Below are positions 1 to 64,000 of a stretch of DNA of 64,000 nt, piece by piece. Source of the stretch: an uncultured virus (IMG/VR IMGVR_UViG_3300018050_000923) (lineage: Duplodnaviria > Heunggongvirae > Uroviricota > Caudoviricetes); IMG/VR virus record IMGVR_UViG_3300018050_000923; one strand, 5' to 3'. The translations under genes were made by a program, and so were the position numbers. Positions within the stretch are counted from its first letter, which is position 1; every line of letters starts with the position of its first letter. A model generated the notes under the pieces. The model worked only from the letters and a program-made list of their open reading frames with translations. It was not told the origin of the DNA and did no database searches.

Positions 1-1
1 T

Positions 2-709
2 GGTGCAGATGCACTTTGGAATTACACAGGAGAATACAATGGCGGAGCATCATATGCCGTTGGAGATATAGCAACATATGACGGACAACTTTGGTATCGT
101 ATTGGTGCTAATGGCGGAAATGTTGGAGATACTCCTTCCCCAGGATTTTGGAATTTACTTGCAGCAAAAGGCGAACCTGGCATAAATGGTCCTCAAGGAG
201 AGCAGGGTCCTCAAGGAGAACCTGGCCCACAAGGAGAGCCTGGATCAATTACAAATTTAAAGTTCGGATCATTCTACGATACAACAACCCAAACTGGAGG
301 ATCAATAAGACCATTTGAACTAAATTCAACAGATGTAAGTAATGGAGTTTCTATTGTAGATGGTTCACATATTACAATGACAACACTTGGAATTTATAAT
401 ATTGCATTCTCTGCACAATTACAGAAAACAGGTGGATCCTCTGCAGATATTTATATTTGGTTAAGACATAATGGAGTAGATGTTCCAAATACTGCAACAA
501 TAGTTCATATGGCAAACAATAATACATTTAGTGTTGCTGCATGGAACTTCTTTGTTGATTGCAATACACTTCCACAAGATTTTCAGTTAATGTGGTATAC
601 GGAATCTATAAACGTTTCTATTGGAGCGATTAGTGATGCTGTTACTCCAGTTGGAGTTCCTTCTATACCGTCAATTATTTTGACAGTAAATAAAGTCGGA
701 GATCTATAG
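2..709 (+). CDS. Collagen-repeat fibre protein, 5' truncated
   Basis: Frame open from base 2 (GADALWNYTGEY..YAVGDIATYDGQLW..KGEPGINGPQGEQGPQGEPGPQGEPG) and continuous with ORF 377..709; Gly-X-Y repeats. Confidence 0.75.
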   Translation, partial: GADALWNYTGEYNGGASYAVGDIATYDGQLWYRIGANGGNVGDTPSPGFWNLLAAKGEPGINGPQGEQGPQGEPGPQGEPGSITNLKFGSFYDTTTQTGGSIRPFELNSTDVSNGVSIVDGSHITMTTLGIYNIAFSAQLQKTGGSSADIYIWLRHNGVDVPNTATIVHMANNNTFSVAAWNFFVDCNTLPQDFQLMWYTESINVSIGAISDAVTPVGVPSIPSIILTVNKVGDL

Positions 710-718
710 GAATAATCC

Positions 719-1438
719 ATGGCAGTCTCAAAATCCATGGACTTTCCATCAAGCAAAAAATCAAGTTATGCTGCACAAGTTGTAGAAACTCAAACTACTA
801 ACACTGATGTTTTAATTAACTATGTTCCAGTACCTGGACCTATGGGGCCACAAGGGTTACAGGGTGTACCTGGGCCTCAGGGACCTGCAGGAAAAGACGG
901 CATTGCAGGCCCTAAAGGCGAAAGAGGTATACCTGGTAAAGATGGGCTAAGTTCTTTGTCTGCATCTGGACAGCAATCTGGATGGGGTTCATATTTTAAT
1001 CAAAATAGAAAAGAAATAAGATTAGGTGCAAACCAGGGAGACGATGGGTGGGTAAGTGTTTGGGTAGATTCTAAAGGCGGGAATACAAATGAAAAATATT
1101 TACCAGAAGGTTCAGCAAGCCTATGGAATGAAAACTCCAGACAGTTAAACTTTAAAGGTTTAAAAATAGGCTCCCAAATATTCGTAACATACAACTTTGA
1201 ACTTACTACCTACAGTAATAATACAGAGGTTTGGATTAGAACATTTTTTCCTAAATCTACCACTGAAATTTCACAGTTTGTTGCATCATTAAAATATCAG
1301 TATGTCTATAATATGTATGTAACTCAACATTTTTTTATTGAAGATAACGCTATGTGGAGTTCTGGAGCAGTTCCACAAATTAGAACAGACTATGACTCAT
1401 CAGTACTAATGAATTCAATATACGTATCTGTGATATAA
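719..1438 (+). CDS. Collagen-repeat virion protein
   Basis: GPMGPQGLQGVPGPQGPAGKDG.. Gly-X-Y run followed by a beta-rich C-terminal domain; AGGA RBS. Confidence 0.7.
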   Translation: MAVSKSMDFPSSKKSSYAAQVVETQTTNTDVLINYVPVPGPMGPQGLQGVPGPQGPAGKDGIAGPKGERGIPGKDGLSSLSASGQQSGWGSYFNQNRKEIRLGANQGDDGWVSVWVDSKGGNTNEKYLPEGSASLWNENSRQLNFKGLKIGSQIFVTYNFELTTYSNNTEVWIRTFFPKSTTEISQFVASLKYQYVYNMYVTQHFFIEDNAMWSSGAVPQIRTDYDSSVLMNSIYVSVI

Positions 1439-1439
1439 T
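1431..1439 (+). promoter_or_regulatory. Extended -10 promoter overlapping stop codon
   Basis: TGATATAAT. Confidence 0.55.
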
Positions 1440-1454
1440 TTACGAGGAGGAACT

Positions 1455-2321
1455 ATGGCATTTCCAGGAACATACAATATTAATTACTACAAGGGAGACA
1501 CCCTTAAGTTTAGGATAATCCCAAAAGATGCAAACGGAGATGCTTTTCCGTTGGGTCCATACAGTAACAATACAGTTACCTTTGCTTTTGCAGAATCACG
1601 TGGTGGACCAAGCGAACCTGGATATCATAGATGTTACGCAACAGTCTCATCTACTGGCGGATATATAGAGTGCAGTATTAGACCAGAAGATTCTTCATAT
1701 TTAGATCCAACAAAAACATATGTTTACGATGTTCAAATAACAAAGGCTGGAGAAAATTTTCCCGAAATTACAACCGTACTAACGGGCAATATCACAGTAC
1801 AAGATCAAGTTTCATCTTCGTCTGGAGTTTCTGCAACAACATATGGCGTTACATATATTGCAGGAACAGATGTATTTGGAGATACTCCCAAAGATGATAA
1901 TCGATATGCAAAAAATGATAATTTAATAATTTTAAATAAAGGCTTGTTATATAAAAATGGATATTCATTTATTGGTTGGACAAAAACAAACGATGGAACT
2001 GGTGCAATTTATAATCCAGGAGATTACTATGCAGTTGGAACATCAGACATAAACTTTTATTCAAAATGGGAAGCAGATTCACATACCGTCACATTTAATG
2101 CTAACGGAGGATCTTCTGTTTCACCTGGAAGTTTCTTAACAGATGAAACTATTTTTAATAGTTTGAATACAGAAATTACAGTTGACCCAACAACTACAAG
2201 AAGTGGTTACACATTTAGCGGATGGTATACAACAGACGAACTTCTAGAACAAGTTGTATGGCCATACTCACCAGGAGGGTCATCTGATATTACTCTATAT
2301 GCTAAGTGGGTAGAAATTTAA
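1455..2321 (+). CDS. Virion protein: BppU-like N-terminal beta-sandwich plus two Listeria/Bacteroides (InlB B)-type repeats
   Basis: YKGDT..YVYDVQIT..LTGNITV; repeats GYSFIGW..FYSKW and VTFNANGG..PTTTRSGYTFSGWY..ITLYAKW; GAGGAGG RBS. Confidence 0.65.
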   Translation: MAFPGTYNINYYKGDTLKFRIIPKDANGDAFPLGPYSNNTVTFAFAESRGGPSEPGYHRCYATVSSTGGYIECSIRPEDSSYLDPTKTYVYDVQITKAGENFPEITTVLTGNITVQDQVSSSSGVSATTYGVTYIAGTDVFGDTPKDDNRYAKNDNLIILNKGLLYKNGYSFIGWTKTNDGTGAIYNPGDYYAVGTSDINFYSKWEADSHTVTFNANGGSSVSPGSFLTDETIFNSLNTEITVDPTTTRSGYTFSGWYTTDELLEQVVWPYSPGGSSDITLYAKWVEI

Positions 2322-2917
2322 TGGTAGACGCAGTATTATTTACAGATGAGTTAGCAGTATTTAGTGGTCCAGATCAAGTTGAAGTTCAATTAGATTATGG
2401 TCCTAATGGTGATAGAGGATCTTTAATTTTTGTTGCAAACGGTCAACCAGATGAAATAGACTGGGAAAATGAAATAGGCCAAGACCCTAAATTATTTGAT
2501 CTTTTTATTAATTTAGATAGTCAAGATGTAGAAAATGAATACTTAATGATTTATCAATATAGAGAAGCGTTAGGAACGGTTCAATGGCAACCACTTACAA
2601 AATTAATTCCAAACACATACTCTTCAAATGTAAGTATTGGATTTCCATCAGTTAATTATTGCTATATAAATACATCTCAGATAGTCGATCCCTCATATGT
2701 AGGATCTACAGACGCATCTAATTTTAGTGTTCAGGTTACATTTTCAACTTCAGCAGGCTATCCTATAGTAAGTTCTATTAAAACAGAAAAGATAGACGCA
2801 ACGATAACAGAGCCAGAAAGACTTAAAATAACATTCTATGCAAAGGAATTTGATGGCACCTCATGGGTAGACGTAAGTGAGCCAAGAATGGCTAATTTAC
2901 ATATTTCGGTGGTATAA
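2321..2917 (+). CDS. Hypothetical structural protein
   Basis: ORF; ATG at 2321 overlaps the upstream stop (TAATG). Confidence 0.55.
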   Translation: MVDAVLFTDELAVFSGPDQVEVQLDYGPNGDRGSLIFVANGQPDEIDWENEIGQDPKLFDLFINLDSQDVENEYLMIYQYREALGTVQWQPLTKLIPNTYSSNVSIGFPSVNYCYINTSQIVDPSYVGSTDASNFSVQVTFSTSAGYPIVSSIKTEKIDATITEPERLKITFYAKEFDGTSWVDVSEPRMANLHISVV

Positions 2918-2918
2918 T
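2910..2918 (+). promoter_or_regulatory. Extended -10 promoter overlapping stop codon
   Basis: TGGTATAAT. Confidence 0.55.
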
Positions 2919-2934
2919 CAAAGGGGTGATTTAA

Positions 2935-3588
2935 GTGGCAGTAGAAGATATCGGTGGTTTATATAATACAAAGCAGCCAGGTTATGATGACACGGCGGAC
3001 ATTCAGGCAGCCCTTAAAGCATTTCTTTATGGCGATTATGCTTATGATATTACTAGAACAGATACAAATTTTCCAAACCCATCTTTAGCAAGACATATTC
3101 AACTTTTAAGTGATAGAGTTACAGATCAAGAAGAATTAGGTATAGGTTCTGACTATTACCCTACAATAACAGAAACTAGCCAAATACTAACATCAATAAC
3201 TTCTCCCGTAGATGGACAAATCGCTATGGTAAATCTAACAAACGGTTCACCAGTTGAAACTAATTATGCATCTGCCACATATTCAAATGAAGCACCCACT
3301 ATGGACCTTGTAAATGGCATGTTGTGGATTGATAAAGATTCAGAAGCAAAAGATATTTATGTTTATGATCTATCAATAACTACCTGGGTTCCTTTTAATA
3401 GTCTTAAAAATATTGTTCAGGCAAAAGGTGATATACTTATTGGCAGTTCTGCAAGTAACATAGACAATTTGTCCATTGGGGCAAATGGAACTGTATTAAC
3501 TGCAGATGATACTCAGCCACTTGGTGTTATATGGCAGCAAGTAGACACTGAGTCAATTATAATTTCATCCGTAATGGGTGCGTATTAG
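2935..3588 (+). CDS. Tail fibre-associated protein
   Basis: GMLWID and AKGDILIG..LSIGANGTVLTAD motifs typical of phage fibre repeats; GTG start. Confidence 0.55.
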   Translation: MAVEDIGGLYNTKQPGYDDTADIQAALKAFLYGDYAYDITRTDTNFPNPSLARHIQLLSDRVTDQEELGIGSDYYPTITETSQILTSITSPVDGQIAMVNLTNGSPVETNYASATYSNEAPTMDLVNGMLWIDKDSEAKDIYVYDLSITTWVPFNSLKNIVQAKGDILIGSSASNIDNLSIGANGTVLTADDTQPLGVIWQQVDTESIIISSVMGAY

Positions 3589-3596
3589 GAGGAAAT

Positions 3597-3896
3597 ATGG
3601 CTACTACAGCAAAATTAATGTATCGTGGAAGCGCAGCACTAAGTAACACTACACTTTATACAGTAGGTTCTGGGAAAACTGCAGTTGTTACTGATATCTG
3701 TGTAACAAATACAGATTCTGTTTCTACTACCTTTACGCTTAACCTTAATGGTACTGCTTTAATTTCTGGAGCAACTCTTGCAGCAAATAGTATTGCTACT
3801 TTTGAATTAAAGCAAGTTTTAGAAGCAGCAGATACAATCTCTGGTTCAGCATCTGCGACTACTGTTAAATTTCACATAAGTGGAGTTGAGATTTAA
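3597..3896 (+). CDS. Small beta-sandwich virion protein
   Basis: TTLYTV..VLEAADTI..FHISGVEI; AGGAGG RBS. Confidence 0.55.
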   Translation: MATTAKLMYRGSAALSNTTLYTVGSGKTAVVTDICVTNTDSVSTTFTLNLNGTALISGATLAANSIATFELKQVLEAADTISGSASATTVKFHISGVEI

Positions 3897-4384
3897 TGAG
3901 TTATTCTGTATTTCCAGCACCAGCAGCAGGTAGTAAGACCATGTACCGCAGAACTCTTATCTCTGGTACTTCTTACACAGTTCCTGCTGGAGTTACTTAT
4001 TTAAACGTCACACTTTACGGTGGCGGTGGCGGTGGCGGTGGAGGCAATGGTGCTTCCAATGGAACAAGTTCAGTAGGTCACGGTGGACAGGTTGTTTCAT
4101 CAACTCTTTCAGTAACCCCTGGATCAACAATTACTTATGCAATTGGTGCGGGTGGCTCAGGCGGTGGTTCTTCTGGTCAAAATGGTTCTAGTGGAGGCAC
4201 AACAACGTTTACTGGTGCTACATCTGCTGCTGGTGGAAATGGCGGTACAGGTAACACTGGAACTGGAACTGTTGGCACTAATTATCAAGGCGCAAATAAT
4301 GGTGGTGGTCACACTTCATCTGCTCAGGGCGCCTTTGGTAAAGACGGTGGCTCAGGTAAAATTGATATTGAGTATTGGGTATAG
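3896..4384 (+). CDS. Glycine-rich fibre domain protein
   Basis: YTVPAGVT..GGGGGGGGG..VTPGSTITYAIGAGG..GGSGKIDIEY pattern. Confidence 0.7.
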   Translation: MSYSVFPAPAAGSKTMYRRTLISGTSYTVPAGVTYLNVTLYGGGGGGGGGNGASNGTSSVGHGGQVVSSTLSVTPGSTITYAIGAGGSGGGSSGQNGSSGGTTTFTGATSAAGGNGGTGNTGTGTVGTNYQGANNGGGHTSSAQGAFGKDGGSGKIDIEYWV

Positions 4385-4393
4385 GAGATAATT

Positions 4394-4579
4394 ATGGAAA
4401 AATTATTTGCAGTTATTGAAAACAATAAAGTGGTTAACATTATTGTTGGCGTAGAAGATGAAGTAGTTGCTGCCAACCCTGGCAAGTATATTGAATACAC
4501 AAATGGTTGGGACTATAATAATGGAATAGATGGCGGAGTATTTTTCCAATTGCTAGAAAATTTGGAGGAAAATAATTAA
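4394..4579 (+). CDS. Small protein, possible fibre-assembly chaperone
   Basis: FAVIENNKVVNIIV start typical of genes following Gly-rich fibres; AGGAG RBS. Confidence 0.5.
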   Translation: MEKLFAVIENNKVVNIIVGVEDEVVAANPGKYIEYTNGWDYNNGIDGGVFFQLLENLEENN

Positions 4580-5205
4580 TGTCAACAGAAGTTAGCACAT
4601 CTAGTAAAGTAGTATATATGTATGATCAAGAAACCGATCTATGGTATTCTGTTGCTGGAGTTGCTAACGAAGGACATTCTTATAATTGGACTGCCCCTCA
4701 TACTTTTGGATCTGTAGTAACTGTAAATGATGTTATTCGTGCAAAAGGTGGAGTAAATAGATTTCAAAATCCTACTTCTAGGAATACAGTAATTACATCT
4801 CCAGTAAAAGGTACTGTTTGTTTTGTTGAACAAACTGATGGCGGTACCGATATAAACCAAGTTCAAATTTATAATGGTACATCATGGGTAGGAATGTTAG
4901 ATACTGCTACATTAAATAGTAAATCTACAGACTATACACTAGTATTAGGCGATGCTGGAAAAACATTATTAATTGATTCTACTATTGATAGAACTGTAAC
5001 AGTTCCAACTAATGCTTCTGTACCGTTTGCAATTGGGCAAAGGCTAGACATTGTAAGAATGAATACTGGCAATGTAACTATAGGCGGTACGCCAACAATT
5101 CTTAGTAAAAATTCTAACAAGAAAATTGCTGCGAGGTATTCTGGAGCAACTCTTATCAAAACTGATACAGATACCTGGGTACTTATTGGCGATTTGACAG
5201 CGTAG
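4579..5205 (+). CDS. Fibre/adaptor protein with C-terminal 'GDL' domain
   Basis: YTLVLGDAGK..TVTVPTNASVPFAIGQRLDI..YSGATLIK..WVLIGDL. Confidence 0.65.
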   Translation: MSTEVSTSSKVVYMYDQETDLWYSVAGVANEGHSYNWTAPHTFGSVVTVNDVIRAKGGVNRFQNPTSRNTVITSPVKGTVCFVEQTDGGTDINQVQIYNGTSWVGMLDTATLNSKSTDYTLVLGDAGKTLLIDSTIDRTVTVPTNASVPFAIGQRLDIVRMNTGNVTIGGTPTILSKNSNKKIAARYSGATLIKTDTDTWVLIGDLTA

Positions 5206-5212
5206 GTGCTCA

Positions 5213-6685
5213 ATGCTTGGATGGATAGGCAAATGGGCAAACTCCAAAGGTATGGGAAAGATCCCAAACCTTGAAGGCTTATCTAGAGCAGATGCAAGAA
5301 ATACAATTATAAATGCTGGATTTAATTTAGGAAATGAAACAGCAACTGGAAACGGTGCAAACTCTTCTAATAATGGAAAAGCAAAGGGAAGATCAGATAC
5401 TAATCAATTATTAAATTATGAATCACAAATAGATTTTGAATATTATGATCATGTAACTCCACCCGTCACTCCACCTGTTACTCCACCAGTCACCCCACCT
5501 GTGACCCCACCTGTCACTCCACCAGTCACCCCACCTGTGACCCCACCTGTGACTCCACCAGTCACCCCACCTGTTACCCCACCTGTTACACCACCTGTTA
5601 CACCACCTGTGACACCACCAGTGACTCCAGTAACAACATACTATTACGGATGGTGTGATCAAGGAACATTAGAACCTGTAATAGAGTCAACAATATATGG
5701 ACCTTGTTCTTCAATTCTTGCTGGATGGGAAAATTCTTATGGCTATCCTCCAATAGGATGGGCCTGTGGAACAACTCCAGCAGAAGGTATTCCAGATTGT
5801 ACTCTAGCACCTGTTACTCCACCTGTTACTCCACCTGTGACCCCACCTGTAACTCCACCTGTAACACCAGTATCAACAACTGTTTATTATAGTTATTGTG
5901 ATCAGGGAACCAATTATTTAGTAGGTCCATATTCTCATACTGCAACTGGAACAGTAGCATCAATATGTAATGATCTTTATAATAATTTTGATTACACTAA
6001 TGGATATCCTCCAGTTGGATGGGCTTGCGGTGCAACACAACAGGCAGGAACTGCTTCATGCACAACAGCACCTGTAACTCCACCAGTAACCCCACCAGTA
6101 ACCCCACCAGTAACCCCACCTGTGACCCCACCTTCATATAGCAACTACTATGGATTCTGCTCTACAACAAATTCACCACAAGGACCATTTGGACCATATA
6201 ATCAATCATGTTCTGATTTGGCAAATGGTGTAGAAAATGCATATGGGTATCTTCCAAGTGGATGGGTTTGCGGACCTTCTTCTGCAGCAGGAACACCTTC
6301 TTGTACTGTAGCGCCAGTCACCCCACCAGTAACCCCACCAGTAACCCCACCAGTTACTCCACCTGTGACTCCACCTGTGACTCCACCTGTGACTCCACCT
6401 GTGACTCCACCTGTGACTCCACCTGTGACTCCACCAGTCACCCCACCTGTGACTCCACCTGTGACTCCACCAGTAACCCCACCAGTAACCCCACCTGTGA
6501 CCCCATCAAGTAGCCAAACTTATTACTGGTGTTGCTGTGGAAATCTTGGAGGATGTCAATCATATACATTTAGTAGTGCATCAGAGGCTGCTGCAACAGC
6601 AAATGCTGTTTGTGAGGGAGGATATGGATCTGGATTATGCGGAGGACCAAGTACAAGTCCATCATCAGGATGCGGATGTCTGTAA
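5213..6685 (+). CDS. PASTA-like domain + (VTPP)n + Cys-rich module protein
   Basis: IPNLEGLSRADARNTIINAGFNLG (PASTA-like); about 38 VTPP units in 4 blocks; 3 homologous 4-Cys modules; 8-Cys tail. Confidence 0.8.
   Translation: MLGWIGKWANSKGMGKIPNLEGLSRADARNTIINAGFNLGNETATGNGANSSNNGKAKGRSDTNQLLNYESQIDFEYYDHVTPPVTPPVTPPVTPPVTPPVTPPVTPPVTPPVTPPVTPPVTPPVTPPVTPPVTPPVTPVTTYYYGWCDQGTLEPVIESTIYGPCSSILAGWENSYGYPPIGWACGTTPAEGIPDCTLAPVTPPVTPPVTPPVTPPVTPVSTTVYYSYCDQGTNYLVGPYSHTATGTVASICNDLYNNFDYTNGYPPVGWACGATQQAGTASCTTAPVTPPVTPPVTPPVTPPVTPPSYSNYYGFCSTTNSPQGPFGPYNQSCSDLANGVENAYGYLPSGWVCGPSSAAGTPSCTVAPVTPPVTPPVTPPVTPPVTPPVTPPVTPPVTPPVTPPVTPPVTPPVTPPVTPPVTPPVTPPVTPSSSQTYYWCCCGNLGGCQSYTFSSASEAAATANAVCEGGYGSGLCGGPSTSPSSGCGCL
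5453..6505 (+). repeat. 12-bp coding tandem repeat GTN ACN CCA CCN in four blocks (14, 4, 5, 15 full units)
   Basis: Blocks begin at 5453, 5813, 6074, 6317; variation only at third codon positions. Confidence 0.9.
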
Positions 6686-6693
6686 TAACCAAC

Positions 6694-6722
6694 TTGCAAA
6701 ATTTTTACTTTAATGATAGAAT
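6694..6722 (+). promoter_or_regulatory. Sigma70-type promoter for the enzyme cluster
   Basis: TTGCAA-17 bp-TAGAAT with TG extension; ATG at 6732. Confidence 0.65.
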
Positions 6723-6731
6723 GGAACTACT

Positions 6732-7079
6732 ATGTTAACGGATAACGATATATTATTTAATGATAACGATGAGTCGCAATTATTAGAAAAATTAAGTGTA
6801 GGTGATGAATATCACGTTCCTGGAACAATTGTTTGCATTTATGATAATGATGGAAATATTGAGGCTGCTAAACAGTTTTCTACGCATTCTTGGTTTATAG
6901 AAATATTACAAAATTCATCTAAAATAGAATGCGTAAATGATGATTGTTCAATTATTAAGTTTATTGACATTAATGATAATGAAATAAATCAGTTAACAAC
7001 TACATCACAACTTGGGTCAATGCTTGCAAGCAATCCAAAGTTACATTTTGGTCATTCTATAAGAACTAAGAAAGAATAA
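6732..7079 (+). CDS. Hypothetical protein
   Basis: ORF directly after the promoter. Confidence 0.55.
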   Translation: MLTDNDILFNDNDESQLLEKLSVGDEYHVPGTIVCIYDNDGNIEAAKQFSTHSWFIEILQNSSKIECVNDDCSIIKFIDINDNEINQLTTTSQLGSMLASNPKLHFGHSIRTKKE

Positions 7080-7081
7080 AA

Positions 7082-7312
7082 ATGACAACTCCGTGGGAGA
7101 GATATAAGCAAAATTTAGGATCAACAAGGCCTTGGGATTTATTAAATCCTCAAGCACCAAGAACAACAGATGAGGTCGCATACTCTAGATATAATATATG
7201 CTTGTTGTGTCCAGAACTAATTAATGCTACAAAGCAATGCAAGAAGTGTGGATGTTTCATGAACCTTAAAGTAAAATTAGAAGGGGCTACATGCCCATTA
7301 GGAAGGTGGTAA
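7082..7312 (+). CDS. Small Cys-rich metal-binding protein (DUF6171-like by recollection)
   Basis: CLLC..CKKCGC..CPLGRW. Confidence 0.6.
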   Translation: MTTPWERYKQNLGSTRPWDLLNPQAPRTTDEVAYSRYNICLLCPELINATKQCKKCGCFMNLKVKLEGATCPLGRW

Positions 7313-7314
7313 AT

Positions 7315-7881
7315 ATGAAAGAATTAGCGCCAGGAATAGTTGTTTTTGATAATATATTTCCAAACTCAATGGAGTATATAAAAAAAATAAATGAAGAAGA
7401 AATGTCTTGGCAGGCAGCAGAAGTTCTTGTTAGTCAAGATGAAAATAAATCAGGAACTAATTATAAGGCAAGAGATACAGATTTAATTATGCTGCCACAT
7501 CATATGAATAACGCTACTGGAACATTAGCAGATTTTGCTAAAGAATTTCATAAGGAGTTAAAACCATGTTTAGATCAATATTTAAGTTTTTATGCAGCAA
7601 AAATAGAAAAGTTTGAACACCCACAATTATTACGTTATGGTAAAGAACAAAAGTTTCATGATCACATTGACGATCATCCATTTTTTACAAGAAGAATATC
7701 TTTAACATATTATTTAAATGATCAATATGAGGGCGGGGATGTAGAGTTTAAGCGTTTTGGATTAAGGTTTAAAGCACAAAAAAATCAATTACTTATATTT
7801 CCATCTAACTTTGTATATAATCATGAAGTACATCCAGTTACAGATGGCTTAAGGTACGTGGTTGTTCAATGGATGGCATAA
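7315..7881 (+). CDS. 2OG-Fe(II) oxygenase, prolyl 4-hydroxylase-like
   Basis: LLRY..FHDHIDD..RISLTYYLND.YEGG..F..LIFPSNF.YNHEVHPV..GLRY: HxD..H triad and 2OG-binding Arg. Confidence 0.85.
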   Translation: MKELAPGIVVFDNIFPNSMEYIKKINEEEMSWQAAEVLVSQDENKSGTNYKARDTDLIMLPHHMNNATGTLADFAKEFHKELKPCLDQYLSFYAAKIEKFEHPQLLRYGKEQKFHDHIDDHPFFTRRISLTYYLNDQYEGGDVEFKRFGLRFKAQKNQLLIFPSNFVYNHEVHPVTDGLRYVVVQWMA

Positions 7882-8654
7882 AGAAATCTATTGTCTACTC
7901 TTTATACTTTGAAAATAATCCAATAACTCATCATAATTATTTACAATTAAAAAAATCTATAGAATCAATAAGAAAATTTTCTAATATAGATATTTTTATA
8001 TATTTATCTTCAGACTATGACTTAAAAGAAAATTTTATAAAAACAAATAACATAAATATTATAAAGTTTGATAATAATTTAGTGTTTAAAAAATGGAGCG
8101 ATAAAATACCAAACCACCCATGGAATGTTTGGCTTCATCATAGATGGATTAATATATTTAATTTTTTAACAAATAATGAATATGATAAGATTTTATATTT
8201 AGATACTGATACAATATTTTATAAGAGTCCAGAAGAACTTTTTAATAAATATAATAAAGATATATGTTATTTTAAAAAAGAGTTTAATGATAATGTTGTA
8301 CAAGATTTTATAAAAAAAATATCAATATATCCAGGCATAAATGATGGTCAAATGATTATAAGTAAAAATTCAATAATAAAACTATATGATTCATTTGAAA
8401 ATCAATGGACTAAAGAGATCAGTAACATTACAGATCTAGTTTATAATGATTTAACTAAAGATAATGATCATATATTTTTTTGGAATGTTTCACAATATGC
8501 AGCGCTTTCTTGTATTATAAAAAATAATATACAATATGAATATTTTGATGATAAAGATATTGCACTTGGCATAGACTTTGATCGCATGGACAAAAAAGAA
8601 ATATTTTTGCATCATTATTTTTCTGGAAATATGAGGAAATATATAAATGAATAA
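7869..8654 (+). CDS. GT-A fold glycosyltransferase (GT8-like)
   Basis: LKKSIESIRK..YDKILYLDTDTIF (DxD)..INDG..Q..HHYF; very AT-rich. Confidence 0.7.
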   Translation: MDGIKKSIVYSLYFENNPITHHNYLQLKKSIESIRKFSNIDIFIYLSSDYDLKENFIKTNNINIIKFDNNLVFKKWSDKIPNHPWNVWLHHRWINIFNFLTNNEYDKILYLDTDTIFYKSPEELFNKYNKDICYFKKEFNDNVVQDFIKKISIYPGINDGQMIISKNSIIKLYDSFENQWTKEISNITDLVYNDLTKDNDHIFFWNVSQYAALSCIIKNNIQYEYFDDKDIALGIDFDRMDKKEIFLHHYFSGNMRKYINE

Positions 8655-9207
8655 AGAATATGGAATAATAAAGAATGTTTTAAACACTAAAGACTTTTTA
8701 AATATTTCAAATTATTTTTTAAATAATGAAAAATTAAAAAATATTGGGACGGATGAGTTTGGTAGAAAGTTATTAGGTGATCAGTCTGAACCAATATTGA
8801 AAGAATTTAGCGATATCTTACTTCCCAAGGTTAGAGAGTTTTTTGGAAGCGAAACATTAAAATCTTCATATAATTTATTTGCAGAATATTCAGCAGACAC
8901 AATTAGTCTTCATAAGCATAAAGATGCAAATGCCTGTACGTATACCCTAGACTTAACGCTATATCAAAAAGAACCTTGGGGTATTTTTATCAATGAACAA
9001 GAGTTTTTGGCAAATCCAAATGATGCTGTAATGTTCATGGGTGAAAAATACGAACATTGGAGAGAAACAAAGTATAACAATTATGATAAAATTGGTGTAG
9101 TGTTTTTTCACTACGTTGAGCCAGATCATTGGTATTTTACAGAGGGTCCAGGGTATGTTGAAAAAATAAGAGAACAAATGAGGAGTAATAATGTCATCAA
9201 TAACTAG
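8647..9207 (+). CDS. 2OG-Fe(II) oxygenase-like protein
   Basis: LHKHKDANACTY..GEKYEHWRE..VFFHYV: HxD..H. Confidence 0.65.
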   Translation: MNKEYGIIKNVLNTKDFLNISNYFLNNEKLKNIGTDEFGRKLLGDQSEPILKEFSDILLPKVREFFGSETLKSSYNLFAEYSADTISLHKHKDANACTYTLDLTLYQKEPWGIFINEQEFLANPNDAVMFMGEKYEHWRETKYNNYDKIGVVFFHYVEPDHWYFTEGPGYVEKIREQMRSNNVINN

Positions 9208-9907
9208 CCCAATCGCTATTAAAAACTTTTTGCCACCGCATATGTTTGGCAATGTTAAAAAGCAAATATTAGATAAAAAAATGGGACCAGACGGAAATCA
9301 TTTTTATCACACCGTTGCTGGTAGATGGCTGACGGAAATTCATTTTGATGAAGAAACAGAAAAAGAAATCTTAGATATAGCAAGAAAAACATTTAATAAT
9401 CCAAACTTAAAACGTGCAGGGTTTCATACAGCAAGGTACCAAATGCAAAATGGAATTAAGCCACAATTGTGGAAGCATTGGGATCAGTCTGCTTGTCAGT
9501 ATTCTTTAGATATCTGTATTGAGAAAACTGTAGATTGGAAACTAGTTGTTGAAGATCAAGAATTTGAAGAAGAGCCTAATAGTTGTGTGCTATTTTCTGG
9601 AAACGATATGCTTCACTGGAGAACTCCATATCCTAGTGATAAAGAAGACGATTATGTAACATTATTATTTATGCAGTTTGCAGAGCCTGACCATTGGTTT
9701 TTTACAGAAGGTGGAAAGGCTGGCTTTGATAAGCATGGACATGAAGCGGACTTTAGATTTAGAGCCAGAATGGGATATTGGTCTCAGCCAGATTATTCCG
9801 ACGGAAGACCAATATGCCCATGCTGCGATTACCGTGGTGTTTTAGAATTTGAAGAACGATATCAAAAAGAAAAACACCTATGGGAAAATGCTAATTTGGA
9901 AAATTAG
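9191..9907 (+). CDS. 2OG-Fe(II) oxygenase-like protein, paralog of the previous gene
   Basis: LWKHWDQSACQY..GNDMLHWR..EPDHWFFTEG shared with 8647..9207; extra CPCC tail. Confidence 0.65.
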   Translation: MSSITSPIAIKNFLPPHMFGNVKKQILDKKMGPDGNHFYHTVAGRWLTEIHFDEETEKEILDIARKTFNNPNLKRAGFHTARYQMQNGIKPQLWKHWDQSACQYSLDICIEKTVDWKLVVEDQEFEEEPNSCVLFSGNDMLHWRTPYPSDKEDDYVTLLFMQFAEPDHWFFTEGGKAGFDKHGHEADFRFRARMGYWSQPDYSDGRPICPCCDYRGVLEFEERYQKEKHLWENANLEN

Positions 9908-10454
9908 ACATTAGACTCTTTGTTCTTGGAGTAATACCTTTCCAGGCAATCCAATTTTCACCGCCGTTTGACATGTGAAATGCAATCTGAGCATTTAATA
10001 CTGGATTAAATAACTCGTAGTTTGATTCTAATTTAAACTTATCTCTACGTTCAGGACCAAGGTCGCCAATCATATTTATTTGAAATAAGCCATAAGAACT
10101 ATCTCCAGTTCTTTTACTAAGATTTAATGCCATTGGTCTACCGCCAGACTCTTTCTTAGCAATAGCCCAAGCCTCCCTTAGTTTTTGACCTTCAAAACCT
10201 ACTAAATATAGTAAATTTTTAAGTTCTTTGTCAGATAGATTTACAGCATTTTTATATTTTTCTAACTGATCTTCTTTAGCCTTAGAAACACTTTTGGCCA
10301 CTTCCGTGGCCTCTATTGTTTCTTGCAGCACGATATTTTTACTATCGTCTAATCGGTTTTCAGAAGCATTGGCAACATTTGAATAAACACCAAAAATCGC
10401 CAATATGCTGAGTGTACCAATGATGTTCCTGTTATTATTCATAAAGTTAATCAT
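9891..10454 (-). CDS. Secreted lytic transglycosylase (SLT/lysozyme-like)
   Basis: Signal-peptide-like N-terminus; AIAKKESGG (catalytic Glu), SYGLFQIN, LFNPVLNAQIA..W..W; AAGGAGG RBS before ATG 10454. Confidence 0.8.
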   Translation of the reverse strand: MINFMNNNRNIIGTLSILAIFGVYSNVANASENRLDDSKNIVLQETIEATEVAKSVSKAKEDQLEKYKNAVNLSDKELKNLLYLVGFEGQKLREAWAIAKKESGGRPMALNLSKRTGDSSYGLFQINMIGDLGPERRDKFKLESNYELFNPVLNAQIAFHMSNGGENWIAWKGITPRTKSLMSNFPN

Positions 10455-10508
10455 AGTTTCCTCCTTAGAAACGAATAACACCTTTTTAGGGGTGTTATAT
10501 TACTTCTT

Positions 10509-10538
10509 AGTATAACACAATTTAGGCCAGGTAGTCAA
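10509..10538 (-). promoter_or_regulatory. Promoter for the transglycosylase gene
   Basis: Minus strand TTGACT-18 bp-TATACT with TG extension. Confidence 0.6.
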
Positions 10539-10542
10539 ATAA

Positions 10543-10551
10543 TGCTATAAT
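10543..10551 (+). promoter_or_regulatory. Extended -10 promoter (divergent)
   Basis: TGCTATAAT 8 nt before ATG 10560, no SD. Confidence 0.6.
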
Positions 10552-10559
10552 TAATCCCT

Positions 10560-11075
10560 ATGGCAGAAATAACTAATAACTATGGTCTAACATATCCAGA
10601 AGCAACTGACTCTGTAAATGTTCATAATGATATTAAAAAATTAGCAGATGATGTTGATGATGCAATTGCTTCTCTTGATGCCTCAAATGTTAGAATAAAA
10701 GTATTAAATAATTCTGGCACAACAATAGGGGCAGGAAAACCTGTTTATGCTACTGGACATACAAATAATAAAACAACAATTTCATTATTTACCTCTACCT
10801 TGTCTGATAATTACCCATTATTGGGACTAACAAAAACTTCTTTGGCAAATAACGAAAGCGGAGAAGTTGTTGTTGCAGGAGTTTTAACAAATATTAATAC
10901 AAGTGGTTTTTCTGTTGGAGAATTATTATATGTAAATTCTTCTGGTGCTCTTACAAATACTGTTAATGGTGGAGCAATAGGAATAGTTGCAGTAGCAGAT
11001 CCAGTAATTGGTGTTATTGTAATACAGGCAAAAGGTAATGGTACTTGGGGAGCATTGAAGGCTGGATTAGCCTAA
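10560..11075 (+). CDS. Virion decoration/cement-like protein
   Basis: YGLTYPEATD..LADDVD N-terminus; NNSGTTI.AGKPVY..GEVVVAG..GELLYV. Confidence 0.5.
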   Translation: MAEITNNYGLTYPEATDSVNVHNDIKKLADDVDDAIASLDASNVRIKVLNNSGTTIGAGKPVYATGHTNNKTTISLFTSTLSDNYPLLGLTKTSLANNESGEVVVAGVLTNINTSGFSVGELLYVNSSGALTNTVNGGAIGIVAVADPVIGVIVIQAKGNGTWGALKAGLA

Positions 11076-11077
11076 TA

Positions 11078-11086
11078 TGATATAAT
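11078..11086 (+). promoter_or_regulatory. Extended -10 promoter, leaderless-type spacing
   Basis: TGATATAAT-6 nt-ATG. Confidence 0.65.
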
Positions 11087-11092
11087 CGACAC

Positions 11093-11482
11093 ATGGCTAC
11101 CTTTAGAAATCAAACCACAGATAGTTATTCGTTAGGCTCTACACCACCAGAAATTCGTTGGACGGTAGTTAGAGGAGACTCTGCAGCATTTAGAGTTTAT
11201 GTTACAGATGATGAAAGAGAGCCGCTATTAATTGAAGATTGGGAAATTGCGATGGATATTTATCGTCCGTCTACAGATGAGGTTATTTTATCTTTAACCC
11301 CTGGCGTAATTGAATTTCAAGATAGCGAAGGTAGTTTTACTGTTTCTTTAACAGCAGATCAATCTGAAATTTTAGAAACAGGAGATGTCTTTGATATACA
11401 ACTAACAGAACTTGATTCTGGCACCAGAGTTTGGACGGTAGCCAAAGGTTCAATGGTTATTATTGAAGACATAACAGAGTAA
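11093..11482 (+). CDS. BppU-like beta-sandwich virion protein
   Basis: VVRGDS..SLTADQS..FDIQL..VWTVAKGSM; resembles the N-terminus of 1455..2321. Confidence 0.55.
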   Translation: MATFRNQTTDSYSLGSTPPEIRWTVVRGDSAAFRVYVTDDEREPLLIEDWEIAMDIYRPSTDEVILSLTPGVIEFQDSEGSFTVSLTADQSEILETGDVFDIQLTELDSGTRVWTVAKGSMVIIEDITE

Positions 11483-11727
11483 TGCCAACAAACCTAACAC
11501 CAATATCTGAACAAGTATATAGAACAACTCACCGCCTAGCGCATGCACAAATAAAAGAATTAGATAAAAGATCTATACGAATTAATGATATAAACCATAA
11601 AACAAAAATAGAAGAAATTATTCCATTTAAAGTACAATTTATAAATGTTGGAGTTTTTGGGTTTTCTAGCAATAACCCAGCAGGTGTTGGGGTTGCAGTT
11701 GTTGGCTACAATAACTACATCCTCTAA
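11482..11727 (+). CDS. Hypothetical protein
   Basis: ORF coupled by TAATG. Confidence 0.5.
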   Translation: MPTNLTPISEQVYRTTHRLAHAQIKELDKRSIRINDINHKTKIEEIIPFKVQFINVGVFGFSSNNPAGVGVAVVGYNNYIL

Positions 11728-11757
11728 AAAATATAAAAAGGGAGTTATAATAAGGCC

Positions 11758-12204
11758 ATGGCAAAAATATCACTTGCTACACTAAAAACAAAGTTTGAAT
11801 CTGGAGATCGTCCTAGTCAGCAAGACTATGAAGATTTAATTGACAGCGCTGCTGGTCAATCATTGGATCTTGGATCTTCAGGCAATAATGAAAATACCAT
11901 TTCTGGTATTGAAAACCCAACAGTTATTGATAACTTCGATGCAACTGTTTGGCGTATGGTTAAGTACATTGTTTCTATTGCCAAGACAACAGCAGGAGAC
12001 AATAAATTTTATGCAACAGAATTGACTATACTCGTAGACGGTACAAATGTAAATGTTTCTGAGTATGGAACAATAGACAACGATGGGAATATTGGCACCA
12101 TTAGCGTCTCAAGGGCTGGAAATACAGTATCCTTAACGGTTACTCCAGACCCTGCAATTAAGCCAGTCACAGTTCGTTATGCACGAATTGGACTTAAGGC
12201 GTAA
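11758..12204 (+). CDS. Virion protein
   Basis: LKTKFESGDRPSQQDYEDLIDS N-terminus; C-terminal domain (KYIV..ATELTIL.DG..EYG) similar to the end of 12221..13828. Confidence 0.55.
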   Translation: MAKISLATLKTKFESGDRPSQQDYEDLIDSAAGQSLDLGSSGNNENTISGIENPTVIDNFDATVWRMVKYIVSIAKTTAGDNKFYATELTILVDGTNVNVSEYGTIDNDGNIGTISVSRAGNTVSLTVTPDPAIKPVTVRYARIGLKA

Positions 12205-12220
12205 ATAAGGAGATAAAAAA

Positions 12221-13828
12221 ATGGCAACAGTAGTAAAAGACTTTAAAGTAAAGAATGGTCTTATTGTTGAAGGCACAACAGGTACCATCAATAATCACGA
12301 TATTCTTACAAAGAAAACAGACGATCAAAACTATATCGTCAATTTAATTGGTGGAACAGCCACCTCAGCAAACGAAGCAAACAAGGTTGTTAAGCGTGAT
12401 GCTAATGGCAACTTTGCTGCGGGAGAAGTAACAGCAGACCTCGTTGGTGATGTAACTGGTAATGCAGATACAGCAACAACACTTGAAACTGCTCGTACAA
12501 TTTCTTTAACTGGAGATGTAACAGGTTCTGTTTCATTTGATGGTTCACAAAATGTAAACATTACAGCAACTGTAGATGGATCATTTGCAACAGATTCAGA
12601 AGTTGCTACAGCAAAGGGAGAAGCAATTGACGCAGCATCAGCAGATGCTACTTCAAAGGCAAACGCTGCACAAGCAGCAGCAGAATTAACAGCATCAAAT
12701 GCTCTTTCTTCAGCAGTTTCTACCCTAGAGGGACAGATTGCAGATGCAGAGACAGATGCAAATACATATACAGATAATGCAATCACAGCACTCAATCTTG
12801 CTGGAACATATGATGCACTTGGTGCAGCAGCACAGGCTCTTTCAGATGCAGAAGACTACACAGATGAAAAAATTGCAGACCTAGTAGATTCAGCACCAGC
12901 AATGCTTGATACTCTTAACGAGTTGGCAGCAGCAATTGCTGATAATCCAAACTATGCGACAGATGTTGCTAACTTGGTTGCTACAAAGGCTGATACATCT
13001 TATGTAGATTCAGAAATTTCTGATCTTGATACAGCAGCACAGGGATATGCTTCAACAGCACAATCTAACGCAGAATCATTTGCTACAACTGCAGCAAGCA
13101 ATGCTCAGTCAGCAGCAGAAGACTATGCAGATTCTCTTGCTGTAAATTATGATGCAGCAGGTTCAGCAGCAACAGCACAATCAAACGCTAACTCATATAC
13201 AGACACAGCAATTTCTGGTGTAAATAGCACAATTGCAGCACTTGATACAGGTGATGTAGCAGAAGGTTCAAACCTTTATTACACAACTTCTCGTGCTAAG
13301 ACAGATGCAGCAGCACTTATTGTAGGTGCAACAAAGACTAATATTGTTATCACAGGTGATGAGAATGGTCTTACAATTACCGCAGAAAACGGTGTTGCAG
13401 ATTCTACAACATCTAATCTTGCAGAAGGTTCAAACCTTTACTTTACAGATGCTCGTGCAGTATCTGCTCTTGAAGCAGTTACACCTGATTTCCCTGCAGT
13501 AGAACTTGCTTCTGTTGCAAAGCAGGTAGCAGCACAAGCAACAGTAGCAACTGCAAGCACAAACACAGCAGTTTCATGGGCTGTAGCAGATTACAAGTCT
13601 GCTGAGTTCCTTGTAAAGATTGCAAATGGCTCACATACAGAAGTTTCAAAGGTAATTCTTACTCTTGATACTTCAAACAATGTTGCAGTCACAGAGTATG
13701 CGATGGTAGGAACAAATGGTTCACTTGGATCTGTTTCAGCAGATGTAAGCGGTTCAGATGTTCGTCTTCGTGTAACAACTGACAATAACAACTCAACAGT
13801 TGCTGTTGTTGGAACACTTTTAAAGTAA
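12221..13828 (+). CDS. Long fibre protein
   Basis: LETARTISLTGDVTGSVSFDGS, LDTLNELAAAI, two AEGSNLYxT repeats, Ala-rich helical segments. Confidence 0.75.
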   Translation: MATVVKDFKVKNGLIVEGTTGTINNHDILTKKTDDQNYIVNLIGGTATSANEANKVVKRDANGNFAAGEVTADLVGDVTGNADTATTLETARTISLTGDVTGSVSFDGSQNVNITATVDGSFATDSEVATAKGEAIDAASADATSKANAAQAAAELTASNALSSAVSTLEGQIADAETDANTYTDNAITALNLAGTYDALGAAAQALSDAEDYTDEKIADLVDSAPAMLDTLNELAAAIADNPNYATDVANLVATKADTSYVDSEISDLDTAAQGYASTAQSNAESFATTAASNAQSAAEDYADSLAVNYDAAGSAATAQSNANSYTDTAISGVNSTIAALDTGDVAEGSNLYYTTSRAKTDAAALIVGATKTNIVITGDENGLTITAENGVADSTTSNLAEGSNLYFTDARAVSALEAVTPDFPAVELASVAKQVAAQATVATASTNTAVSWAVADYKSAEFLVKIANGSHTEVSKVILTLDTSNNVAVTEYAMVGTNGSLGSVSADVSGSDVRLRVTTDNNNSTVAVVGTLLK

Positions 13829-13857
13829 TAAAATAAATAAAAGAGGGAGTGGTAATC

Positions 13858-14313
13858 TTGGCAACAGTCAACAAGGACTTCAAGGTTAAAAATGGACTAA
13901 TCGTCAATGGTAACGGTGAGTTCGGAGGAACGGTAGTTGTAGCAAACCCTACATTATCTACCCATGCTGCTACTAAGGCATATGTTGACTCAGTAGTTGG
14001 CGGTATGCAGGTTGGGAATACCGCTCCCTCTACACCAGACAATGGTGATTTATGGTTTGACACATTAACATCAAGAGTTAATGTTTATTATTCTGGATCA
14101 TGGATTACCATGGCAGCAATTGACGATACATTAAATCTTCCACAGCATATTCACGACACTGCAATTGATGGAACTGGATTTATAGTATCTCAGTTTGTTA
14201 CTGGTGGTAGTTTTAATGACCCTCAGGGTTCTTCAATAGATGCAGGATCCTATAATACCAACTCATGGACTCTAGTTTATGATGGCGGTATAGCAACAGA
14301 TAACTTCAATTAA
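13858..14313 (+). CDS. Fibre-associated protein
   Basis: Probable TTG start after GGGAG; ATVNKDFKVKNGLIV shared with 12221; AATKAYVD, GDLWFDT. Confidence 0.6.
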   Translation: MATVNKDFKVKNGLIVNGNGEFGGTVVVANPTLSTHAATKAYVDSVVGGMQVGNTAPSTPDNGDLWFDTLTSRVNVYYSGSWITMAAIDDTLNLPQHIHDTAIDGTGFIVSQFVTGGSFNDPQGSSIDAGSYNTNSWTLVYDGGIATDNFN

Positions 14314-14320
14314 AAACTGA

Positions 14321-14329
14321 TGTTATAAT
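14321..14329 (+). promoter_or_regulatory. Extended -10 promoter
   Basis: TGTTATAAT preceded by an A-tract. Confidence 0.55.
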
Positions 14330-14376
14330 AAGCACAGAAATAAATTGGTAGAAATACCATAAGGAGAGATAAAAAT

Positions 14377-16272
14377 ATGGCAACAAGAATGCAGCAACGC
14401 AGAGGAACTGCACAGCAATGGACAGATGCAGATCCAATTTTAGCAGCAGGAGAAATCGGATTTGAGACTGACACTGGTCAATTTAAAATTGGTGATGGCG
14501 TTAACCACTGGGAAGATCTCTCCTACTTTAAGAACCTAGAAGACCTAGGTGGAAACTTAGATGATTATATTCTTTTAACAGAGAAGGCAACAGCAAATGG
14601 CGTTGCTACTCTCGATGGTACAGGAAATATTCCAATGTCACAACTTGGAAATATTATTGATGGAGCACCAGCACTATTAAATACATTAAATGAGATAGCA
14701 AACGCAATTGATGATGATTCAACTTTTGCTAACACAGTTGTTGCATCTTTATCAACAAAAGCACCAACTGCTTCTCCTAGTTTAACTGGAACTCCAACAG
14801 CACCTACTCCATCTTCAAGCAATGATTCAAATCAAATTGCAACAACAGCCTTTGTTAAGGCTCAAGGGTATGCTATTGCATCAACAGTAGATACAAATAA
14901 GACTGATGCAGACAATGCAATATCTTTGTTAGATGGAAGACTTGATACAGCAGAATCTGATATCAATACACTACAAAATGATTTAGTAGCAGTACAAGGT
15001 GATGTAACAACATTACAGGGAAGCACAACATCATTAGACGGAAGACTTGATTCAGCAGAGTCTAATATTACTACTCTACAGGGAGACTTGTCCACTGCAG
15101 AAAATAATATAACAGCAATTCAAGGCGATGTAACAACAGCACAGTCAGATATCAATGCTGCAGAAGGCAGATTAGACACTGCAGAATCAGAAATTGACGG
15201 ATTACAAAGTAGCCTTACAACTGCTGAAGGTGAAATTGATCAACTTCAGACTGATGTAACATCTTTACAGACTGATGTAACGGCGCTACAAGGAACAGTT
15301 GATACCCCTACAACTGGTCTTACTGCTAGACTTACTGCAGCAGAATCAGATATAGGATCTCTACAGACAACAGTAGATACACCAACTACAGGTCTTTCTG
15401 ATCGCATGACTGCAGCAGAAGGAGATATCAGCACTTTACAAGGAGATCTTGATACAGCAGAAGCAACATTAGCAACAGCAGTATCTGATTTAGATACACA
15501 TGAAGCAGCAACAACAACTGTTCATGGAATTGCAGATACATCTGCTCTTGCTACAAAGTCTTACGCTGATACAGCAGCAACTAATGCACAGACATCAGCG
15601 CAGTCTTATGCTGACACAGCACTTGCTTTAAAGGCACCGTTGGCTTCTCCAGCACTTACTGGAACACCAACTGCTCCAACAGCAACAGCAGGAACAAACA
15701 CAACACAGGTTGCTACAACAGCGTTCGTTGGAACAGCAGTAGCAAATCTTGTTGCATCAGCACCTGCAGCATTAAATACACTGGATGAACTTGCAGCAGC
15801 CCTTGGTGATGATGCTAACTTTGCAACAACAGTTACAAATAACTTAGCAGCAAAGGCACCACTAGCATCTCCAACATTTACAGGAACAGTTGCTCTTCCA
15901 GCAGCATCTTCTGTAACACTAAATGGAACTGCTCTTTCTGCAACACTTGCAGATAAGGCAGATAAGACAGCATCTATATCTTCAAAGTCAGGAGCATACA
16001 CATTTGCTTCTGGAGATGTTAATATGATATTTGAGTATAACTCAGGATCAGCAGGAACATTTACAATTCCAGCAGATAACTCGTTCTGGACAGTAGGACA
16101 GAGACTAGAAGTCTTGCAGGTTGGAGCAGGCCAGTTAACAATTGCTGGTGGCTCTGGAGTAACTGTAAATGGCACTCCTACAACAAAAACAAGAACAACT
16201 TGGTCTGGAGCAACTATTATTAAAAGATCTGCAAACGTCTTCGTAGTAGTTGGAGACCTTGCTTCTTCATAA
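14377..16272 (+). CDS. Tail fibre: Mtd-N-like head, coiled-coil shaft, C-terminal 'GDL' domain
   Basis: QRRGTAQQW..LAAGEIGFETDT..KIGDG; heptad repeats; two APxASPxLTGTPTAPT repeats; ends WSGATIIK..VVVGDL. Confidence 0.8.
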   Translation: MATRMQQRRGTAQQWTDADPILAAGEIGFETDTGQFKIGDGVNHWEDLSYFKNLEDLGGNLDDYILLTEKATANGVATLDGTGNIPMSQLGNIIDGAPALLNTLNEIANAIDDDSTFANTVVASLSTKAPTASPSLTGTPTAPTPSSSNDSNQIATTAFVKAQGYAIASTVDTNKTDADNAISLLDGRLDTAESDINTLQNDLVAVQGDVTTLQGSTTSLDGRLDSAESNITTLQGDLSTAENNITAIQGDVTTAQSDINAAEGRLDTAESEIDGLQSSLTTAEGEIDQLQTDVTSLQTDVTALQGTVDTPTTGLTARLTAAESDIGSLQTTVDTPTTGLSDRMTAAEGDISTLQGDLDTAEATLATAVSDLDTHEAATTTVHGIADTSALATKSYADTAATNAQTSAQSYADTALALKAPLASPALTGTPTAPTATAGTNTTQVATTAFVGTAVANLVASAPAALNTLDELAAALGDDANFATTVTNNLAAKAPLASPTFTGTVALPAASSVTLNGTALSATLADKADKTASISSKSGAYTFASGDVNMIFEYNSGSAGTFTIPADNSFWTVGQRLEVLQVGAGQLTIAGGSGVTVNGTPTTKTRTTWSGATIIKRSANVFVVVGDLASS

Positions 16273-16316
16273 AAAGTAGTATAATTAAATAAATATTGAA
16301 TAGGAGAATGATCTAA

Positions 16317-17375
16317 ATGGCACTACAAAAAACAGGTGACAGAGGAATAAGAAAGGTAGAAGTACCTAATCTGTCAGGAATGACAAGAAGTCAATACCAG
16401 GCAGAGTTAACCCTAAAAGGTTTAACATATACCGAAACCACTACTACCACATCAAATTCTTCATTAGATCAAAAAATAAATACACAAGGCACTGTTGCTG
16501 GTACTATAGTTAATATAGGTACCAGCATTGCCATAAACTATTATCAGTATGTGTATCCTGGTTTTAGCCATTATGCTGCATTCAGCCACTACGCTGGTTT
16601 CAGCCACTACGCTGGTTTCAGCCACTACGCTGGTTTCAGCCACTACGCTGGATTCTCTCACTATGCTGGCTTCTATCACGGATTCTCCCATTACGGTGGA
16701 TTCTCACACTATGGTGGATTCTCACACTATGGTGGATTCAATCATTATGGAGGCTTCTATCATGGATTTAGCCACTATGGATCGTTCTCTCATCAATCAT
16801 ATGGCGGATTCTCACACTCATCATATGGTTCATTCTCACACTCATCATATGGTGGCTTCTATCACGGATTTAACCATTCCCCAGCATCGTACGGTGGATT
16901 TGGAGATTATTTCTCACTATCACCATCTACAGGTGTTAGAACTCCAGGCGGTATCGTAACTGCTGGATCTCTAAATGTTGGAGATAAATTATTAGCATTA
17001 AATATCGCAGAAGTTGGAACAGGTCAATTTGATCCAGCAACATGGTCTTCAGCAACATTTGATGGTATTGAAGTTGTTGAAACAGAGGTTGTGGCAATCA
17101 GAGAAAGAACTGTTGATAAAATTTACAACATCAATGGAAGCCTTTTCTCTCCATATCACTGGATATTTACAAGAAAGGATAATGTCTACAAGTTTGTATT
17201 GTCAAAAGATATTGACACATCATATGAAGTTTATGACTTTGCAAACCAAGATTGGTCTGCAGTTACAAACATCACAGAATTAAACTATATCGACAATGTA
17301 GTTTCTATTAACTGTGAACCTTATGATAACTTCTTTACAGAAACAATGTTAGTCTTCGATACGAAAGATAACTAA
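16317..17375 (+). CDS. PASTA-like domain + (xGFSHY)n repeats + C-terminal Hint domain
   Basis: VEVPNLSGMT..L..KGL (PASTA-like); 18 F-[S/Y/N]-H motifs; SLSPSTGV..LNVGDKL, SPYH, INCEPYDNFF..LVFD (Hint blocks A, B, F/G). Confidence 0.8.
   Translation: MALQKTGDRGIRKVEVPNLSGMTRSQYQAELTLKGLTYTETTTTTSNSSLDQKINTQGTVAGTIVNIGTSIAINYYQYVYPGFSHYAAFSHYAGFSHYAGFSHYAGFSHYAGFSHYAGFYHGFSHYGGFSHYGGFSHYGGFNHYGGFYHGFSHYGSFSHQSYGGFSHSSYGSFSHSSYGGFYHGFNHSPASYGGFGDYFSLSPSTGVRTPGGIVTAGSLNVGDKLLALNIAEVGTGQFDPATWSSATFDGIEVVETEVVAIRERTVDKIYNINGSLFSPYHWIFTRKDNVYKFVLSKDIDTSYEVYDFANQDWSAVTNITELNYIDNVVSINCEPYDNFFTETMLVFDTKDN
16560..16901 (+). repeat. Coding tandem repeat, mostly 18 bp (TTCAGCCACTACGCTGGT-like)
   Basis: Near-exact units at about 16581-16650 degenerating downstream; encodes GFSHY units. 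Confidence 0.9.
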
Positions 17376-17377
17376 CG

Positions 17378-18169
17378 GTGTCACGTAAATATAATAGAGA
17401 CTATTATCCTAATCATGATGCAGACGAGTTTTTATACTCCGATGACCTGGTTGCACTAAACAAAGAACTATTAAAAGATACTAGAGCAACACCATTTTTA
17501 ATTAGTTCTCAGGTGGCGGTAGAAACTAAGGCATATGAAAAACGAATAACTCCATTAATGCAGCAAGGCAAAATATCTGTTACTGTAGGAAATACAGATT
17601 GGAATAAAGAGTATGATGAGGGTAGATCATACTGGATACCTGAAAATAGGTGGGTGCATGAAACTAATCTAAAGCCAATAGAGATAGAAAAAAATCTATA
17701 TGAATTTAGAACGTCTGCAGATGTATTTTTCTTGCCAGCATCTTATGGATATTTTAGTAAACTCACAAATAATAAATATATTCTTCCTTTTCCAAGACCA
17801 GTTAGCAGAACTCTTTATCAACATTTAGAAGTAGATGAAGATATTTTAAAAGATTTAGATAATTCTTTAGAGTTAGAACAAGAGGATATAGACAATATAT
17901 ATAGTAAAGAAAATCCTAATGTTTTTTATCCTTATCCATATTTTTGGAATGTAAGGTGGCTACCTAAAAATTCATGCAAAATAACATTTTATACAACAGA
18001 AGAGACAGAAAAAATAACCAGGGTTCATGTACCACAAATTACTTTAGATTGTTTAGATGATATACAAAGTCTAAAAGTTCCTGTACAATTGTATATAGAT
18101 GTACGGAAAAAATCTCCGTATATAAAGCATGACGAACTAATCATGTACATGAGAGTAGAGGAAATTTAG
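17378..18169 (+). CDS. Hypothetical protein
   Basis: GTG-start ORF 2 nt after the Hint gene; possibly a diverged relative of the next two genes. Confidence 0.55.
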   Translation: MSRKYNRDYYPNHDADEFLYSDDLVALNKELLKDTRATPFLISSQVAVETKAYEKRITPLMQQGKISVTVGNTDWNKEYDEGRSYWIPENRWVHETNLKPIEIEKNLYEFRTSADVFFLPASYGYFSKLTNNKYILPFPRPVSRTLYQHLEVDEDILKDLDNSLELEQEDIDNIYSKENPNVFYPYPYFWNVRWLPKNSCKITFYTTEETEKITRVHVPQITLDCLDDIQSLKVPVQLYIDVRKKSPYIKHDELIMYMRVEEI

Positions 18170-18882
18170 TGTCAAAATCTAATAAAATAACTTTTATACC
18201 AAAAGATGAGTTTACATTTGAGTATGCTCCACTTCCAGAGCCTATGTCTAAAAACCTCCCATCTTGGTGGAGAAAAACAGAACCATTTGTAGGCGGAGAG
18301 CGCAAATTAATAAATGGACAATATAACGAAACAGTAAAAAAATGTCCAGGAATTCTTGATCAAATGGTAACTGGGTATATGTTAAAGTTTCCATGCGATA
18401 TTTATGTAGATGCTACTGGAGATGCTTTAGAGGTTCAGGTTCATCCAGTTCATAATGACACAGTAGGAAAACATAGCAGAGAACAAATAGAGGGATGGAC
18501 TTATGATAAAAATATATATGTTGATGATATTTTTAGAGTACACCCTATGTGGGTAATAGGAACACAAAAGGGATATAGCACGATGTTTGTTCATCCATCT
18601 TATCATGACGATCTACCCTTTGTTACAATTCCTGCTATAATAGATACAGATATGTATATTTCAGACGGACCATTTTCTTTACTAGTAAAGCGTGGCTTTA
18701 AAGGTACTATTGAAAAAGGAACTCCATTAGTTCAGTGTATACCATATAAAAGAGAAGAGTATAAATCTGAAATATTAGAAAAGCCAGACATGAAGGCTCT
18801 AGGGTCAATACCATATAAACTTAGGGCTAAATTCGGCGGAGCATACAAAAATTTCATGTGGGAAAAGAAGGTGTTTAAGTAA
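18169..18882 (+). CDS. Uncharacterised conserved protein (DUF6065-like by recollection)
   Basis: LPSWW..TVKKCPG..TGY..HPSYHDDLPF..IIDTD..KGTPLVQCIPYKRE. Confidence 0.65.
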   Translation: MSKSNKITFIPKDEFTFEYAPLPEPMSKNLPSWWRKTEPFVGGERKLINGQYNETVKKCPGILDQMVTGYMLKFPCDIYVDATGDALEVQVHPVHNDTVGKHSREQIEGWTYDKNIYVDDIFRVHPMWVIGTQKGYSTMFVHPSYHDDLPFVTIPAIIDTDMYISDGPFSLLVKRGFKGTIEKGTPLVQCIPYKREEYKSEILEKPDMKALGSIPYKLRAKFGGAYKNFMWEKKVFK

Positions 18883-19643
18883 TGTCTGATAAGATGGAGG
18901 ACAAGTATAAAGATGTTCCGCCAATGGAAGATCTGACTGCTCAATTTTGGGCATCAACAGCATATCAGATAACACCTCCACCAGTTCCAGCAATTGATAA
19001 TTTACCAGATTGGTGGAAAGATAGACCTCTATATCAAGTAACAGACGACATAAATAAACTAAGCGTAACTTGGAATAAAGGTGCAGATTCAGCAGCAATT
19101 AGTGTTAAACATTGTATGCCATTTTTTGATGCACTAACTATGGGATATCATTTACCATTAGCATGCGATGTTCATGTTAAGAAAACAGATAATCCAGATA
19201 AGCCAGAAATAACCTGGGATGACGATGCTCCACGTCCTATAGAAATGAGAGGACATATAGAGATTCCAGTACCTTCTGGATGTTACCCAATTCATTTTCT
19301 TTGGGATATGAGATGGGGATGTAAACTTCCAGATGGTTGGTCTTTAATGATTACTCATCCTACAAATAGATACGATCTTCCATTTTTTACTGTTACTGCA
19401 ATACAAGATTCAGACAGATGGTTTGGTGGAAATGTTGTAACATTCTTTTTAAGAAAAGATTTTGAAGGAACCATTCCTAAAGGAACCCCAATTATACAAT
19501 TTACTCCAATTAAAAGAGCAAATTGGACAATGGAGATAGATCATGATCTTCAGGCCGAAGGTCTTTGGGATGTAGAAAGAAAAAGAAATTATCTTTATGG
19601 ATTTTACAAGAAACACCGTTGGGTGAGAAAAAAATATAGATAG
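18882..19643 (+). CDS. Paralog of 18169..18882
   Basis: LPDWW..SVKHCMP..MGY..HPTNRYDLPF..QDSD..KGTPIIQFTPIKR. Confidence 0.65.
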   Translation: MSDKMEDKYKDVPPMEDLTAQFWASTAYQITPPPVPAIDNLPDWWKDRPLYQVTDDINKLSVTWNKGADSAAISVKHCMPFFDALTMGYHLPLACDVHVKKTDNPDKPEITWDDDAPRPIEMRGHIEIPVPSGCYPIHFLWDMRWGCKLPDGWSLMITHPTNRYDLPFFTVTAIQDSDRWFGGNVVTFFLRKDFEGTIPKGTPIIQFTPIKRANWTMEIDHDLQAEGLWDVERKRNYLYGFYKKHRWVRKKYR

Positions 19644-19651
19644 GAAAAAAT

Positions 19652-20314
19652 ATGGAAAACAGATCAAGTTATGGCGATGCATTTCAGCCTAGTACAAGTA
19701 AGTCTACAAAAGAACATAAATTCTTTGAGAGACAAATAGATATCAATAATTTAGATGCTCTTGAATCTCTTCTTTTATCTCAATACAAAAGAATAGAAAA
19801 TGGAGAAGTAGTTAAGCAAAAACTAAACGATCATACCCCATGGGATGATTCTGGAAGTATAACTACTATGAATTGGAACAAGTATAATGTTTTTCAGTTT
19901 TATGATCAAAACATTCATACACTGTTTCGTGCCGTAAAGGATATGACTGTAGATGCTTGTGAGCATTATGGACTTGATTTTGTTCAAGAACAATTTATGG
20001 TTCAGGGATGGTTTAATGTTAACTATAATCATATCGGAAAATTGGACTGGCACGAGCACGGAGGAGATGGTGCTCCTTACTTCCATGGATATTATTGCGT
20101 AAAGGCAGAACCATCAGTTACTCATTATCGTGTTTTTGAAAAAGAAATAGAAAACCACAATAGAAATAATCGTGCCATACTTTCTGAAACTGGGCATCCA
20201 CATGCTATGGGTGACTGGGACTGGGATGGTCCAAGAATAACTATAGCGTATGATGTTATTCCGCTAAGATATATTCCAAAGGAATGGGAGCAACACTGGA
20301 TCCCAATGGTGTGA
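19652..20314 (+). CDS. Putative 2OG-Fe(II)/cupin oxygenase
   Basis: GWFNVN..DWHEH..GYYCV..HPHAM..RITIAYD double-stranded beta-helix pattern. Confidence 0.65.
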   Translation: MENRSSYGDAFQPSTSKSTKEHKFFERQIDINNLDALESLLLSQYKRIENGEVVKQKLNDHTPWDDSGSITTMNWNKYNVFQFYDQNIHTLFRAVKDMTVDACEHYGLDFVQEQFMVQGWFNVNYNHIGKLDWHEHGGDGAPYFHGYYCVKAEPSVTHYRVFEKEIENHNRNNRAILSETGHPHAMGDWDWDGPRITIAYDVIPLRYIPKEWEQHWIPMV

Positions 20315-20315
20315 T

Positions 20316-20645
20316 ATGGAATATTTCCTAATTGCATTATTATTACTATTTTCTTTAGTTTTTAAAAAGTATTCTATTGATACAAAATTAACAATTAAAG
20401 AATTAGAAAAAGATAAAAACTATTTTAGAAATACACTATGGAATAGGCTTTATTATTTAAATAAAGATGCAAAATCTACAGATTTTAGATATCAAAACTT
20501 GAAAAAAAGAATTGATGTATTAATTAATGATATAGAAGATACTGATTTTTCAAATTTTGATGGAGATGCAAAATATGAATTAATAAATGCATTAAAAGAG
20601 ATAGATTTTTATGGAGATTCAAATGATTCAAATAAAAATAAATAA
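20316..20645 (+). CDS. Small protein with N-terminal membrane anchor
   Basis: FLIALLLLFSLVF. Confidence 0.5.
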   Translation: MEYFLIALLLLFSLVFKKYSIDTKLTIKELEKDKNYFRNTLWNRLYYLNKDAKSTDFRYQNLKKRIDVLINDIEDTDFSNFDGDAKYELINALKEIDFYGDSNDSNKNK

Positions 20646-20823
20646 GTCTTGCCAGGCTTGGGGACAGTGTGTTTTTGATGCTCCAGAAATATTCGATCTT
20701 GTAGATAGTGAAAGAAAAACATGGAAGTATAATGCTGATGATTCTATGTTAGAAAAAATATCTATCGCAGCATCACATTGTCCCAACAGAGCAATATCAT
20801 TTAAAAAGGTTGAAGATGAATAG
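20623..20823 (+). CDS. 3Fe-4S-type ferredoxin
   Basis: CQAWGQC...APEIF...AASHCPNRAI. Confidence 0.8.
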   Translation: MIQIKINKSCQAWGQCVFDAPEIFDLVDSERKTWKYNADDSMLEKISIAASHCPNRAISFKKVEDE

Positions 20824-20941
20824 TTTGATTTGTAAAATTAAGGGACATAAAGCAGATAAAAAAGAAACGACTTGTCCATTTACATTAAAAACCTATCAGG
20901 TGTGTGTAAGGTGCGGTATCAAAAGGGTTAAACCAGAATGA
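20816..20941 (+). CDS. 41-aa Cys/His zinc-binding-like protein (absent from ORF track)
   Basis: MNSLICKIKGHKADKKETTCPFTLKTYQVCVRCGIKRVKPE; overlaps both neighbours (ATGA coupling). Confidence 0.65.
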   Translation: MNSLICKIKGHKADKKETTCPFTLKTYQVCVRCGIKRVKPE

Positions 20942-22089
20942 AAATAGCAGCATACGGAATAGGTAAAAACGAAGAAAAAAATATACCAGGTTGGTTTGAA
21001 GGTATAAAAGATGCAGATTACGTTTTATATGTAGATACTGGATCAACGGATAAGAGTGTTGAGATAGCAAAATCTTTAGGAATTGATGTTAAGTTTTCTT
21101 ACTTTGACCCGTGGGATGAAACAATGGCTAAAAATGCTGCTCTTTCTTTTATACCATTGGACTTTGATTATTGCATTAACCTAGACATGGATCAACACAT
21201 GAAAAGCAAAGATTGGAAAGAAAAGATATTATTAGAAAATGGCGATTACGAAATAATGTCTTTTAACTTACACTCTTCTCACGGCTTAGCAGATTCTAAT
21301 GTAATTAAAAAATCATTTAAGATCCATAAAAGACAAGGACTTTTTTGGTTTGGATATAGACCAGAAATTAAAAAAATAGGATACAACATTGAAACTGCTT
21401 CTGCTAAAACCTTAGATATAGTGGTTTCTGACATTCCTGGAGATGAGGCTAGGTTTGAAAACAGGGATCCTTTGTATATTAAGTCGTATAAAAATTATGT
21501 AGGAAAATTAAAAAGATCTAGAAATAATGGCATTATGGTTCAGGCTTTAAATTCTTTAGCATTGTCATATTATGAAGTAGACGATAAAGAAAATTTTGAA
21601 AATGTTTATTATGAAATGCAAGAGTTTATATCAAAGGTAGAAGTTGAAAATGATGTAGAAATACCAGATCAGTATGCTGTTAATTTAGCATACACTTTAT
21701 TTAATCCTAATAAAACAATAGATATTTATAATAAGTTATATGGATCTTCAGAAATAAGTTCATATCAAAAATTTTATTTAGATTTAAGAAAAGCAATAAT
21801 TTATTATAAGAAAAAAGAATATCAAAGATTAGAAAAAATATTAAATTTGATTGATTCTGAAAAAACATTTTATGAAGGCAACGAAACCAGATGGGATTCA
21901 TATGCTTTATCAGAAACAGAAATAAACATAATAAAATATTTAAAAAATATAAAAGAAAACAAAAACAATCAAGAATATATAAATGAATTAGATAATCTGT
22001 GTCTTATTGTGTTTTCTAGCATAAATTGGGGCAAGTGGCACACTGATTTAGCACAAAAAAGTTTTGATTATTTTGAGGGGCTAATGTGA
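20938..22089 (+). CDS. GT2-family glycosyltransferase with helical C-terminus
   Basis: GKNEEKNI..VDTGSTDKS..KNAAL..NLDMD. Confidence 0.75.
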   Translation: MKIAAYGIGKNEEKNIPGWFEGIKDADYVLYVDTGSTDKSVEIAKSLGIDVKFSYFDPWDETMAKNAALSFIPLDFDYCINLDMDQHMKSKDWKEKILLENGDYEIMSFNLHSSHGLADSNVIKKSFKIHKRQGLFWFGYRPEIKKIGYNIETASAKTLDIVVSDIPGDEARFENRDPLYIKSYKNYVGKLKRSRNNGIMVQALNSLALSYYEVDDKENFENVYYEMQEFISKVEVENDVEIPDQYAVNLAYTLFNPNKTIDIYNKLYGSSEISSYQKFYLDLRKAIIYYKKKEYQRLEKILNLIDSEKTFYEGNETRWDSYALSETEINIIKYLKNIKENKNNQEYINELDNLCLIVFSSINWGKWHTDLAQKSFDYFEGLM

Positions 22090-23096
22090 ACACAGTAATG
22101 GTAACTGGCGTTGCTGGTTTAGTTGGAAGCAATATTGCTAAAAAATTAATATCAGAAGGATATAATATTGTAGGTGTAGACAATTTTATAGGTGGATATA
22201 GAGATAATGTTCCAGAAGGCGTTTTTCTTATTGAAAAAGATTGCAATGATTTAACAGAGACTGATTTTATTAATGTAGAAACTGTAGTTCATGCTGCATG
22301 TACACCGCATGAAGGTCTTTCTGTTTTTTCCCCAAAGTTTATAACAGATAATACATTTGGCATATCCATGAATGTTTTAAAATGCTCAATACAGTCTGGT
22401 GTTAAAAAGTTTATTTTTACATCAAGTATGGCAAGATACGGTTCTCAAGACATAGTTCCATTTACTGAAGATATGATCCCAAATCCACAAGATCCGTACG
22501 GTATAGCAAAAATTGCATTTGAAAATTCTCTTAAAATTCTTTCAGAAGTTCACGGTATAAAATATGTAGTATTAATTCCACACAATATTATTGGTCCTGG
22601 ACAAGTATATACAGATCCATTTAGAAATGTTGCAGGAATTATGATAAATAGAATGCTAAAAGGATTACAGCCAATAGTCTATGGTGATGGTACTCAAATG
22701 AGATGTTTTTCTGATATTAAAGATGTTGTGGATCCAATATACCATGCTGTAGTAAATGATACAGTAAATGGAGAAACCATAAATATTGGTCCAGATAAAA
22801 ACTATATAACTATTAATGAATTAGCACATACTATAGGAAAAATTATAGGGATGAATGTCGAACCAATATATCTTCCAAAAAGGCCTAAAGAGGTTAAGTT
22901 TGCTAATTGTTCTGCAGACAAAGCAAGAAGTTTATTAAATTATAACCCTGTAACAACTCTTGAATCAACAATTACTGATATGGTAAACTGGGTTAGAACA
23001 AGAGGTCCATTAGATTTTAATTATAATTTACCTGTTGAAATTGTAAATGAATTAACTCCAAAAACTTGGACAGATCAAAAAGTTTTTAATACATAA
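22086..23096 (+). CDS. NAD-dependent nucleotide-sugar epimerase/dehydratase
   Basis: VTGVAGLVGS, SSMARYG, YGIAK (YxxxK), YGDGTQMRCF. Confidence 0.9.
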   Translation: MNTVMVTGVAGLVGSNIAKKLISEGYNIVGVDNFIGGYRDNVPEGVFLIEKDCNDLTETDFINVETVVHAACTPHEGLSVFSPKFITDNTFGISMNVLKCSIQSGVKKFIFTSSMARYGSQDIVPFTEDMIPNPQDPYGIAKIAFENSLKILSEVHGIKYVVLIPHNIIGPGQVYTDPFRNVAGIMINRMLKGLQPIVYGDGTQMRCFSDIKDVVDPIYHAVVNDTVNGETINIGPDKNYITINELAHTIGKIIGMNVEPIYLPKRPKEVKFANCSADKARSLLNYNPVTTLESTITDMVNWVRTRGPLDFNYNLPVEIVNELTPKTWTDQKVFNT

Positions 23097-23144
23097 TGTG
23101 TAAACCTAAATAATAGCATTAGAGTTTTGTAAAAATAAAAACTC

Positions 23145-23153
23145 TGGTATACT
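23145..23153 (+). promoter_or_regulatory. Extended -10 promoter of nrdJ
   Basis: TGGTATACT; AAGGAG RBS downstream. Confidence 0.55.
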
Positions 23154-23185
23154 TTAGCAATAACAGTTTTTTAAGGAGCAAATCA

Positions 23186-25216
23186 ATGTCTGATTTTTTT
23201 AGTTTTCATTTATCTGAAGAGTTCGTAAATGAGTATAAAACAAAGGAAGCCCCGTTTGGTTTTACAGACGCAGGCGGTAATTCATTAGGAGAGATTACAT
23301 TTATTCGTACCTACTCCCGTATGAAAGAAGATGGAACTAAGGAAAGATGGTATGAGGTTTGCCGTAGAGTAATCGAGGGTATGTATTCAGCACAGAAGAA
23401 TCACGCTAAAGAAAACAGACTACCTTGGAATGACTACAAGGCTCAGGCTTCTGCAAAAGAAGCATTTGATCGTTTATTTAATTTAAAGTGGACTCCACCT
23501 GGACGAGGCTTATGGTCTTTTGGAACAGCATTAACAATGGAGAAAAAGAACTCTGCTGCACTTCAAAATTGTGCCATGGTTTCAACAAAAGATATTGACC
23601 GCAATGATCCAGGACAGTTATTTGGCTGGGTTATGGATGCATTAATGATGGGTGTTGGTGTAGGGTTTGATACTTTGGGCGGGGAGAAAAATCTTCCGAT
23701 TTATACTCCAACAGAACCAGAACAAGTATATGAAATCCCAGATACTCGTGAGGGTTGGGTAGAGTCTGTTCGATTATTAATTAATTCATTTTTAAAGCCT
23801 AATATGTATATCCAAGAGTTTAACTATGACCTTATTAGGCCATTAGGTGCCCCTATTAAGGGGTTTGGGGGCACTGCAAGCGGTCCTGCACCACTTATGC
23901 AGTTGCACAAGCAAATCAGGTCTGTAATAGGCGGTAGAGCAGGAGAAACCCTAGACTCAAGAGCAATCGTAGACATTGTAAACCTTATCGGTACTTGTGT
24001 AGTATCAGGAAATGTTAGACGATCCGCTACCTTGGCTTTAGGTGGAGCAGAAGATAAAAACTTTATGAATTTGAAGAACGCTGAGGTTTTTCCTGAGCGT
24101 AATTCATTTGATCCAGAAAATCCAGGTTGGGCATGGATGTCAAACAACTCCATTGCTGCGACGGTAGGTACAAAGTACGAAGACTACGTAGACCTAATCG
24201 TTAATAATGGAGAACCAGGATTTATCTGGCTTGATGTAGCACGTAACTATGGTCGTTTAGCAGATCCAAAAGATGGCAAAGACTATCGTGTTATGGGCTT
24301 CAATCCGTGTGCGGAGCAGCCATTGGAATCATACGAGTTATGTACACTTGTTGAAGTGCATTTAAATCGTCATGAATCTAAGGAAGACTTCCTGCGGACA
24401 CTCAAGTTTGCATATTTGTATGGAAAGACTGTTACATTAATTCCAACACACTGGCAACAGACAAACGGAATCATGCAGCGTAATCGTCGTATTGGTACAT
24501 CCCTAACAGGTATTGCATCCTTCTCAGACAAATTTGGCTTGCCTGTTGTGCGTGAATGGATGGACGAAGGCTACAAGACTATTCGTAAATATGATCATTC
24601 TTATTCTGAATGGTTATGCGTTCGTGAGTCCATTAGAGTCACAACTGTTAAGCCATCAGGGTCTGTATCAATTCTTTCTGGCGCAACGCCAGGAGTTCAC
24701 TGGGCACCAGGCGGAGATTATTTCTTGAGAGCAATTCGATTTGGGAATACCGACCCAATGATTCACTTATTCAAGGCTGCTGGATATAAGATGGAGGCTG
24801 ACCTTGTATCTGCGAATACAACTGTCGTTTATTTCCCAGTTCATTCTGGCCATCCAAGATCTGAAAAAGATGTTACATTATTTGAGAAGATTGCGCTTGC
24901 TGCTACTGCTCAGAAATACTGGTCAGATAATGGCGTTTCTGTAACGCTTTCATTTGACAAAGAAACTGAAGCAAAGCATGTAGCGCCTGCGCTTCATATG
25001 TACGAGGGACAACTAAAGGCTGTTTCATTCTTGCCGATGGGAAATCATACATATCCTCAACAACCATATACTCAAATAACTAAAGAAGAATACGATAGTT
25101 ATATTGGACAAATCAAAAAGATCGATTGGTCTGCTATTTACGACGGTGCCGAGAATTTAGAAGCACAAGGCGAAATGTACTGCACAACTGATGCCTGTGA
25201 AATAAAAATATCTTAG
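23186..25216 (+). CDS. nrdJ: Class II (B12-dependent) ribonucleotide reductase, monomeric type
   Basis: PPGRGLW, LQNC, GVGVGF, GNVRRSA, NPCAEQ, TTVKPSG, C-terminal CTTDAC. Confidence 0.92.
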   Translation: MSDFFSFHLSEEFVNEYKTKEAPFGFTDAGGNSLGEITFIRTYSRMKEDGTKERWYEVCRRVIEGMYSAQKNHAKENRLPWNDYKAQASAKEAFDRLFNLKWTPPGRGLWSFGTALTMEKKNSAALQNCAMVSTKDIDRNDPGQLFGWVMDALMMGVGVGFDTLGGEKNLPIYTPTEPEQVYEIPDTREGWVESVRLLINSFLKPNMYIQEFNYDLIRPLGAPIKGFGGTASGPAPLMQLHKQIRSVIGGRAGETLDSRAIVDIVNLIGTCVVSGNVRRSATLALGGAEDKNFMNLKNAEVFPERNSFDPENPGWAWMSNNSIAATVGTKYEDYVDLIVNNGEPGFIWLDVARNYGRLADPKDGKDYRVMGFNPCAEQPLESYELCTLVEVHLNRHESKEDFLRTLKFAYLYGKTVTLIPTHWQQTNGIMQRNRRIGTSLTGIASFSDKFGLPVVREWMDEGYKTIRKYDHSYSEWLCVRESIRVTTVKPSGSVSILSGATPGVHWAPGGDYFLRAIRFGNTDPMIHLFKAAGYKMEADLVSANTTVVYFPVHSGHPRSEKDVTLFEKIALAATAQKYWSDNGVSVTLSFDKETEAKHVAPALHMYEGQLKAVSFLPMGNHTYPQQPYTQITKEEYDSYIGQIKKIDWSAIYDGAENLEAQGEMYCTTDACEIKIS

Positions 25217-25236
25217 TATGATAAAATAGACTCATA

Positions 25237-28200
25237 ATGTCTAGTCCGTCAAATCTGTACGCAGAAAAAATATATGCAGAGCATCCACAGTTTTTGTGGG
25301 CACTCGATGATAAGGCTGACTATGTTTCTTTAATTTCAGAAGCACAAAGAGACACATCGGTTTGGGCTATTGACAATGGAATATCTGAAGAAACAGAAGA
25401 ACTACTTGATGCTCCATTTCCAGAAAGCATAATTAATAAAATAAAACCATCTTCAGTAATTGGAGAACTTTTTTCATCAACAATTGTTAGTCCAGATTTA
25501 ATTTCTATAAATGATATAAATTCTGCATTACAAACTTTTTCTATAGGCTCTTATTTTTATAATATTGGGCCATATGTATTAAGTATTGAAATAGGATATA
25601 GGTATTACGATGATGCCTTAGAGAACTATGTCGATGTTTTAAAATCCTATGACGCCTCAGTACAAGGTAGATGGTTTTTTATTTCAGAAACCTTTAGTCC
25701 AGAACAAACAAGTCTGCCTATAAAACTTGTTATTAAAATTAATTACTTTGGCCAGTCTGCAAATATTGATGACTATACATTGTATGTAAATGGAATTACA
25801 TTTGGTCAATGGTGTGAAGAGTTTCAGTCCACTTCCTTGGGTGTTAACACAATATCTTTGCCATCAAATATAGCACTAGATACATCTGATGTTGTAGAGG
25901 CAAAGGCATACGGATTAACAAATAACAGTGGATATTATTTTGTTAACAATAATTCTTTATCAGCAAAAAATTTTGGTATGCCAATGGTTTTTGGATCTCA
26001 GAATATTACAAAATTATATAACAATAATAATGCACCATCGATTATAATTCCTTCGGATGGCATGATGTCGGATGGAGGAAGATACAAAGATTTTACATTA
26101 GAATTTTGGTTAAGAACTAACAACGCATCTTCAGAAGCAAAAAGAATAGTTGGCGCTATATCTTCTGACGACGGCATTTACATAGATGGTCCATTTATAA
26201 TATTAAAAATAAACAAATCATATTCATCGTATTATGTAGGTCAATGGGAAAGGCCAATGCTTATACATTGGAGATATACAAATAATTTATCAACCATTCT
26301 TTTAAATGGAGAAGAAGTTATATCTTTAGCAATTGATAGTTCTTTAATTACATTGCCAGATTCTAAAAATACAGAAGACAAAGAGCAAGACTGGATAGGA
26401 TTCTATGCATACGAAAATATTGAGCCTATTGAGATTGACTGCATTGCTTTATATACATATTCAGTTCCATCTGTTGTTGCGAAACGTAGATTTGTTTATG
26501 GCCAAGGAGTCCAGTATCCAGAAAACCTAAATGCTTCATATGGTGGAAGTTCTGTTGTTTTTGATTATGCTTTTGCAGATTACACTAAAAATTATAACTA
26601 TCCAGACCTAGGATCTTGGTCTCAAGGATCGTTAGATAATGTCTTAGTAGAAGACAACTATATAACTTTTCAAAATTTTAATACTCCAGAAATTTTTATC
26701 AATAGTACCGAAAAAACAAAAGAACAAATGTTATTGGATTGTTCCACTATACAGAATGAAGATAGTTATTTTTTAAAATTAAGACCAACAGAAGATTGGG
26801 AAGGCATAAATTCATATTTATATTTTGATATATTTTCAACATTAAATCAACCAATTCATGCATTCTACGGATTATTTAAAAAACCATTAGAATACTCTGG
26901 ACCAGAAGTTTTAATTAGATTAGAGGATCAAAATTCAAACTATCTATCTATAGAGTGTGTAGGAAATGATATTAGGTATATATTTAAAAAAGACTCTAAC
27001 ATAAAAACCTTGTATGAAATGTTTTCAGTAGATAATACAGATGTTTTTGCTGTAGGAATTGAAATAGATGTATTTAGAGATTATTTTGGAGAAGAACTTT
27101 TATCATTTTTTAATAGTTCTGGATTAACCATGTATGTTGGAGGAACAAAAGAATTTACAAAAACCTTTACTGGAAATATTTATAAAGTAGCAGTTTGTTC
27201 TGAAAAAAATGTAAAGGATATTGCAAATTTATTTAATGAACTTGGAGTTCCAAAAGATTATGAAAATATATTTGATTTGTATGGTCCAAATATAGATTAT
27301 GACGGAGGAGATTCAGATCAAGAATTTTGGGACTATTACTTAAACTACGACACACAGTTTGATTTTAATGCATCAGAATTTTTAAATATTAGATTAGCAG
27401 ATCATGCCCCTAGTTTTGGAGTAATTCCAAAAGTTTATTTTAATAATTTCTACTTAGATGTCTATTCAAGCGGTTCTTGGAAAGACTATATTCCTCTTTC
27501 ATATTTTGGACAGTATGTAACAGACGAGTATGGTAAAAGTAAGTTTGGATTAGATTTTATTCAGTTCAACGTTAATTATCCAGCACCAACTAAATTTAAA
27601 GAAACAGAAGTAATAGATGAAGACGGTTGGACATATGCAGAGTTGTCTGAAGAATACTCGTACCCAGAACAAAGAACTTACGAGTCTTTAGATAATTATC
27701 TTTATACTGGATATGTAGATTATCAAGATTTATCAGAAAGATCACAAAAAACTTATTCGTATGACACTACTGGAGCAATATTAAAAACATATATTACTTT
27801 TGAATATTTAGAAAGTGGGGCAAATGCTTCAGATGGATATTTTATAAACACAAAAGATGTTCCAAAAAATGGTGTTATTTCTCCAGGAAGTGAATGGATA
27901 AATACTAAATATGAAGTTGTTGATAATGTATTAATATATCCTCCAAAAGGAGTTAACTTTAATGATTTAGCAATAGTTGTTCATCTTGACTTTGAGGTAG
28001 ACGGAATTTTACATAACCCGATTAAAGTTAAAAGTTTGCAATTAGCCTCTCAGGCATTTAATTATAATACTGCAAATAATATAGGTACTCGCTTTGGAAC
28101 TAATGTTTATCCTTATTTAAATAATGGTTACTATTTTAACTATAAATCAAAAAATCCATTTAGCATATATAAAGGATCTTCCCCCTACTTATATTTAACG

Positions 28201-28938
28201 AGGTATTCTGGTTTAGAGTTACGTGGAGACTATGATCCGCTAACGAATCGTGGAGTAGCAATCCCCATCAACAGTGGAAAAACAAATAATTATGAGATTA
28301 TGGCTATGCAGTCTTTAGTTAGATTTAATGGAGATTTCTTCCCATACTCCCCAACTCAAATAATGCAGATTAACTCAAAAACAAAAACTATAAAATTATT
28401 TATGGTTGCAAATCACCCTACTGGTAAACGTGCAAAAATATATGCAATAGATGCAAATACTGGATCTTTATATAATGGAATATCATTTTATTTAAATGGA
28501 AAGATAGTTAAGGAGCCAGTATTAAATATAAATGAGTGGGCAATGCTTGGAATAGGTTTTCCATCTATATTAAACTTCAAAGGATATGCTGGGTCAATAA
28601 TGATAAATGGGCCAATTATTTTTAATAGTTTATCTTATTATCAAACTACAAGTTTGCAAGCAATACAAAATGTAAATAAGAGGCCATGGTCAAGAGTAAA
28701 ATTTGCTCCAGATGGATTTTTTGATTGGGAATACTGGGCTGACGTCGCTATATGGCAGGGAGTATTGGTGCAATCCTCAATTAGTTATTATGGCGTAGAT
28801 CCATCAGACCTATATAAAGCATATACTGGAACTAATAAAATTATAGTTGACGATACCAGAGTTTTTAGTCTTAAAGATTATGAATATGCCATATTTAAAG
28901 ATATACAGTGGCAATCTCAAACCTCTGACGCAGTATAA
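25237..28938 (+). CDS. Large virion protein with LamG-like segment
   Basis: 1233 aa, beta-rich; FTLEFWLR..LLNGEEV; structural context. Confidence 0.6.
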   Translation: MSSPSNLYAEKIYAEHPQFLWALDDKADYVSLISEAQRDTSVWAIDNGISEETEELLDAPFPESIINKIKPSSVIGELFSSTIVSPDLISINDINSALQTFSIGSYFYNIGPYVLSIEIGYRYYDDALENYVDVLKSYDASVQGRWFFISETFSPEQTSLPIKLVIKINYFGQSANIDDYTLYVNGITFGQWCEEFQSTSLGVNTISLPSNIALDTSDVVEAKAYGLTNNSGYYFVNNNSLSAKNFGMPMVFGSQNITKLYNNNNAPSIIIPSDGMMSDGGRYKDFTLEFWLRTNNASSEAKRIVGAISSDDGIYIDGPFIILKINKSYSSYYVGQWERPMLIHWRYTNNLSTILLNGEEVISLAIDSSLITLPDSKNTEDKEQDWIGFYAYENIEPIEIDCIALYTYSVPSVVAKRRFVYGQGVQYPENLNASYGGSSVVFDYAFADYTKNYNYPDLGSWSQGSLDNVLVEDNYITFQNFNTPEIFINSTEKTKEQMLLDCSTIQNEDSYFLKLRPTEDWEGINSYLYFDIFSTLNQPIHAFYGLFKKPLEYSGPEVLIRLEDQNSNYLSIECVGNDIRYIFKKDSNIKTLYEMFSVDNTDVFAVGIEIDVFRDYFGEELLSFFNSSGLTMYVGGTKEFTKTFTGNIYKVAVCSEKNVKDIANLFNELGVPKDYENIFDLYGPNIDYDGGDSDQEFWDYYLNYDTQFDFNASEFLNIRLADHAPSFGVIPKVYFNNFYLDVYSSGSWKDYIPLSYFGQYVTDEYGKSKFGLDFIQFNVNYPAPTKFKETEVIDEDGWTYAELSEEYSYPEQRTYESLDNYLYTGYVDYQDLSERSQKTYSYDTTGAILKTYITFEYLESGANASDGYFINTKDVPKNGVISPGSEWINTKYEVVDNVLIYPPKGVNFNDLAIVVHLDFEVDGILHNPIKVKSLQLASQAFNYNTANNIGTRFGTNVYPYLNNGYYFNYKSKNPFSIYKGSSPYLYLTRYSGLELRGDYDPLTNRGVAIPINSGKTNNYEIMAMQSLVRFNGDFFPYSPTQIMQINSKTKTIKLFMVANHPTGKRAKIYAIDANTGSLYNGISFYLNGKIVKEPVLNINEWAMLGIGFPSILNFKGYAGSIMINGPIIFNSLSYYQTTSLQAIQNVNKRPWSRVKFAPDGFFDWEYWADVAIWQGVLVQSSISYYGVDPSDLYKAYTGTNKIIVDDTRVFSLKDYEYAIFKDIQWQSQTSDAV

Positions 28939-28940
28939 TA

Positions 28941-28949
28941 TGGTATACT
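28941..28949 (+). promoter_or_regulatory. Extended -10 promoter, leaderless-type spacing
   Basis: TGGTATACT-7 nt-ATG (28957). Confidence 0.55.
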
Positions 28950-28956
28950 GGTGGTT

Positions 28957-29361
28957 ATGAAAAAGAACAATCAACCCCTTTTTGGTAAAGATGGAAAGCC
29001 TCGCATGCCTGGTCAGATTGGTGAAACTAAGGTTACAGTAATTGATAAAAAATATGATTGGGGTATTTATGTTTGGAAAAAGTCTAACGGTAAGTGGTTT
29101 ACTGATGGAAACGGAAACATATTAAACATTCCATCAATGAAGGGTGATCTTGCAAGAATTGCAGAATTAAAGCAAGCAGCAGCATATTATGGAGAGCCAG
29201 ACGGGGAGCCATATTTTTTTGCGGGTATGGGAAGAGTAACTGATGAAGAGTATAGCGAGCAGGTAGATAGAATGAAGGCTGGGCTAATACCTAATCTAAA
29301 TGATCTTGGTGCAGTTCAAGCAGCAAAAGATACAATTGCAAAATATGGTGATGAGGAATAA
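28957..29361 (+). CDS. Hypothetical protein coupled to the portal gene
   Basis: ORF; TAATG coupling to portal. Confidence 0.6.
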   Translation: MKKNNQPLFGKDGKPRMPGQIGETKVTVIDKKYDWGIYVWKKSNGKWFTDGNGNILNIPSMKGDLARIAELKQAAAYYGEPDGEPYFFAGMGRVTDEEYSEQVDRMKAGLIPNLNDLGAVQAAKDTIAKYGDEE

Positions 29362-30962
29362 TGTCAGAAGAAAAAGAATATTTGATAGGTGCAAGAATAG
29401 ATAATCCAGTAGATGCATTAGATACTTTTAAAGCATCTGACCCATTTAATCAATCATGGGAAGATTTAAAATCATATAACGGATTAGACAATAACTTTAA
29501 AAGAAGAGCATCTCGTCTTGTAGAAAAAGCAGATAGAAATAATCCAACACAGGGATATCTTGATAGTGCAAGAGCAGAGCAAAGCGGTATTAATGGTGCA
29601 AAATCAAAAGAAATAAATCCTGGCACAGTATATAGAAATGGTTATGGTTTATTTGACGTAATTACACCACCATGGAATGTTTACGAACTTGCAAATTATT
29701 ATGATACATCATTTGCAAATCATGCTGCTATCGATGCTAAAGTAGAAAATATTGTTGGACTTGGATATGATTTTGAAGTTGCTCCAAGCACAATGCTTAG
29801 ACTAGAATCAAATAAAGATAAAGATCAAGTTTCAAGAGCAAGAAATAGAATTGAACGTGCAAAGATTGAAATGCATGAATGGTTAGAATCATTAAACGAT
29901 GATGATTCTTTTACTACAACAATGATGAAAGTTTATACTGATGTTCAAGCAGTAGGAAATGGTTATCTTGAAGTAGGAAGAACCACTCGTGGTGAAATTG
30001 GTTATATTGGACACATTCCAGCAACAACTATGCGTGTTCGTAGATTGCGTGACGGATATGTTCAGATAATCGGAAGCAAGGTTGTTTATTTTAGGAACTT
30101 TGGAGCAAAAAATGCTAATCCAGTAACTTCTGATCCAAGACCTAATGAAATCATACACTTTAAACAGTACTCGCCTTTAAATACTTTTTATGGTGTACCA
30201 GACATAATGTCGGCAATAAACTCGCTCCATGGAGACCAGTTAGCGTCACAATATAACATCGACTACTTTAGTAATAAGGCTGTCCCTCGTTATGTTGTGA
30301 CACTAAAGGGTGCACGACTTTCTGCAGATGCTGAAGATAAGATGTTTAGATTTTTACAAACAAGTCTTAAGGGGCAATCACATAGAACTTTATACATTCC
30401 GCTCCCTGGAGATAGCGATACTAATAAGGTCGAGTTCAAAATGGAGCCTATTGAAAATGGTGTTCAAGAGGGTTCCTTTGAAAGGTATCGTAACCAAAAT
30501 CGTGACGACATTTTAATTGCACATCAAGTTCCATTATCTAAGATAGGTGGAGGAGATTCTGGCTCAATTGCAGCAGCACTTGCACAAGATAGAACATTCA
30601 AAGAGCAAGTCGCAAGACCAGCACAAAGAGAATTAGAAAAAATAGTTAATAAAATTATTAAAGAAAAGACTGATGTTTTAGTCCTTAAGTTTAAAGAATT
30701 AACACTTACAGATGAAATAGCACAATCTCAGATTTTGGAGAGATACGTAAAAACACAGGTAATGCTTCCAAACGAAGCAAGATCCGCACTTGGTCTTCCA
30801 CAAAGAGAGGGGGGGGACGAGCCATTTAATCCTAAGCCAGAACAAATATCAAGCGATAATTCTGATAGGGCAAGGGATTCAGAAAGAACGAATAACCAGT
30901 CTGACGGGGCTGCCACAATAAGCGGTAGAAATCCAAAAGGCGAAGGTAGATCTTCTCAATAG
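29361..30962 (+). CDS. Portal protein (PBSX/HK97-like)
   Basis: GNGYLEV..HIPATTMR..EIIHFK..FYGVPD..YFSNKAVP..IAHQVP..PNEARSALGLP. Confidence 0.88.
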   Translation: MSEEKEYLIGARIDNPVDALDTFKASDPFNQSWEDLKSYNGLDNNFKRRASRLVEKADRNNPTQGYLDSARAEQSGINGAKSKEINPGTVYRNGYGLFDVITPPWNVYELANYYDTSFANHAAIDAKVENIVGLGYDFEVAPSTMLRLESNKDKDQVSRARNRIERAKIEMHEWLESLNDDDSFTTTMMKVYTDVQAVGNGYLEVGRTTRGEIGYIGHIPATTMRVRRLRDGYVQIIGSKVVYFRNFGAKNANPVTSDPRPNEIIHFKQYSPLNTFYGVPDIMSAINSLHGDQLASQYNIDYFSNKAVPRYVVTLKGARLSADAEDKMFRFLQTSLKGQSHRTLYIPLPGDSDTNKVEFKMEPIENGVQEGSFERYRNQNRDDILIAHQVPLSKIGGGDSGSIAAALAQDRTFKEQVARPAQRELEKIVNKIIKEKTDVLVLKFKELTLTDEIAQSQILERYVKTQVMLPNEARSALGLPQREGGDEPFNPKPEQISSDNSDRARDSERTNNQSDGAATISGRNPKGEGRSSQ

Positions 30963-31005
30963 TTTTCCACAGGTTTATTCACAAGTTATTAACATATGTG
31001 TAAAA
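30963..31005. promoter_or_regulatory. Cluster of four DnaA-box-like 9-mers
   Basis: TTTTCCACA, TTATTCACA, TTATTAACA (1 mismatch), inverted TGTGTAAAA versus consensus TT(A/T)TNCACA. Confidence 0.65.
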
Positions 31006-31028
31006 AAGGCTCTATAATATATTCTAGT

Positions 31029-32360
31029 ATGACTATATCTAAAGCCCATTGGGATACCACTGGCGACTCAGTAAGACTTTCCCTTCCATTTGCGAAGGTT
31101 GATAAGGAGAGACGTATCGTCTCTGGTTTTGCATCTCTTGATAATGTTGATAAGCAAGGCGATATAGTTACAGCAGAAGCATCACTAAAAGCATTTTCAA
31201 AATTCCGTGGAAACATTCGTGAAATGCACCAGCCACTTGCTGTTGGTAAGATGGTTAATTTTAAAGAAGATAGATATTTTGATCCAGAATCTAAAAAGTT
31301 TTATTCTGGTGTTTTTGTTTCAGCATATGTATCAAAGGGTGCACAAGATACATGGGAAAAAGTTTTGGACGGTACACTAACAGGATTTTCTATTGGTGGT
31401 CGAATGAATAAGTGGGATGACGGTTATGATGAGAAGTCAGATTCCACAATTAGAATTATTAAAGATTATGATCTTGTTGAGTTATCATTAGTTGATTCTC
31501 CAGCAAATCAGTTTGCAAATATTATGCAAGTTGAAAAGGTTGATGGAGTAGATGTTGTTAAGGGACAAGATGTTGCATTAGAAAATGTTTTTTATGATGA
31601 AGAGTCTGGTTTGGTTATGGTGTCAGAAGAAGAATCTGTAACAAGTCCAGTTAACGGAAATGAAATGAAGAATATAGGGTTCGTTGAAAAAACGGATAAT
31701 GAAAAAATGGATATAGTCAAATTCTTAGTAGATAGTGCTAAAGGCATTGATGCTAAGATTAAGAAGGAGGATAATCCTATGGCAAAAAAGACAAAGGTTG
31801 AAGAAACCGAAGTTACTAAGTCAGAAGAAATCGCTCCAGAGGCAGATGCCGTAGTTGAGGCTCCTGTTGCAGAAGTTACTGAAAAATCTGAAGAGGTTGA
31901 AGTAGCAGAAGATACTGTTGAAAAGTCTGAAGAGACTCCAACAGAAGAAGTTGCAAAGGCTGAAGAATCAGTTGAAGCACCAGCAGCAGAAGTTGCAGCA
32001 GAAGTATCTAAGTCAGATGAAGCAATTGTTGAAGCAGTTGCAGAAATCAAGAATACAATTACATCAGCCTTTAGCGATTTAGTTGAAACTGTAAAGTCTT
32101 TGCAGGCAGAAGTAGAAATGCTTAAGTCTAATAAGGTTGACACAGCAGCAGTAAAGAGTTCACTTGATGCAGTCGCCAAAGACATTGCTGCAACAGTTGA
32201 ACAAGTTGATAGATTTGGAAAGAGAGTAGACGCAGTAGAAGCAGACACTGCTTTCCGAAAGTCTGGCGATCTAGGCGAGATCGTACAGGAACAACCAGCA
32301 ATGGTTGAAAAATCCCTATGGGGCGGACGTTTCCTCAAAACAGCCGACTTATTTAATTAA
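31029..32360 (+). CDS. HK97-type prohead protease fused to an acidic scaffold
   Basis: VSGFAS..VDKQGD..REMH..GFSIGG..ELSLVDSPAN; Glu/Ala-rich coiled C-terminus. Confidence 0.88.
   Translation: MTISKAHWDTTGDSVRLSLPFAKVDKERRIVSGFASLDNVDKQGDIVTAEASLKAFSKFRGNIREMHQPLAVGKMVNFKEDRYFDPESKKFYSGVFVSAYVSKGAQDTWEKVLDGTLTGFSIGGRMNKWDDGYDEKSDSTIRIIKDYDLVELSLVDSPANQFANIMQVEKVDGVDVVKGQDVALENVFYDEESGLVMVSEEESVTSPVNGNEMKNIGFVEKTDNEKMDIVKFLVDSAKGIDAKIKKEDNPMAKKTKVEETEVTKSEEIAPEADAVVEAPVAEVTEKSEEVEVAEDTVEKSEETPTEEVAKAEESVEAPAAEVAAEVSKSDEAIVEAVAEIKNTITSAFSDLVETVKSLQAEVEMLKSNKVDTAAVKSSLDAVAKDIAATVEQVDRFGKRVDAVEADTAFRKSGDLGEIVQEQPAMVEKSLWGGRFLKTADLFN
31779..32360 (+). CDS. Probable nested scaffold protein (internal start)
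   Basis: AAGGAGG-8 nt-ATG in frame at the protease/scaffold boundary. Confidence 0.6.
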   Translation: MAKKTKVEETEVTKSEEIAPEADAVVEAPVAEVTEKSEEVEVAEDTVEKSEETPTEEVAKAEESVEAPAAEVAAEVSKSDEAIVEAVAEIKNTITSAFSDLVETVKSLQAEVEMLKSNKVDTAAVKSSLDAVAKDIAATVEQVDRFGKRVDAVEADTAFRKSGDLGEIVQEQPAMVEKSLWGGRFLKTADLFN

Positions 32361-32383
32361 GTAATCACTTAGGAGGTGACAAT

Positions 32384-33511
32384 ATGTCGGAAGAGATTAA
32401 GAAAAACCAGCCAGGAGAAACTGGCGAACTAGGCGGAACAGCCCCTGGTCTTTATCAAGGTCAAGGTGCATTCGCTTCAGGTGGTGTTGGTGGTGTAACA
32501 GATCCAGGTGCAGATACACTTGGTAACATCCCTAACGCTAACTTTGGTGTTACCACTGGTCCTAATGCCGTAAACCCTTCGGGTGATGCTGCAAGCGGAA
32601 TCCTACGCCCTGAACAGGCACGTCGTTTTATTGACTACGTTTGGGATGCTACCGTTCTCGCCCAAGATGGTCGTCGTGTGACGATGAGAGCAAACACCAT
32701 GGAATTAGAGAAGATTAACGTTGGTGAGCGTGTTATCCGTTCTGCTGCACAAGCAATCGGTAACTACACAAACACTGGTGCAACCTTCTCAAAGGTAGAA
32801 CTTACCACAAAGAAAATCCGTTTGGATTGGGAAGTTTCTGCTGAAGCACTAGAAGACAATGTCGAGGGTGGTGCATTAGAAGATCATCTCGTTCGCTTGA
32901 TGACAAATGCATTCGCAAATGACATTGAAGATCTTGCTATTAATGGTGACGGAACAACCGCACCATTCCTTTCAATTATGCCTGGCTTCATTAAGAAGCA
33001 TCAGGATAATGGAGATTCACATGAGGCAGCAATTACCGTTGCTGACAACGCATGGACTCCAGAAAAAATGCAGGAGATCATCCTTGCTATGCCACGTAAG
33101 TACCGTGCACTTAAGAACAATCTTAAGTTCTATGCAGGTACAGATGCATTCGCAGGTATCGTTAAGAATAACGGTACATTGTCTGATGCAATCGCTGAAG
33201 CACTTGGCAAGAATGGTAATACCTATGCAAATACACAGGCTTACCTAGATGGTCAAGGCCAGACATTCGGTGGAGCACGTACAACTCGTGTTCTCGGAAT
33301 CGATGTACAAGAAGTTCCTTACTACCCTGAAGGATATGTCGATTTGACATTCCCTCAGAACCGTGTATGGGGCTTCCAGCGTGATATCGTTGTAAACCGT
33401 GAATATGTTGCGAAGAAGGATACAATTGAATATACTGTATTCGTTCGCTTCGGTATTCAATGGGAAGAAGAAGACGCTATTGCCTGGGCAGACGCTGCAG
33501 CAGATGCATAA
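32384..33511 (+). CDS. Major capsid protein
   Basis: GILRPEQARRFID..LEDN..FANDIEDLAINGDG..; follows protease; strong RBS, higher GC and biased codons. Confidence 0.88.
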   Translation: MSEEIKKNQPGETGELGGTAPGLYQGQGAFASGGVGGVTDPGADTLGNIPNANFGVTTGPNAVNPSGDAASGILRPEQARRFIDYVWDATVLAQDGRRVTMRANTMELEKINVGERVIRSAAQAIGNYTNTGATFSKVELTTKKIRLDWEVSAEALEDNVEGGALEDHLVRLMTNAFANDIEDLAINGDGTTAPFLSIMPGFIKKHQDNGDSHEAAITVADNAWTPEKMQEIILAMPRKYRALKNNLKFYAGTDAFAGIVKNNGTLSDAIAEALGKNGNTYANTQAYLDGQGQTFGGARTTRVLGIDVQEVPYYPEGYVDLTFPQNRVWGFQRDIVVNREYVAKKDTIEYTVFVRFGIQWEEEDAIAWADAAADA

Positions 33512-33530
33512 TCTGTAGACAGTACCTTTG

Positions 33531-33569
33531 AGAGGGGGCAGGGGTTAATCTCCTCCCCCTCTTATCTTT
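33531..33569 (+). terminator. Intrinsic terminator after MCP
   Basis: AGAGGGGG..CCCCCTCT stem followed by TATCTTT. Confidence 0.7.
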
Positions 33570-33576
33570 AGTATTC

Positions 33577-33585
33577 TGTTATAAT
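33577..33585 (+). promoter_or_regulatory. Extended -10 promoter
   Basis: TGTTATAAT. Confidence 0.55.
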
Positions 33586-33607
33586 AGTTCACATAGGAGG
33601 TTAAATA

Positions 33608-34099
33608 ATGGAAGAAAATAATTTTAATAATGAAGCACCAGTAGAAAACATTGTTGCACCAGAGGCTCCAGTAGAAGAACCAGCAGTTGCTGAACCAGTT
33701 GTTGAGGCTCCTATGCCAGAAACTAAGGTTGAAGAAGTCGCTGCGGAAAATAATATTGAAGCATCAGTATCTGAGGCTACAGAGTCTACAGATGCTATCA
33801 CTACAGCAGATTTGAGCAGATCTTCATCTGATACAGTTCAGTCTGTAGGATCTATTGTAAATGGTGTAATTGGTGTTGCACAAACACCACGACAGGTTAA
33901 AAATGAAAAATCTGTTGCACCAAAAAAGTCTAATAAAACAGTTGCTGTTCATTCTACAAAGAATGTAAGTTTACCTGGAGTTGGCAAGGTATATCGTGGA
34001 TATAATATTGTTACACCAGAGCAGGCTGAAAAATGGTTAGAGCGTAGTCATGTTAGACTTGCTACACCAGAAGAGGTAGCCAAGGAGTTTGGTCGCTAA
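33608..34099 (+). CDS. Hypothetical head-associated protein
   Basis: E/P/A-rich N-terminus, compact C-terminus; AGGAGG RBS. Confidence 0.6.
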   Translation: MEENNFNNEAPVENIVAPEAPVEEPAVAEPVVEAPMPETKVEEVAAENNIEASVSEATESTDAITTADLSRSSSDTVQSVGSIVNGVIGVAQTPRQVKNEKSVAPKKSNKTVAVHSTKNVSLPGVGKVYRGYNIVTPEQAEKWLERSHVRLATPEEVAKEFGR

Positions 34100-34978
34100 A
34101 TGCAAATTCTGAGAGTACCGCCATATAATTTAAGTGTAACTTTAGATGTTGGATCTGCATCCACAGAATATGATTACACCATTACAGATATGGCGGACTC
34201 CTCAGTTATAGAAGATTCAATTACTTCTAATGCAAATTCAAAAGTAGTAATACCACTATCTTCAAAATATGATACAGAATATAAAATAGAAATTGATGGA
34301 GATGAATATTTTATTGATGTAGTCCGCCCGTACATAAATCCAAACGATCACGGAACTACAGCCAGTGAAATTTCAACCTATGCCTCTAACGAAGAATTAG
34401 CCAGAGCAATTATAGATTCTGTATGCGATGTAGAGTTTTATTATAAGAAAAAAATAATTCAAACAACAGGTCAAGGAACAGACTACCTTCCTATTTGGGT
34501 AGATGCTAAAAAGGTTTTAAAGGTTTATGAAAACAACGTATTGCTTTATGATGCAGATGATTTAGAAAACTCTGTTTCAGCATTTGAAATTATTCCAGAT
34601 GGATCTGCAATCACAATGACGTTTAATGATGCAATAAACAGAGATGAGTCTGCTCGTATTTTATTGCCAGCCTCACCGACAGATATTACAGAACTTGATT
34701 ATTCTGCACGAGGATTTCCAAAGACATGGGATTACACAGTTATACTAGAAGTAGGATATAACAAGGTTCCGTCTGATATTGTTAGAGCAACAGAGTTACT
34801 TATTCATGACATCGATTGTGGTAAGTTAGATTATTATAAGCGCTATATCGGTGCCTATAATACAGATCAATTTAGAATTCAGTTTGATAAAGCAGTATTT
34901 GAAGGTACTGGCAATTTAATTGTAGACAAGATACTTGATAAATATCGCAAACCGATTGAGTTCGTCGGGGTACTATAA
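34100..34978 (+). CDS. Head-tail adaptor
   Basis: GYNKVPSDIVRATELLI..VDKILDKYR; position. Confidence 0.6.
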   Translation: MQILRVPPYNLSVTLDVGSASTEYDYTITDMADSSVIEDSITSNANSKVVIPLSSKYDTEYKIEIDGDEYFIDVVRPYINPNDHGTTASEISTYASNEELARAIIDSVCDVEFYYKKKIIQTTGQGTDYLPIWVDAKKVLKVYENNVLLYDADDLENSVSAFEIIPDGSAITMTFNDAINRDESARILLPASPTDITELDYSARGFPKTWDYTVILEVGYNKVPSDIVRATELLIHDIDCGKLDYYKRYIGAYNTDQFRIQFDKAVFEGTGNLIVDKILDKYRKPIEFVGVL

Positions 34979-35427
34979 TGGTAATATGCGAAACTCCAGA
35001 CTTCGCATTTCCTATGCAAGCAGATGTGTATCACCCAATAGTTGAACAGGGTATTTACGGAGAAGTTAAAAAGACTTGGATTTTAGATCGTACAATTGCA
35101 TGTTCATTTGCTCCAGCAGGAACAGCATTTAAAGAAGAGGTAACTCCAAATATTAATATTACACAAGATAAACTATTAATGGGTAGAGTAAAAACAGATA
35201 TCAGAATGTCAAGTTTAGAGGCTCGTAATTCTATTACAAATGTTATTATCACAAACATAAAAGATAAAAACTGTAATGAAATTTATTTAGAAACTTCTGG
35301 GCCACGTGCAGGTAAGTCCACTATATTTGAAATAGCAACACAAGACCCTTTTACAGGTCCTTTTGGAAATATAGAATACTATAAATTAATTATACGTAGA
35401 TCTGAAAATCAGGCGGTAGACGTATGA
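34978..35427 (+). CDS. Head closure/stopper (putative)
   Basis: Size and synteny. Confidence 0.5.
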   Translation: MVICETPDFAFPMQADVYHPIVEQGIYGEVKKTWILDRTIACSFAPAGTAFKEEVTPNINITQDKLLMGRVKTDIRMSSLEARNSITNVIITNIKDKNCNEIYLETSGPRAGKSTIFEIATQDPFTGPFGNIEYYKLIIRRSENQAVDV

Positions 35428-36095
35428 GAGTTGTTATTGATTCTAAGTTATTTAAAAAAGAAATGAACAATATAATTGATTATTCTTTTGGATTTATTGA
35501 AGGAGTTCAAAGAGGAAAGAAAGCGTTGTATGTAGCACTTGGTCCACAAATATCAGAATATGCTTCTCAATTTATAGATGCCAATGCAAGAACTTCTCCA
35601 GAATTACTTCATCATATATATGAGTGGGATCAAACAGGAAGTCCAAAAGCAAGACTATTTGATATAGATTACACCATTAGCAATATAGGACTTACCTTTA
35701 AGTCATCTTTTAAACAATCTACTTCAATTAAAAATGGATCAACTGTTCCATTTTACAATAAAGCACAAATTATGGAAAGTGGTGTTGCTGTAACTATTAA
35801 ACCAAAAAAAGCAAATGTGCTTTCTTTTGAAATAGGCGGAGAGCAAGTATTTACACCTAATCCAGTAAGGGTAGAAAATCCTGGAGGACAAACTCAAGGT
35901 CAATTTGAAAATACTATTAATAATTTTTTTGGCGTATATTTTAGACAATCATTTTTAAGAGCAAGTGGTTTACAGGAAAAATTAAGTTATCCAAAGGTTT
36001 ATAAGAAAAATTTAAATGCAGCAAAACGTAGTGGAAGATCTCTAGGAATAAAGACAGGCTTTCAGTGGGTTGCAAATGCGGGGGTAATTAGATGA
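35424..36095 (+). CDS. Neck/tail completion protein (putative)
   Basis: Synteny; basic C-terminus. Confidence 0.45.
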   Translation: MRVVIDSKLFKKEMNNIIDYSFGFIEGVQRGKKALYVALGPQISEYASQFIDANARTSPELLHHIYEWDQTGSPKARLFDIDYTISNIGLTFKSSFKQSTSIKNGSTVPFYNKAQIMESGVAVTIKPKKANVLSFEIGGEQVFTPNPVRVENPGGQTQGQFENTINNFFGVYFRQSFLRASGLQEKLSYPKVYKKNLNAAKRSGRSLGIKTGFQWVANAGVIR

Positions 36096-36649
36096 CAGAA
36101 TCTACATCAGTATTAAATACACCAGTTTTATGGATTAATTATTATCTAAGAACTAAAATAGAAGAGTTAGCAGGCTTGGAAGATGTACCATTTTTCCCAA
36201 CAGGTCCTTCAACAATAGAAACCCTTCAGAAACAATTTCCAGAGGGTGGAACCATGGCTGTTTATGACCGCATGTTTAAGATGCGCCGTGGCCCATTTCC
36301 ACATATTAAATGTGAGCAAGTTTTATATTATTTTTATGCTAGTGGTTCAGAACCCACAATACAGATGATTAAAATACAGGAAGCCGTAATGAGGCTATTA
36401 GATCGTGGAGATGAAAGTGCACAGGAGTTAAATTCTTGGGTAAAAGGAAAAACCCTTGATGGTATGAGTTGTGAGTTCTTTTTCCATGATTTCAAAATAT
36501 ATCAGTTAGAAGAGTCAAGAGATATAGTCGACTTTGGAACAGCCAGAACTTACGCTGGTAATAAGATTATTATTGATTATGACTATCATCAGTCTACTAC
36601 TAGGTATGATAAAGACGGTAATTTAGTACTTGGGATATTAGGAAATTAA
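36092..36649 (+). CDS. Tail terminator (putative)
   Basis: Synteny before the tail tube gene. Confidence 0.45.
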   Translation: MTESTSVLNTPVLWINYYLRTKIEELAGLEDVPFFPTGPSTIETLQKQFPEGGTMAVYDRMFKMRRGPFPHIKCEQVLYYFYASGSEPTIQMIKIQEAVMRLLDRGDESAQELNSWVKGKTLDGMSCEFFFHDFKIYQLEESRDIVDFGTARTYAGNKIIIDYDYHQSTTRYDKDGNLVLGILGN

Positions 36650-36720
36650 TAAAAAGGCTGTATACTTATCAATGAGGAAACACGCCTTTTAATTTCTAGA
36701 AAAATAAAGAGGTGAAATAA

Positions 36721-37338
36721 ATGGCATATACACGTGGTGATAGTACACAAATCATCGTAGGTGCAGCAGCACTTTTTACGTATGAGGCAGGTCCACTACC
36801 AGAAGCAGGTGCTCTTCCAGGGTACTCTGCTGGTACATCTTACAAAACGACTCTTTCTGATGAAGAAGGTTTCCGTAACGTAGGTTACACAATGAATGGT
36901 TTAGAACTTCAGTTCCAACCAGACTTTGGCGAAGTTGCTGTTGATCAGGTTCTTGACGTTGCCAAGTTGTTTAAGCAAGGCATGCAAGTTAATCTCAACA
37001 CAACATTTGCTGAGGCAACATTGGAAAATCTTTTGTTTGCTCTTGCAGGCAAGGATGATAATCTTACAAATGTAAGTGGTAATCCAACACTTAATCTTTC
37101 AGCAGGCGATATTGGCGAATGTCCAGTAGAGCGTGGTTTGGTTGCAGTAGGTCCAGGAACTGGCGACTGCGCTGACTCAGATTCTATTGAAAGAATTTAT
37201 GTTGCATATCGTGCACTCTCAATCGAGAGCGTAACTGTAGGTGCTAAGCGTGATGAAGCGACAATGTTTGAAGTTTCATTCCGTTTACTACCAAATGATA
37301 ACGCATCATACGGTAAAATCGTAGATCGTTCTCTATAA
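36721..37338 (+). CDS. Major tail tube protein
   Basis: IIVGAAALF..VGYTMNGLEL..VDQ..TTFAEATLENL; own promoter and terminator. Confidence 0.8.
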   Translation: MAYTRGDSTQIIVGAAALFTYEAGPLPEAGALPGYSAGTSYKTTLSDEEGFRNVGYTMNGLELQFQPDFGEVAVDQVLDVAKLFKQGMQVNLNTTFAEATLENLLFALAGKDDNLTNVSGNPTLNLSAGDIGECPVERGLVAVGPGTGDCADSDSIERIYVAYRALSIESVTVGAKRDEATMFEVSFRLLPNDNASYGKIVDRSL

Positions 37339-37358
37339 TACAATTAAATAAAAAGATT

Positions 37359-37385
37359 AGCCCAACCCAAAAGGTTGGGCTTTTC
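37359..37385 (+). terminator. Intrinsic terminator
   Basis: AGCCCAACC-CAAAA-GGTTGGGCT-TTT. Confidence 0.85.
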
Positions 37386-37389
37386 TGTT

Positions 37390-37398
37390 TGATATAAT
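37390..37398 (+). promoter_or_regulatory. Extended -10 promoter, leaderless-type spacing
   Basis: TGATATAAT-6 nt-ATG. Confidence 0.65.
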
Positions 37399-37404
37399 AG
37401 TTAA

Positions 37405-38091
37405 ATGCCTACAGAAATATATAAAAGTGCTGTTGTTGAGTTAATGGATGGAACAGAACTTTATATTACACCATTAAAAATAAAATTTTTAAAGTTATTT
37501 TTAGATGAATTTGAAAATGTTAAAATATCTAAAAATGATGATGAGGCAATAGATGCACTAGCAAAATGCACGGTAATTGCAATGAGACAATATTATCCAT
37601 TAATAAAAACACAAGAACAATTAGAAGATAATATTGATATGCCAACAATCTATAAGATATTAGATTTTGCTGCTGGGATTAAGATTAATGAAAAATCAGA
37701 AGAGCCAGTACAACAACAGGCTACAGATAGCGGTAAGAGTTGGGATGAATTAGATTTAGCAGAGTTAGAGTCAGAGGTATTCCTTCTCGGTATCTGGAAA
37801 GATTATGAAGAGTTAGAGTCATCTATGTCTATGCCAGAAATAATAGCAACATTAAAAATAAAAAGAGATTTAGATTATTCACAAAAAAAGTTTTTGGCAG
37901 CAATGCAGGGTGTAGATTTGGATAAGGCAAGTGGAAAGCAAGATGCCTGGCAAGAACTTAAGGCAAGGGTATTTAGTAAGGGTAAGGCAGCAAATGCAAA
38001 AGATGTATTGGCATTACAAGGTGCTAACGCACAAAAGGCTGGATTTGGAATCGGTATGGGCTTAGATTATGAGGACCTTACCAAAAAATAA
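37405..38091 (+). CDS. Tail assembly chaperone, long (GT-like) form
   Basis: Between tube and tape measure; N-terminal half paralogous to 38136..38462. Confidence 0.7.
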   Translation: MPTEIYKSAVVELMDGTELYITPLKIKFLKLFLDEFENVKISKNDDEAIDALAKCTVIAMRQYYPLIKTQEQLEDNIDMPTIYKILDFAAGIKINEKSEEPVQQQATDSGKSWDELDLAELESEVFLLGIWKDYEELESSMSMPEIIATLKIKRDLDYSQKKFLAAMQGVDLDKASGKQDAWQELKARVFSKGKAANAKDVLALQGANAQKAGFGIGMGLDYEDLTKK

Positions 38092-38101
38092 AAGGCCTTT
38101 G

Positions 38102-38110
38102 TGGTATAAT
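38102..38110 (+). promoter_or_regulatory. Extended -10 promoter
   Basis: TGGTATAAT. Confidence 0.6.
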
Positions 38111-38135
38111 TTATTCAATACCTTAAGGAGGAAAA

Positions 38136-38462
38136 ATGGCCGAAAAGCCTACAGATAATAAGCAAACAATCACGTTAGTTGACAATACAGAGATTCCAGT
38201 AAGACCTCTTAAACTATCTTTATTGAGACCTTTCATGGGGAAGTTTGGAGAACTTGCTGCAGTTGCAGATGATAACGATAAGTCTATGGATATTCTAATG
38301 GACTGTGTTCAAATTGCAATGAAACAATACAAGCCAGAATTGGCAGAAAACCGTGAACAATTAGAAGAACTTTTAGATCTTCCTACTGTCTATAAGATAG
38401 TTGACGCTGCTTCTGGATTCCAGAGTGCAGATGCATCAGTTGTTTCTGGTTTAGTAAAATAA
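38136..38462 (+). CDS. Tail assembly chaperone, short (G-like) form
   Basis: PLKL..AMKQY.P..EQLEE.LDLPTVYKI; AAGGAGG RBS. Confidence 0.7.
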   Translation: MAEKPTDNKQTITLVDNTEIPVRPLKLSLLRPFMGKFGELAAVADDNDKSMDILMDCVQIAMKQYKPELAENREQLEELLDLPTVYKIVDAASGFQSADASVVSGLVK

Positions 38463-38485
38463 ATAAATAAAGAGGTGCATAGGAA

Positions 38486-41400
38486 TTGGCAGATGTAAAT
38501 TCTAATATTAATATCAATTTTAATACTGCCGACGCTCTTGCACAATTACGTAGTTTACAGGCTGGCCTCAGTAAGTTTCATCAATCGCTTGCTGAGGGCA
38601 ACCTTGCTGCAGCAAATGCACAAAAAGGATTAAATGCTCAACTAGCACAGGCTATTGGAGCAACAGGAAAGTTTGCTGTAAGTCAAGCAAAAGTCGCATC
38701 AAGTACACTTGCATTTACAACTGCTTTAGAAAAAAACAAATTATCTTTAAAAGAATATTATAGATACAGCATGGCTGCAGCAACAGCCAATACAAAAGTT
38801 TTAGGCAAAGCATTTGCACAAGAACGTGAAATTATTAATCGTGCTCGTAGAGATAGAGTAAAGGCTCTTCAGTCACAATATATTCAAATGTCTAAAGCCC
38901 AAGGTGGCTTTATTGATGCAATGCGTATTATGCCAAAAACATTAGTAATGACTAATGGAAGATTTACAGAACTTGGTACACGTATTCAGTATGCTGCACA
39001 AAGACAACAATTTTTAAATCAATTATTAAAACAAGGCTCAACTCAACTTCTAAATTTTGGTAAGAACACCCAGTGGGCTGGTCGTCAGTTGATGGTAGGT
39101 TTAACAATACCACTATCTATGCTTGGCGGATATGCATCTAAAGCATTTAGAGAATTAGAGCAAGCAACACTAAAGTTTAGGCGTGTTTATGGAGATGCAT
39201 TTACCAATGATGCTGAGGTAGAGTCTGCAGTTGCTAATATAAGAAGACTTGCAGAAGAGTTTACAAAATATGGAGTTGCAGTTAAAGATACTGTTGATAT
39301 GGCAGCAACTGCTGCTGCAGCAGGTTTTCAAGGTAGAGCATTAGAAGAACAAGTAAAGACTGCTACCAAACTTGCAGTTTTGGGTCAAGTAGAACAACAG
39401 CAGGCTCTAGAAACTACAATATCATTACAAAATGCTTTTGGTCTTTCTACAGATCAACTAGCAGAAAAAATTAACTTCTTAAACGCAGTAGAAAACCAAA
39501 CTGTTCTTTCGATTGAAGATTTAACAATTGCAATTCCAAAGGCTGCTCCAGTTGTAAAACAACTTGGCGGTAGTGTTGAGGATCTTGCATTTTTCCTTAC
39601 TGCTATGAAAGAAGGTGGCATCAATGCATCTGAAGGTGCCAACGCACTAAAGTCTGGTCTTGCTTCATTGATTAATCCAACAGAAAAAGCAACCAAATTT
39701 CTTGCTGAAATGGGGATTAATCTAAAGGGTATTGTTGAAGCAAATAAAGGCGATGTTAAAGCAACAGTAGTTGGTTTTGCAAGAGCACTAGACACACTAG
39801 CACCTCTAGAAAGAGCAAGAGCAATTGAACAACTATTTGGAAAATTCCAGTTTGCTCGTTTGTCAACCTTATTCCAAAATGTATCTAAAGATGGAACTCA
39901 GGCGTCTAGAGCATTAGATTTGGCAGGATCAGCAATAGAAGAGTTAGCCGTATTATCTGAACGAGAAATGAAAAAGGTAGAGGATTCAGTAGGAACTAAA
40001 TTCCAGGCTGCTGTTGAGCAGTTTAAGCAAGATATCATGCCTTTAGGTAAGGCATTTCTTGAAGCAGTTACTCCTATTGTTAAGTTTTTTGGAGGACTTT
40101 TTGAAAAGTTCAACAACTTAAGCGATCAAACAAAAAAGGTAGTTGCTATTATCGTAGGTGTTGTTGCTGGTATTGGACCAGTACTACTTATGACATTTGG
40201 TTTATTGGCAAATGGATTAGCAAACTTAATTAAGTTATTTGCCACAATACGTGGTGGCATGGCAAAATTAAATGGCCAAACCAACGTTCTTGGTGCTGGT
40301 TTTGATTATGTTACACAACAACAACTAGAACAGCAGGCTGCAAGTCAAGCCTTACATAATACTCACACCAGACTAGTAGAAGTTTTCAATGTTGAAAGAA
40401 CAGCAGCAATGCAACTAGCATCAGCATATGGAATGCTTTCATCTCAAATGAAAAATATGGCTGCTCAAAATCCAGCATTATTTGCTGGTGGAATGCAGGG
40501 AGCAGCAGGATCAGTATCTAAACTACCTAAGGGTCCAATGAAATTTGCAGATGGAATTATAAGTGTGCCAGGTCCAAAAGGTGCTGGAGATGTTGTTCCA
40601 GCAATGGTTTCTCCAGGAGAAGCAATTATTCCAACTAAGACTTCCGAAAAGTATCGTGGATTAATTACAGCAATGTTCCAAGACAAGGTGCCAGGATTTG
40701 CTGGTGGAAGATTGCCTTGGGGAACATCTCATCCAGTAAGGCAGTCTGGCGCTGTAGATATCGGTATGCCTAAGAAAATAGCAGATGTAACACAGTCCAG
40801 AATGATAGCAGATCAAATTGATAAAGCAGTAAAGTCTTCTAGATTTGCTGAAACAAAACCAACAAACTTTGGAACACTAATGCAACCATTCTCTGGACGA
40901 AGTTTCCCAATACGTGGAGTAGGCGGGGTATATAGAAAGCCAGATGGAAGTTTAGTAGTAGTAAAGCCTACAATGGATGAGAAGACTGCTTTAGCAGAAG
41001 TCCGTGCTACAGAGATAGCAAGAGAAGCACATGGTTTGATTGCTCCAAAGCAAACAATTAAGACAATGATAGATCCAACAGATCCTTCTGGACAAAGAAA
41101 ACTAATTGTTTTAGAGTCTCCATATGATCCAAGAATTGCTGCAGGTGCTGGTAAGTTTAATAAAAAGGATATGATTTCTCAATTAGTGGCATCACTATTG
41201 AGAGCAGACAAAGATTTATCACAGTCAAATGTTTCTGGTAAAGTTTTAGCAGACGTAGGAAATGCTGGGGTTTTTGATAGAGCATCTGGATTTAGAGATT
41301 TTGCAAAAGCATTGCCTTCAATGGAAGAGCAGGCCATGATTAATTTGCTTGGTATTAAGGGTGGTGCTAAAAAATTCTTTGCACAAGAAACATCTGGTTT

Positions 41401-44400
41401 AGCAGCAAACATGACCCCTAAACAATACCATGATGCAATTATTAAAGAGATTGATAAAGTACTTCCAAAATTAAAAGAAACTATCGGAAAGTTTGATCTA
41501 AACCCTGCAGAAAAACTTGTTTACAATGATATGATTAAAAGATTAGAGGCTGGAAAAGCAGTAGACTGGTCAAAGTTTCAAGGCATCCACGCTAATGCTG
41601 GGCAATCAGTAAAGAAGTTGATAGAGGGACAGGGCGGAACCAATTATCAAGATGTTATTGAAAAGCAGGTAGGAAAATTTGCATTAGGAACATTTGATGA
41701 ACTTAAAAATGATCCATCATCTAGGACACAAATAGATACATTAGTAAAAAGATTAGCCAAGGATGCTGTTGATGAAATTGAAGTTCTTAAAAATACTAAT
41801 CCTAAACAACATGAATTAGTTACATCATTACTAACTAAAAAAGGCATTACGCCATCAAATATGACGCAGCATCAATTATTAAAATATATTGAAGATGAAA
41901 TGGTTTATAAAGATGGACGCTATTACGATAAAAAGTCTATAGAGTCTGGTGCAAATGTTGCTTCTGCTGGGAAAACATACAGTGAAGTTAGAGATAAGTT
42001 ATTATATAGATTAGGTGCAGTTGAAAGAGGCGGAGCATTTTCAGACCAAAGAAAGATGAATGTTTCTAAGTTAAGATTTGATATGAGTCCAACAGGAAAA
42101 CAAAGTGGTGGATGGAGACAGTCAATACCAAGAGACTCATTGCTATATAAAGTTTTAGACTCACAAGAAAAAGAATTTAAGGCAGCAAATGCTGCAACAG
42201 GTAAGTCTGATCCGCTAGGTGCTCTAAAGGAGTCAATGAAAGCACTTGGATATACAGACAAACAAATTGCTCAGGCACTAAGACCAGAACTTTCTCATAT
42301 TGCAAAAACTGGTGAATCTGGCAGAGGAACAGAAAAATGGCTTAAGGGCCAAGCATTATTTGATTTAAGATTATTAAATAACTACATGAATACTGGCAAA
42401 AGAACTGGAAGTATTCTTGATTGGAATGAAAAGAGTGGAAACCCTCTTAGACTTACTCCAGATCAAATTAAAGAATTTAGAAATTCTGCAACATATATGT
42501 CTGGACAAAATCATCCAACTACTGAGGCTCAAGTTAAACTAGTACGAGCAGCAACACAACTTGATATTATTGCAGAGGATTTCTTAAAGACTCAACCAAA
42601 GAAGCCAGCAGGTTTTCCAAGTTTAGGAGAAGTAAGACAATCAAGAGCAGTTGCTCAATTAATTGACAGCAGACTTGGCACTGAATATTATTCACAATGG
42701 AGACCACAATTTAATCTAGGAAGTGGAGCAACAAAGGGAACAAATGTTTTAGTAAATCCAAACAAAGAATATATGGTTGATACTGTAACAGGAAAAATAA
42801 CTAAACTAACAACTGCAAATACTTCTTCTAAACCATCAGGCGCAGTTGCAGATACTGGAAAAGCAACAGATAGAAGAGTTGCAACTGAAACAGCAACCAG
42901 AAGAGTGGCCACAGCGCCTCAGGCAAGAGCATTTGGAAGACAGTTTGCTATGGTTGGCAGAGATCAGGGAGACCCTAACTTAAGCAAGGCAGCACGTGGC
43001 CGTATAACTAAGGCCATACAAGATGAGCAAAGACTATTAAGATCAAAAAATAGATTTACAGAAAAAGAAATCAGAGACTCCTTAGAAAGACTAAGAAAGA
43101 GAAAAACTGCAGAAGAACTTGCCGCAGCATCTGCTAGAAAGAAAGCAGAGTTAGAAAGACAAGAAATAAAAAATAGACAAACTGCACAGTTAACTGAAAA
43201 GGAAAGAGCAAAGCAAGATAAAAGAGACATAAAGGCTAGACGTCAAGAAAAGGTTGGTCGTTTTTCTGGTGGAGCCTCAATGGCATTGGGTACTGCTGGT
43301 ATGGCAGCGATGATGGCTGGTAATACTGGTGCTGGTATGGGATTAATGGGTGCTTCTGCTGTTGCTGGTATGGCTCCAATGTTGGCAGGAATGGGGCCAG
43401 TGGGATGGATAAGCACAGCAGCGATTGCTGTTGGAGGAAGTTTATTTGCTCTTAATAAGAGTTTTGAAAATTCTGCAAAGAAACAGGCGGAATACGTAGA
43501 TTCTATTTCTTCAACAACAGCAAAGATGGATCAAATAGGACAAATAACAAACAAGGTTGGCGCATCTCGTGCAATGGAAGAAGTAAGAAAGAAAGGCGTA
43601 TTTGGTGCATACAATGATGTTGAACGTGCTGGAACTGGTTTTGGAGATACATTCTTAACATCTCAAGTTGGTAAGTCAATGGTAACTGGTTTTGTAGATC
43701 AAATGAAACAGTATGGGTCTAAGACTGCTGCTAAAGATTTTGCCTTGCAGTTATCTTCTTATGTTTCTGACGGAGTTTTAGATGCTTCTCAAGCAGCAAG
43801 TATTGCAGATCAAATTGGAATTCAATTAGGTAGTAGAAAATATACTGCTGAAATTATGGGAGATTTACGAGAAATAATTGGTCCAAATGGAGAAGATCTA
43901 TCAACTGATCCACTACAAGTTAGACTTGAAATAATTAAGGCAGCAGGAGAAAGATCTAATACTCTTCTAAAGAGTCTAGGTGCTGCCGAATCTAAAGGGT
44001 TGACTGGAAAAACAGAATCCGCTCAACTAGCAGCATTCGGTATAAACAATGTTCAGATAGCAAAAGCACAGGTAGATGCTACAGAGTGGCAATATAAAAA
44101 GCAAATTCAATTACTTCAAAAAGAATTAGAATCTACAACAAATGCAGAAAAGTTATTATCAATAAAAACAAAAATTGCTAATTTAGAAAGTAAGATGGCT
44201 TCAGATGTTAAGTTAGCAAATAAAGAAATAGTAAAGCAAATTGATAAAGAAACCAAGATATTTGAAACAAGAATTAGACAAAGCCAAGTTGGAATTTTTT
44301 CTGGTGCCAAAGAAGATGCTTATTTTGATGCATTAAAATCTAAAGTAAAAGATGCATTTAAGGGTACAGAGTTTGAAACAATGGCATCTGATACTTTATC

Positions 44401-47400
44401 TAGATTAGCAAAATTAAGCGACCTAACTGTAAACCCATTTGATGGTGGAAAAACAAAGGGTGGTTTTGAAAATGCACAAAAGGCTCAAAGTTTTGAAGTA
44501 CAGATGCAAATGCTTCTAGGTAATAAAATTATAAATCCAGAACAAATGAATACTTTTATGGCTATGTTTGAAGGCAGGTTGCCAGAATTAGGAACAACAT
44601 TAAAGGTAGGAATTGAAAAACAAGGTGCAGATGCCACTATAGAAATGTTAGAATATTTTTCAGGCTTTGAAAATCAAGGAAAAGCCGTAGAGATTTCTAC
44701 AAAGTTAATAAATGGTGATCCTAAAACCTTTAAAGAAGTTGGCGAAGCGATGGCTCAACTACGTGTGCTTGATGGTCACGAAGTTAATATGGAAGCATAC
44801 ATTACTACAGTTGGATATGATGGATTAGTTAAACTATCTAAAGATTTAGCAAAAATTGAAGCAATGCCAGACAAGTTAGATAAGCAATTAATTCTTGATT
44901 ACTTTACAACTGGAAATGGCGCTGGAATGAAGGGAATGACACAAGATAACCTAAAGGTGTTATTTGCTCAGTGGGCTGATTTTGATAAGTTACCAGATAA
45001 GGCTCAAAAAGAAGCGATTTCAAAGTTTACAACAATATATCAGACTATCTTTGCAGATGAAGCATCAAGAAAGAAATATGCAGAAGAACAAGCGGATGCT
45101 GCTGCAAGGGAGTCTGGCTTTAGGGGTAGAACTGCTGCAGCATATAAGAAGAAAAGATATGACGAGATTATGGCAGGAACTCTTTCCGAGGCTCAGGCAA
45201 GAGAGGCTGCTCGTGCAACAAAAACGTATATTGGTGAAAATGGAGAATTGATTACTAAGCCAGGAGGGGCAGTTGGAGATACCCCAGGTGCTGGTACTAA
45301 AGAAGATCCATACGAAGAGTTATTGAGAAGATTAAAGAATGTTCGTAATGCAGCGATTAATGCTGCTGGTGGAATAAAGGAATTAAATAAAGCGCTTTCG
45401 GATAAAGGATTAAAATCTGTTAAAGATAAATATCAGGGTATTGAGCAACAGTTAAATAAAATGGGATATAGTAGACAATACGCTGATTATCTAATGGGCC
45501 TATCTCAAAAAGATCAAGATAAATTGTTTAAAGTTACTTCTGAAAAAATTACAAAGGGTAAAAATAAAGGAAGATTTAAAGATCCATTTACTGGAAAGGC
45601 AATGCCAAAGGGTACAAAAGCAGGGGACCTTGTGCTTTCTGCAGAGGGTAAGTTAAGAGCACAAGCATTTGATGCAGCAATTATAGGAGAGTTTAATACT
45701 GCTGCAGGTAAAACATTAACAATTTTTAATGAACAAGAAACAGTTAGAAGAAAGTTAGCAGCATTAGGATATGATCAAACTGCTATTGAAAGAATTCTTT
45801 CAGACGAATATACAACCCAACTCATATATAATGGAAAGATTACAGATCAAGATCTAAAAACAAATGCTGCGCTCAACAATCAAGTTGTACTTAGAGAAAA
45901 AATAAACAATTTAATTTCTAGAGGATTAAAGGCTCAACAAGAAGCAGCAAACGTTAAGCAGATTCCTAAGGTATTAGAGTTTTTCCAAAAGATGTCTAAG
46001 GAAGGATTATCATTATCTTCTGGGGCAATGTTAGACATGATTGGAGATCCAGAATCTCTTGAGGCAGCAATTGCTGCTATGAATGATTATGAATCAAATG
46101 CGGAAGGCGCCAGAGATAGACTAAAAGAAATAGTAGACGGTTTAAACGCAATAAAGGCTAACTCAAATATTAAATTAATCATGGATTTTGTTTCAAAGAA
46201 TCCAGCAGAAAAAGCACAGGCTGGATTTGAAGCAGCAAAAAGAGTTATGGAAGTTAGACGCAATATATATTCTAATATGACTGTAGGGGAACTTCCAGGT
46301 ATCAGAACAGCAGACAGAAAAGCAAAAGATGGAACATTAATTTCTGGAAAGAATATTGGAAGTCAGGCTATTGCAAATGTTGCAGCAAGATACCAGGCTG
46401 CTGGGGTTGCAATTCCAACTATTACTCCAGGTGCAACATTAAAGGGTATCCAGACAAAGAGAGCAGACTTGGCTAAAACTATGCAAATAGGACAGCAAGC
46501 CCTGTCTTCACTGCAGGCATCATATAATGCAAAGCAGGATGCTTTAAATAATGCTCAGGATAATTTAGAAAAAGCCTTAGACGCTGCCAATGATAAGTAT
46601 GATAATTTAATAGATGCTCAAGAAAATATTATTAAGGGATTAGAAGAAAAGATTAAGATAGATTATGAAGATAAAATTACTGCTCTTAATAAAGAATCTG
46701 ATAAATTAAACAATGACTTAGCAATAATGGACCATGCTGCAGATAAAATAAATGAAAAGTATGACAAGCAAGTAGAAGCATTACAGAAGATTTCAGATAT
46801 TAATCAACAAATTGCAGAGTCTCAGTCTCAACAATTAGATTTAGCGGATGCATTATCACAAGGTGATATAGCAGCAGCAGCACGAGCAGCACAAGAGATG
46901 AGGGCCTCTAGTTCCGCAAATGCTTTAGATGCCTCTATGCAGAGTATAGAGAAAGCAAGAAAAACTGAAATCGATGCACTCCGTGGTTCAGAAACTGGAA
47001 TGACAAGACAGCAAATTGCTGAAAGACAATTCCAGATATCACAACAAATATATAAACTAGAAACTGATCCTAAGAGACTTGAGTTAGAAAAACAAATTGA
47101 GGCTGCAAAAACTGAAATTACTAGACTAGAAAAAGAACGAGAAGTAGCAATTAAAAATATTAATGCTGAACATGATGCAATGATTGCTAAACTTAAGAGT
47201 GAATTGGAAAATATTAATCAACAAGTTACAGCGCAGCAAAATATATTAACTTCGTTAGAAAAACAAGATGCTGAGTTAGCATCACAAGAAACATACATGC
47301 AGTCGATAGTTGATGAAGCAGTCGCTTTAGATGATAGCACTGGAATGACTTTAGAAAAGTGGGAAGAAACTGTAGACAAGTTAATCGATATCGAGCAGTT

Positions 47401-48109
47401 GGCAGAAGATTATGCAATTTCTCTTGCAGCAGCAGAGGCTTCAGCAGCAGCAACAGATGCATCGTGGCAAGGCATTTTAGATAAAATTAATTCAATTCCT
47501 AAAGAAGTCACAACTAACCAAATAATAAATGAAATAAGAAATATTACTGAAAATATTACTAGATATATAACTACAATAGATCTTGGTGGTGGTGGCAACG
47601 GCAATGGCAACGGAAACGGCAATGGAAACGGCAACGGCAATGGCAATGGAAACGGCAATGGAAACGGCAACGGCAATGGCAATGGAAACGGCAATGGAAA
47701 CGGCAACGGAAACGGCAACGGCAACGGAAACGGCAACGGTAGTGGTAACAACGGAGACTCTGGCTACTATGGTTGGGATTGGGGAAATACTGGAGAGTTG
47801 TTTGCATTTTCTAAAGGTGGCTTAGTACCAACAAAGTATTTTTCAAGTGGTGGTTTTTCTATAGGAACAGATACAGTACCAGCAATGCTTACTCCAGGAG
47901 AATTTGTAATGAGTAGATATGCAGTAGATTCTCATGGATTAGATACAATGAAGTCTATTAATAATGGAGATTCAGTTGGTGATTCAGTGTATAATTATAG
48001 TATTAACGTTAATGTTAAATCTGATGCAAATCCTGATGAAATTGCACGGGCTGTAATGACTCAGATTAAACAGGTAGATTCAAAGAAACTTAGAGGAGCA
48101 AGAATATAA
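38486..48109 (+). CDS. Tape measure protein with internal cargo domains
   Basis: 3207 aa, Ala/Lys/Glu helical; TP901-like core (GGINASEGANALKS); hydrophobic segments; two DxVPAMxxPGE motifs. Confidence 0.9.
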   Translation: MADVNSNININFNTADALAQLRSLQAGLSKFHQSLAEGNLAAANAQKGLNAQLAQAIGATGKFAVSQAKVASSTLAFTTALEKNKLSLKEYYRYSMAAATANTKVLGKAFAQEREIINRARRDRVKALQSQYIQMSKAQGGFIDAMRIMPKTLVMTNGRFTELGTRIQYAAQRQQFLNQLLKQGSTQLLNFGKNTQWAGRQLMVGLTIPLSMLGGYASKAFRELEQATLKFRRVYGDAFTNDAEVESAVANIRRLAEEFTKYGVAVKDTVDMAATAAAAGFQGRALEEQVKTATKLAVLGQVEQQQALETTISLQNAFGLSTDQLAEKINFLNAVENQTVLSIEDLTIAIPKAAPVVKQLGGSVEDLAFFLTAMKEGGINASEGANALKSGLASLINPTEKATKFLAEMGINLKGIVEANKGDVKATVVGFARALDTLAPLERARAIEQLFGKFQFARLSTLFQNVSKDGTQASRALDLAGSAIEELAVLSEREMKKVEDSVGTKFQAAVEQFKQDIMPLGKAFLEAVTPIVKFFGGLFEKFNNLSDQTKKVVAIIVGVVAGIGPVLLMTFGLLANGLANLIKLFATIRGGMAKLNGQTNVLGAGFDYVTQQQLEQQAASQALHNTHTRLVEVFNVERTAAMQLASAYGMLSSQMKNMAAQNPALFAGGMQGAAGSVSKLPKGPMKFADGIISVPGPKGAGDVVPAMVSPGEAIIPTKTSEKYRGLITAMFQDKVPGFAGGRLPWGTSHPVRQSGAVDIGMPKKIADVTQSRMIADQIDKAVKSSRFAETKPTNFGTLMQPFSGRSFPIRGVGGVYRKPDGSLVVVKPTMDEKTALAEVRATEIAREAHGLIAPKQTIKTMIDPTDPSGQRKLIVLESPYDPRIAAGAGKFNKKDMISQLVASLLRADKDLSQSNVSGKVLADVGNAGVFDRASGFRDFAKALPSMEEQAMINLLGIKGGAKKFFAQETSGLAANMTPKQYHDAIIKEIDKVLPKLKETIGKFDLNPAEKLVYNDMIKRLEAGKAVDWSKFQGIHANAGQSVKKLIEGQGGTNYQDVIEKQVGKFALGTFDELKNDPSSRTQIDTLVKRLAKDAVDEIEVLKNTNPKQHELVTSLLTKKGITPSNMTQHQLLKYIEDEMVYKDGRYYDKKSIESGANVASAGKTYSEVRDKLLYRLGAVERGGAFSDQRKMNVSKLRFDMSPTGKQSGGWRQSIPRDSLLYKVLDSQEKEFKAANAATGKSDPLGALKESMKALGYTDKQIAQALRPELSHIAKTGESGRGTEKWLKGQALFDLRLLNNYMNTGKRTGSILDWNEKSGNPLRLTPDQIKEFRNSATYMSGQNHPTTEAQVKLVRAATQLDIIAEDFLKTQPKKPAGFPSLGEVRQSRAVAQLIDSRLGTEYYSQWRPQFNLGSGATKGTNVLVNPNKEYMVDTVTGKITKLTTANTSSKPSGAVADTGKATDRRVATETATRRVATAPQARAFGRQFAMVGRDQGDPNLSKAARGRITKAIQDEQRLLRSKNRFTEKEIRDSLERLRKRKTAEELAAASARKKAELERQEIKNRQTAQLTEKERAKQDKRDIKARRQEKVGRFSGGASMALGTAGMAAMMAGNTGAGMGLMGASAVAGMAPMLAGMGPVGWISTAAIAVGGSLFALNKSFENSAKKQAEYVDSISSTTAKMDQIGQITNKVGASRAMEEVRKKGVFGAYNDVERAGTGFGDTFLTSQVGKSMVTGFVDQMKQYGSKTAAKDFALQLSSYVSDGVLDASQAASIADQIGIQLGSRKYTAEIMGDLREIIGPNGEDLSTDPLQVRLEIIKAAGERSNTLLKSLGAAESKGLTGKTESAQLAAFGINNVQIAKAQVDATEWQYKKQIQLLQKELESTTNAEKLLSIKTKIANLESKMASDVKLANKEIVKQIDKETKIFETRIRQSQVGIFSGAKEDAYFDALKSKVKDAFKGTEFETMASDTLSRLAKLSDLTVNPFDGGKTKGGFENAQKAQSFEVQMQMLLGNKIINPEQMNTFMAMFEGRLPELGTTLKVGIEKQGADATIEMLEYFSGFENQGKAVEISTKLINGDPKTFKEVGEAMAQLRVLDGHEVNMEAYITTVGYDGLVKLSKDLAKIEAMPDKLDKQLILDYFTTGNGAGMKGMTQDNLKVLFAQWADFDKLPDKAQKEAISKFTTIYQTIFADEASRKKYAEEQADAAARESGFRGRTAAAYKKKRYDEIMAGTLSEAQAREAARATKTYIGENGELITKPGGAVGDTPGAGTKEDPYEELLRRLKNVRNAAINAAGGIKELNKALSDKGLKSVKDKYQGIEQQLNKMGYSRQYADYLMGLSQKDQDKLFKVTSEKITKGKNKGRFKDPFTGKAMPKGTKAGDLVLSAEGKLRAQAFDAAIIGEFNTAAGKTLTIFNEQETVRRKLAALGYDQTAIERILSDEYTTQLIYNGKITDQDLKTNAALNNQVVLREKINNLISRGLKAQQEAANVKQIPKVLEFFQKMSKEGLSLSSGAMLDMIGDPESLEAAIAAMNDYESNAEGARDRLKEIVDGLNAIKANSNIKLIMDFVSKNPAEKAQAGFEAAKRVMEVRRNIYSNMTVGELPGIRTADRKAKDGTLISGKNIGSQAIANVAARYQAAGVAIPTITPGATLKGIQTKRADLAKTMQIGQQALSSLQASYNAKQDALNNAQDNLEKALDAANDKYDNLIDAQENIIKGLEEKIKIDYEDKITALNKESDKLNNDLAIMDHAADKINEKYDKQVEALQKISDINQQIAESQSQQLDLADALSQGDIAAAARAAQEMRASSSANALDASMQSIEKARKTEIDALRGSETGMTRQQIAERQFQISQQIYKLETDPKRLELEKQIEAAKTEITRLEKEREVAIKNINAEHDAMIAKLKSELENINQQVTAQQNILTSLEKQDAELASQETYMQSIVDEAVALDDSTGMTLEKWEETVDKLIDIEQLAEDYAISLAAAEASAAATDASWQGILDKINSIPKEVTTNQIINEIRNITENITRYITTIDLGGGGNGNGNGNGNGNGNGNGNGNGNGNGNGNGNGNGNGNGNGNGNGNGNGNGSGNNGDSGYYGWDWGNTGELFAFSKGGLVPTKYFSSGGFSIGTDTVPAMLTPGEFVMSRYAVDSHGLDTMKSINNGDSVGDSVYNYSINVNVKSDANPDEIARAVMTQIKQVDSKKLRGARI
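47594..47737 (+). repeat. (GGN AAY)24 encoding (Gly-Asn)24
   Basis: Direct reading. Confidence 0.9.
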
Positions 48110-48765
48110 TGTCAACAGCACCATATATGGCAGGTAGAAAAAAATATCAACGCCCTCAAGCAATGCTATGGTCAGAAAATTCTGGAACGTTAGTGTCAGG
48201 ATCATACGTCCCTAATGGATTAGAAATAGGGCAAGATCCAGGATCAGAAACGGATGAGTCAAAATATAATCAATTTTTAATATTATCTGATGATAACAGG
48301 TCCCCTTTAAATTTTACAAATGCAAGAATTGAAACAAGAGAAAGAATGATTAATGGAAGAATGAGGTCTTATCATATTGCTGATAAATTAGTATTATCAA
48401 CCTCATGGGACATGTTGCCATCAAGATCGTATTTTACTGTACCAGAATTTAATCCAACAACTGGAATATCACCGAATAATGGTTTTGGAAGTCCTGTCGG
48501 TGCAGATTTACAGTACACAACTGACGGCGGTGCTGGAGGAGTAGAGGTATTAGATTGGTATGAAAATCATCAAGGTCCGTTTTGGGTTTATTTAGCATAT
48601 GACAAATATTCTAATTTTGGAAAAGAGTCAGACGCATATGCACACTTACCACAATATAATCAATTAATTCAAATGTATTTTTCTGATTTTAATTATAGTG
48701 TTGTTAAACGTGGCGGTAGCAATTTTGATTTTTGGAATATATCTGTAACACTGGAAGAGGTATAA
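48109..48765 (+). CDS. Distal tail protein (putative)
   Basis: Follows TMP; RMINGRMR..WNISVTLEEV. Confidence 0.6.
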   Translation: MSTAPYMAGRKKYQRPQAMLWSENSGTLVSGSYVPNGLEIGQDPGSETDESKYNQFLILSDDNRSPLNFTNARIETRERMINGRMRSYHIADKLVLSTSWDMLPSRSYFTVPEFNPTTGISPNNGFGSPVGADLQYTTDGGAGGVEVLDWYENHQGPFWVYLAYDKYSNFGKESDAYAHLPQYNQLIQMYFSDFNYSVVKRGGSNFDFWNISVTLEEV

Positions 48766-51700
48766 TGTTTCAAAATCAAGACCTTAAATCATTTTTAGAA
48801 ACCTCACCTACGGTAAGGTCTCAGTCTGCAATCATAGCAGAATGGAATATGAATTTTGCAAATAATATTTTTAGAATTGGAAATTATAGATACAGACCTT
48901 CTGCAGAAACAACTGATAAATATAAAATCATACCAAATAGTTTTGATATAAACGACATTGGAAATTTTTATACTGGCGCTACTAATTCAGATATTATTGT
49001 TGATGGAGGAATTAGTCCATCAGACAATGAAGAGCCATGGTTTTTATTAGAACAAAATAAAAAATCTTCAATGTTATATTCTCTTGAAGATTGTTTTAAA
49101 AAATTTAGACCAAGGTCTGGAATAAATAAGGCTGCATATTTTCCAGGAAGAAAATTACATCATTCTAATATGAATATGTCAAATCGTCCAAGATATTACA
49201 TGGCAGACAAAAATGATACTTTTAAATACTGGACATCTTTTAGATTAGACGCTGGAGTTCTTAGGGGGATAGCAAATAAATTTATTAATGGGCAACACTT
49301 TATTGATGATGCTGCTCCTTTTATAGTATATGACAATCCAGTTCCAGCGAATAGAATAATAGTAAAAATGCAAACAAATGTTGGATCAGTAGATTTAGGT
49401 CCATTTTCAAATTCTTCTGGGTCTTTTCCAGATCCACTATATGGAGATTTAAATAAAACAACTCCAGTAAAATGGAAAATACAGTCATTGCAAAATAATA
49501 ATTGGGTAGATATTGTTAGTTTTAATTCTGGTAGTACTAGAAGAAATGGTTTACCTGTAATTAATAACGATGGCTATGTTGAGATATCATATGGGTTAAA
49601 GGTTCCAGAAAAATATCGAGATGTTTTTGTTCGTGCAGAAGAATATACGGATGAATCTTTTAAGCCAGAACGTTCCATTAATGGATATGCATATTTAATT
49701 AAAGCAAACGAATATGATTTGGGCAGATACCATATATGGTTTAACAATCAATGGGAGACTTTTATACCAGAATATGGATGGGTTTTAGAAGAAGAGACTG
49801 TTGATCGTCTTACTAACTTTGTTACAGATTTTGTTGATCCCGCTAAATTTACATCTCCTACAGATGGATTAAGCACATACTGCGAGTTTGAGTTTATTAA
49901 AGGCTTAAGAATAGTCGTAGATACAATGAACAAAATAGATTCTACCTTTGATTTGATAGAACTATCACCAAGACTTGTTGCTGATATTTCAGACAAGGCT
50001 GTATCTTTTAATGTTTCTAAAACAGCATCAGATTTAGGAACTAGCGGTCTTCCAGTAGGGCAGTTGCTTGCATCAAATGGAACATTAACTATATTTGATT
50101 ATGATAATTCTTTTAATGAAAATAATTCATTAAGCATTATTAATGAATATATTTCAAACAATATACAAATAAAATTTTATGACATAATTGTAAACGTTAA
50201 TGGGTATGATTATTTTGTTCCTATCAAAACAATGTATTCAGAAGGCTTTCCATCATTTTCTCATTCTGATAGAAAAGTAGAGTTAAGGCTAAGAGATTTA
50301 TATTTTTATTTTGAATCAATCAAAGCACCAGAAATGTTGGTCACTAATGTTTCTTTAAGTTATGCAGTATCATTATTACTGGACTCTATTGGATTTTCAA
50401 ATTATGTTTTTAAAAGAGTAGAAAACGAAAAAGAATTAATAATCCCATTTTTCTACATACCACCAGACAAAACAGTGGCAGAGGTTTTAAATGACCTAGC
50501 AGTTTCTACACAAACGGCTATGTTCTTTGATGAGTACAATAATTTTGTAATGATAAGCAAAAATTATATGCTTCCATCAAGTTCAGAAAGAAGTGTTGAT
50601 TTTACTCTTTATGGCTCAAAAGATTTATCTCATATTGGAGTAAGAGAAAATGTAAATGTAAATGAAAAGTTATCTAATATTATTGAAATATCTTCTGAAG
50701 AAAGAAACATCTATAATGATGGGGTAATTAACTATGACACAAGATATATCCAAAGGTCGTACGGTAGTATAAAGCAAGCATCAATGATTGATAATGAGGT
50801 TGCTGCAAAAAACTGGATATACAAGCCTTCACTCCTATGGGAAATTACTGGAGATAAAAATGTAAGGTCTATTAATAATGAAGTATCTGATCAATCTTCT
50901 TATAACCTAGCAGCCATTCCATTAAACTCTAACTTATCAGCAGATTTGCCTACTGTAGTTAACAACAGACTTGTAAATAACATAATAGATTTAGGAGAAG
51001 CAGTATATTGGCTTGGCAGATACAACGGATATTTTTATGCAAATGGTGAAATAATTAAATTTGATGCTGTTCAATACAGTATACCTGGAGCACAAAAAAA
51101 TATATTAAGAGAAGAGTCAAATGGAAAATTTTCATATACTACAGAAACAGCAGGGGCCGTTGGAAATGTTTGGATTAGTAGTAATCAAGAATATCAAGAC
51201 TATATGTCTAAATTAACATTTAATGGAAAAATGTATCCAACTGGATTGGTAAGGATATACTCAGAACCAAAATATGAAACTATTAATGACGTAACGGTAA
51301 TGAAAAATGGCGAGGTGTCACGTCATGGAAGAGGTCAATTTGGAACAAAAATAATTTCACATGATTCTGGACTTAATTCTTATTGGAATAATAACTCTTA
51401 TGTTCGTGGATGCGATATGCAAAGCATACACCTTTTTGGATTGACTTCAGGAGATGTCTTAGATAATTCTGCTATTCAGTCTAAGTCATTAGGAACAACT
51501 ATTCCTGCAGGCCCTAATTCATCAAGAGCAAAAGAAAATATTAGAACTGGAATAATTAAAAACTTTTTATCACACTCTTATGTAAATGAATCTGAAAAAA
51601 ATACTAATAAATCTACTCAGGCAGGATCTGTTCAGTCATCTGCTTTAGTAATGAGTGGACCATCTTTTAGCAGTATAGAGTCACCAATAAACTTTATTTC

Positions 51701-53162
51701 ATATCAGTACAAACCGCTAGATAATAAGTATAAGCATTTTGGAACAAGGATGCGTGTTATTGGAAAGGTTGAAATTAGCGAAACAAAAGAACAAACTCCA
51801 GTAGGCTCTGTTCCATATTATGTATTATCTGGAACACAACCAAACCAACAATTAAATATCTCTGGTGGTTCTGGAGGTCTTGCTGTAATGATAAACCCAG
51901 AAACCAATGTCGGTTATTATTTTGAAATTGTTGCTTTAACAGAAAAAAATATTAGTCAATATTCTTCAGATGTAGATAATCTTCACAATATTATTTTTTA
52001 TAAAGTTTATTCAGATCCAACAGGAAAAGCGATACCAATAAAACTTTGGGGCGGGTTAAGTAACATTATTGTAGACGATGGTAAGTTTACTGGGCAAGCA
52101 CGTATGATAGGAGAACAAAATCCTACTGTTTATGATTTAGCAGTAGAATATCAAGATATAGGGTCTTCTCGTAGATTTTATTTATATATAAATAATAACT
52201 TAGTAAAGGTAGTTGACGACTCCTCTCCATTGCCAATATACAATAATCTTGCACTATTTGTTCGTGGGGGAAGCAAGTGTATGTTTGAAAATGTATATGC
52301 TCTTGCTAATAACTATAGCCAAAATACTTCGTTTTCGTTAGAGACACCAGTATCTGCTGCTTTTGGAGATGAACATATAACTGCCAATGAATCCTTTAGA
52401 AAGTATGCAATGTCTGGTATTGTACAATCTACATATTTATCTGGAATCAATACAAGTCAGCCACCAAGTTTTAATATTTATTTTGATGAGTTTGGAACCA
52501 TTATGAGAGAAGCAGCATATCTAAAGGTAAGGTATGACAAAGCCTATCCAGCATTATATGCACAACTTTCTCCAACATTTAATAGAATTAAAGGATACAC
52601 GACTTCTGGATTTAAAGCAGGTTCATACGGTGCTGAATTTTTAATTTTTAATTCAACTGATACATCAATTAATCTTGATGAGTCTAGCGGAAACTATTTA
52701 AGAATACAAGGTATAGCATTTACACAAGAATCTAATAGTCAGTTGAGTGTTGACTCATACTTTGCAAAAAATACTAACTTTTCAGATCCAATGATAGGAA
52801 AAGATGGTTTAATTGTTTCTCCATTTAGACTTGCATTAGATTATGATAAAATAAAAACAAGCAGGCTGACGTATGGCAAAAAAGAATTTTCTTTAGATCC
52901 AACATATGTTCAGTCTAATGACGATGCTAATGAACTAATGGGATGGATAATTAATAAAATACTTAGACCACGTAAAAATGTAGGTGTTAAGATTTTTTCA
53001 ATGCCAATACTTCAATTGGGAGATATTGTCAATATAGAATATAAAGACGAACTTGGAAATGATATAATAGAATCAGAAGATAAAAGATTTGTTGTATATC
53101 ATATAGAATATAATAAAGATGCAGACGGACCAGAAATGACCGTTTACTTAAGTGAGGTTTAA
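48765..53162 (+). CDS. Tail tip/baseplate hub protein
   Basis: ATG coupled by TAATG; LNDLAVSTQTAMFFDEYNNF; PILQLGDIVNI..VYHIEY. Confidence 0.65.
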   Translation: MFQNQDLKSFLETSPTVRSQSAIIAEWNMNFANNIFRIGNYRYRPSAETTDKYKIIPNSFDINDIGNFYTGATNSDIIVDGGISPSDNEEPWFLLEQNKKSSMLYSLEDCFKKFRPRSGINKAAYFPGRKLHHSNMNMSNRPRYYMADKNDTFKYWTSFRLDAGVLRGIANKFINGQHFIDDAAPFIVYDNPVPANRIIVKMQTNVGSVDLGPFSNSSGSFPDPLYGDLNKTTPVKWKIQSLQNNNWVDIVSFNSGSTRRNGLPVINNDGYVEISYGLKVPEKYRDVFVRAEEYTDESFKPERSINGYAYLIKANEYDLGRYHIWFNNQWETFIPEYGWVLEEETVDRLTNFVTDFVDPAKFTSPTDGLSTYCEFEFIKGLRIVVDTMNKIDSTFDLIELSPRLVADISDKAVSFNVSKTASDLGTSGLPVGQLLASNGTLTIFDYDNSFNENNSLSIINEYISNNIQIKFYDIIVNVNGYDYFVPIKTMYSEGFPSFSHSDRKVELRLRDLYFYFESIKAPEMLVTNVSLSYAVSLLLDSIGFSNYVFKRVENEKELIIPFFYIPPDKTVAEVLNDLAVSTQTAMFFDEYNNFVMISKNYMLPSSSERSVDFTLYGSKDLSHIGVRENVNVNEKLSNIIEISSEERNIYNDGVINYDTRYIQRSYGSIKQASMIDNEVAAKNWIYKPSLLWEITGDKNVRSINNEVSDQSSYNLAAIPLNSNLSADLPTVVNNRLVNNIIDLGEAVYWLGRYNGYFYANGEIIKFDAVQYSIPGAQKNILREESNGKFSYTTETAGAVGNVWISSNQEYQDYMSKLTFNGKMYPTGLVRIYSEPKYETINDVTVMKNGEVSRHGRGQFGTKIISHDSGLNSYWNNNSYVRGCDMQSIHLFGLTSGDVLDNSAIQSKSLGTTIPAGPNSSRAKENIRTGIIKNFLSHSYVNESEKNTNKSTQAGSVQSSALVMSGPSFSSIESPINFISYQYKPLDNKYKHFGTRMRVIGKVEISETKEQTPVGSVPYYVLSGTQPNQQLNISGGSGGLAVMINPETNVGYYFEIVALTEKNISQYSSDVDNLHNIIFYKVYSDPTGKAIPIKLWGGLSNIIVDDGKFTGQARMIGEQNPTVYDLAVEYQDIGSSRRFYLYINNNLVKVVDDSSPLPIYNNLALFVRGGSKCMFENVYALANNYSQNTSFSLETPVSAAFGDEHITANESFRKYAMSGIVQSTYLSGINTSQPPSFNIYFDEFGTIMREAAYLKVRYDKAYPALYAQLSPTFNRIKGYTTSGFKAGSYGAEFLIFNSTDTSINLDESSGNYLRIQGIAFTQESNSQLSVDSYFAKNTNFSDPMIGKDGLIVSPFRLALDYDKIKTSRLTYGKKEFSLDPTYVQSNDDANELMGWIINKILRPRKNVGVKIFSMPILQLGDIVNIEYKDELGNDIIESEDKRFVVYHIEYNKDADGPEMTVYLSEV

Positions 53163-53163
53163 A

Positions 53164-53667
53164 ATGTCAACAGTAAATAGTACTCCAAACTTACCATCAT
53201 CTAGCCCAAATCCAGGAACAAATAATCCAAGCGTTGTTGCAGCAACACCAGATATTATTTTATTTAATGATGAATCTACGCCAATAGAAATAATGACAGA
53301 TCTTATATTTGAAAATATAGGTGGTCAAGAATTAATTAATATAATAAGATCAGATATAATTAATGGACAAAATGTAATATATCAACCTATTAAAAATCTA
53401 ACTAATTTATTTTTTCAGTATAACCCTCAAAATATTTTAGCACTTCAAGATACTGATTCAAATTATTTTAAAAAATTTCCTATAAATTTTTCAAACAAAG
53501 TTCCAGAATGTGGCACAGGTCCTGACTGCTCAAAGGTTTATATAGATCCAGACACTGGAGATCTCGTAATTAATGTAATTAATCTAGCAAGAGATGAGCA
53601 GGTAGAGATATCCATAGTTTCTGACGGAGAAGTATTAGATGATACAATATACGAGGTGAATCCATGA
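53164..53667 (+). CDS. Tail tip protein (putative)
   Basis: Synteny. Confidence 0.5.
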   Translation: MSTVNSTPNLPSSSPNPGTNNPSVVAATPDIILFNDESTPIEIMTDLIFENIGGQELINIIRSDIINGQNVIYQPIKNLTNLFFQYNPQNILALQDTDSNYFKKFPINFSNKVPECGTGPDCSKVYIDPDTGDLVINVINLARDEQVEISIVSDGEVLDDTIYEVNP

Positions 53668-54815
53668 TTACAAATATAGGTAAAGGCATTTTAGCAAAGT
53701 ATCTTATTGGCCAGGCTCCAGCCTATGCCTCTTATGTTGCCATTGGTTGCGGTGCAAAACCGCTTGCAACAAACCAGTCTTTTGCAGATTATTCTGATAA
53801 AAAATCTTTAGATTTTGAAATGTTCAGAGTACCAGTTACATCACGAGGTTATGTAAATGAAGACGGCATCGATAAGATTGTGCTAACAGCAGAACTTCCA
53901 ACAGATGAAAGATATGAAATATCAGAAGTTGGGATATATTCTGCTGGAGCAAATCCATCTGCAGGAGCATATGATAGTCGTTCTTTATTTGCATTCACAG
54001 TAAATGAAAACTGGGAATATCATAGACAGGATGGCGGTGCAGGTTCTCTAGAAGTAAAATATTCACGACTAGATGATTCAGATAATGATAATATCATTAA
54101 TGATTTTAATCAAACTATCGGTGACCAAACATTTGTTGCCAAAGTTTTTCAGACAAACTCTGATAATTTATCATTTACAAATGGAGACAGGCTCTCAAGA
54201 TATGAGAGGGCACGTTTTTATAACAATATAGTTATGGCAAGAGGCGACGTTTCAAATCTTACAGTATCAGGCGGACACCTTGAGATTGGATCAAATTCAA
54301 ATCATATACACCTACTTGGAACTTCTTTAGATTTTAATAAGAACTCACCAACCGATGAGATTAAGTTGGCTTTTAGTATTATCAATAAAGACCCAGATCC
54401 AGCCATTGTTCCAGATGCAGTTAGAATATTATTAGAGTTTGGCGAAAGCGATACCCCAGGAGTTGGAGAGTGGGCAAGGTTTGAAGTTATTATGTCTAAT
54501 GAAGATTATGATTTTGCAAACAATAGATATTATGTTATAACAAAGCAGTTACAGGAACTACATAAGAGCATTGGGTTTACATGGAACAATGTTAGCATCA
54601 TAAAGATTTATGCAACTGTTATTAATAATGAATTGCCATCAACCGATTTTTATGTAGGTCTAGACGCAGTAAGGTTTGAAAATGTATCTACAACAAATCC
54701 AATATACGGCCTTACTGGGTATACTGTTATTAAAAATACCAATGCAGAAACAATTATTAAGGCAGCAAACACTACAAACTATATTGAGTTTAGATTTGCA
54801 ATGGATGTACAGTAA
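53664..54815 (+). CDS. Baseplate/fibre-attachment protein
   Basis: MITNIGK..YVAIGCG..FRVPVT..ISEVGIY collar-like N-terminus. Confidence 0.55.
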   Translation: MITNIGKGILAKYLIGQAPAYASYVAIGCGAKPLATNQSFADYSDKKSLDFEMFRVPVTSRGYVNEDGIDKIVLTAELPTDERYEISEVGIYSAGANPSAGAYDSRSLFAFTVNENWEYHRQDGGAGSLEVKYSRLDDSDNDNIINDFNQTIGDQTFVAKVFQTNSDNLSFTNGDRLSRYERARFYNNIVMARGDVSNLTVSGGHLEIGSNSNHIHLLGTSLDFNKNSPTDEIKLAFSIINKDPDPAIVPDAVRILLEFGESDTPGVGEWARFEVIMSNEDYDFANNRYYVITKQLQELHKSIGFTWNNVSIIKIYATVINNELPSTDFYVGLDAVRFENVSTTNPIYGLTGYTVIKNTNAETIIKAANTTNYIEFRFAMDVQ

Positions 54816-55255
54816 TGGCAACACCAGATTTAGGCATAAAAAAAGTTATTATTCCAAAATCTAAACTGCCTGGATTTTTTGGGGAAAATAGAAAATACAT
54901 TTTAAGATATAGATTTATATCAGAAGACAAGAATAGAACATCGCATTGGTCTCCAGCATATAAAATTATTGCTGAAGACACTCCTTCAGAAATATTGAAT
55001 AGTATGATAATTGATACCGATAATAAAGTTATTAACTTAGCATGGCAACCACAAACAAACGTTGAAGAATATTTTATATATGTAAAATGGAATAACAGTG
55101 GATGGCAATATTATACTAAGACATCACAAACTAACTACTCTATAGTTTATGATGCAGCCAAAACATATGTTCATATTGCAGTACAAGTAAAAACAATACC
55201 ACTAGAAAGATTTGCCGATGCAATATTGTTTGAAAATGAAGGCAGTCTGGTATAA
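54815..55255 (+). CDS. Tail protein with FN3-like fold (putative)
   Basis: SHWSP..NLAW..YFIYV beta pattern. Confidence 0.45.
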   Translation: MATPDLGIKKVIIPKSKLPGFFGENRKYILRYRFISEDKNRTSHWSPAYKIIAEDTPSEILNSMIIDTDNKVINLAWQPQTNVEEYFIYVKWNNSGWQYYTKTSQTNYSIVYDAAKTYVHIAVQVKTIPLERFADAILFENEGSLV

Positions 55256-55256
55256 T
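55248..55256 (+). promoter_or_regulatory. Extended -10 promoter overlapping stop codon
   Basis: TGGTATAAT. Confidence 0.55.
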
Positions 55257-55271
55257 TAGACAGGAGGAATA

Positions 55272-55712
55272 ATGGCAAAAATACCATCACCAGAACCAGG
55301 GCAACCTATAGATGTATCTTATATAGATCAGATAGTTCGTGCTATTAACGATCTTTCTGTTCAGATATCACCAGCAATTTATAAATATGTTACAGTTGAT
55401 GTTCCTAAGTTTACATCTCAGAGCGCTAAAATATCTGAGACCAGAGTAATTGGAGGATATGTTGACGTCTTTAAAGGAATACAAAGCGTTGGTGGGCAAA
55501 AAGATTTTTATTATCAGTTTCAACCAGAATTTAAATATCCACCAATTGTTGTAGCAACCCCAGTTAATATCAATGGAACAGAAGCAGGTAAAACAGTAAC
55601 TGTTGTTTTAAAAGAGCCAAGCACTTCTAGGGTTGATGGAACAGTAAATTTTAACTCTGCTGGAGACGTTTCTATCGGTGTTAACTTAGTTATTATTGGC
55701 ATTCCTAATTAA
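55272..55712 (+). CDS. Small fibre/receptor-binding-like protein
   Basis: F..EFKYPPIVVATP..VNLVIIG (H-type-lectin-like end). Confidence 0.5.
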   Translation: MAKIPSPEPGQPIDVSYIDQIVRAINDLSVQISPAIYKYVTVDVPKFTSQSAKISETRVIGGYVDVFKGIQSVGGQKDFYYQFQPEFKYPPIVVATPVNINGTEAGKTVTVVLKEPSTSRVDGTVNFNSAGDVSIGVNLVIIGIPN

Positions 55713-55903
55713 TGATCAAATGCAAAAAATGTTCAAGAAAGATGCTAATAGACAGAGTTTACAACTCAGTGTCTCATTTAGAAATTTATTGCTTATTGTG
55801 TGGATCAAGAGTTTTTTTCCATCCACCATCTGATTCGAAGGAAGGAAGATGGCTACTAGAAAAGGAAATAGAACGAGCGAAGAATACAATGTCGCTGCTG
55901 TGA
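55712..55903 (+). CDS. Zinc-ribbon protein
   Basis: CKKC..CLLCG. Confidence 0.6.
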   Translation: MIKCKKCSRKMLIDRVYNSVSHLEIYCLLCGSRVFFHPPSDSKEGRWLLEKEIERAKNTMSLL

Positions 55904-56391
55904 TACCTGGAAATAAAAAAGTTTGGTTTTTAAATAAAGATCTTGTTAGAGTTGTGCATTATAACAGATCAAATGGCATTATGTCAATTTATAACATTAC
56001 AAAAGATAGGTTAGAGAGTTGTCTAATAAATGATTTTAAAAATAAAAGAGAAAGAGCATACACAGTCGGAGAAACTGCTGATTTAGTTAATAGACATAAA
56101 AAATATATGCCATCACTAATGAAGAGAGGTGTCATACCTTTTCCAACTGGATCACAAAAAGGCGGAGAAAGGGGATGGCAGGTTAGATCTTATTACTCCG
56201 AATCGCAAGTCAGAGAGATACGTGATATACTGGCTACATACCATATTGGTAGACCAAGAAAAGATAATTTAATAACAAATGATATTACTCCTACAAAAGC
56301 AGAGTTGACTCGCAGGATGGGAGATGGTATACTAACATATACAAAGACTGAAGACGGTAGGTTTATACCAATTTGGTCAGAATCAATATAA
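55849..56391 (+). CDS. MerR-like HTH DNA-binding protein
   Basis: YTVGETADLVNRH..KRGVIP..RSYYSESQV. Confidence 0.65.
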   Translation: MATRKGNRTSEEYNVAAVIPGNKKVWFLNKDLVRVVHYNRSNGIMSIYNITKDRLESCLINDFKNKRERAYTVGETADLVNRHKKYMPSLMKRGVIPFPTGSQKGGERGWQVRSYYSESQVREIRDILATYHIGRPRKDNLITNDITPTKAELTRRMGDGILTYTKTEDGRFIPIWSESI

Positions 56392-56405
56392 TAGAAGGGT
56401 ATGAA

Positions 56406-56612
56406 ATGGAAGATACAAAGGTATCAGTAACACTAGGATATACACTTAATCTTGGAAACTTTCAATCACTAAGGTTAGACCTTGGTGTTGTAGATTCAAA
56501 GCGTGAAGGTGAAAATACAGATCAAGCATTTGAACGTGTATATAAATTTGTTGAAGATAAGTTAGCAGCAAAAATAGCAGAAGCAAAGGTTGAACTAGAA
56601 GAAGGAAATTAG
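56406..56612 (+). CDS. Conserved small phage protein
   Basis: VSVTLGYTLNLGNFQSLRLD. Confidence 0.6.
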   Translation: MEDTKVSVTLGYTLNLGNFQSLRLDLGVVDSKREGENTDQAFERVYKFVEDKLAAKIAEAKVELEEGN

Positions 56613-56613
56613 T

Positions 56614-56922
56614 GTGACAGAAAAACAGAAGCGATTTGCTCTGTTGAATAGGTTTGATAAACACTATAAGTTTAAACTAGAACAAGAGCCACGCTATAAT
56701 AAGTGGGTTGAACAATGGTCTGCAAATGCTCTAATAGAATCATATGGCATTGAACTTTGCTATGAACTATTGGAATATTATTTTGAAGTCACAGAAAATC
56801 CTTCATGGAATCATTTTGCATATATTGCACATGATATACTTGAAAGAAAACAAGAACAAGAAAAAGATTTAGTTGATAGATCTCAACGTAGAAAAATGGC
56901 AAAGGAGTGGCTGGGTGAATAG
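56614..56922 (+). CDS. Hypothetical protein upstream of the helicase
   Basis: ORF overlapping the dnaB start. Confidence 0.55.
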   Translation: MTEKQKRFALLNRFDKHYKFKLEQEPRYNKWVEQWSANALIESYGIELCYELLEYYFEVTENPSWNHFAYIAHDILERKQEQEKDLVDRSQRRKMAKEWLGE

Positions 56923-58141
56923 TACAGAATCAAAGTTAATCTCAGCCGTACTTCAAGATAAACAGGCACACGTATTATTACAAGCAAATATTGAAAACAT
57001 ATTAATCACACATGTCGATGTGTGGCAGTTTATTAGAAAATACTATGAGCACAATGCAACAGTTCCTCCAACAGAATTAGTAGTAGAAAAGTTTAGAGAC
57101 TTTGAACCAGTTGTTGGCGTAGGATCTACTAAGCATCATCTTGAAGAATTACAGGCAGAGTATCTTACAAACAGTTTAAAAGATATTATTAGGTCTGCTG
57201 CTACAGATGTTCAGGGCGGACAAGGTGTGGAAGCACTTGAAACTCTTATTACAAAAACAGCAGAACTTAGAAAAAATACTGCAGCCATTCGTGATATCGA
57301 TGTGACTGATTTAGATTCAGCAGTTGCATACTTTGAAAATCTAAAAAAACAACAAGAGGCTGGCGCTATAGGAATTAAAACAGGTCTTCCAGGTTTTGAT
57401 AACTACTTACCTTCTGGAATCATGCCAGGGCAGTTGGGAGTCTTTCTTGCATATCCAGGTATAGGAAAGTCATGGTTGTCTCTCTATTTTGCTGTACAGG
57501 CCTGGAAACAGGGTCGTAGCCCAATGATTATAAGCCTTGAAATGTCAGAAGTTGAAGTACGTAATCGTGTATTTGCTATCATGGGTGAGGGCCTGTGGTC
57601 ACACCGTAAACTAAGCGCTGGACAGATAGAGATGGACATGCTTAAGTCTTGGCATGCTAAAAGTGTTCAGGGTAAACCAGAATTTCATATTATTTCAAAT
57701 GATACTGGTGGTGATATCACTCCTCTAGTTCTTCGTGGAAAGATTGATCAATACAAGCCAGATTTTGTTATTGTTGATTATTTACAACTTATGTCTCCAA
57801 ACCAAAAGTCAGATAATGAAACGGTACGAATGAAGAACCTTTCTCGTGAATTAAAGTTAATGGCAATTTCTGAAGAAGTCCCAATTATTGCTATTTCTTC
57901 TGCCACTCCAGATGATGTTACTAAACTTGAGACAGTTCCAACACTTGGTCAAACAGCATGGTCAAGACAGATTGCATATGATGCTGACTGGGTTTTGGCA
58001 CTTGGTCGAGGTACTAATAGTGATATTATTGAGTGCGTATTTAGAAAGAACCGTAATGGTTTTATGGGAGAATTCTTGGTTCAGGCTGATTTTGACAAGG
58101 GATATTACAGATATAAGGATTATGAAGATAAGTCAGTATAA
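56915..58141 (+). CDS. dnaB: Replicative DnaB-like helicase
   Basis: AYPGIGKS (Walker A), SLEM, IVDYLQLM, IAYDAD, KNRNG; GTG start after AAGGAG. Confidence 0.92.
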   Translation: MNSTESKLISAVLQDKQAHVLLQANIENILITHVDVWQFIRKYYEHNATVPPTELVVEKFRDFEPVVGVGSTKHHLEELQAEYLTNSLKDIIRSAATDVQGGQGVEALETLITKTAELRKNTAAIRDIDVTDLDSAVAYFENLKKQQEAGAIGIKTGLPGFDNYLPSGIMPGQLGVFLAYPGIGKSWLSLYFAVQAWKQGRSPMIISLEMSEVEVRNRVFAIMGEGLWSHRKLSAGQIEMDMLKSWHAKSVQGKPEFHIISNDTGGDITPLVLRGKIDQYKPDFVIVDYLQLMSPNQKSDNETVRMKNLSRELKLMAISEEVPIIAISSATPDDVTKLETVPTLGQTAWSRQIAYDADWVLALGRGTNSDIIECVFRKNRNGFMGEFLVQADFDKGYYRYKDYEDKSV

Positions 58142-58149
58142 TATGCTCC

Positions 58150-58476
58150 ATGGAGACATTTCAGCACAAGCCCATAAAGAGGTTTGGTTTGGACGGAATC
58201 ATCAATGATGACTCTGCCATATACAGATTACAGCAAGAGTATATCAGGCTACTGGTATCAGAAATGCGATTATCTGGTTATGCCCCAAGGTTTGATATTG
58301 ATCCACAGTTCACATTATCATATAACGAACACAAAAACTACTTTGAATTTACATTAAGCGTATATGGAATATATATAGGGAGAAAAAAATCAGAATGGAT
58401 ATTAGGAATAGACGGAACCAAGCCAGTATATACACAGCCAGTCAAGTTAAAAGAGTACTCGCAGGATCTGGCATAA
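58150..58476 (+). CDS. Hypothetical protein
   Basis: ORF preceded by TATAAT at 7 nt. Confidence 0.55.
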   Translation: METFQHKPIKRFGLDGIINDDSAIYRLQQEYIRLLVSEMRLSGYAPRFDIDPQFTLSYNEHKNYFEFTLSVYGIYIGRKKSEWILGIDGTKPVYTQPVKLKEYSQDLA

Positions 58477-59339
58477 CCGTAGAAAAAGAAGCAGAGTCGG
58501 AGTACATAGTATTTTGTCCATTCCATTCTAACCATAGAACCCCTGCTGGAGAAATTAACAAATATACTGGATTGTTCTTTTGTTTTTCATGTGGGAAAAC
58601 AGCAGATTTAATAGAACTAGTAATGCATTTTTCTAATCGAACATATTTTGAGTCTGTTCGGTTTATTAAAAGCAAAGAGGTAGAAACAGATATATTGTCT
58701 GAAATAAATAATAAGTTAATTGAAAAAGAAGAATGGACAGAGTTCGATATGTCTATTATTAATAGACTTCATGAGCAGGCCTTTTCTTCAGAAAGAGCCA
58801 AAGAATATTTTATTAAAAGAAAAATTAATAGAGAGTCTGTTGCTAAGTTTAAACTTGGTTATTCTGAAAACCAAGATATGGTATCTATTCCAGTCTATAA
58901 TCACGAAGGCCTATGTGTCGGATTTGTGGCAAGATCAGTTGAAGGTAAAGATTTTAAAAATACAACTAAGTTACCAAAGTCTAAAATATTATTTAATCTA
59001 AATAGAGTAAAGACTGCTACCAAAGTTTATGTTGTAGAGTCTTCATTTGATGCTATAAGGCTTGATCAGTTAGGGTTTCCATCAGTTGCAACCCTTGGCG
59101 CCAATGTATCATCCAAACAAATAGAGTTATTAAAAAGATATTTTAATGATGTAGTTATAATTGCTGATAATGATGAAGCAGGCGGGAATATGAAAGAAAG
59201 AATAATTGAGTCATTAGGCAGTAGTGTCACTATAGTAAGCATAGATCAAAAATATAAAGATATAGGCGACATGGAAGATAGTGATATAATTAAACTTAAG
59301 AAAAATTTTAATGATCATATAAAGGAGATGTTTGTATGA
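58395..59339 (+). CDS. dnaG: DNA primase (CHC2 zinc finger + TOPRIM)
   Basis: CPFH..CFSC; VVESSFD; ADNDEAG; KDIGD. Confidence 0.88.
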   Translation: MDIRNRRNQASIYTASQVKRVLAGSGITVEKEAESEYIVFCPFHSNHRTPAGEINKYTGLFFCFSCGKTADLIELVMHFSNRTYFESVRFIKSKEVETDILSEINNKLIEKEEWTEFDMSIINRLHEQAFSSERAKEYFIKRKINRESVAKFKLGYSENQDMVSIPVYNHEGLCVGFVARSVEGKDFKNTTKLPKSKILFNLNRVKTATKVYVVESSFDAIRLDQLGFPSVATLGANVSSKQIELLKRYFNDVVIIADNDEAGGNMKERIIESLGSSVTIVSIDQKYKDIGDMEDSDIIKLKKNFNDHIKEMFV

Positions 59340-59635
59340 GTAAGAAAAACCATATGGAATGGTTAGAGGCCCTAAAAACTATGGGTCATAAAAAGTATTG
59401 GAATAGAGCAAACACTGTAGAGTTTTTTGCCTTTGTTGCTAAAGCAATGATTATTTTACCAGGTTTGCTGTTTGACATAAGTGTTTGGTGGTTTTATATT
59501 TTTGCATTGGTTTCAAGCCTTGGGCTTATCTGGTCTTCAACTGTAAAAACAATACCAACCCTAATTTGGTTTAACATACTATGGTCAATTTTAGCAATAC
59601 TTTATATTGCAAAATATTTTGGTGTTATTTTATGA
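59336..59635 (+). CDS. Small membrane protein
   Basis: About three hydrophobic helices. Confidence 0.6.
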   Translation: MSKKNHMEWLEALKTMGHKKYWNRANTVEFFAFVAKAMIILPGLLFDISVWWFYIFALVSSLGLIWSSTVKTIPTLIWFNILWSILAILYIAKYFGVIL

Positions 59636-61125
59636 AATTAGTTATTATTGGTGGAGGTTCTGCTGGATGGATGAGCAGTCTTTTTCTTAAGAAAAGGTAT
59701 CCTCATTTTGATATTACAGTTATAAATAGTAGCAAATTAGATATCTTGGGTGCGGGAGAAGGAACTGTTGGAAACTCTAGTTTTGCATTTGATTATATGG
59801 AATTAGATGCCTTTGAGTTTATTAAAAAAACAAAATCATCAATTAAAACTGGAGTCAGATTTACTGGATGGAATAAAGACACAGATTATTTTATGGGCCT
59901 TGCTCCAATGGCATATGAAGAAAATAATGATCTATATCCAAAGGTAGTGGCAACTGCTGCACAAAAATATAAATCTTTAAATAAATTAAATATGTATTAT
60001 AGGCAGGCACTTGATGACAGACTTCCCTTTAAAAAATCAAACCTAACAAATAAATACTTTGCAGACTCTACCTTTATATGGAAGATGTGGGTTGCTTGGC
60101 ATTTTGATGCAAGACTTCTTGCTGCCTTCCTTGCTGAAAAAGCAGCAGAACGAGATATCAAGATAGTAGATAACATTGTTACATCCTTTGAATCTGATGA
60201 CGATGGAAATATAAATAAAATTATCTTTGAAGATGATACATTTTTAGATTGTGATTTTATAATTGATTGCACTGGTTTTCAAAGACTTGTTATTGGAAAA
60301 CATTTTAAATCTGAATGGATAGATTACAGCAAATATTTACCGCTAGATACTGGTCTAGCATTTATGTTACCTACAAAAGAGAATTTACCACCATATACAG
60401 AACTAATAGCCATGAATGCTGGCTGGGTTTTTAACATACCTTTGCAGCATAGAACTGGTGCTGGATATCTATATTCTTCAAAATATATAACAGAAGAAGA
60501 AGCAATAAAAGAAATAAAACAAAAATATGGAGATGTTCAAATAATAAAAAAGTTTTATTTTAATGCTGGACATTATAAAGAAAGTTGGATTAAGAATGTC
60601 ATTGCAATAGGCTTGTCCTCTGGATTTTTGGAACCAATGGAGGCAACCACGATACATGGAACTATAAGAATGTTATATAAATTAGTAGATACATTTGATT
60701 TAGAAAATTATAATGAAAGTGATATTGAATATTTTAATGAACACCTACATAGATTCTATGCAGATTGTAGAGATTTTATTGCTATTCATTATATTACAAA
60801 TAGAGAAGATACCCCGTTTTGGAAAAACTTTACAGTAGATAATGAATTATCAGATAACATTAAAAAGTTTTTAGAAAAAATGCAGCAACAAACTGTATAC
60901 ATACACGAAGACATGGACTCCTGGGTATCAGACTTACATAAGGTATACTATGGATCATTAGGTACACATCTAAATGAACATGTTATTTCAAAAGAACTTG
61001 AAGATGGAGATGCTTTAAAAGAAATCGAAAGAATTGATGAAAGTTTTAGTTCACAATTAGAAGATTATATTAAAAATAAAGAGTTTTTTGATATGATTAA
61101 TAATGATGAGTTGACAATTAAATAA
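59632..61125 (+). CDS. Flavin-dependent halogenase (tryptophan halogenase family)
   Basis: IIGGGSAGW, GAGEGT, SIKTGVRF (catalytic Lys position), HFDA, IDCTGF, GWVFNIP, GFLEPMEAT. Confidence 0.88.
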   Translation: MKLVIIGGGSAGWMSSLFLKKRYPHFDITVINSSKLDILGAGEGTVGNSSFAFDYMELDAFEFIKKTKSSIKTGVRFTGWNKDTDYFMGLAPMAYEENNDLYPKVVATAAQKYKSLNKLNMYYRQALDDRLPFKKSNLTNKYFADSTFIWKMWVAWHFDARLLAAFLAEKAAERDIKIVDNIVTSFESDDDGNINKIIFEDDTFLDCDFIIDCTGFQRLVIGKHFKSEWIDYSKYLPLDTGLAFMLPTKENLPPYTELIAMNAGWVFNIPLQHRTGAGYLYSSKYITEEEAIKEIKQKYGDVQIIKKFYFNAGHYKESWIKNVIAIGLSSGFLEPMEATTIHGTIRMLYKLVDTFDLENYNESDIEYFNEHLHRFYADCRDFIAIHYITNREDTPFWKNFTVDNELSDNIKKFLEKMQQQTVYIHEDMDSWVSDLHKVYYGSLGTHLNEHVISKELEDGDALKEIERIDESFSSQLEDYIKNKEFFDMINNDELTIK

Positions 61126-61139
61126 CTGTGTGATACACT
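61111..61139 (+). promoter_or_regulatory. Strong sigma70-type promoter for ssb
   Basis: TTGACA-17 bp-TACACT with TG extension. Confidence 0.75.
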
Positions 61140-61166
61140 ATAAATAACATAACAAAGGAGAAAACT

Positions 61167-61829
61167 ATGAGCGTTATTAAGGGACTAAAAAATATCAATG
61201 CCCTGCTCGATAAGAAAACAGATGAAACAGGTCCAAAGGTTCGCTGGCTTAAGTTGGCCGATGGACAAGCAGTAAAGATTCGATTCATTGAGGAATTAGA
61301 TGAAGACTCTGCAAATTATAATGATAAGCGTGGACTTGCACTTGTTGTAAAGGAACACACAAATCCAAAAGACTATAAGCGTAAGGCTGTAGATACTCTT
61401 GATACAGAAGGTCGTGACTGGGCTGAAGAAATGTATCGCAAAGATCCTAAAGGAAATAGCGGATGGCGTGGTCGTCTTCGTTTTTATTGTAATGTACTTG
61501 TAGACGATGGTATTGAAGATAAGCCTTATGTTGCTATATGGTCTATGGGTGTAAGCAAGCAATCTGCATTTAATACAATTCGTGAGTATGCTCTTGAAAC
61601 AGGTAGCATCTCAAATATTGTATGGAAATTGAAGCGTAATGGTCAAGGTACTGAGACATCTTATACTCTAATTCCATCTGCTCCAGATAAGGAGCCTTTT
61701 AACTGGGAAGGCGTTGAGCCATATCCACTAGAGAAGGCGTTGCGTCGTGTTCCATATGCGGAGCAAGAAGCATTTTATCTTGGATTTGATTCACCTTCAT
61801 CTACATCAGCGACGAATATCGATTGGTAG
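61167..61829 (+). CDS. Single-stranded DNA-binding protein (gp32-like)
   Basis: LKLADGQAVKIRF..KLKRNGQGTETSY; aromatic/acidic end; replication context. Confidence 0.7.
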   Translation: MSVIKGLKNINALLDKKTDETGPKVRWLKLADGQAVKIRFIEELDEDSANYNDKRGLALVVKEHTNPKDYKRKAVDTLDTEGRDWAEEMYRKDPKGNSGWRGRLRFYCNVLVDDGIEDKPYVAIWSMGVSKQSAFNTIREYALETGSISNIVWKLKRNGQGTETSYTLIPSAPDKEPFNWEGVEPYPLEKALRRVPYAEQEAFYLGFDSPSSTSATNIDW

Positions 61830-61838
61830 TATAGATTG

Positions 61839-61862
61839 CTGGGGGGTGTAAAAGCCCCCCAG
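61839..61862 (+). terminator. Stem-loop after ssb
   Basis: CTGGGGGG-TGTAAAAG-CCCCCCAG; no clear U tract. Confidence 0.55.
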
Positions 61863-61870
61863 ATATAACT

Positions 61871-62584
61871 ATGAAAAAAATTGAATTTATAACTAATAAT
61901 AAAAATGTTTTGCTGGGTGTTAGTTCACCAAAACCAGCACAAGAATATATACCTCAGTGGTATAAAGATTCTAAATCATTTTTTACAAGCAATTCTATTA
62001 GTTTTGATAAAAATTTAAATATGACTAAAACAGCAAAACTATGCATTCCAGTTTTAGATTCTATGACATCTGGATATATTCAAGAAACTTGGACAGATAT
62101 ATATATAGAAAGAAATGGAAAAGAAATTAAATATGTTTTTGCTGACTCGTCTATTCCAATATTTTCTTCAAGAGATAAAAGAACTATACAGAATATGCCT
62201 ATACCCACAGGACACCTAGATATACTATTTCACTGGAATAGGGTGTGGTGTCCAAAGGTGCCAAAGGGATATAGTGTTTTGTTTAAGCATCCATCCTATA
62301 GAGATGATTTGCCTTTTACAAGTATATCTGGAATAATAGATTCTGATGAATTTATACTTAATGGAAAGGTAGGATTTTTTATTAAGGATAATTTTACAGG
62401 TTTAATTCCTAAAGGAACACCAATGTATCAAATGATTCCTTTTAAAAGAGATGATTGGAAATCTGAAAGTAGAATGTTGGAAGATGAAGAAAAAGATAAT
62501 TGGCACCGTATCGCAAATAATATCACCAGTGTTTTTACTGGCGGGTATAAAAAGAAATATTGGAAAAGAAAGAAATATACTTAA
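61871..62584 (+). CDS. Third paralog of the 18169/18882 family
   Basis: IPQWYK..TAKLCIP..SGY..HPSYRDDLPF..IIDSD..KGTPMYQMIPFKR. Confidence 0.7.
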   Translation: MKKIEFITNNKNVLLGVSSPKPAQEYIPQWYKDSKSFFTSNSISFDKNLNMTKTAKLCIPVLDSMTSGYIQETWTDIYIERNGKEIKYVFADSSIPIFSSRDKRTIQNMPIPTGHLDILFHWNRVWCPKVPKGYSVLFKHPSYRDDLPFTSISGIIDSDEFILNGKVGFFIKDNFTGLIPKGTPMYQMIPFKRDDWKSESRMLEDEEKDNWHRIANNITSVFTGGYKKKYWKRKKYT

Positions 62585-64000
62585 TGATTAACTATGTACC
62601 ACTACACCTGCATACTCACTTTTCATTATTTGACGGGATTGGGTTGCCGTCAGAATATGTTGAACGTGCTACAAAGTTGGGTATGCCAGCAATAGGAATT
62701 ACAGACCATGGCTCCCTTTCTGGCCACAGAGAAATGTATCGTGTTGCTAAAGCAAGTGGTATCAAACCTATTCTTGGCATAGAGGGATATATGTGCGAAG
62801 ATCGCTTTGACAAAAGAGACAAAGAGGATCGCAAGACACCATTAGATATGGTTTATAACCATATTATTCTTCTTGCCAAGAATAAGGTTGGTTTAGAGAA
62901 TCTTAACAAATTAAATGAAATTGCTTGGACAGAAGGATATTATAAAAAGCCAAGAATAGATTTTGAAGTACTTTCCAAATACAAAGAAGGTATTATAGTT
63001 TCATCTGCATGCCCAAGTGGAATTATTGCTAAGTCAATCGAACTTGGTGAACTTGGAATGGCAAAGAAATATATAAAGTGGTTTAAAGAAGAGTTTGGTG
63101 ACGATTATTATCTTGAGGTAATGCCTCATAATGATGAATCAATAAATAGAACTATTTTACAATTAGCAGATGAGTTCAAGATTAAGCCTATTGTAACTCC
63201 AGACTGTCATCACGTTGATCAATCACAAAAAGAAATTCAGGAATTAAAACTTATTTTAAATACTTATTCTAATAAGATTCAAAAAGATGCTACATACGAA
63301 AAGTCAAAAAAGCAGGGCGATTTAATGAAGCGTCTTGATTATTTGTATGGCGCAGATAGACAAATGTCATTTAATAAGTTTGACATTCACCTACTTTCAT
63401 ATGAAGAAATTCAGGCTGCTATGGAAAAGCAAGCAGTATGGAGAACAGATATTTATGAAAATACAATTGATCTTGCTAATAAGATTGAAGATTATGATAT
63501 CCAGGATGGTCTAAATCTTTTGCCTGTTCAGTATAAAAATCCAGATAAGCAACTAAAAGATTTAGCAATGCAAGGCTTAGTAGATAAAGGGCTTAATAAA
63601 AATCAAGAATATCTTGATAGACTTGAAGAAGAATTAAAGGTTATTCAAGATAAAAAATTTGGTCCATACTTCCTTGTTGTTCAGAGCATGATCTCTTGGG
63701 CAAAAAAGGAAGGAATTATGGTTGGTCCAGGTCGTGGTTCATCTGCTGGCTCTTTACTGTGCTATGCACTTGGTATTACTGATATTGATCCATTAAAGCA
63801 CGGACTTCTATTCTTCCGTTTTATTAATCCAGAGCGTAATGATTTTCCAGATATTGATACAGATATTCAAGATTCTCGTCGTGATGAGGTAAAAGATTAT
63901 CTTGTTAGACAGTACAAACATGTTGCATCTATTGCTACATTCTTAGAGTTTAAAGATAAAGGTGTAGTTCGAGATGTTGCTCGTGCACTAAACATACCTT
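62584..64000 (+). CDS. dnaE: DNA polymerase III alpha subunit, 3' truncated (absent from ORF track)
   Basis: MINYVPLHLHTHFSLFDG..ITDHG (PHP domain), GPGRGSSAGS, FPDIDTD. Confidence 0.93.
   Translation, partial: MINYVPLHLHTHFSLFDGIGLPSEYVERATKLGMPAIGITDHGSLSGHREMYRVAKASGIKPILGIEGYMCEDRFDKRDKEDRKTPLDMVYNHIILLAKNKVGLENLNKLNEIAWTEGYYKKPRIDFEVLSKYKEGIIVSSACPSGIIAKSIELGELGMAKKYIKWFKEEFGDDYYLEVMPHNDESINRTILQLADEFKIKPIVTPDCHHVDQSQKEIQELKLILNTYSNKIQKDATYEKSKKQGDLMKRLDYLYGADRQMSFNKFDIHLLSYEEIQAAMEKQAVWRTDIYENTIDLANKIEDYDIQDGLNLLPVQYKNPDKQLKDLAMQGLVDKGLNKNQEYLDRLEEELKVIQDKKFGPYFLVVQSMISWAKKEGIMVGPGRGSSAGSLLCYALGITDIDPLKHGLLFFRFINPERNDFPDIDTDIQDSRRDEVKDYLVRQYKHVASIATFLEFKDKGVVRDVARALNIP

What the first reader, a model, noticed from the sequence alone, without database searches (positions are those of the whole stretch)
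4579..23096. Two parallel 'fibre adaptor - PASTA/repeat precursor - tailoring enzymes' cassettes: candidate phage system for post-translational decoration of virion fibres
Seen: the same three-part architecture occurs twice (4579-9907 and 14377-23096). Each has a fibre gene ending in a homologous GDL domain, then a gene with an ~80-aa PASTA-like N-terminus ending in YY followed by a low-complexity repeat, then a dense run of oxygenase/glycosyltransferase/redox genes. The repeat chemistry differs (Thr/Pro versus Phe/Ser/His/Tyr) and so does the enzyme set. Known: RiPP clusters pair repetitive precursors with adjacent tailoring enzymes. Inference: the many 'orphan' phage 2OG oxygenases and GTs here are not metabolic auxiliaries but modify the neighbouring repeat protein, giving swappable, chemically diversified virion appendages for adhesion, host range or protection. 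I do not recall this being described as a system.
Basis: partly seen in the sequence, partly recalled or inferred. Interest (0 to 1): 0.92.

Follow-up and report, generated by a model that had tools for sequence, protein, structure and literature searches.

The report
Phage fibre-tip repeats with matching tailoring enzymes
An uncultured phage follows two of its tail-fibre genes with repeat-rich fibre-tip proteins and enzyme genes whose families change together with the repeat chemistry in related phages, so the enzymes probably decorate the fibres, though no chemistry has been shown.

Summary

**Anatomy**
- Both cassettes hold a fibre ending in a homologous GDL knob.
- Each fibre is followed by a protein with a homologous PASTA-type N-domain and tandem repeats, then enzyme genes.

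- P1 is a modular fibre-tip protein: four Cys-rich modules joined by (TPPV)n linkers. In relatives it is fused to the fibre. It is not a RiPP-style precursor.
- The two "oxygenase" paralogs w18169 and w18882 have a dUTPase-like fold.

**Comparative evidence (about 100 related IMG/VR loci)**
- Slot 1: Pro-rich linkers sit beside oxygenases in 25 of 25 dereplicated clusters; other linkers do so in 3 of 15.
- Slot 2: Pro/Phe repeats sit beside prolyl-hydroxylase-type genes in 16 of 16 clusters; other repeats in 0 of 22.
- Phylogenetically independent pairs agree, with p about 0.03 for each slot.

**Caveats**
- Adjacent genes may simply travel together.
- The same enzyme families also lie elsewhere in these genomes.
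- The cassette-2 enzymes are mostly unidentified.
- No chemistry has been shown.

The scan noted this system before on other DNA. I found no paper describing it.

The parts
4579..5205 (+). Cassette 1 fibre adaptor (208 aa) ending in the 'GDL' knob domain
   Evidence: C-terminal 115 residues homologous to the w14377 fibre, E 1e-11. PHROG tail and virion-protein C-termini match. In relatives it is fused in frame to the linker/module protein.
5213..6685 (+). P1: PASTA-type N-domain (residues ~15-82) followed by four (TPPV)n linkers alternating with four Cys-rich modules
   Evidence: Translation. Tandem arrays at 5452-5629, 5808-5869, 6069-6132 and 6323-6505. N-domain homologous to that of P2. A family member scores 40.4 bits on PASTA.
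6732..7079 (+). Unknown 115-aa gene, seen only in the closest relatives
   Evidence: No Pfam or PHROG hit. Three further copies in related loci (family G32).
7082..7312 (+). DUF6171-like small Cys-rich protein, near-universal first gene behind slot-1 fibre proteins
   Evidence: Pfam DUF6171 22.5 bits, below cut-off. phrog_13558 E 1.9e-14. Present in 33 of 33 clusters whose fibre protein has at least 10 Cys, against 3 of 7 others.
7291..7881 (+). Prolyl-hydroxylase-type 2OG-Fe(II) oxygenase; the only PF13640 gene in the 117.6-kb genome
   Evidence: Pfam PF13640 59.2 bits. The family profile hits solved prolyl 4-hydroxylases, best E 8.7e-13. Single copy in the genome.
7869..8654 (+). Putative GT-A glycosyltransferase (DxD-like 'DTDT'); weakly supported
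   Evidence: Only sub-threshold Pfam hits: Mannosyl_trans3 E 0.03 and Nucleotid_trans E 0.8. No PDB sequence hit.
8647..9207 (+). Member of the '8647' family, with invariant H-x-D...H-x-R; candidate metal-dependent oxygenase, unproven
   Evidence: Paralog of w9191, E 8e-19. Invariant H91, D93, H137, R139. No PDB hit. hhalign to the P4H family is not significant.
9191..9907 (+). Second '8647'-family paralog
   Evidence: A third paralog lies at genome 103524-104408, next to a carbamoyltransferase.
14377..16272 (+). Cassette 2 fibre (631 aa): Mtd_N head, coiled coil, GDL knob
   Evidence: Pfam Mtd_N 53.2 bits. PHROG tail-fibre families. Knob homology.
16317..17375 (+). P2: PASTA domain (16356-16529), (GFSHYA)n aromatic/His repeat (~16521-16904), Hint domain from Ser200 (16914-17372)
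   Evidence: PASTA 26.1 bits. Tandem arrays. AF2 model of the C-terminus has pLDDT 87.3. Foldseek gives 44 PDB hits at E<=1e-3; those listed are inteins, BIL domains and Hedgehog.
17378..18169 (+). Unknown 263-aa gene that always accompanies the GFSHYA-type protein
   Evidence: Present in 13 of 13 FxHY clusters and in no other type. No Pfam or PDB hit.
18169..18882 (+). DUF6065-related protein with a dUTPase-like fold (not an oxygenase)
   Evidence: AF2 pLDDT 88.7. VIA-align: the 22 chains with Z>=5 are dUTPases, dCTP deaminases or viral proteins of that fold, top Z 9.3. Paralog L028:3205-4029 hits Pfam DUF6065 at 38.3 bits.
18882..19643 (+). Second DUF6065-related paralog
   Evidence: BLASTP to w18169 E 7e-24. 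phrog_7084.
19652..20314 (+). His-rich protein (invariant H134, H136, H145, H182, H184); possible metal enzyme
   Evidence: Alignment. 0 of 12 members hit a relevant Pfam family. Language-model neighbours carry PF13759, a lead only.
20316..20645 (+). Small protein with a hydrophobic N-terminus
   Evidence: Translation. Present in 12 of 13 FxHY clusters.
20611..20823 (+). Single-cluster 4Fe-4S ferredoxin
   Evidence: Pfam Fer4_13 26.6 bits. Present in 13 of 13 FxHY clusters.
20938..22089 (+). GT2-type glycosyltransferase N-domain plus helical C-terminal part; variable accessory gene
   Evidence: PHROG E 3.6e-29. The PDB chain named GmaR matches at E 1.3e-5, residues 4-138. Present in 7 of 13 FxHY clusters.
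22086..23096 (+). NAD-dependent nucleotide-sugar epimerase/dehydratase; variable accessory gene
   Evidence: Pfam Epimerase 147.9 bits. Present in 6 of 13 FxHY clusters.

Best explanation
The window comes from a 117.6-kb siphovirus-like phage belonging to an abundant uncultured family. The host is probably actinobacterial.

Behind each of two tail fibres that end in a 'GDL' knob lies a hypervariable slot. Each slot holds a fibre-tip protein made of folded modules joined by, or ending in, a low-complexity repeat. Each slot also holds a set of enzymes that I infer act on that repeat after translation.

Cassette 1 (inferred steps)
- The prolyl-hydroxylase-type enzyme w7291 hydroxylates prolines of the (TPPV)n linkers of P1. 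The two 8647-family proteins may take part too.
- A glycosyltransferase (w7869 here; a PF11397 enzyme in relatives) adds sugar to hydroxyproline or threonine.
- The result would be stiff, protease-resistant spacers like those of hydroxyproline-rich glycoproteins or mucins, set between Cys-rich binding modules.

Cassette 2 (inferred steps)
- P2 carries a PASTA domain, a Gly/Ser/Tyr/Phe/His repeat and a C-terminal Hint domain.
- I infer that the Hint domain cuts itself off at Ser200. This would leave the repeat with a free or transferable C-terminus.
- The conserved six-gene block w17378-w20823, plus the optional GT2 and epimerase, tailors this repeat by chemistry not yet identifiable.

Shown: the anatomy, the homologies, the folds and the co-variation. 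Inferred: every chemical step, and the presence of P2 in virions.
For: Family and slots
- The anchor gene w11758 finds at least 481 related IMG/VR contigs, and 80 were fetched.
- Their backbone is syntenic, with two variable slots.

Slot 1: 89 loci with the lysozyme boundary, 56 usable, 40 dereplicated clusters.
- Pro-rich linkers: 25 of 25 have an oxygenase-type gene (P4H-type, 8647-type or cupin).
- Thr-rich linkers: 2 of 9. No linker: 1 of 6.
- PF11397-family or w7869-type GT: 11 of 25 Pro-rich, 7 of 9 Thr-rich, 0 of 6 without linker.
- Fisher p 8e-8, uncorrected for relatedness.
- On a backbone tree, 7 independent pairs differ in linker type. The oxygenase follows in 5-6 and opposes in 0; median p 0.031.

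Slot 2: 53 usable loci, 38 clusters.
- Pro/Phe repeats: 16 of 16 have P4H-type genes (2-6 copies in the loci). Other repeat types: 0 of 22.
- GFSHYA-type repeats: 13 of 13 have w17378, two DUF6065-related genes, w19652 and the ferredoxin.
- Six of 6 independent pairs agree, p 0.031, with at least 12 type changes on the tree.

Further support
- The same enzyme-repeat pairing recurs in both slots.
- When the slot-1 protein carries aromatic motifs, they match the slot-2 repeat type in 14 of 15 loci.
- Enzyme families in the slots act on proteins where characterised: P4H-type, Asp/Asn beta-hydroxylase, radical SAM/SPASM and PF11397 GT, and a GT2 matching the chain named GmaR.
- Fusions of fibre and linker protein place P1 on the fibre.
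- w7291 is the only PF13640 gene in this genome, and it lies three genes behind the only Pro-rich repeat protein.
- The Hint fold is confidently predicted. Position 1 is Ser or Cys in every sequence that covers that column.
Against: - No chemistry, proteomics or expression data exist.
- Repeat gene and enzymes are adjacent, so block transfer by recombination alone could yield the co-variation. The number of independent events is small (6-7 pairs per slot, p about 0.03).
- My thresholds (Pro at least 24% or 30%) were set after seeing the data.
- The enzyme families are not confined to the slots. Complete related genomes with Gly/Phe-type repeats hold 5-6 PF13640 matches, several far from the fibre region. 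This genome has DUF6065 paralogs beside two halogenase-like genes, and an 8647 paralog beside a carbamoyltransferase.
- GT2 and epimerase come and go without change in P2 (7 and 6 of 13).
- For cassette 2, no enzyme has an identified activity on Tyr, His, Phe or Ser. w18169/w18882 have a dUTPase-like fold.
- The window's Hint domain ends in Phe-Asp, not His-Asn. It has Ser, not Cys, at position 1, so its activity is unproven.
- Chlorovirus work found no hydroxyproline in virions despite a viral P4H (PMC7019647, passages read).
Confidence: 0.55

Rival explanations
1. Recombination hot-spot cargo. The enzymes are accessory genes that pile up in the hypervariable regions beside fibre genes. They act on something other than the fibre proteins, such as host envelope glycans, nucleotide sugars, small molecules or other phage proteins. 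The repeat-enzyme association then reflects a few cassette alleles moving as blocks.
For: - Further copies of the same families lie elsewhere in the genomes.
- This genome also carries two halogenase-like genes, a carbamoyltransferase, a sulfotransferase, an APS kinase and a GT61 outside the cassettes.
- GT2 and epimerase vary independently of P2.
- Only about 4-5 slot-2 cassette types were seen.
Against: - The pairing of Pro-rich repeats with P4H-type or 8647-type genes recurs in two different slots, with different repeat sequences and gene orders.
- Within the Pro/Phe type the enzyme number and order vary while the pairing holds.
- Slot 1 has no enzymes at all where the fibre protein lacks Pro/Thr linkers (5 of 6 clusters).
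- Several of the families modify proteins where characterised.
Confidence: 0.25
2. The prolyl-hydroxylase-type enzyme w7291 serves the collagen-like fibre proteins a few kilobases upstream (w2-709 and w719-1438), as collagen P4Hs do, and not the (TPPV)n linkers.
For: - Two collagen-repeat proteins lie upstream.
- The P4H-type family profile hits solved chains named prolyl 4-hydroxylase or procollagen-proline dioxygenase best (3itq, 5hv0, 5iax), E 8.7e-13.
Against: - The collagen-like genes are part of the constant backbone, while slot-1 P4H varies. Of 21 dereplicated clusters that reach the collagen-like genes, 10 have a slot-1 P4H and 11 do not.
- A 72.7-kb relative (67% complete) with the collagen-like genes has no PF13640 match at all.
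- P4H presence tracks linker proline content instead.
Confidence: 0.1
3. RiPP-like reading. The repeats are multi-core precursors that are modified, cut out and released as small peptides, with the Hint domain or an unknown protease doing the cutting.
For: - The units are tandem and identical.
- Radical SAM/SPASM genes occur in some relatives' slot 1.
- Some relatives have Cys-rich tails after the repeat.
Against: - The repeats sit inside large proteins with PASTA, FN3, Cys-rich and Hint domains and are fused to fibres.
- The same repeat types serve as linkers between modules.
- No protease, leader-recognition or export gene was seen in either cassette.
Confidence: 0.05
4. The repeats are unmodified spacers whose 'dialects' arise from replication slippage and gene conversion between the two fibre-tip genes. 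The enzymes are unrelated to them.
For: - The same repeat type occurs in both fibre-tip proteins of one genome in 14 of 15 loci, as gene conversion would give.
- All three reading frames are open across the arrays.
Against: This does not explain why the enzyme sets change with the dialect in both slots, nor why enzyme genes are absent where linkers are absent.
Confidence: 0.05

Closest known systems
Virion glycosylation of mycobacteriophages by phage-encoded glycosyltransferases (Freeman et al. 2023, Cell Host Microbe; PMC10527164 is not held, so I saw only the description and reference in PMC12619734 and the reference in PMC12801897)
   Same: Phages of Actinobacteria whose own enzymes decorate virion proteins after translation, on terminal or low-complexity stretches.
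   Different: There the targets are the C-termini of capsid and tail-tube subunits and only sugars are added. Here the targets would be fibre-tip linkers and repeats, and the enzyme sets include hydroxylase-type, radical SAM and unknown families. A Hint domain is also part of the substrate protein. Nothing has been shown experimentally here.
Chlorovirus PBCV-1 prolyl 4-hydroxylase (Eriksson et al. 1999, cited in the review PMC7019647; I read passages of the review only)
   Same: [quoted passage not shown] The w7291 family profile hits PDB 5c5t, named 'Prolyl 4-hydroxylase', at E 1.5e-8. Earlier scan notes call 5c5t the PBCV-1 enzyme; I did not check that.
   Different: The PBCV-1 enzyme's role is unknown and no hydroxyproline was found in its virions (PMC7019647). 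It is a eukaryotic virus, and no gene-neighbourhood link to a substrate was reported in the passages I read.
Skp1 prolyl-hydroxylation and glycosylation pathway of Dictyostelium and Toxoplasma (PhyA, then Gnt1 and further transferases; PMC3515798, abstract and passages read)
   Same: A cytoplasmic P4H followed by a GlcNAc transferase acting on the new hydroxyproline. Relatives of this phage carry a PF11397 'Glycosyltransferase (GlcNAc)' gene in slot 1. That PF11397 is the Gnt1 family is my recollection, not a call result.
   Different: Skp1 has a single regulatory proline; here there are long structural repeats. The window itself has no PF11397 gene, and w7869 does not hit that family.
Bacterial intein-like (BIL) and Hedgehog-type Hint domains
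   Same: The P2 C-terminus has the Hint fold: best PDB matches are 2lwy (BIL domain), 1mi8 (DnaB intein), 6y75 (Tetrahymena BIL2) and 1at0/6tyy (Hedgehog). It sits at the extreme C-terminus, like autoprocessing rather than splicing Hints.
   Different: It has a Ser nucleophile and ends in Phe-Asp instead of His-Asn. It follows an aromatic repeat on a phage fibre-module protein. Cleavage or transfer is untested.
Hydroxyproline-rich glycoproteins (extensins) and mucin-type linkers; Pro/Thr linkers of bacterial glycoside hydrolases (recalled, no call)
   Same: Pro/Thr-rich extended spacers between folded modules that are hydroxylated and/or O-glycosylated.
   Different: Those are cellular secreted proteins modified in secretory compartments or the periplasm. 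Here the modification would occur in the host cytoplasm during phage assembly.

Membership tests
PASTA domain (PF03793) | Pfam score above the gathering cut-off (23.2 bits) | tested here: met
   P2 scores 26.1 bits. P1 alone scores 17.7 bits, not met. Its family member L053 scores 40.4 bits, and the P1 and P2 N-terminal profiles align at probability 97.3%.
Hint / intein-like autoprocessing domain | Hint fold | tested here: met
   AF2 pLDDT 87.3, pTM 0.84. Foldseek finds 44 PDB matches at E<=1e-3; those listed are inteins, BIL domains and Hedgehog; TM up to 0.80.
Hint / intein-like autoprocessing domain | Nucleophile (Cys/Ser/Thr) at position 1 | tested here: met
   Ser200 of P2 aligns with Cys1 of the canonical relative L066. 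Ser or Cys is present in every sequence that covers the column.
Hint / intein-like autoprocessing domain | C-terminal His-Asn needed for splicing or C-terminal cleavage | tested here: not met
   The window has Phe-Asp. Relatives have His-Asp, Tyr-Asp or His-Asn. It is therefore not a splicing intein; N-terminal cleavage is still possible.
Hint / intein-like autoprocessing domain | Self-cleavage activity | not testable with these tools
   Needs expression of P2 and an S200A mutant.
Prolyl 4-hydroxylase-type 2OG-Fe(II) oxygenase (PF13640) | Pfam score above cut-off, and H-x-D conserved | tested here: met
   w7291 scores 59.2 bits against a cut-off of 27. H125 and D127 are invariant in 18 family members. 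Best PDB relatives are prolyl 4-hydroxylases, E 8.7e-13.
Prolyl 4-hydroxylase-type 2OG-Fe(II) oxygenase (PF13640) | Hydroxylates peptidyl proline | not testable with these tools
   Substrate is inferred from co-variation only.
2OG-FeII_Oxy_5 (PF13759), for w19652 | Pfam match | tested here: not met
   0 of 12 family members hit it at E<=0.1. Only language-model neighbours carry it.
DUF6065 (PF19541), for w18169/w18882 | Pfam match | tested here: inconclusive
   The two cassette genes have no hit at E<=1. Their paralog L028:3205-4029 scores 38.3 bits and is 30-32% identical to them. The fold is dUTPase-like.
2OG oxygenase, for w8647/w9191 | Detectable homology to 2OG oxygenases | tested here: inconclusive
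   hhalign against the P4H-type family gives probability 0.4%, E 0.17, although H-x-D and the distal His fall in register. No PDB hit. H91, D93, H137 and R139 are invariant.
RiPP biosynthetic cluster | Short precursor (leader plus core) with a dedicated protease, exporter or recognition element | tested here: not met
   P1 is 490 aa and P2 352 aa, both with folded domains. In relatives the counterpart is fused to fibres. No protease or transporter family appears in either cassette.
Skp1-type hydroxyproline glycosylation (P4H plus PF11397 GT) | PF11397 glycosyltransferase next to the P4H | tested here: not met
   The window's w7869 has no PF11397 hit. Relatives have one, with 33 slot-1 genes in that family.
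Phage virion glycosylation (mycobacteriophage type) | Glycans on virion proteins that depend on phage GTs | not testable with these tools
   Needs virions or co-expression.

The most novel reading that the evidence does not exclude
An abundant family of actinobacterial phages builds fibre tips from low-complexity 'dialects' (TPPV, PT, Thr-rich, FFPP, FG-type, YSFTP, GFSHYA). Each dialect is matched by its own phage-encoded enzyme set (prolyl-hydroxylase-type, PF11397 GT, radical SAM/SPASM, DUF6065, unknown families). The result would be an extensin- or mucin-like, enzyme-cured adhesive material on a virus. A Hint domain would then use its (thio)ester intermediate to cleave the repeat's C-terminus or ligate it covalently to another molecule.

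If true, this gives many 'orphan' phage 2OG oxygenases a substrate. It also defines a swappable substrate-plus-enzyme module for host recognition.
Probability: 0.3. Interest if true: 0.85.

Novelty: new variant of a known kind. Interest (0 to 1): 0.72.

Why it matters
Phage genomes from water are full of 2OG-Fe(II) oxygenases and glycosyltransferases that are usually filed as auxiliary metabolic genes, with no known substrate.

Here the substrate is suggested by comparative genomics: the low-complexity parts of the phage's own fibre-tip proteins. If correct:
- Receptor-binding structures of phages can be chemically tailored by the phage itself.
- Fibre and enzyme set are exchanged as a unit.
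- Sequence-based host-range prediction misses a chemical layer.

The system is directly testable by co-expression and mass spectrometry. It also offers new protein hydroxylases, glycosyltransferases and a Ser-type Hint domain for study.

Tried and rejected
- Megablast of the whole region against 50,697 phage records: no match.
- tblastn of P2 against phages: only 3 weak Erwinia phage hits to the Hint part. tblastn of w19652: none.
- Plain BLASTP of P1 against P2 found no N-terminal homology. Profiles were needed.
- PDB sequence-profile searches for the DUF6065-related, 8647 and w17378 families, and for w7869, gave nothing usable.
- Foldseek of the w18169 model gave no hit at E<=1e-3. Only the wide VIA search showed the dUTPase-like fold.
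- hhalign of the 8647 and w19652 families against the P4H-type family: not significant.
- NCBIfam added nothing for the cassette genes beyond w7291 and w22086.
Whether the PASTA domain docks on the knob is therefore untested.
- I considered that the PASTA domain marks the split (unfused) form as a docking module. This is compatible with 10 split against 30 fused-or-other clusters but unproven.
- Literature searches for phage + prolyl 4-hydroxylase + tail fiber, phage + 2OG-Fe + tail fiber + post-translational modification, DUF6065 (0 papers), freshwater actinophage + oxygenase + tail fiber and phage + Hint domain + tail fiber + autoprocessing returned no title or abstract describing this system. 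I read only the listings, and subscription journals are not covered.

Full report
**Where the window lies.** The window is bases 23020-87019 of a 117,625-bp IMG/VR virus record that CheckV rates complete.
- The genome encodes a portal, prohead protease, HK97-type capsid protein, a 3207-residue tape-measure protein, DnaB, primase, Pol III alpha, RecA and a class II ribonucleotide reductase.
- The portal is 45-46% identical to portals of large Streptomyces siphoviruses.
- A WhiB-family gene (44.3 bits, over the cut-off) lies at genome 109153-109326. Together with the PF17338 (Gene product 88) gene, this points to an actinobacterial host. That is inference only.
- No near relative is in the 50,697 deposited phage records.

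**The observation.**
- The two fibres share a C-terminal knob of about 115 residues ending in GDL (33% identity, E 1e-11).
- P2 (w16317-17375) has a PASTA domain above Pfam's cut-off. P1 (w5213-6685) falls below it on its own (17.7 bits), and BLASTP sees no similarity between P1 and P2.
- A P1-family member in a relative scores 40.4 bits on PASTA. Profiles of the two N-terminal families align at probability 97.3%, E 2.6e-11. The N-domains are therefore homologous.
- The repeats are genuine tandem arrays: 12-nt units for TPPV in four arrays, and 18- and 24-nt units for GFSHYA-type units.

- P1 is four (TPPV)n linkers alternating with four Cys-rich modules of about 55 residues. It is a modular protein, not a repeat precursor.
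- P2 ends in a 153-residue domain that AlphaFold models with pLDDT 87.3. Foldseek matches it to 44 solved chains at E<=1e-3. Those listed are inteins, bacterial intein-like domains and Hedgehog autoprocessing domains. This is a Hint fold.
- Ser200 aligns with the Cys1 of relatives that have canonical Cys...His-Asn Hint domains. The window's domain ends in Phe-Asp. It is not a splicing intein but could still perform the N-terminal acyl shift and cleavage.
- w18169 and w18882, read as oxygenases, are distant DUF6065 relatives. Their model (pLDDT 88.7) has a dUTPase-like fold: the 22 chains with Z>=5 are dUTPases, dCTP deaminases or viral proteins of that fold, with a top Z of 9.3 followed by a drop to 4.5.
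- w8647/w9191, w17378 and w19652 remain unidentified.
- Well supported: w7291 as a prolyl-hydroxylase-type 2OG oxygenase, w20611 as a ferredoxin and w22086 as an epimerase/dehydratase.
- Also supported: w20938 as a GT2-type transferase. Its N-domain matches the PDB chain named GmaR at E 1.3e-5. A reference title seen in PMC3150276 calls GmaR a bifunctional O-GlcNAc transferase governing flagellar motility. That it glycosylates flagellin is my recollection.

**Relatives.** P1 and P2 searches found a few IMG/VR contigs.
- The conserved 148-residue gene w11758 then showed the family is large: 481 of 597 candidate stretches encode a relative, and 80 loci were fetched.
- I labelled genes by BLAST against the window's proteins and by de novo clustering.
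- The backbone is constant: collagen-like fibres, w1455-w2935, minus-strand lysozyme, w10560-w13849, the w14377 fibre, the RNR and w25237.
- Two places vary: slot 1, between the first GDL fibre and the lysozyme, and slot 2, between the second GDL fibre and the RNR.

**Slot 1.**
- In many relatives the fibre, and sometimes w2935 as well, is fused in one frame to the linker-and-module protein. In those forms there is no PASTA domain between knob and linker. A pattern-based count gives 10 split and 30 fused-or-other among 40 clusters. This Rosetta-stone evidence places P1 at the distal end of the fibre.
- Linker chemistry differs between phages: TPPV, PT, APTPT, APV, Thr-rich (TTQA, TTTTTAGPYNPP) or none. 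In some phages aromatic repeats take the same positions between modules.
- Counts: of 89 loci with the lysozyme boundary, 56 were usable and fell into 40 dereplicated clusters.
  - Pro-rich linkers: 25 of 25 have an oxygenase-type gene (P4H-type, 8647-type or cupin).
  - Thr-rich linkers: 2 of 9. Both exceptions also carry FFP motifs.
  - No linker: 1 of 6.
  - PF11397-family or w7869-type GT genes: 11 of 25, 7 of 9 and 0 of 6.
- Fisher's test on oxygenases gives 8e-8 but ignores relatedness.
- On a tree of four backbone proteins, 7 independent pairs differ in linker type. The oxygenase goes the same way in 5-6 and the other way in 0, median p 0.031.
- The Pro threshold (24%) was chosen after looking at the data.
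- Other slot-1 genes in relatives include radical SAM/SPASM proteins, cupins and epimerases.
- The small Cys-rich DUF6171-like gene (w7082) is present in 33 of 33 clusters whose fibre protein has at least 10 cysteines and in 3 of 7 others.

**Slot 2.** The gene after the fibre always has a basic N-terminus, then PASTA or 2-4 FN3 domains, then an aromatic tandem repeat, and then a Hint domain, a Cys-rich tail or nothing. Of 53 usable loci, 38 clusters remain.
- Pro/Phe repeats (FFPP type, Pro 34-41%): 16 of 16 have P4H-type genes (2-6 copies in the loci), plus a DUF6065-related gene (16 of 16) and a canonical DUF6065 gene (15 of 16).
- Gly/Phe repeats: 0 of 8 have a P4H-type gene in the slot; 6 of 8 have w19652-type genes. 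Five have a P4H-type gene behind the RNR.
- GFSHYA-type repeats, as in the window: 0 of 13 have a P4H-type gene. All 13 have w17378, two DUF6065-related genes, w19652 and the ferredoxin. Twelve have the small hydrophobic protein, 7 the GT2 and 6 the epimerase.
- The single YSFTP locus has one DUF6065-related gene.
- On a backbone tree of 33 rows (5 left out for lack of backbone columns), the cassette type changes at least 12 times. All 6 independent pairs that differ in FFPP type also differ in P4H, p 0.031.

**Cross-checks.**
- Where the slot-1 protein carries at least 3 aromatic motifs, they are of the slot-2 type in 14 of 15 loci. The exception is L042. One genome thus tends to use one dialect in both fibre-tip proteins, and enzyme sets may serve both.
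- The window differs: TPPV in slot 1 and GFSHYA in slot 2. It has two distinct enzyme sets.
- w7291 is the only PF13640 gene in this genome.
- The collagen-like genes are backbone, whereas slot-1 P4H is present in 10 and absent in 11 of the 21 clusters that reach them. A 72.7-kb relative that has the collagen-like genes shows no PF13640 match, though it is only 67% complete.

**Against the reading.**
- Repeat gene and enzymes are neighbours, so block exchange alone can create the pattern. Only 6-7 independent contrasts per slot exist.
- Complete genomes with Gly/Phe repeats hold 5-6 PF13640 matches, several far from the fibres.
- In this genome DUF6065 paralogs sit beside two tryptophan-halogenase-like genes, and an 8647 paralog beside a carbamoyltransferase.
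- GT2 and epimerase are dispensable for the GFSHYA type.
- No cassette-2 enzyme has an assignable reaction.
- In chloroviruses a viral P4H exists, yet no hydroxyproline was found in virions (PMC7019647, passages).

**Mechanism I commit to (confidence 0.55).** Phage-encoded enzymes tailor the low-complexity parts of the fibre-tip proteins in the host cytoplasm before or during assembly.
- Cassette 1: proline hydroxylation of the TPPV linkers by w7291 (possibly also by w8647/w9191), followed by glycosylation (w7869).
- Cassette 2: self-removal of the Hint domain at Ser200, and tailoring of the Gly/Ser/Tyr/Phe/His repeat by the conserved w17378-w20823 block. The GT2 and epimerase would optionally add sugar, perhaps to the serine in each unit.
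- The PASTA domains may bind peptidoglycan or dock the protein on the knob.

**Comparison with what is known.**
- The closest principle in print is glycosylation of mycobacteriophage capsid and tail-tube C-termini by phage glycosyltransferases (Freeman et al. 2023; seen only as described in PMC12619734).
- The closest viral enzyme is the chlorovirus P4H (PMC7019647).
- The closest pathway logic is Skp1 hydroxylation and glycosylation (PMC3515798).
- None of these combines fibre-tip repeat dialects, co-varying enzyme sets and a Hint domain.
- Five literature searches listed no paper on such a system. I read listings only, and subscription journals are not covered.

**Earlier scan notes.** Notes from this scan, seen after my analysis, describe the same kind of cassette in other genomes of what appears to be the same phage family, including a Ser-type Hint ending in Phe-Asp. 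They are AI notes and not independent evidence. My counts come from my own calls.

**What this window adds.**
- The proline-free GFSHYA dialect with its own enzyme block.
- The linker-type slot with fusions to the fibre.
- The dialect concordance between slots.
- The dUTPase-like fold of the DUF6065-related proteins.

Noticed in passing
window 59581-61125 and 61871-62584; genome 111657-112865 and 110204-111028 (L028:4658-5866, L028:3205-4029): Two tryptophan-halogenase-family genes (Pfam E 4e-102 and 1.5e-30) each lie within about 1 kb of a DUF6065-type paralog. One pair sits among the replication genes. A recurrent halogenase-DUF6065 pairing may hint at what DUF6065 proteins do.
   Followed up: partly
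genome 102063-104408 (L027:15064-17409): A carbamoyltransferase gene is directly followed by the third 8647/9191-family paralog (294 aa). A ferredoxin lies about 1.3 kb further on.
   Followed up: no
genome 388-1149 and 117168-117605, minus strand: The same APS-kinase-like gene appears at both ends of the record (98.6% identity over 145 residues). The 'linear' record therefore probably overlaps itself, as a complete circularly permuted or terminally redundant genome would. A sulfotransferase gene lies nearby.
   Followed up: no
window 2-709, 719-1438, 1455-2321, 3896-4384: Upstream of cassette 1 lie two collagen-repeat fibre proteins, a protein with a Listeria-Bacteroides repeat domain and a Gly-rich-domain protein. 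All belong to the constant backbone of the family.
   Followed up: partly
window 38486-48109: A 3207-residue tape-measure protein (PhageMin_Tail, E 2.4e-27). This implies an unusually long tail if the usual length rule holds.
   Followed up: no
window 7082-7312 and homologues in related loci: The DUF6171-like small protein with CxxC...CxxCGC motifs tracks cysteine-rich fibre modules: 33 of 33 clusters with at least 10 Cys against 3 of 7 others. It could be a metal or disulfide helper for these modules.
   Followed up: partly
L080:4068-6362, L066:5414-6847, L030:496-2250: In some relatives the slot-1 fibre protein also ends in a Hint domain, canonical Cys...His-Asn in L080 and L066. These proteins use aromatic repeats as linkers between Cys-rich modules.
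   Followed up: partly
L094:5429-6364, L096:3269-4273, L081 slot 1: Radical SAM/SPASM genes sit in slot 1 of some relatives, beside Cys-rich fibre proteins. They have weak sub-threshold similarity to peptide-maturase families.
   Followed up: partly
window 9891-10481, minus strand: The only minus-strand gene in the region is an SLT-type lysozyme (PF18896, E 3e-15) with a signal-peptide-like N-terminus. It is conserved as the right boundary of slot 1 in all loci that reach it.
   Followed up: no
phage records (HF1/HF2, HRTV, HCTV haloviruses): The DUF6065-related protein w18169 has its only hits among deposited phages in 49 haloarchaeal tailed viruses (24-29% identity) and 3 cyanophages. All are annotated hypothetical.
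   Followed up: no

Follow-up and report, generated by a model that had tools for sequence, protein, structure and literature searches.

We propose that positions 5213-9907 of the window, by which we mean the whole analysed stretch of 64,000 nucleotides, encode a phage fibre protein together with the cassette of enzymes maturing it by hydroxylation and glycosylation; the modification is predicted, and on balance we judge this reading to be the probable one. The region would constitute a single functional unit of the tail-fibre module, comprising a receptor-binding fibre or whisker and its maturing enzymes, and the ORFs neighbouring it match tail-fibre and virion PHROGs.

The fibre-like protein (5213..6685, + strand, 490 aa) was characterised by ORF and repeat analysis. 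The earlier note had counted about 38 VTPP units varying only synonymously, and this proved accurate: there are exactly 38 complete units, all perfect, written in 17 distinct 12-nt synonymous DNA versions with 0 non-synonymous changes. They are split over four blocks, with 14 units plus VTP at aa 81-139 (5453-5629), 4 units plus VTP at aa 201-219 (5813-5869), 5 units at aa 288-307 (6074-6133) and 15 units plus VTP at aa 369-431 (6317-6505), all on the + strand. An 80-aa N-terminal domain, whose weak PASTA match (E 0.0035) is below the Pfam cut-off, precedes the blocks, and four Cys-rich modules of about 60 aa, having 4 to 8 Cys apiece, alternate with the linkers, the fourth being the C-terminal knob. 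Proline-rich repeat linkers take an extended polyproline-II conformation, and the fibre may be pictured as a string of small Cys-rich binding modules spaced by (VTPP)n linkers. In phmmer searches modules M1-M3 recurred in the related loci L006, L155, L167 and L206, and M4 in L006, L007, L013 and L018; the four modules were matched in only 7 of 100 loci. Fibre ORFs of the relatives carry FN3, Laminin_G_3, PA14, F5/8-type-C and Flg_new domains. Of the 163 ORFs in the 117.6-kb genome just one is Pro-rich, that of the VTPP protein, which we count as substrate availability for the P4H-type enzyme. The source phage is large, uncultured and tailed, and siphovirus-like in our best explanation.

The cassette ORFs after the VTPP gene are all on the + strand and closely packed with some overlaps, which is an operon-like spacing. 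The view that this operon is separately promoted was not confirmed. The 46 nt that part the fibre gene from the cassette (6686-6731) hold a lone promoter-like hexamer pair, a putative promoter with 9/12 consensus matches (TTGCAA-17-TAGAAT, TG-extended; 6694..6722, + strand), and the scan found no terminator-like site 3' of the VTPP gene; promoter-like sites in the AT-rich region numbered 40, versus 25.8 +/- 5.0 in shuffles. A small ORF of 115 aa (6732..7079, + strand) follows the gap and has no match in Pfam or PHROG. Its homologues keep the same slot, flanked by the fibre and DUF6171 genes, in L006, L007, L012-L014 and L018; in other loci the slot is taken by small ORFs (68-154 aa) that are unrelated to it. 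Such a slot is typical of a fibre assembly factor, and the ORF may encode a putative one. The DUF6171-like protein (7082..7312, + strand, 76 aa) was assigned by PF19668 (22.5 bits, below the cut-off of 27), by phrog_13558 (1.9e-14), by an Atlas feature score of 0.97 to DUF6171 clusters and by its Cys pattern. The pattern, CxxC...CxxCxC...CPxGxW, includes six invariant Cys, and C40, C43, C53, C56, C58, C71, P72, G74 and W76 are invariant in 19/19 sequences; a zinc-ribbon fold is predicted from the Cys pattern. The DUF6171-like gene is the first cassette gene in every case, and at least 578 DUF6171-related loci are present in IMG/VR. This protein and the 115-aa ORF constantly accompany the fibre gene. 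A role in fibre assembly or enzyme recruitment, still putative, is probable for both.

The next gene (7315..7881, + strand, 188 aa) encodes, by class, a P4H/PKHD-type Fe(II)/2-oxoglutarate (2OG) oxygenase whose substrate would be a peptide. The sequence AGGAAGGTGG lies directly 5' of the ATG at 7315, and 10/18 homologues begin at MKELAPG; an alternative ATG at 7291 gives a 196-aa form, which our residue numbers follow. The earlier identification of this protein as a P4H-like oxygenase is borne out by PF13640 (E 8.4e-16, 59.2 bits versus a cut-off of 27) and by the HxD...H...R motif, in which H125, D127, H178 and R188 are invariant in 18/18 sequences. Its nearest solved relatives in a profile search of the PDB are PKHD-type hydroxylases, the B. 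anthracis P4H (6.6e-6), mimivirus L230, the PBCV-1 P4H and LH3, which we read as hydroxylases of peptidyl proline or lysine. Profile comparison with the downstream oxyB product gave E 0.08, below significance.

The glycosyltransferase (7869..8654, + strand, 261 aa) gave nothing significant against Pfam (Mannosyl_trans3 at E 0.03). Its AF2 model (pLDDT 85.4, pTM 0.87) has a GT-A, GT8-like fold of the retaining type, with Foldseek matches to LARGE1, UGGT, XXYLT1, LgtC, glycogenin, alpha3GalT and GlyE (E 3e-9 to 1e-6, TM 0.5-0.6), and the DxD motif noticed earlier is D112-T-D114, with L111, D112, T113, D114, H248 and H249 invariant in 10/10 sequences; its donor and acceptor are predicted only within the scheme given below. 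The family has 13 proteins, and all those with a source name are labelled "hypothetical protein". The remaining two genes had been taken for oxygenase-like paralogues, and hhalign agrees (98.8% probability, E 5e-17), the invariant residues common to both being K95, H96, D98, H142 and R144 in oxyC numbering. The oxyB product (8647..9207, + strand, 186 aa; phrog_2954 at 5.9e-17) has an HKD...H motif and is a predicted 2OG oxygenase. The oxyC product (9191..9907, + strand, 238 aa) was modelled by AF2 (pLDDT 86.1, pTM 0.83) as a double-stranded beta-helix with a C-terminal helical extension bearing a conserved Cys cluster, and by this predicted fold it matches 2OG oxygenases of the prolyl-hydroxylase/AlkB kind. 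ALKBH7 was the top Foldseek match, followed mostly by prolyl hydroxylases, including the P. putida P4H, a Dictyostelium PHD-type prolyl hydroxylase, PHD2 and PBCV-1 vCPH (E 1e-7 to 6e-6, TM 0.45-0.52). In L082 and L091 a single ORF fuses oxyC with a P4H-type domain.

An oxygenase paired with a glycosyltransferase is known from phage DNA hypermodification, and the present enzymes might likewise act on phage DNA or nucleotides through TET/JBP-like hydroxylation followed by glycosylation. There was a weak match to Tet_JBP (E 0.0044, 16.7 bits versus a cut-off of 34.9), and AlkB-family proteins are among the fold matches of oxyC. We consider this extremely improbable, because the PF13640 match is far stronger (59 bits), the PDB profile matches consist of peptidyl hydroxylases and of PKHD-type ones that are uncharacterised, the cassette lies within the fibre module and not among replication genes, and the companion families in relatives are protein-directed (PF11397, GT61, SPASM radical-SAM and JmjC).

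Support for assigning the enzymes to the fibre comes from many divergent uncultured relatives, in which a Pro-repeat gene remains linked to the enzyme cassette while the repeat unit changes. When P4H relatives were the starting point, a Pro-rich, Cys-bearing repeat ORF was found 1 to 3 genes upstream in 12 of 13 distinct loci, the lone exception (L026) having a P4H only 37-38% identical and no DUF6171 gene. Starting from the (VxPP)4 DNA pattern, we found the cassette in 10/80 flanked loci, always downstream and on the same strand. Starting from DUF6171, a Cys-dense ORF was present upstream in 61/64 assessable loci (downstream control, 12/53), and an ORF both Cys-dense and Pro-rich, the latter meaning a Pro content of 25% or higher over some 40-aa stretch of the same ORF, in 53/64 (control, 0/53); at a 35% threshold the counts were 39/64 upstream, 2/53 downstream and 5/64 on the reverse strand. 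The repeat units in relatives are VTPP, VVPP, VNPP, FFPP, TP, VTP, APTP, VTPA, TPPPIIA and FTPYS, every one containing proline, and Cys modules can be common to differing linkers, as in the window, L155, L167 and L206. Linkers rich in Gly, Ser or Thr instead of Pro, or no linkers, were found in 8 to 11 of the 64 loci. Presence of a Pro-rich linker and of an oxygenase gave counts of 43/7/3/5 (Fisher p 0.007, a nominal value ignoring relatedness), 7 of 50 loci with Pro-rich linkers being without an oxygenase detectable by HMMs; under relatedness control this association disappeared (only 3 independent pairs when supported ones are counted or 6 in total, no consistent direction, median p 1). Since the linked loci may all derive from one broad phage group, the synteny could be inherited and not selected. 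The hydroxyproline/Thr O-glycosylated stalk suggested in the earlier note is supported in part, by the enzyme classes, the conserved linkage, the PF11397 enzymes of relatives and the glycosyltransferases beside Thr-free repeats; the linker-oxygenase association does not add to this.

This loss of covariation, together with the strong variation of cassette content among relatives, is also what would be seen if the cassette were unrelated to the fibre and were a mobile island of auxiliary genes in a plastic tail-fibre region, acting on host proteins or envelope glycans. Translation factors and ribosomal proteins are the host targets named for such an island, and by fold oxyC is related, among others, to YcfD, a ribosomal oxygenase, and to the prolyl hydroxylase that acts on EF-Tu in P. 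putida. P4HA, galE, gmd and ugd have been listed among viral auxiliary genes that are abundant but have no known use (PMC9301287), which also fits. In the cultured cyanomyoviruses Sf-FS3, S-SSM7 and S-IOM18, as in the window, a DUF6171-like gene adjoins 2OG oxygenases, with sugar-nucleotide and transferase genes coming next in Sf-FS3 and S-SSM7, but no Pro-rich ORF was found within 5-6 kb of the pair in any of the three. The four-unit xxPP DNA pattern, searched in these phages and S-CBWM1, matched only once in each of two genomes; controls equalled these matches, which lay some 150 kb or more away from the cassette. The S-IOM18 pair, however, likewise comes after fibre-like genes, one Cys-rich ORF included. 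Among the 64 loci found through DUF6171 alone, 53 to 61 have the cassette directly downstream of a Cys/Pro fibre gene on the same strand, and this linkage is kept in loci of 32 to 53% GC although fibre and cassette content both turn over; the overlapping genes and operon-like spacing point in the same direction. An unrelated island appears unlikely to us.

In relatives the variable slot of the cassette holds other families that modify proteins. PF11397, which we take to be the Skp1 hydroxyproline GlcNAc-transferase family corresponding to CAZy GT60, occupies it in L023, L063, L072, L163, L203, L206 and L228, and GT61 does so in L010, L016, L019, L089 and L093. Through that assumed correspondence the PF11397 enzymes can be likened to Gnt1 of the Skp1 system. 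Gnt1 is described as the hydroxyproline-specific GlcNAc-transferase of Skp1 and as a member of GT60 (PMC6939170). Other slot families are radical-SAM/SPASM, JmjC/cupin, UDP-glucose dehydrogenase and carbamoyltransferase, sugar-nucleotide enzymes being among them. Glycosyltransferases also stand beside Thr-free repeats (VVPP in L016, L019 and L093; FFPP in L228), which favours hydroxyproline over Thr as the acceptor at these loci.

The enzymes might instead modify the same fibre elsewhere, in its Cys-rich modules or by direct glycosylation of Thr, leaving the Pro repeats as passive spacers. EGF-like domains undergo aspartyl/asparaginyl hydroxylation and O-glycosylation; EGF repeats are substrates of EOGT, a GT61 member, and of XXYLT1, a fold relative of our glycosyltransferase; and radical-SAM/SPASM enzymes, present in several relatives, are typical peptide cross-linkers. 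The Cys-dense upstream ORF is more constant than the Pro-rich one, certain cassette-linked fibres have Gly/Ser/Thr linkers, and in L203 and L206, whose linkers are poly-Thr, poly-Gly or APTN, PF11397 directly follows DUF6171 without an oxygenase. The window's own GT8-like family was seen only beside Thr-containing linkers (window, L006, L008/L009, L011 and L223). We nevertheless regard modification at such other sites as rather improbable, because the oxygenase falls within the P4H/PKHD clade of PF13640 and is not of the AspH type, the Cys modules, so seldom matched in other loci, are too diverse for a conserved acceptor motif, and the Thr-free linkers too have glycosyltransferases beside them.

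Bacterial and giant-virus collagen hydroxylases modify Gly-X-Y stretches, and the earlier note had named collagen fibres as alternative substrates of the P4H-type enzyme. Two collagen-like ORFs (2-709 and 719-1438) are indeed present 4 to 5 kb upstream, and of the nearest solved relatives LH3, mimivirus L230 and the B. anthracis enzyme were deposited under prolyl-/lysyl-hydroxylase (procollagen) names. The collagen stretches of the two ORFs are, however, just 9 and 13 triplets, and collagen-like ORFs (at least 6 GXY units) accompany only 6/23 cassette-bearing loci, versus a repeat fibre in 22/23, the remaining locus having just 895 nt of upstream sequence. That the enzyme acts on these proteins and not on the VTPP protein is accordingly very doubtful.

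Under the fibre-maturation reading, fibre and cassette would be made together at a late stage of infection, in the cytoplasm of the host. The P4H-type enzyme, with Fe(II), 2-oxoglutarate and O2, would hydroxylate prolines of the Pro-Pro pairs, and oxyB and oxyC might hydroxylate the second proline or further positions. The GT8-like retaining enzyme would then use a nucleotide sugar to glycosylate, in alpha linkage, the new hydroxyproline or else the Thr in each unit. The product would be a mucin- or extensin-like stalk, stiff, hydrophilic and resistant to proteases, on which the Cys-rich knobs are held out towards the surface of the host. If this is true, fibre decoration may account for the commonness of such enzymes in aquatic phages.

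We hold it probable, if only just, that the region 5213-9907 comprises a fibre gene together with a maturation cassette. The P4H-type 2OG oxygenase and the paralogous oxygenases would hydroxylate the Pro-Pro pairs in the VTPP linkers of the fibre, the GT8-like enzyme would add sugar to hydroxyproline or to Thr, and together they would yield a rigid, hydrophilic stalk bearing Cys-rich binding knobs. The window corresponds to bases 23020-87019 of a 117,625-base IMG/VR record, which CheckV rates as complete, and has a G+C content of 35%; encoded in the window are a portal, a prohead protease, a major capsid protein, many tail-fibre-like proteins, a ribonucleotide reductase, a helicase and a primase. 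The portal is about 45% identical to portals of large Streptomyces siphophages, and the tape-measure protein (38486-48109, +), with its 3207 aa, implies an unusually long tail; amid the replication genes there is also a tryptophan-halogenase-like protein (59581-61125, +; phrog_2928, 9e-106). Among 50,697 deposited phage records, blastn of 5213-9907 found no close DNA relative and tblastn of the VTPP protein gave no match, and thus no cultured phage with a VTPP fibre was found.

The fibre ORF (5213-6685, +; 490 aa) has 38 complete VTPP units, arranged in blocks of 14, 4, 5 and 15, three of the four blocks being closed by a partial VTP; neither Lys nor Arg occurs in the repeats. In the DNA there are 17 different 12-nt versions of the unit, and none of them alters an amino acid, as the earlier note had claimed when it counted about 38 units with only synonymous variation. 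Codon use in the repeat region (5453-6505) is odd: the first Pro is CCA every time, 21 of the 38 units use GTG or GTC for Val (55%, versus 8% in eight large ORFs of the window), and 17 use ACC for Thr (45%, versus 6% in the same ORFs). Selection may have disfavoured identical repeats in the DNA, or the repeat may have come from elsewhere. Four Cys-rich modules of about 60 aa each alternate with the VTPP blocks; for the first of these (aa 136-205), no homologue was found at E <= 0.01 among proteins of 269-858 aa, and for the C-terminal knob the Atlas gave no feature match of use and uninformative structural neighbours. The N-terminal 80-aa domain was rejected as a PASTA domain (PF03793), because its score of 17.7 bits (E 0.0035, 27 residues covered) is under the curated cut-off of 23.2, and no hydrophobic signal sequence was seen by eye at the N-terminus. 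The repeat unit is VTPP and the Ser-Pro4 repeat is absent, so that the protein does not belong to the plant-type extensins or hydroxyproline-rich glycoproteins; its likeness to extensin is functional only. It is the only Pro-rich ORF among the 163 of the whole genome. A second fibre-like protein (16317-17375, +) has the same layout with a different linker, namely an N-terminal PASTA domain over the cut-off (26.1 bits), about 20 tandem G-F-S-H-Y-[AG] units with a high content of Gly, His and aromatic residues, and, at the C-terminus, a domain of about 150 aa; BLASTP gave no significant similarity between this protein and the VTPP protein's N-domain.

After a gap of 46 nt behind the fibre gene, six tightly packed genes follow on the + strand, and every gene element listed in the earlier note is present in the window. 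Of the separate promoter that it proposed for them, only a promoter-like 9-of-12 consensus match in AT-rich DNA stands, and no terminator lies before it. The first gene, orf6732 (6732-7079, +), has no family match; an 'S-S-N-P' motif shared by ORFs of this type was dropped as a general claim because the loose pattern occurred in only 16 of 64 loci. The second (7082-7312, +) encodes a DUF6171-like protein of 76 aa with six invariant Cys and a C-terminal CPxGxW, which scores 22.5 bits against DUF6171 (PF19668), under the curated cut-off of 27, and matches phrog_13558 at 1.9e-14 and, with an Atlas feature score of 0.97, clusters partly labelled DUF6171. Directly 3' of the cassette lies the sole minus-strand gene of the stretch (9891-10481, -), encoding an SLT/lysozyme-like protein (SLT_3, 3e-15) with a hydrophobic N-terminal segment, an arrangement kept in the related loci L006 and L008-L011. 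About 11 kb downstream of the cassette, the stretch 20938-23096 (+) encodes a GT2-like protein (weak Pfam match; phrog_13126, 3.6e-29) and an NAD-dependent sugar epimerase/dehydratase (PF01370, 4e-43), which could be suppliers or users of nucleotide sugars.

The third gene (7315-7881, +) encodes a P4H/PKHD-type 2OG oxygenase that passes the curated cut-off of PF13640 (2OG-FeII_Oxy_3) with 59.2 bits against 27 (E 8.4e-16) and is a member of this family. The start at 7315, adopted in the earlier note, is probably correct: this ATG has a strong AGGAAGGTGG in front of it and is the start in 10 of 18 homologues. In the numbering of the 196-aa form from an alternative ATG at 7291, residues H125, D127, H178 and R188, which constitute the HxD...H iron triad and the basic residue for the 2-oxoglutarate C5 carboxylate, are invariant in 18 of 18 sequences and align with the corresponding motifs of LH3, 3dkq and the Bacillus anthracis P4H. 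Matches of the family profile in PDB were PKHD-type hydroxylases (1.7e-6), B. anthracis P4H (6.6e-6) and PBCV-1 P4H (4.2e-4), with mimivirus L230 and LH3 also matched; the assignment as P4H-like thus holds at the level of enzyme class, by family score and invariant motif. The fourth gene (7869-8654, +) belongs to a family of 13 proteins, of which the members with a source name are all called 'hypothetical protein', and a significant match was obtained neither in Pfam (Mannosyl_trans3, E 0.03; Nucleotid_trans, E 0.8) nor by sequence in PDB. Its AF2 model (pLDDT 85.4, pTM 0.87) gave Foldseek matches to LARGE1, UGGT, XXYLT1, LgtC, glycogenin and GlyE (probability 1.00, TM 0.5-0.62), with alpha-1,3-GalT also among the GT-A retaining transferases matched. 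The DxD motif L111-D112-T113-D114 (LDTD) is invariant in 10 of 10 sequences, as are H248 and H249 near the C-terminus, and we assign the protein by its predicted fold as a putative GT-A retaining, GT8-like glycosyltransferase, in agreement with the DxD glycosyltransferase of the earlier note. The last two genes, oxyB (8647-9207, +) and oxyC (9191-9907, +), are paralogues according to hhalign (98.8%), and the H96, D98 and H142 of their HxD...H motif are invariant across 22 oxyB and oxyC sequences, which bears out the two further oxygenase-like paralogs noted earlier. Neither has a Pfam match; the AF2 model of oxyC (pLDDT 86.1) has the double-stranded beta-helix fold of 2OG oxygenases, with ALKBH7, Pseudomonas putida P4H, a Dictyostelium PHD-type prolyl hydroxylase, PHD2 and the PBCV-1 enzyme as best fold matches. 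Profile comparison of the P4H-type enzyme with oxyB (E 0.08) and oxyC (E 0.14) was not significant, and a kinship with these two is suggested by fold and motif only.

The neighbourhood was tested by three independent routes into IMG/VR, namely relatives of the P4H-type enzyme, a VxPP DNA pattern, and DUF6171 alone. The P4H route returned 23 loci, and 12 of the 13 distinct loci examined have a Pro-rich (17-35% Pro), Cys-bearing ORF one to three genes upstream, with repeats of VTPP, VVPP, VNPP, VSPP or TPPPIIA and a small Cys-rich knob at the end; in the exception, L026, the P4H is only 37-38% identical and the DUF6171 gene is absent. The pattern for four VxPP units occurred in at least 121 stretches, 80 of them with flanks; among the matches listed, 10 of these 80 carry the cassette, always just downstream and on the same strand, and the other 70 are unrelated VxPP proteins, as judged with HMMs that are specific to this cassette and that other P4H types could escape. 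The DUF6171 route gave at least 578 related loci (G+C range on this route, 32-53%), of which the best 80 were kept and the 64 with at least 1.5 kb of upstream sequence were assessed. In 61 of the 64, a Cys-dense ORF on the same strand has its end no more than 3 kb upstream, and in 53 this ORF also reaches at least 25% Pro in a 40-aa window; in the control region 1.5-4.5 kb downstream of DUF6171, a Cys-dense ORF was present in 12 of 53 loci and one both Cys-dense and Pro-rich in 0 of 53. At a threshold of 35% Pro, the counts were 39/64 upstream, 2/53 downstream and 5/64 on the reverse strand. The linkage of fibre and cassette is conserved, and the linked loci may represent one broad phage group. 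Beside this linkage, an auxiliary island unrelated to the fibre is an unlikely account of the cassette. No oxygenase was detected with the cassette HMMs in seven loci with Pro-linkers; in L200, L225 and like loci, the terminase comes straight after a Cys-rich fibre and DUF6171, which ties DUF6171 to the fibre rather than to the enzymes. Covariation of Pro-rich linkers with oxygenases (2x2 table 43/7/3/5, nominal Fisher p 0.007) was set aside as support because the DUF6171 tree gives three supported (six in total) independent pairs and no direction.

Linkers of the relatives include VTPP, VVPP, FFPP/HFPP, (TP)n, (VTP)n, (APTP)n, (VTPA)n, TPPPIIA, FTPYS and NPSV, with poly-Gly, poly-Ser or poly-Thr in a minority, and some Cys modules of the window reappear behind different linkers in L155, L167 and L206. 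Two Cys-rich fibre ORFs (L220:3000-4964 and L226:2518-4479) have stretches resembling, by eye only, Hint/intein self-cleavage motifs, for example C-I-V-G-S-T... and a terminal ...T-H-N. In bacterial genomes, DUF6171 was found only in three short contigs from metagenome bins, which therefore give no clue to the host.

The DUF6171 gene comes first in the cassette every time, and the genes following it vary. The oxygenases are of the P4H type, oxyB, oxyC or an oxyC-P4H fusion; in the fusion, oxyC and the P4H-type domain share one ORF of 446-456 aa (L082:4383-5753, -; L091:7838-9178, +), with a PF13640 match at residues 363-446 in L082. The glycosyltransferases are GT61, PF11397 'GlcNAc' (in L023, L063, L072, L163, L203, L206 and L228) and the GT8-like family of the window, and PF11397 presumably corresponds to CAZy GT60. 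An excerpt of PMC6939170 lists in CAZy GT60 both Gnt1, the hydroxyproline-specific GlcNAc-transferase of Skp1, and a polypeptide GlcNAc-transferase of Trypanosoma cruzi. In some relatives, glycosyltransferases adjoin VVPP and FFPP repeats that contain no Thr, which speaks for hydroxyproline and against Thr as the acceptor in those phages. Two loci only, L203 and L206, fit direct glycosylation of Thr: their linkers are rich in Thr, Gly or APTN, and a PF11397 transferase comes straight after DUF6171, an oxygenase being absent. That the fibre itself is modified, but at its Cys modules or at Thr only, appears to us decidedly improbable. Collagen-like fibres, named in the earlier note as alternative P4H substrates, are represented by short collagen-like stretches in two ORFs of the whole genome, but an ORF with at least six GXY triplets occurs in only 6 of 23 cassette-bearing loci, and with so inconsistent a co-occurrence we consider them very improbable as the substrate. 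Other genes in the relatives' cassettes encode cupin/JmjC proteins, radical-SAM/SPASM proteins, UDP-glucose dehydrogenase, carbamoyltransferase and DUF6065. These variable families are typical of protein modification, and DNA modification as the role of the cassette is improbable in the extreme. The radical-SAM enzymes with SPASM domains lie inside the cassette beside Cys-rich fibres in L010, L016, L023 and L093, which points to thioether-type cross-links in some relatives' knobs; the window itself lacks such a gene.

Known systems resemble the fibre and its proposed maturation in part. The alga virus PBCV-1 likewise encodes a P4H-type 2OG oxygenase (vCPH) in a genome with Pro-rich repeat proteins, and this enzyme is both a sequence match of the phage P4H profile (5c5t, E ~4e-4) and a fold match of oxyC; unlike the phage, PBCV-1 infects a eukaryote, and we know of no fibre gene, DUF6171 gene or cassette of glycosyltransferases next to its P4H gene. 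Activity of its P4H on (PAPK)n-type peptides was reportedly shown biochemically by Eriksson et al. in 1999, a work that PMC9301287 cites, whereas the phage enzyme is known from sequence only. Extensins and arabinogalactan proteins of plants and algae have Pro-rich tandem repeats thought to become extended rods after prolyl hydroxylation and O-glycosylation. Their units are Ser-Pro4 or Ala/Thr/Ser-Pro rather than VTPP, and, unlike in the phage, they depend on the secretory pathway, on enzymes bound to membranes and on transferases that attach arabinose or galactose to hydroxyproline. Mimivirus L230 (collagen lysyl hydroxylase and glucosyltransferase) and animal LH3/PLOD3, both sequence matches of the phage oxygenase, also encode hydroxylase and glycosyltransferase activities together, the viral one acting on a structural repeat protein; however, they are single bifunctional polypeptides that act on lysine in collagen Gly-X-Y repeats, and L230 comes from a giant virus of amoebae. 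Mycobacteriophages are said to decorate virion proteins with their own cytoplasmic glycosyltransferases, but a hydroxylase is absent and the targets are capsid and tail-tube proteins, not a proline-repeat fibre. Bacterial glycoside hydrolases share with the VTPP fibre the tandem Pro-Thr linkers between small folded binding modules, and these linkers are O-glycosylated in some Gram-positive hosts; unlike the phage protein, they are secreted and modified by host machinery outside the cytoplasm, with no dedicated hydroxylase. The Skp1 pathway of Dictyostelium and Toxoplasma (PhyA, then GT60 Gnt1, then more glycosyltransferases) combines, like the phage, a cytoplasmic P4H-type hydroxylase with soluble glycosyltransferases, and the likeness extends to the PF11397 enzymes in the relatives' cassettes and to the Dictyostelium hydroxylase matched by the oxyC fold. 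The best enzyme match of the window glycosyltransferase profile was the Skp1 alpha-galactosyltransferase 6mw5, weak and non-significant at E 1.1. A Pfam profile search found no PF11397/GT60 in the window, whose transferase is GT8-like, and a Skp1-like acceptor is absent, which sets the window apart from a Skp1-type pathway. Skp1, as an excerpt of PMC6939170 states, is modified at a single proline, as against about 76 prolines in the VTPP tandem repeats of the phage.

A related cassette in a tractable phage-host system is found in cultured cyanomyoviruses: in Sf-FS3, S-SSM7 and S-IOM18, a DUF6171-like gene is directly upstream of 2OG oxygenases, and in the first two, sugar-nucleotide and transferase genes come after them. 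In Synechococcus phage Sf-FS3 (5896-11609) and S-SSM7 (4902-10141), the DUF6171-like gene precedes the first of two oxygenases, overlapping it in Sf-FS3, and the genes behind encode a dehydratase and an epimerase, a methyltransferase and a glycosyltransferase. Within 5-6 kb of the cassette, none of the three phages has a Pro-rich ORF; in S-IOM18 the DUF6171-oxygenase pair follows fibre-like genes, one of them Cys-rich. A four-unit xxPP DNA pattern matched once each in two of four cultured cyanophage records, at least about 150 kb away from the cassette, and these matches were discarded because a reversed control was equally frequent and, on visual inspection, they were taken for Gly-rich coding sequence read on its reverse strand. 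Stenotrophomonas phage Moby has a DUF6171-like gene with no annotated oxygenase nearby.

It is well known that in plants, algae and protists Pro-rich repeats are first hydroxylated at proline and then O-glycosylated, the P4H of a chlorovirus has been characterised, and giant viruses are known to hydroxylate and glycosylate collagen-like fibres; our literature search found no description of prolyl hydroxylation of a fibre by a phage. As a tentative generalization, which we regard as possible rather than probable, aquatic tailed phages may have their own cytoplasmic pathway to a mucin- or extensin-like glycoprotein, in which P4H-type and related 2OG oxygenases make hydroxyproline on fast-evolving proline-repeat linkers of receptor-binding fibres, interchangeable glycosyltransferases (GT8-like, GT61, PF11397/GT60-like) glycosylate these linkers, and sugar-nucleotide enzymes of the phage feed the process. 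Were this so, P4HA, galE, gmd and ugd, which are very abundant viral 'auxiliary metabolic genes', would largely be virion-maturation genes, and hydroxyproline O-glycosylation, regarded as eukaryotic, would be a phage trait as well. Genes for 2OG-Fe(II) oxygenases and P4H-like proteins have been catalogued for years in marine and freshwater phages and viromes without a known substrate; in an excerpt of PMC9301287 on Baltic water, P4HA ranks with the most widespread auxiliary genes of viruses, and its use by them 'remains cryptic'. The present locus and about 60 relatives offer a concrete, testable substrate, the upstream proline-repeat, Cys-knob fibre, and we consider the interest fairly high because an old open question thereby receives a concrete and cheap experiment. 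If this substrate is confirmed, genes so far taken for metabolic would, as a class, turn out to serve the maturation of virion proteins. It would also be, as far as the literature was searched, the first case of prolyl hydroxylation, and possibly of hydroxyproline glycosylation, in a bacteriophage, and phages would have a modular means of varying both the repeat unit and the decoration of the stalk without touching the binding knobs.

Follow-up and report, generated by a model that had tools for sequence, protein, structure and literature searches.

Hint domains are known as inteins, as the processing domains of Hedgehog proteins and as the BIL domains of bacteria. The Peptidase_S74-type chaperone of tailspikes and fibres is a C-terminal domain that removes itself after assembly. 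In cellular proteins the PASTA fold binds peptidoglycan precursors, and the repeats of FG-nucleoporins and histidine-rich squid-beak proteins consist of low-complexity sequence rich in Gly and aromatic residues. BIL domains are defined by the Hint fold and a nucleophile at position 1 in the absence of a conserved nucleophile at position +1; the same source describes them as mostly cleaving and seldom splicing, and Hedgehog-C as performing the first acyl shift only (PMC7664689). [quoted passage not shown] In the literature searched, Hint domains in phage structural proteins were limited to terminase inteins, and no paper joined the term 'PASTA domain' with phage, tail and virion.

The gene analyzed here lies in a window of 64,000 nucleotides (the whole stretch of DNA under analysis), which is part of the genome of a siphovirus-like phage, a single contig of 117,625 bases. 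Portal, protease and capsid genes and the gene of a 3207-aa tape measure protein are all found within the window; in the cyanosiphovirus P-SS2 the tape measure protein has 1886 aa (PMC2784084), and that phage was rejected as the source. The host is probably an actinobacterium, judging only from a whiB gene elsewhere in the genome, whose score exceeds its Pfam cut-off, and from the sequence of the capsid protein, which is 41-42% identical to those of Streptomyces phages. A megablast search of positions 14000-24000 against cultured phages gave no match, tblastn with the whole protein returned three weak Erwinia phage matches and nothing else, and a scan of 185,579 species genomes found no cellular homolog, its single match being on a 10-kb contig of a metagenome bin. 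Promoter-like sites in 14000-23500 are rarer than in shuffled sequence, and a terminator scan of the same region found none 3' of the gene. The reading frame is uninterrupted over 352 amino acids. The gene, its parts and the fibre gene upstream of it are as follows:

16317-17375, plus strand: whole gene, 352 aa and stop, with PASTA head, repeat tether and Hint domain (ORF list and translation)
16353-16550, plus strand: PASTA domain, residues 13-78 (Pfam PF03793, AF2, BFVD)
16560-16913, plus strand: Gly/Ser/Phe/His/Tyr tandem-repeat tether, residues 82-199, 118 residues (composition, motif counts, DNA repeats, AF2)
16914-17360, plus strand: Hint domain of the BIL/Hog type, residues 200-348 (AF2, Foldseek, VIA, hhalign)
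16914-16916, plus strand: codon of Ser200, predicted position-1 nucleophile, with the predicted scissile bond Phe199-Ser200 (VIA alignment, family column)
17148-17159, plus strand: block B, S278-P-Y-H281, equivalent of the TxxH of inteins and Hedgehog (hhalign, family column)
17325-17327, plus strand: codon of Asp337 in the conserved C-E-P-Y-D-N-F-F-T of the block F region (family column)
17355-17372, plus strand: domain end F347-D348 at the place of the intein His-Asn, followed by the tail T-K-D-N (VIA)
14377-16272, plus strand: upstream tail-fibre gene, 631 aa (many PHROG tail-fibre families, Pfam Mtd_N)
15817-16269, plus strand: C-terminal domain of the upstream fibre, residues 481-631, a conserved left neighbour of Hint genes

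A first-pass annotation had described the protein as a PASTA-like leader, 18 F-x-H repeats and a Hint domain, interpreted either as a multi-core RiPP-like precursor or as a metal-binding or adhesive fibre tip; its three domain calls stand, and the precursor interpretation is not supported. Pfam PF03793 matches residues 14-71 with an E of 8.2e-6 and 26.1 bits against a cut-off of 23.2, which places the N-terminus in the PASTA family. Modelling by AlphaFold, which had been suggested as a per-domain check, gave confident PASTA and Hint domains, with a pLDDT of ~96 and the order strand-helix-strands over residues 13-78, and a pLDDT of 32-39 across tether residues 87-195. The best BFVD match is a 'PASTA_pknB domain containing protein' (E 1.3e-17); the PASTA-bearing kinase chains 3m9g and 2kud are weak profile matches (E 0.09-0.44). 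A PASTA match is present in 44 of 119 family members, with a lowest E of 1.8e-35. The domain is likely a cell-wall-binding head.

The tether is predicted to be disordered as a monomer. Its composition had been read correctly from the sequence: 103 of the 106 residues between 82 and 187 are G, S, F, H, Y or A, the F-x-H motif occurs exactly 18 times, FYHGF[SN]H is found three times (residues 119, 147 and 181), and the hexads first given as (A/G)GFSHY number eight in the form [AGS][GAS]F[SN]HY. Pro is absent from this GFxHY-type tether. At the DNA level, three tandem repeats were detected within 16558-16860, two with a period of 18 (6.4 copies, 86% matches, score 155; 3.3 copies, score 99) and one with a period of 24 (2.7 copies, score 102). 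The repeat was said to abut the Hint domain directly; the two do adjoin, but 12 non-repeat residues (188-199) separate the last F-x-H unit from Ser200. Comparison of the repeat units among homologs, likewise proposed earlier, revealed that the core is not conserved (GFxHY, FGFTP, PFFPP, YNPP, FGAFGA and Pro-rich types), while the flanks are kept.

The C-terminal part is recognized as a Hint domain by its fold. Over residues 200-348 the AF2 model has a pLDDT mostly above 90. A Foldseek search against the PDB gave 55 matches at E<=1e-3, the top ones with E from 6e-7 to 5e-5; the BIL domain 2lwy ranks first (E 6e-7, TM 0.78 on target), followed by Tetrahymena BIL2, a DnaB mini-intein and Hedgehog. 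Alignment with VIA to BIL, mini-intein and Hedgehog structures gave Z-scores of 18.5-17.4 and an rmsd of 1.6-2.1 over 130-139 residues, and 105 chains reached a Z of at least 8 (best 18.5), which establishes the Hint fold. Model residues 200..350 pair with Hedgehog 258..402 and 200..348 with RecA intein 1..440, so that Ser200 pairs with intein residue 1 and with residue 258, where the Hedgehog chain begins, and residue 348 with the last intein residue. An hhalign comparison with the canonical Erwinia phage Hint protein (probability 97.2%, E 3.6e-11) aligns block B, S278-P-Y-H281, with its T-H-E-H. Pfam does not confirm the domain: Intein_splicing stays below its cut-off (E 0.015-0.083, 13.1-15.5 bits against 35.8) and reaches E<=1e-3 in 16 of 119 relatives (best 8e-6), and the intein and PASTA matches of the family profile against PDB sequences are below threshold (best E 0.031). 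By its sequence the domain is a divergent Hint domain, since Phe-Asp replaces His-Asn and the Pfam intein cut-off is not reached.

The residues expected of a Hint active site are largely conserved in the family. Position 1 is Ser or Cys in 115 of 133 members (Ser 94, Cys 21) and Trp in the other 18. The block B His is present in 140 of ~170 rows; it occurs in all 84 rows that were scored as Ser before a register correction brought the Ser count to 94, and in 19 of the 21 Cys-type rows. Ser or Cys and the block B His are kept across members that share ~25-30% identity. Position 337 is Asp in 138 and Asn in 19 of ~170 rows. The domain closes with HD, FD or YD among the Ser-type members, and 20 of the 21 Cys-type members have HN as the final pair. 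The position after the domain end is S, K, R, T, G or I, Thr349 is not conserved, and the family alignment contains no conserved +1 nucleophile after the domain; at most 10 residues follow the domain in ~145 of 170 rows, and four (T-K-D-N) do so here. In the clade with Trp at position 1, the block B His is replaced by Tyr in 15 of 18 rows and Asp337 by Asn in most rows; the Hint fold, its position and the whole architecture are kept without the nucleophile, and the domain must therefore also have a non-catalytic role. On the tree the joint loss of Ser, His and Asp is one change (one independent pair), and it has no statistical weight because it is a single evolutionary event.

A search of proteins of similar length gave 54 homologs of the full-length protein at E<=1e-3, the Hint domain alone falls into 124 representative clusters at 50% identity, and the family loci comprise 59 + 6 viral ones. 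Members share a common plan of a variable head, a low-complexity repeat of changing type and a Hint domain at the extreme C-terminus, the latter being the most conserved part. Among 119 members the head is PASTA in 44 and FN3 in 41, and the repeats include GFxHY, FGFTP, PFFPP, YNPYDNPPP, FGAFGA, Pro-rich and other types. The gene at 16317-17375 lies in a tail-fibre module as the last gene of the tail-fibre block, and in 59 related viral loci the family gene closes this block. The same type of fibre C-terminal domain is encoded directly upstream of 48 of the 52 Hint ORFs with at least 600 nt of upstream sequence; these pairs occupy two genome positions, 36 of the 14377 type and 12 of the 4579 type. 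Six loci are of the Cys type; the four annotated ones represent a second, sheath-bearing phage type, in which the Hint gene stands beside fibre, glycosyltransferase or oxygenase genes. Distant homologs with a collagen-like part and a Hint domain occur in cultured Erwinia and Dickeya jumbo phages, where the label 'virion structural' or tail is a database annotation. A paralog within the window (5213-6685) has a PASTA-like head and a Pro-rich (VTPP)n repeat tether without a Hint domain; proteins of this kind can therefore do without one.

Downstream of the gene, the following features were found on the same strand:

17378-18169, plus strand: gene of 263 aa that starts 3 nt after the stop, with no family match
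18169-19643, plus strand: two phrog_7084 paralogs (18169-18882 and 18882-19643), dUTPase/dCTP-deaminase-type fold
19652-20314, plus strand: candidate 2OG-Fe(II) oxygenase, a lead only (ESM Atlas 0.96-0.97 to viral clusters that carry PF13759)

The 17378 product gave no matches in Pfam, PHROG or the ESM Atlas, nor, as a six-sequence profile, in PDB sequences; no relation to phrog_7084 was found, and its homologs are confined to the 7 closest loci. The phrog_7084 paralogs (PHROG E 1e-39 and 1e-29; AF2 pLDDT 88.6) were aligned in a wide VIA search, whose 13 best rows contain nothing but dUTPases and dCTP deaminases (Z 9.9-7.6); this fold rules them out as peptide-modifying oxygenases. The 19652 product is unrelated to phrog_7084 and has no Pfam match of its own. 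At a Pfam E<=0.1, four of the seven ORFs from 17378 to 22089 match no family at all, and the other three match only a coiled-coil family and GT2, both weakly, and ferredoxin families of the single-cluster type.

From the three parts, their folds, the conserved residues, the family and the gene neighbourhood, the best reading is an accessory protein that belongs to the tail-fibre module of an environmental siphovirus; the 'adhesive fibre tip' that had been offered as the alternative to a precursor fits this position at the end of the fibre block. As to how it might work, we lend slightly more credence than doubt to a tethered adhesin associated with the tail fibre, in which the Hint domain carries out an N-O acyl shift at Phe199-Ser200 that leads to self-cleavage or transfer. 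Ser200, aided by S278/H281 and D337, would attack the Phe199-Ser200 bond and produce an ester. Splicing would be beyond this domain, because no conserved nucleophile follows it and only four residues lie beyond. The ester would have to be resolved by water, which would free a 199-residue PASTA-tether from a 153-residue Hint fragment, or else by another nucleophile. The Hint domain would then act a single time, to mature or attach a tethered adhesin on the fibre whose gene lies just upstream. The tether would be one of many interchangeable low-complexity tethers in the family, and its aromatic residues may supply weak, multivalent stickiness.

A more specific version, in which the Hint domain serves virion assembly as a single-turnover protein ligase, appears decidedly improbable. 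Here the domain would bind the upstream fibre at the latter's conserved C-terminal domain, generate the Phe199-Ser200 ester and pass the PASTA-tether to a fibre lysine or, once the host is touched, to an amine in its cell wall; the Hint domain would depart from a covalently branched fibre with a tethered cell-wall-binding head. The parallels are Hedgehog with its cholesterol transfer and Tetrahymena BIL2 with its isopeptide formation, and the Trp clade could be a version that binds with no ligation. It is also conceivable, if rather unlikely, that the Hint fold is a structural docking module without enzymatic activity and that the protein stays intact. The C-terminal domain would then anchor it to the virion by non-covalent contacts, for instance with the upstream fibre's C-terminal domain, and the variable head would be displayed on its tether as in Ig-like decoration proteins. 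A best-conserved C-terminal domain beneath varying heads and tethers is the usual pattern of a virion-proximal anchor, the tight pairing with one fibre domain type (48/52) agrees with it, the His-Asn end has degenerated to Phe-Asp in the present protein, and the Trp clade (18/133) retains fold and architecture without nucleophile, His and, mostly, Asp337. For pure docking, however, there would be no need to keep Ser or Cys at position 1 (115 of 133 members) or the His (all 84 rows that were at first scored as Ser), and the Cys-type relatives possess the complete canonical catalytic set.

The multi-core RiPP-like precursor, with the PASTA domain as leader, the 18 units as tailored cores and a Hint domain that aids release, is very improbable. 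Short repetitive units and enzyme genes that follow on the same strand, the 17378 gene as close as 3 nt past the stop, speak for it. The supposed leader, however, is a folded PASTA domain that is replaced by FN3 or Ig-like domains in at least 41 of 119 relatives, relatives that share both ends have wholly different repeat types, and a 352-aa protein with two folded domains is not a short leader-plus-core peptide. A structural fibre module that is conserved over 59 loci surrounds the gene, and only the 7 closest loci have the 17378 gene. RiPP maturases include radical-SAM, YcaO and lanthionine-synthetase enzymes, ATP-grasp proteins, leader peptidases and transporters; none of these families was found among 11 neighbours at a Pfam E<=0.1, the phrog_7084 neighbours have dUTPase-type folds, and none of the Pfam families matched by the ORFs from 17378 to 22089 is, to our knowledge, that of a RiPP maturase.

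Modification of the tether in another form is compatible with the tethered-adhesin reading and would add to it. The tether would be a substrate of phage 2OG-Fe(II) oxygenases and possibly then of the glycosyltransferase and sugar epimerase encoded at 20938-23096, and some residues of the mature fibre accessory protein would be hydroxylated or glycosylated; we consider this unlikely. In its favour, a 2OG-like gene lies within 4 kb of 33 of the 52 Hint ORFs with at least 3 kb of downstream sequence, and a 2OG-like or phrog_7084 gene within 4 kb of 45 of these 52. The gene at 7291 belongs to PF13640 and the one at 19652 resembles PF13759 clusters; the (VTPP)n paralog in the window lies 600 nt upstream of the PF13640 gene, and PF13640 oxygenase, glycosyltransferase and phrog_7084 genes also flank Cys-type members (four annotated loci). 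Among 45 distinct Hint ORFs, an oxygenase of the 7291 type is found within 2.5 kb of 13/15 tethers with at least 25% Pro and of 5/30 with less Pro (raw Fisher p 9e-6). On the tree, however, this amounts to only four independent contrasts, in which the oxygenase follows in 2-3 and the opposite is never seen (sign test p at least 0.25), and the present tether has no Pro. The dUTPase fold of phrog_7084 and an adjoining ribonucleotide reductase point to nucleotide metabolism. Moreover, oxygenase genes are numerous in marine phage genomes, and other roles have been ascribed to them (PMC3037559).

The literature searched does not describe a large, almost purely viral family whose members, found in tail-fibre modules, end in a Hint domain preceded by a hypervariable low-complexity tether. 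If the Hint domain cleaves or ligates, it would give phages a new route to the maturation or decoration of the apparatus by which they recognize hosts, and self-cleaving tags of the Ser type that need no C-extein could be drawn from it as a natural source. As the PASTA head suggests, phages of uncultured low-GC actinobacteria may read the cell wall directly. The FG-like, Pro-rich and Gly/His/Tyr tethers are interchangeable and may be linked to the 2OG oxygenases of aquatic phages, many of which are unexplained, and together the two provide a testable handle on two open questions of aquatic phage genomics.

With BIL domains (2lwy; Tetrahymena BIL2 6tmm/6y75) the phage domain shares the fold (VIA Z 17.4-18.5, rmsd 1.7-2.1 over 130-139 residues), the N-terminal nucleophile and the block B His, and both occur in variable proteins. 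By its position-1 nucleophile and the lack of a conserved +1 nucleophile it falls within the BIL definition, and since both lack the latter, cleavage rather than splicing is to be expected (PMC7664689). In BIL2 the N-terminal partner can be passed to lysine (PMC8616854). Unlike BIL domains, the phage domain stands last in its protein, before a tail of four residues, its branch has Ser1 and ends in Phe-Asp instead of His-Asn, and it is found in tail-fibre modules behind a low-complexity tether, with a predicted activity. The Hedgehog Hog domain (1at0, 6tyy) has the same fold (Z 17.6, model 200..350 to chain 258..402) and the same layout, in which a functional N-terminal part is followed by a C-terminal Hint domain that uses the first acyl shift only, as proposed here. 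It differs by its sterol-recognition region, in place of which T-K-D-N alone follows residue 348, so that the phage domain is not a Hog domain; moreover, the phage nucleophile is Ser instead of Cys and the protein is encoded by a prokaryotic virus. In class 1 mini-inteins (Ssp DnaB, Mtu RecA, gp41-1), the fold is the same and so are the residues of blocks A and B. Their His-Asn end with Cys, Ser or Thr at +1 is replaced by F347-D348, however, and identity as an intein was rejected: the domain is not inserted in a host protein, has no C-extein and no terminal Asn, and scores below the Intein_splicing cut-off.

Other likenesses concern single parts. The head belongs to the same Pfam family, with a score above the cut-off, as the PASTA domains of penicillin-binding proteins and PknB-type kinases, from which it differs as one N-terminal copy without a kinase or transpeptidase part. 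The tether resembles FG-nucleoporins and histidine-rich squid-beak proteins in composition only, through Gly- and aromatic-rich low complexity (FGFTP and FGAFGA units occur in relatives), and is not homologous to them. The metal binding and the likeness to mussel and squid proteins put forward in the first-pass annotation are likewise suggested by composition only. Peptidase_S74-type chaperones are a functional analogy only, with a different fold and chemistry and no Pfam match of this type at E<=0.1. In the literature searched, no characterisation was found of the collagen-like Hint proteins of Erwinia and Dickeya jumbo phages (e.g. the 480-aa product of MZ443772, whose RefSeq copies are labelled virion structural protein). 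Their C-terminal Hint domain is homologous to that of the phage protein; it has a canonical Cys1, THEH and His-Asn-Thr, and a collagen-like (Gly-X-Y) repeat without a PASTA domain precedes it, yet the layout is alike: a repetitive fibre-like part and then a terminal Hint domain.

The gene under study encodes a three-part protein, and two smaller reading frames lie in other frames inside its repeat:

16317-17375 (+), gene under study, open for 352 codons
16549-16959 (+), overlapping ORF
16464-16691 (-), overlapping ORF

The two overlapping ORFs are taken to be by-products of the repeat of a conserved gene. A PASTA domain is detected by Pfam at residues 14-71 of the protein (E 8.2e-6, 26.1 bits vs a cut-off of 23.2), so that the leader proposed in the first-pass annotation is indeed a PASTA head. 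It is followed at residues 82-187 by a Pro-free repeat consisting of G, S, F, H, Y and A at 103 of 106 positions, with eight [AGS][GAS]F[SN]HY hexads. The numbers of F-x-H motifs (exactly 18) and of FYHGF[SN]H units (three, at residues 119, 147 and 181) had both been counted correctly in that annotation. The repeat DNA is a true tandem array within 16558-16860, with a period of 18 in 6.4 copies (86% matches) and further periods of 18 (3.3 copies) and 24 (2.7 copies). In an AlphaFold2 model based on 52 aligned relatives, pLDDT is about 96 at residues 13-78, falls to 32-39 over residues 87-195 and exceeds 90 for most of residues 200-348.

In this model the C-terminal domain has a Hint fold. The Pfam family Intein_splicing matches only at E 0.015-0.083, short of its cut-off, but the Hint assignment made earlier is upheld by clear matches to solved Hint domains. 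The top Foldseek match is the BIL domain of Clostridium thermocellum (2lwy; E 6e-7, TM 0.78 on the target), followed by Tetrahymena BIL2, the Ssp DnaB mini-intein and Hedgehog. In VIA-align, BIL2 (6tmm, Z 18.5), DnaB (1mi8, 18.0), Hedgehog (1at0, 17.6) and 2lwy (17.4) are tied, with an rmsd of 1.6-2.1 over 130-139 residues. Model residues 200-350 pair with Hedgehog 258-402 and residues 200-348 with RecA intein 1-440, so that Ser200 takes position 1 and Asp348 falls where the terminal Asn would be.

The family looks viral: among 185,579 prokaryotic species, each scanned through one genome, the single match was to a metagenome bin, in a contig of 10 kb. Word-indexed searching recovered 54 relatives close to the target in length, and searching exhaustively with just the Hint part gave 124 clusters at 50% identity (71 at E<=1e-10). 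Look-alikes in BFVD all come from uncultured Caudovirales and are named in UniProt by domain only ('PASTA_pknB domain containing protein', 'Hint domain containing protein', 'Fibronectin type III'). Among 119 scanned members, the head is PASTA in 44, FN3 in 41 and another Ig-like domain in a few. Low-complexity sequence immediately precedes the Hint domain in nearly all members; median entropy is 2.96 bits for the 58 upstream residues vs 3.75 for the first 58 Hint residues, and 84/127 upstream segments vs 0/127 Hint segments fall below 3.2 bits. The repeat type varies freely: GFxH(Y) (26), FGFTP-like (40), PFFPP (9), YNPYDNPPP-like (6), FGAFGA (2), Pro-rich (7) and others (37), and related loci add PVIIAE, SPVG and PTPTATP units. 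At the other end, no more than 10 residues follow the Hint domain in about 145 of 170 rows.

With three alignment registers corrected, 94 of 133 complete Hint domains have Ser at position 1, 21 have Cys and 18 have Trp. Each of the 84 rows that counted as Ser prior to the correction retains the block B His, as do 19 of the 21 Cys-type rows. Cys-type domains end in His-Asn (20/21) and Ser-type domains mostly in His-Asp, Phe-Asp or Tyr-Asp; the family alignment contains no conserved nucleophile directly after the domain. We read the long persistence of Ser or Cys together with His as a sign that the opening step of Hint chemistry is under selection. All Trp rows fall into a single clade within the Ser rows (one change, support 92), in which Tyr replaces the block B His in 15/18 rows and Asn replaces Asp337 in most. 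This joint loss is one event (one independent pair) and therefore carries no statistical weight; the clade shows a second role of the Hint fold, independent of catalysis.

Gene order is kept across 59 related viral loci, from a lysozyme-like gene on the minus strand through small genes and fibre genes to the Hint gene, and then through a 17378-type gene in some, phrog_7084 and/or 2OG oxygenase genes, ribonucleotide reductase and a large unknown gene to the portal. The large gene (25237-28938, +; 1233 aa) lacks a PHROG match and is kept between ribonucleotide reductase and portal in 21/59 loci. Where 600 nt or more of upstream sequence is available, 48 of 52 Hint ORFs directly follow an ORF ending in the C-terminal domain shared by the fibre genes 14377-16272 and 4579-5205, of the 14377 type in 36 and the 4579 type in 12. 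Two Hint genes, each behind a different fibre type, occur on at least four contigs and in several single loci. The target's genome has a single Hint gene, and its second position holds the following gene:

5213-6685 (+), Hint-less paralog-like gene of 490 aa, behind fibre gene 4579-5205

Its N-terminal head is PASTA-like (BLASTP E 2e-12 to family member P0041; hhalign E 2.6e-5) and precedes four long (VTPP)n runs with Cys-rich modules between them and a Cys-rich end; in related phages this slot holds a Hint-terminated protein.

Six Cys-type loci were found, four of them annotated, with a tail sheath gene in one of the four. PHROG tail-fibre or tail-collar genes adjoin the Hint gene in L062 and L066; in L064 and L065 the Hint ORF begins at the locus edge, which limits the view to this gene and its downstream side. 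All four have a small phrog_13558 gene (74-103 aa) directly downstream, and Pfam, run on one of these, gave DUF6171; Ser-type loci contain no equivalent:

L062 7494-7751, small phrog_13558 gene
L064 682-990, small phrog_13558 gene
L065 1662-1925, small phrog_13558 gene
L066 7513-7734, small phrog_13558 gene

Further downstream follow a PF13640 oxygenase (L062, L064) and a glycosyltransferase with a phrog_7084 gene (L064, L065), the latter two lying upstream of the Hint gene in L062.

The first-pass annotation had also considered a RiPP-like precursor tailored by the downstream genes, which the products of these genes do not support. The 17378 gene begins 3 nt after the target stop, has homologs in the seven closest loci only and matched nothing in any database searched. 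Beyond it lie two of three phrog_7084 paralogs:

18169-18882 (+), phrog_7084 paralog
18882-19643 (+), phrog_7084 paralog
61871-62584 (+), phrog_7084 paralog

The model of the first (pLDDT 88.6) matches dUTPases and dCTP deaminases only (top 13 rows of a wide VIA search, Z 9.9-7.6, unrelated rows dropping to about 3.5; Foldseek E 6e-4), which predicts a dUTPase/dCTP-deaminase-type fold. These genes adjoin ribonucleotide reductase; their relatives in culture, annotated as hypothetical, come from tailed viruses of haloarchaea (HF1, HF2, HRTV and others). As no more than a lead, gene 19652 resembles viral clusters of PF13759 oxygenases (ESM Atlas 0.96-0.97). After it come genes for a small ferredoxin, for a GT2-like glycosyltransferase matched by PHROG at E 3.6e-29 but weakly by Pfam (E 1.3e-3), for a sugar epimerase of the NAD-dependent type and for the ribonucleotide reductase. 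None of the downstream genes matched a family that we take to be a RiPP maturase.

Part of the modification idea is retained in a link between tether and oxygenase, offered as a hypothesis rather than a finding. Where 3 kb or more of downstream sequence is available (52 Hint ORFs), a 2OG-like gene lies within 4 kb of 33 ORFs and a 2OG-like or phrog_7084 gene within that distance of 45. A PF13640-type oxygenase lies within 2.5 kb downstream of 13/15 ORFs with a Pro-rich tether (PFFPP, PPPF, YNPYDNPPP, PTATP; L010, L015, L017, L018, L021, L022, L027, L031-L034, L040 and L041, set against the other loci) vs 5/30 Pro-poor ones (45 distinct ORFs; raw Fisher p 9e-6). On the tree this reduces to four independent contrasts, in which the oxygenase follows in two to three, is the same in the rest and is never opposite (p>=0.25). 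In this window, the (VTPP)n paralog is followed after 600 nt by a gene for a PF13640 2OG oxygenase (7291-7881). Pro-rich tether and oxygenase may form a phage prolyl hydroxylase-substrate pair; passages of one study (PMC3037559) present 2OG oxygenases as common in marine phages and give them other roles. The stretch 7291-9907 (+) comprises this oxygenase and two genes matching phrog_2954, whose label 'ferrochelatase' is doubtful because both lack a Pfam match.

The window belongs to a single virus record of 117,625 bases (35% G+C) and encodes a portal, prohead protease, capsid protein, many fibres, DnaB-type helicase, primase and ribonucleotide reductase. Two further genes concern tail and host:

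38486-48109 (+), tape measure gene, very long (3207 codons) given a genome of 117.6 kb
G000:C1:109153-109326, whiB-like gene above the Pfam cut-off, outside the window in locus L060 of the same genome

The capsid protein shares 41-42% identity with its counterparts in Streptomyces phages of 127-131 kb. Together with whiB and the low G+C content, this similarity suggests that the source is a siphovirus of a low-GC actinobacterium; no close cultured phage was found. Between the primase and single-strand-binding protein genes, 59581-61125 (+) matches the tryptophan halogenase PHROG family (E 9e-106).

We favor, with slightly better than even confidence, a tethered adhesin of the fibre apparatus, in which a PASTA head, presumably carried on the virion and binding the cell wall, is joined by a flexible aromatic/Gly tether to a BIL/Hog-type Hint domain. 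This domain would shift the Phe199-Ser200 bond to an ester, which water or another nucleophile would then resolve. The analysis establishes the architecture, the fold, the conserved residues, the family and the synteny; catalysis, a place in the virion, binding to the cell wall and the host are inferred. That the Hint domain is a purely structural anchor, a role to which the Trp clade lends itself, appears unlikely given the Ser or Cys and the His kept in nearly all of the other rows. A ligase variant of the Hint reading is given little credence. The ester-forming adhesin has its precedents in BIL domains, which mainly cleave, in Hedgehog-C, where the first acyl shift alone is used (both from PMC7664689), and in Tetrahymena BIL2, which hands its N-terminal partner to a lysine (PMC8616854).

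Searches of the open-access literature found no paper on 'PASTA domain' with phage, tail and virion, terminase inteins alone for Hint domains in phage structural proteins, and nothing relevant on prolyl hydroxylase with phage, proline-rich and virion. A related plan is found in Erwinia phage pEa_SNUABM_23:

L061 (Erwinia phage locus) 4957-6399, collagen-like + Hint gene

Its product and relatives in Dickeya phage AD1 combine Gly-X-Y repeats with a canonical terminal Hint (Cys1, THEH, His-Asn-Thr), and these jumbo-phage proteins are annotated as virion structural or tail and apparently uncharacterised. Profile comparison of the target with the pEa_SNUABM_23 protein (probability 97.2%, E 3.6e-11) aligns S278-P-Y-H281 to THEH and F347-D348 to His-Asn. 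Whereas this canonical phage Hint follows its collagen-like repeats with Cys, THEH and His-Asn-Thr, the target has Ser200, S278-P-Y-H281 and F347-D348.
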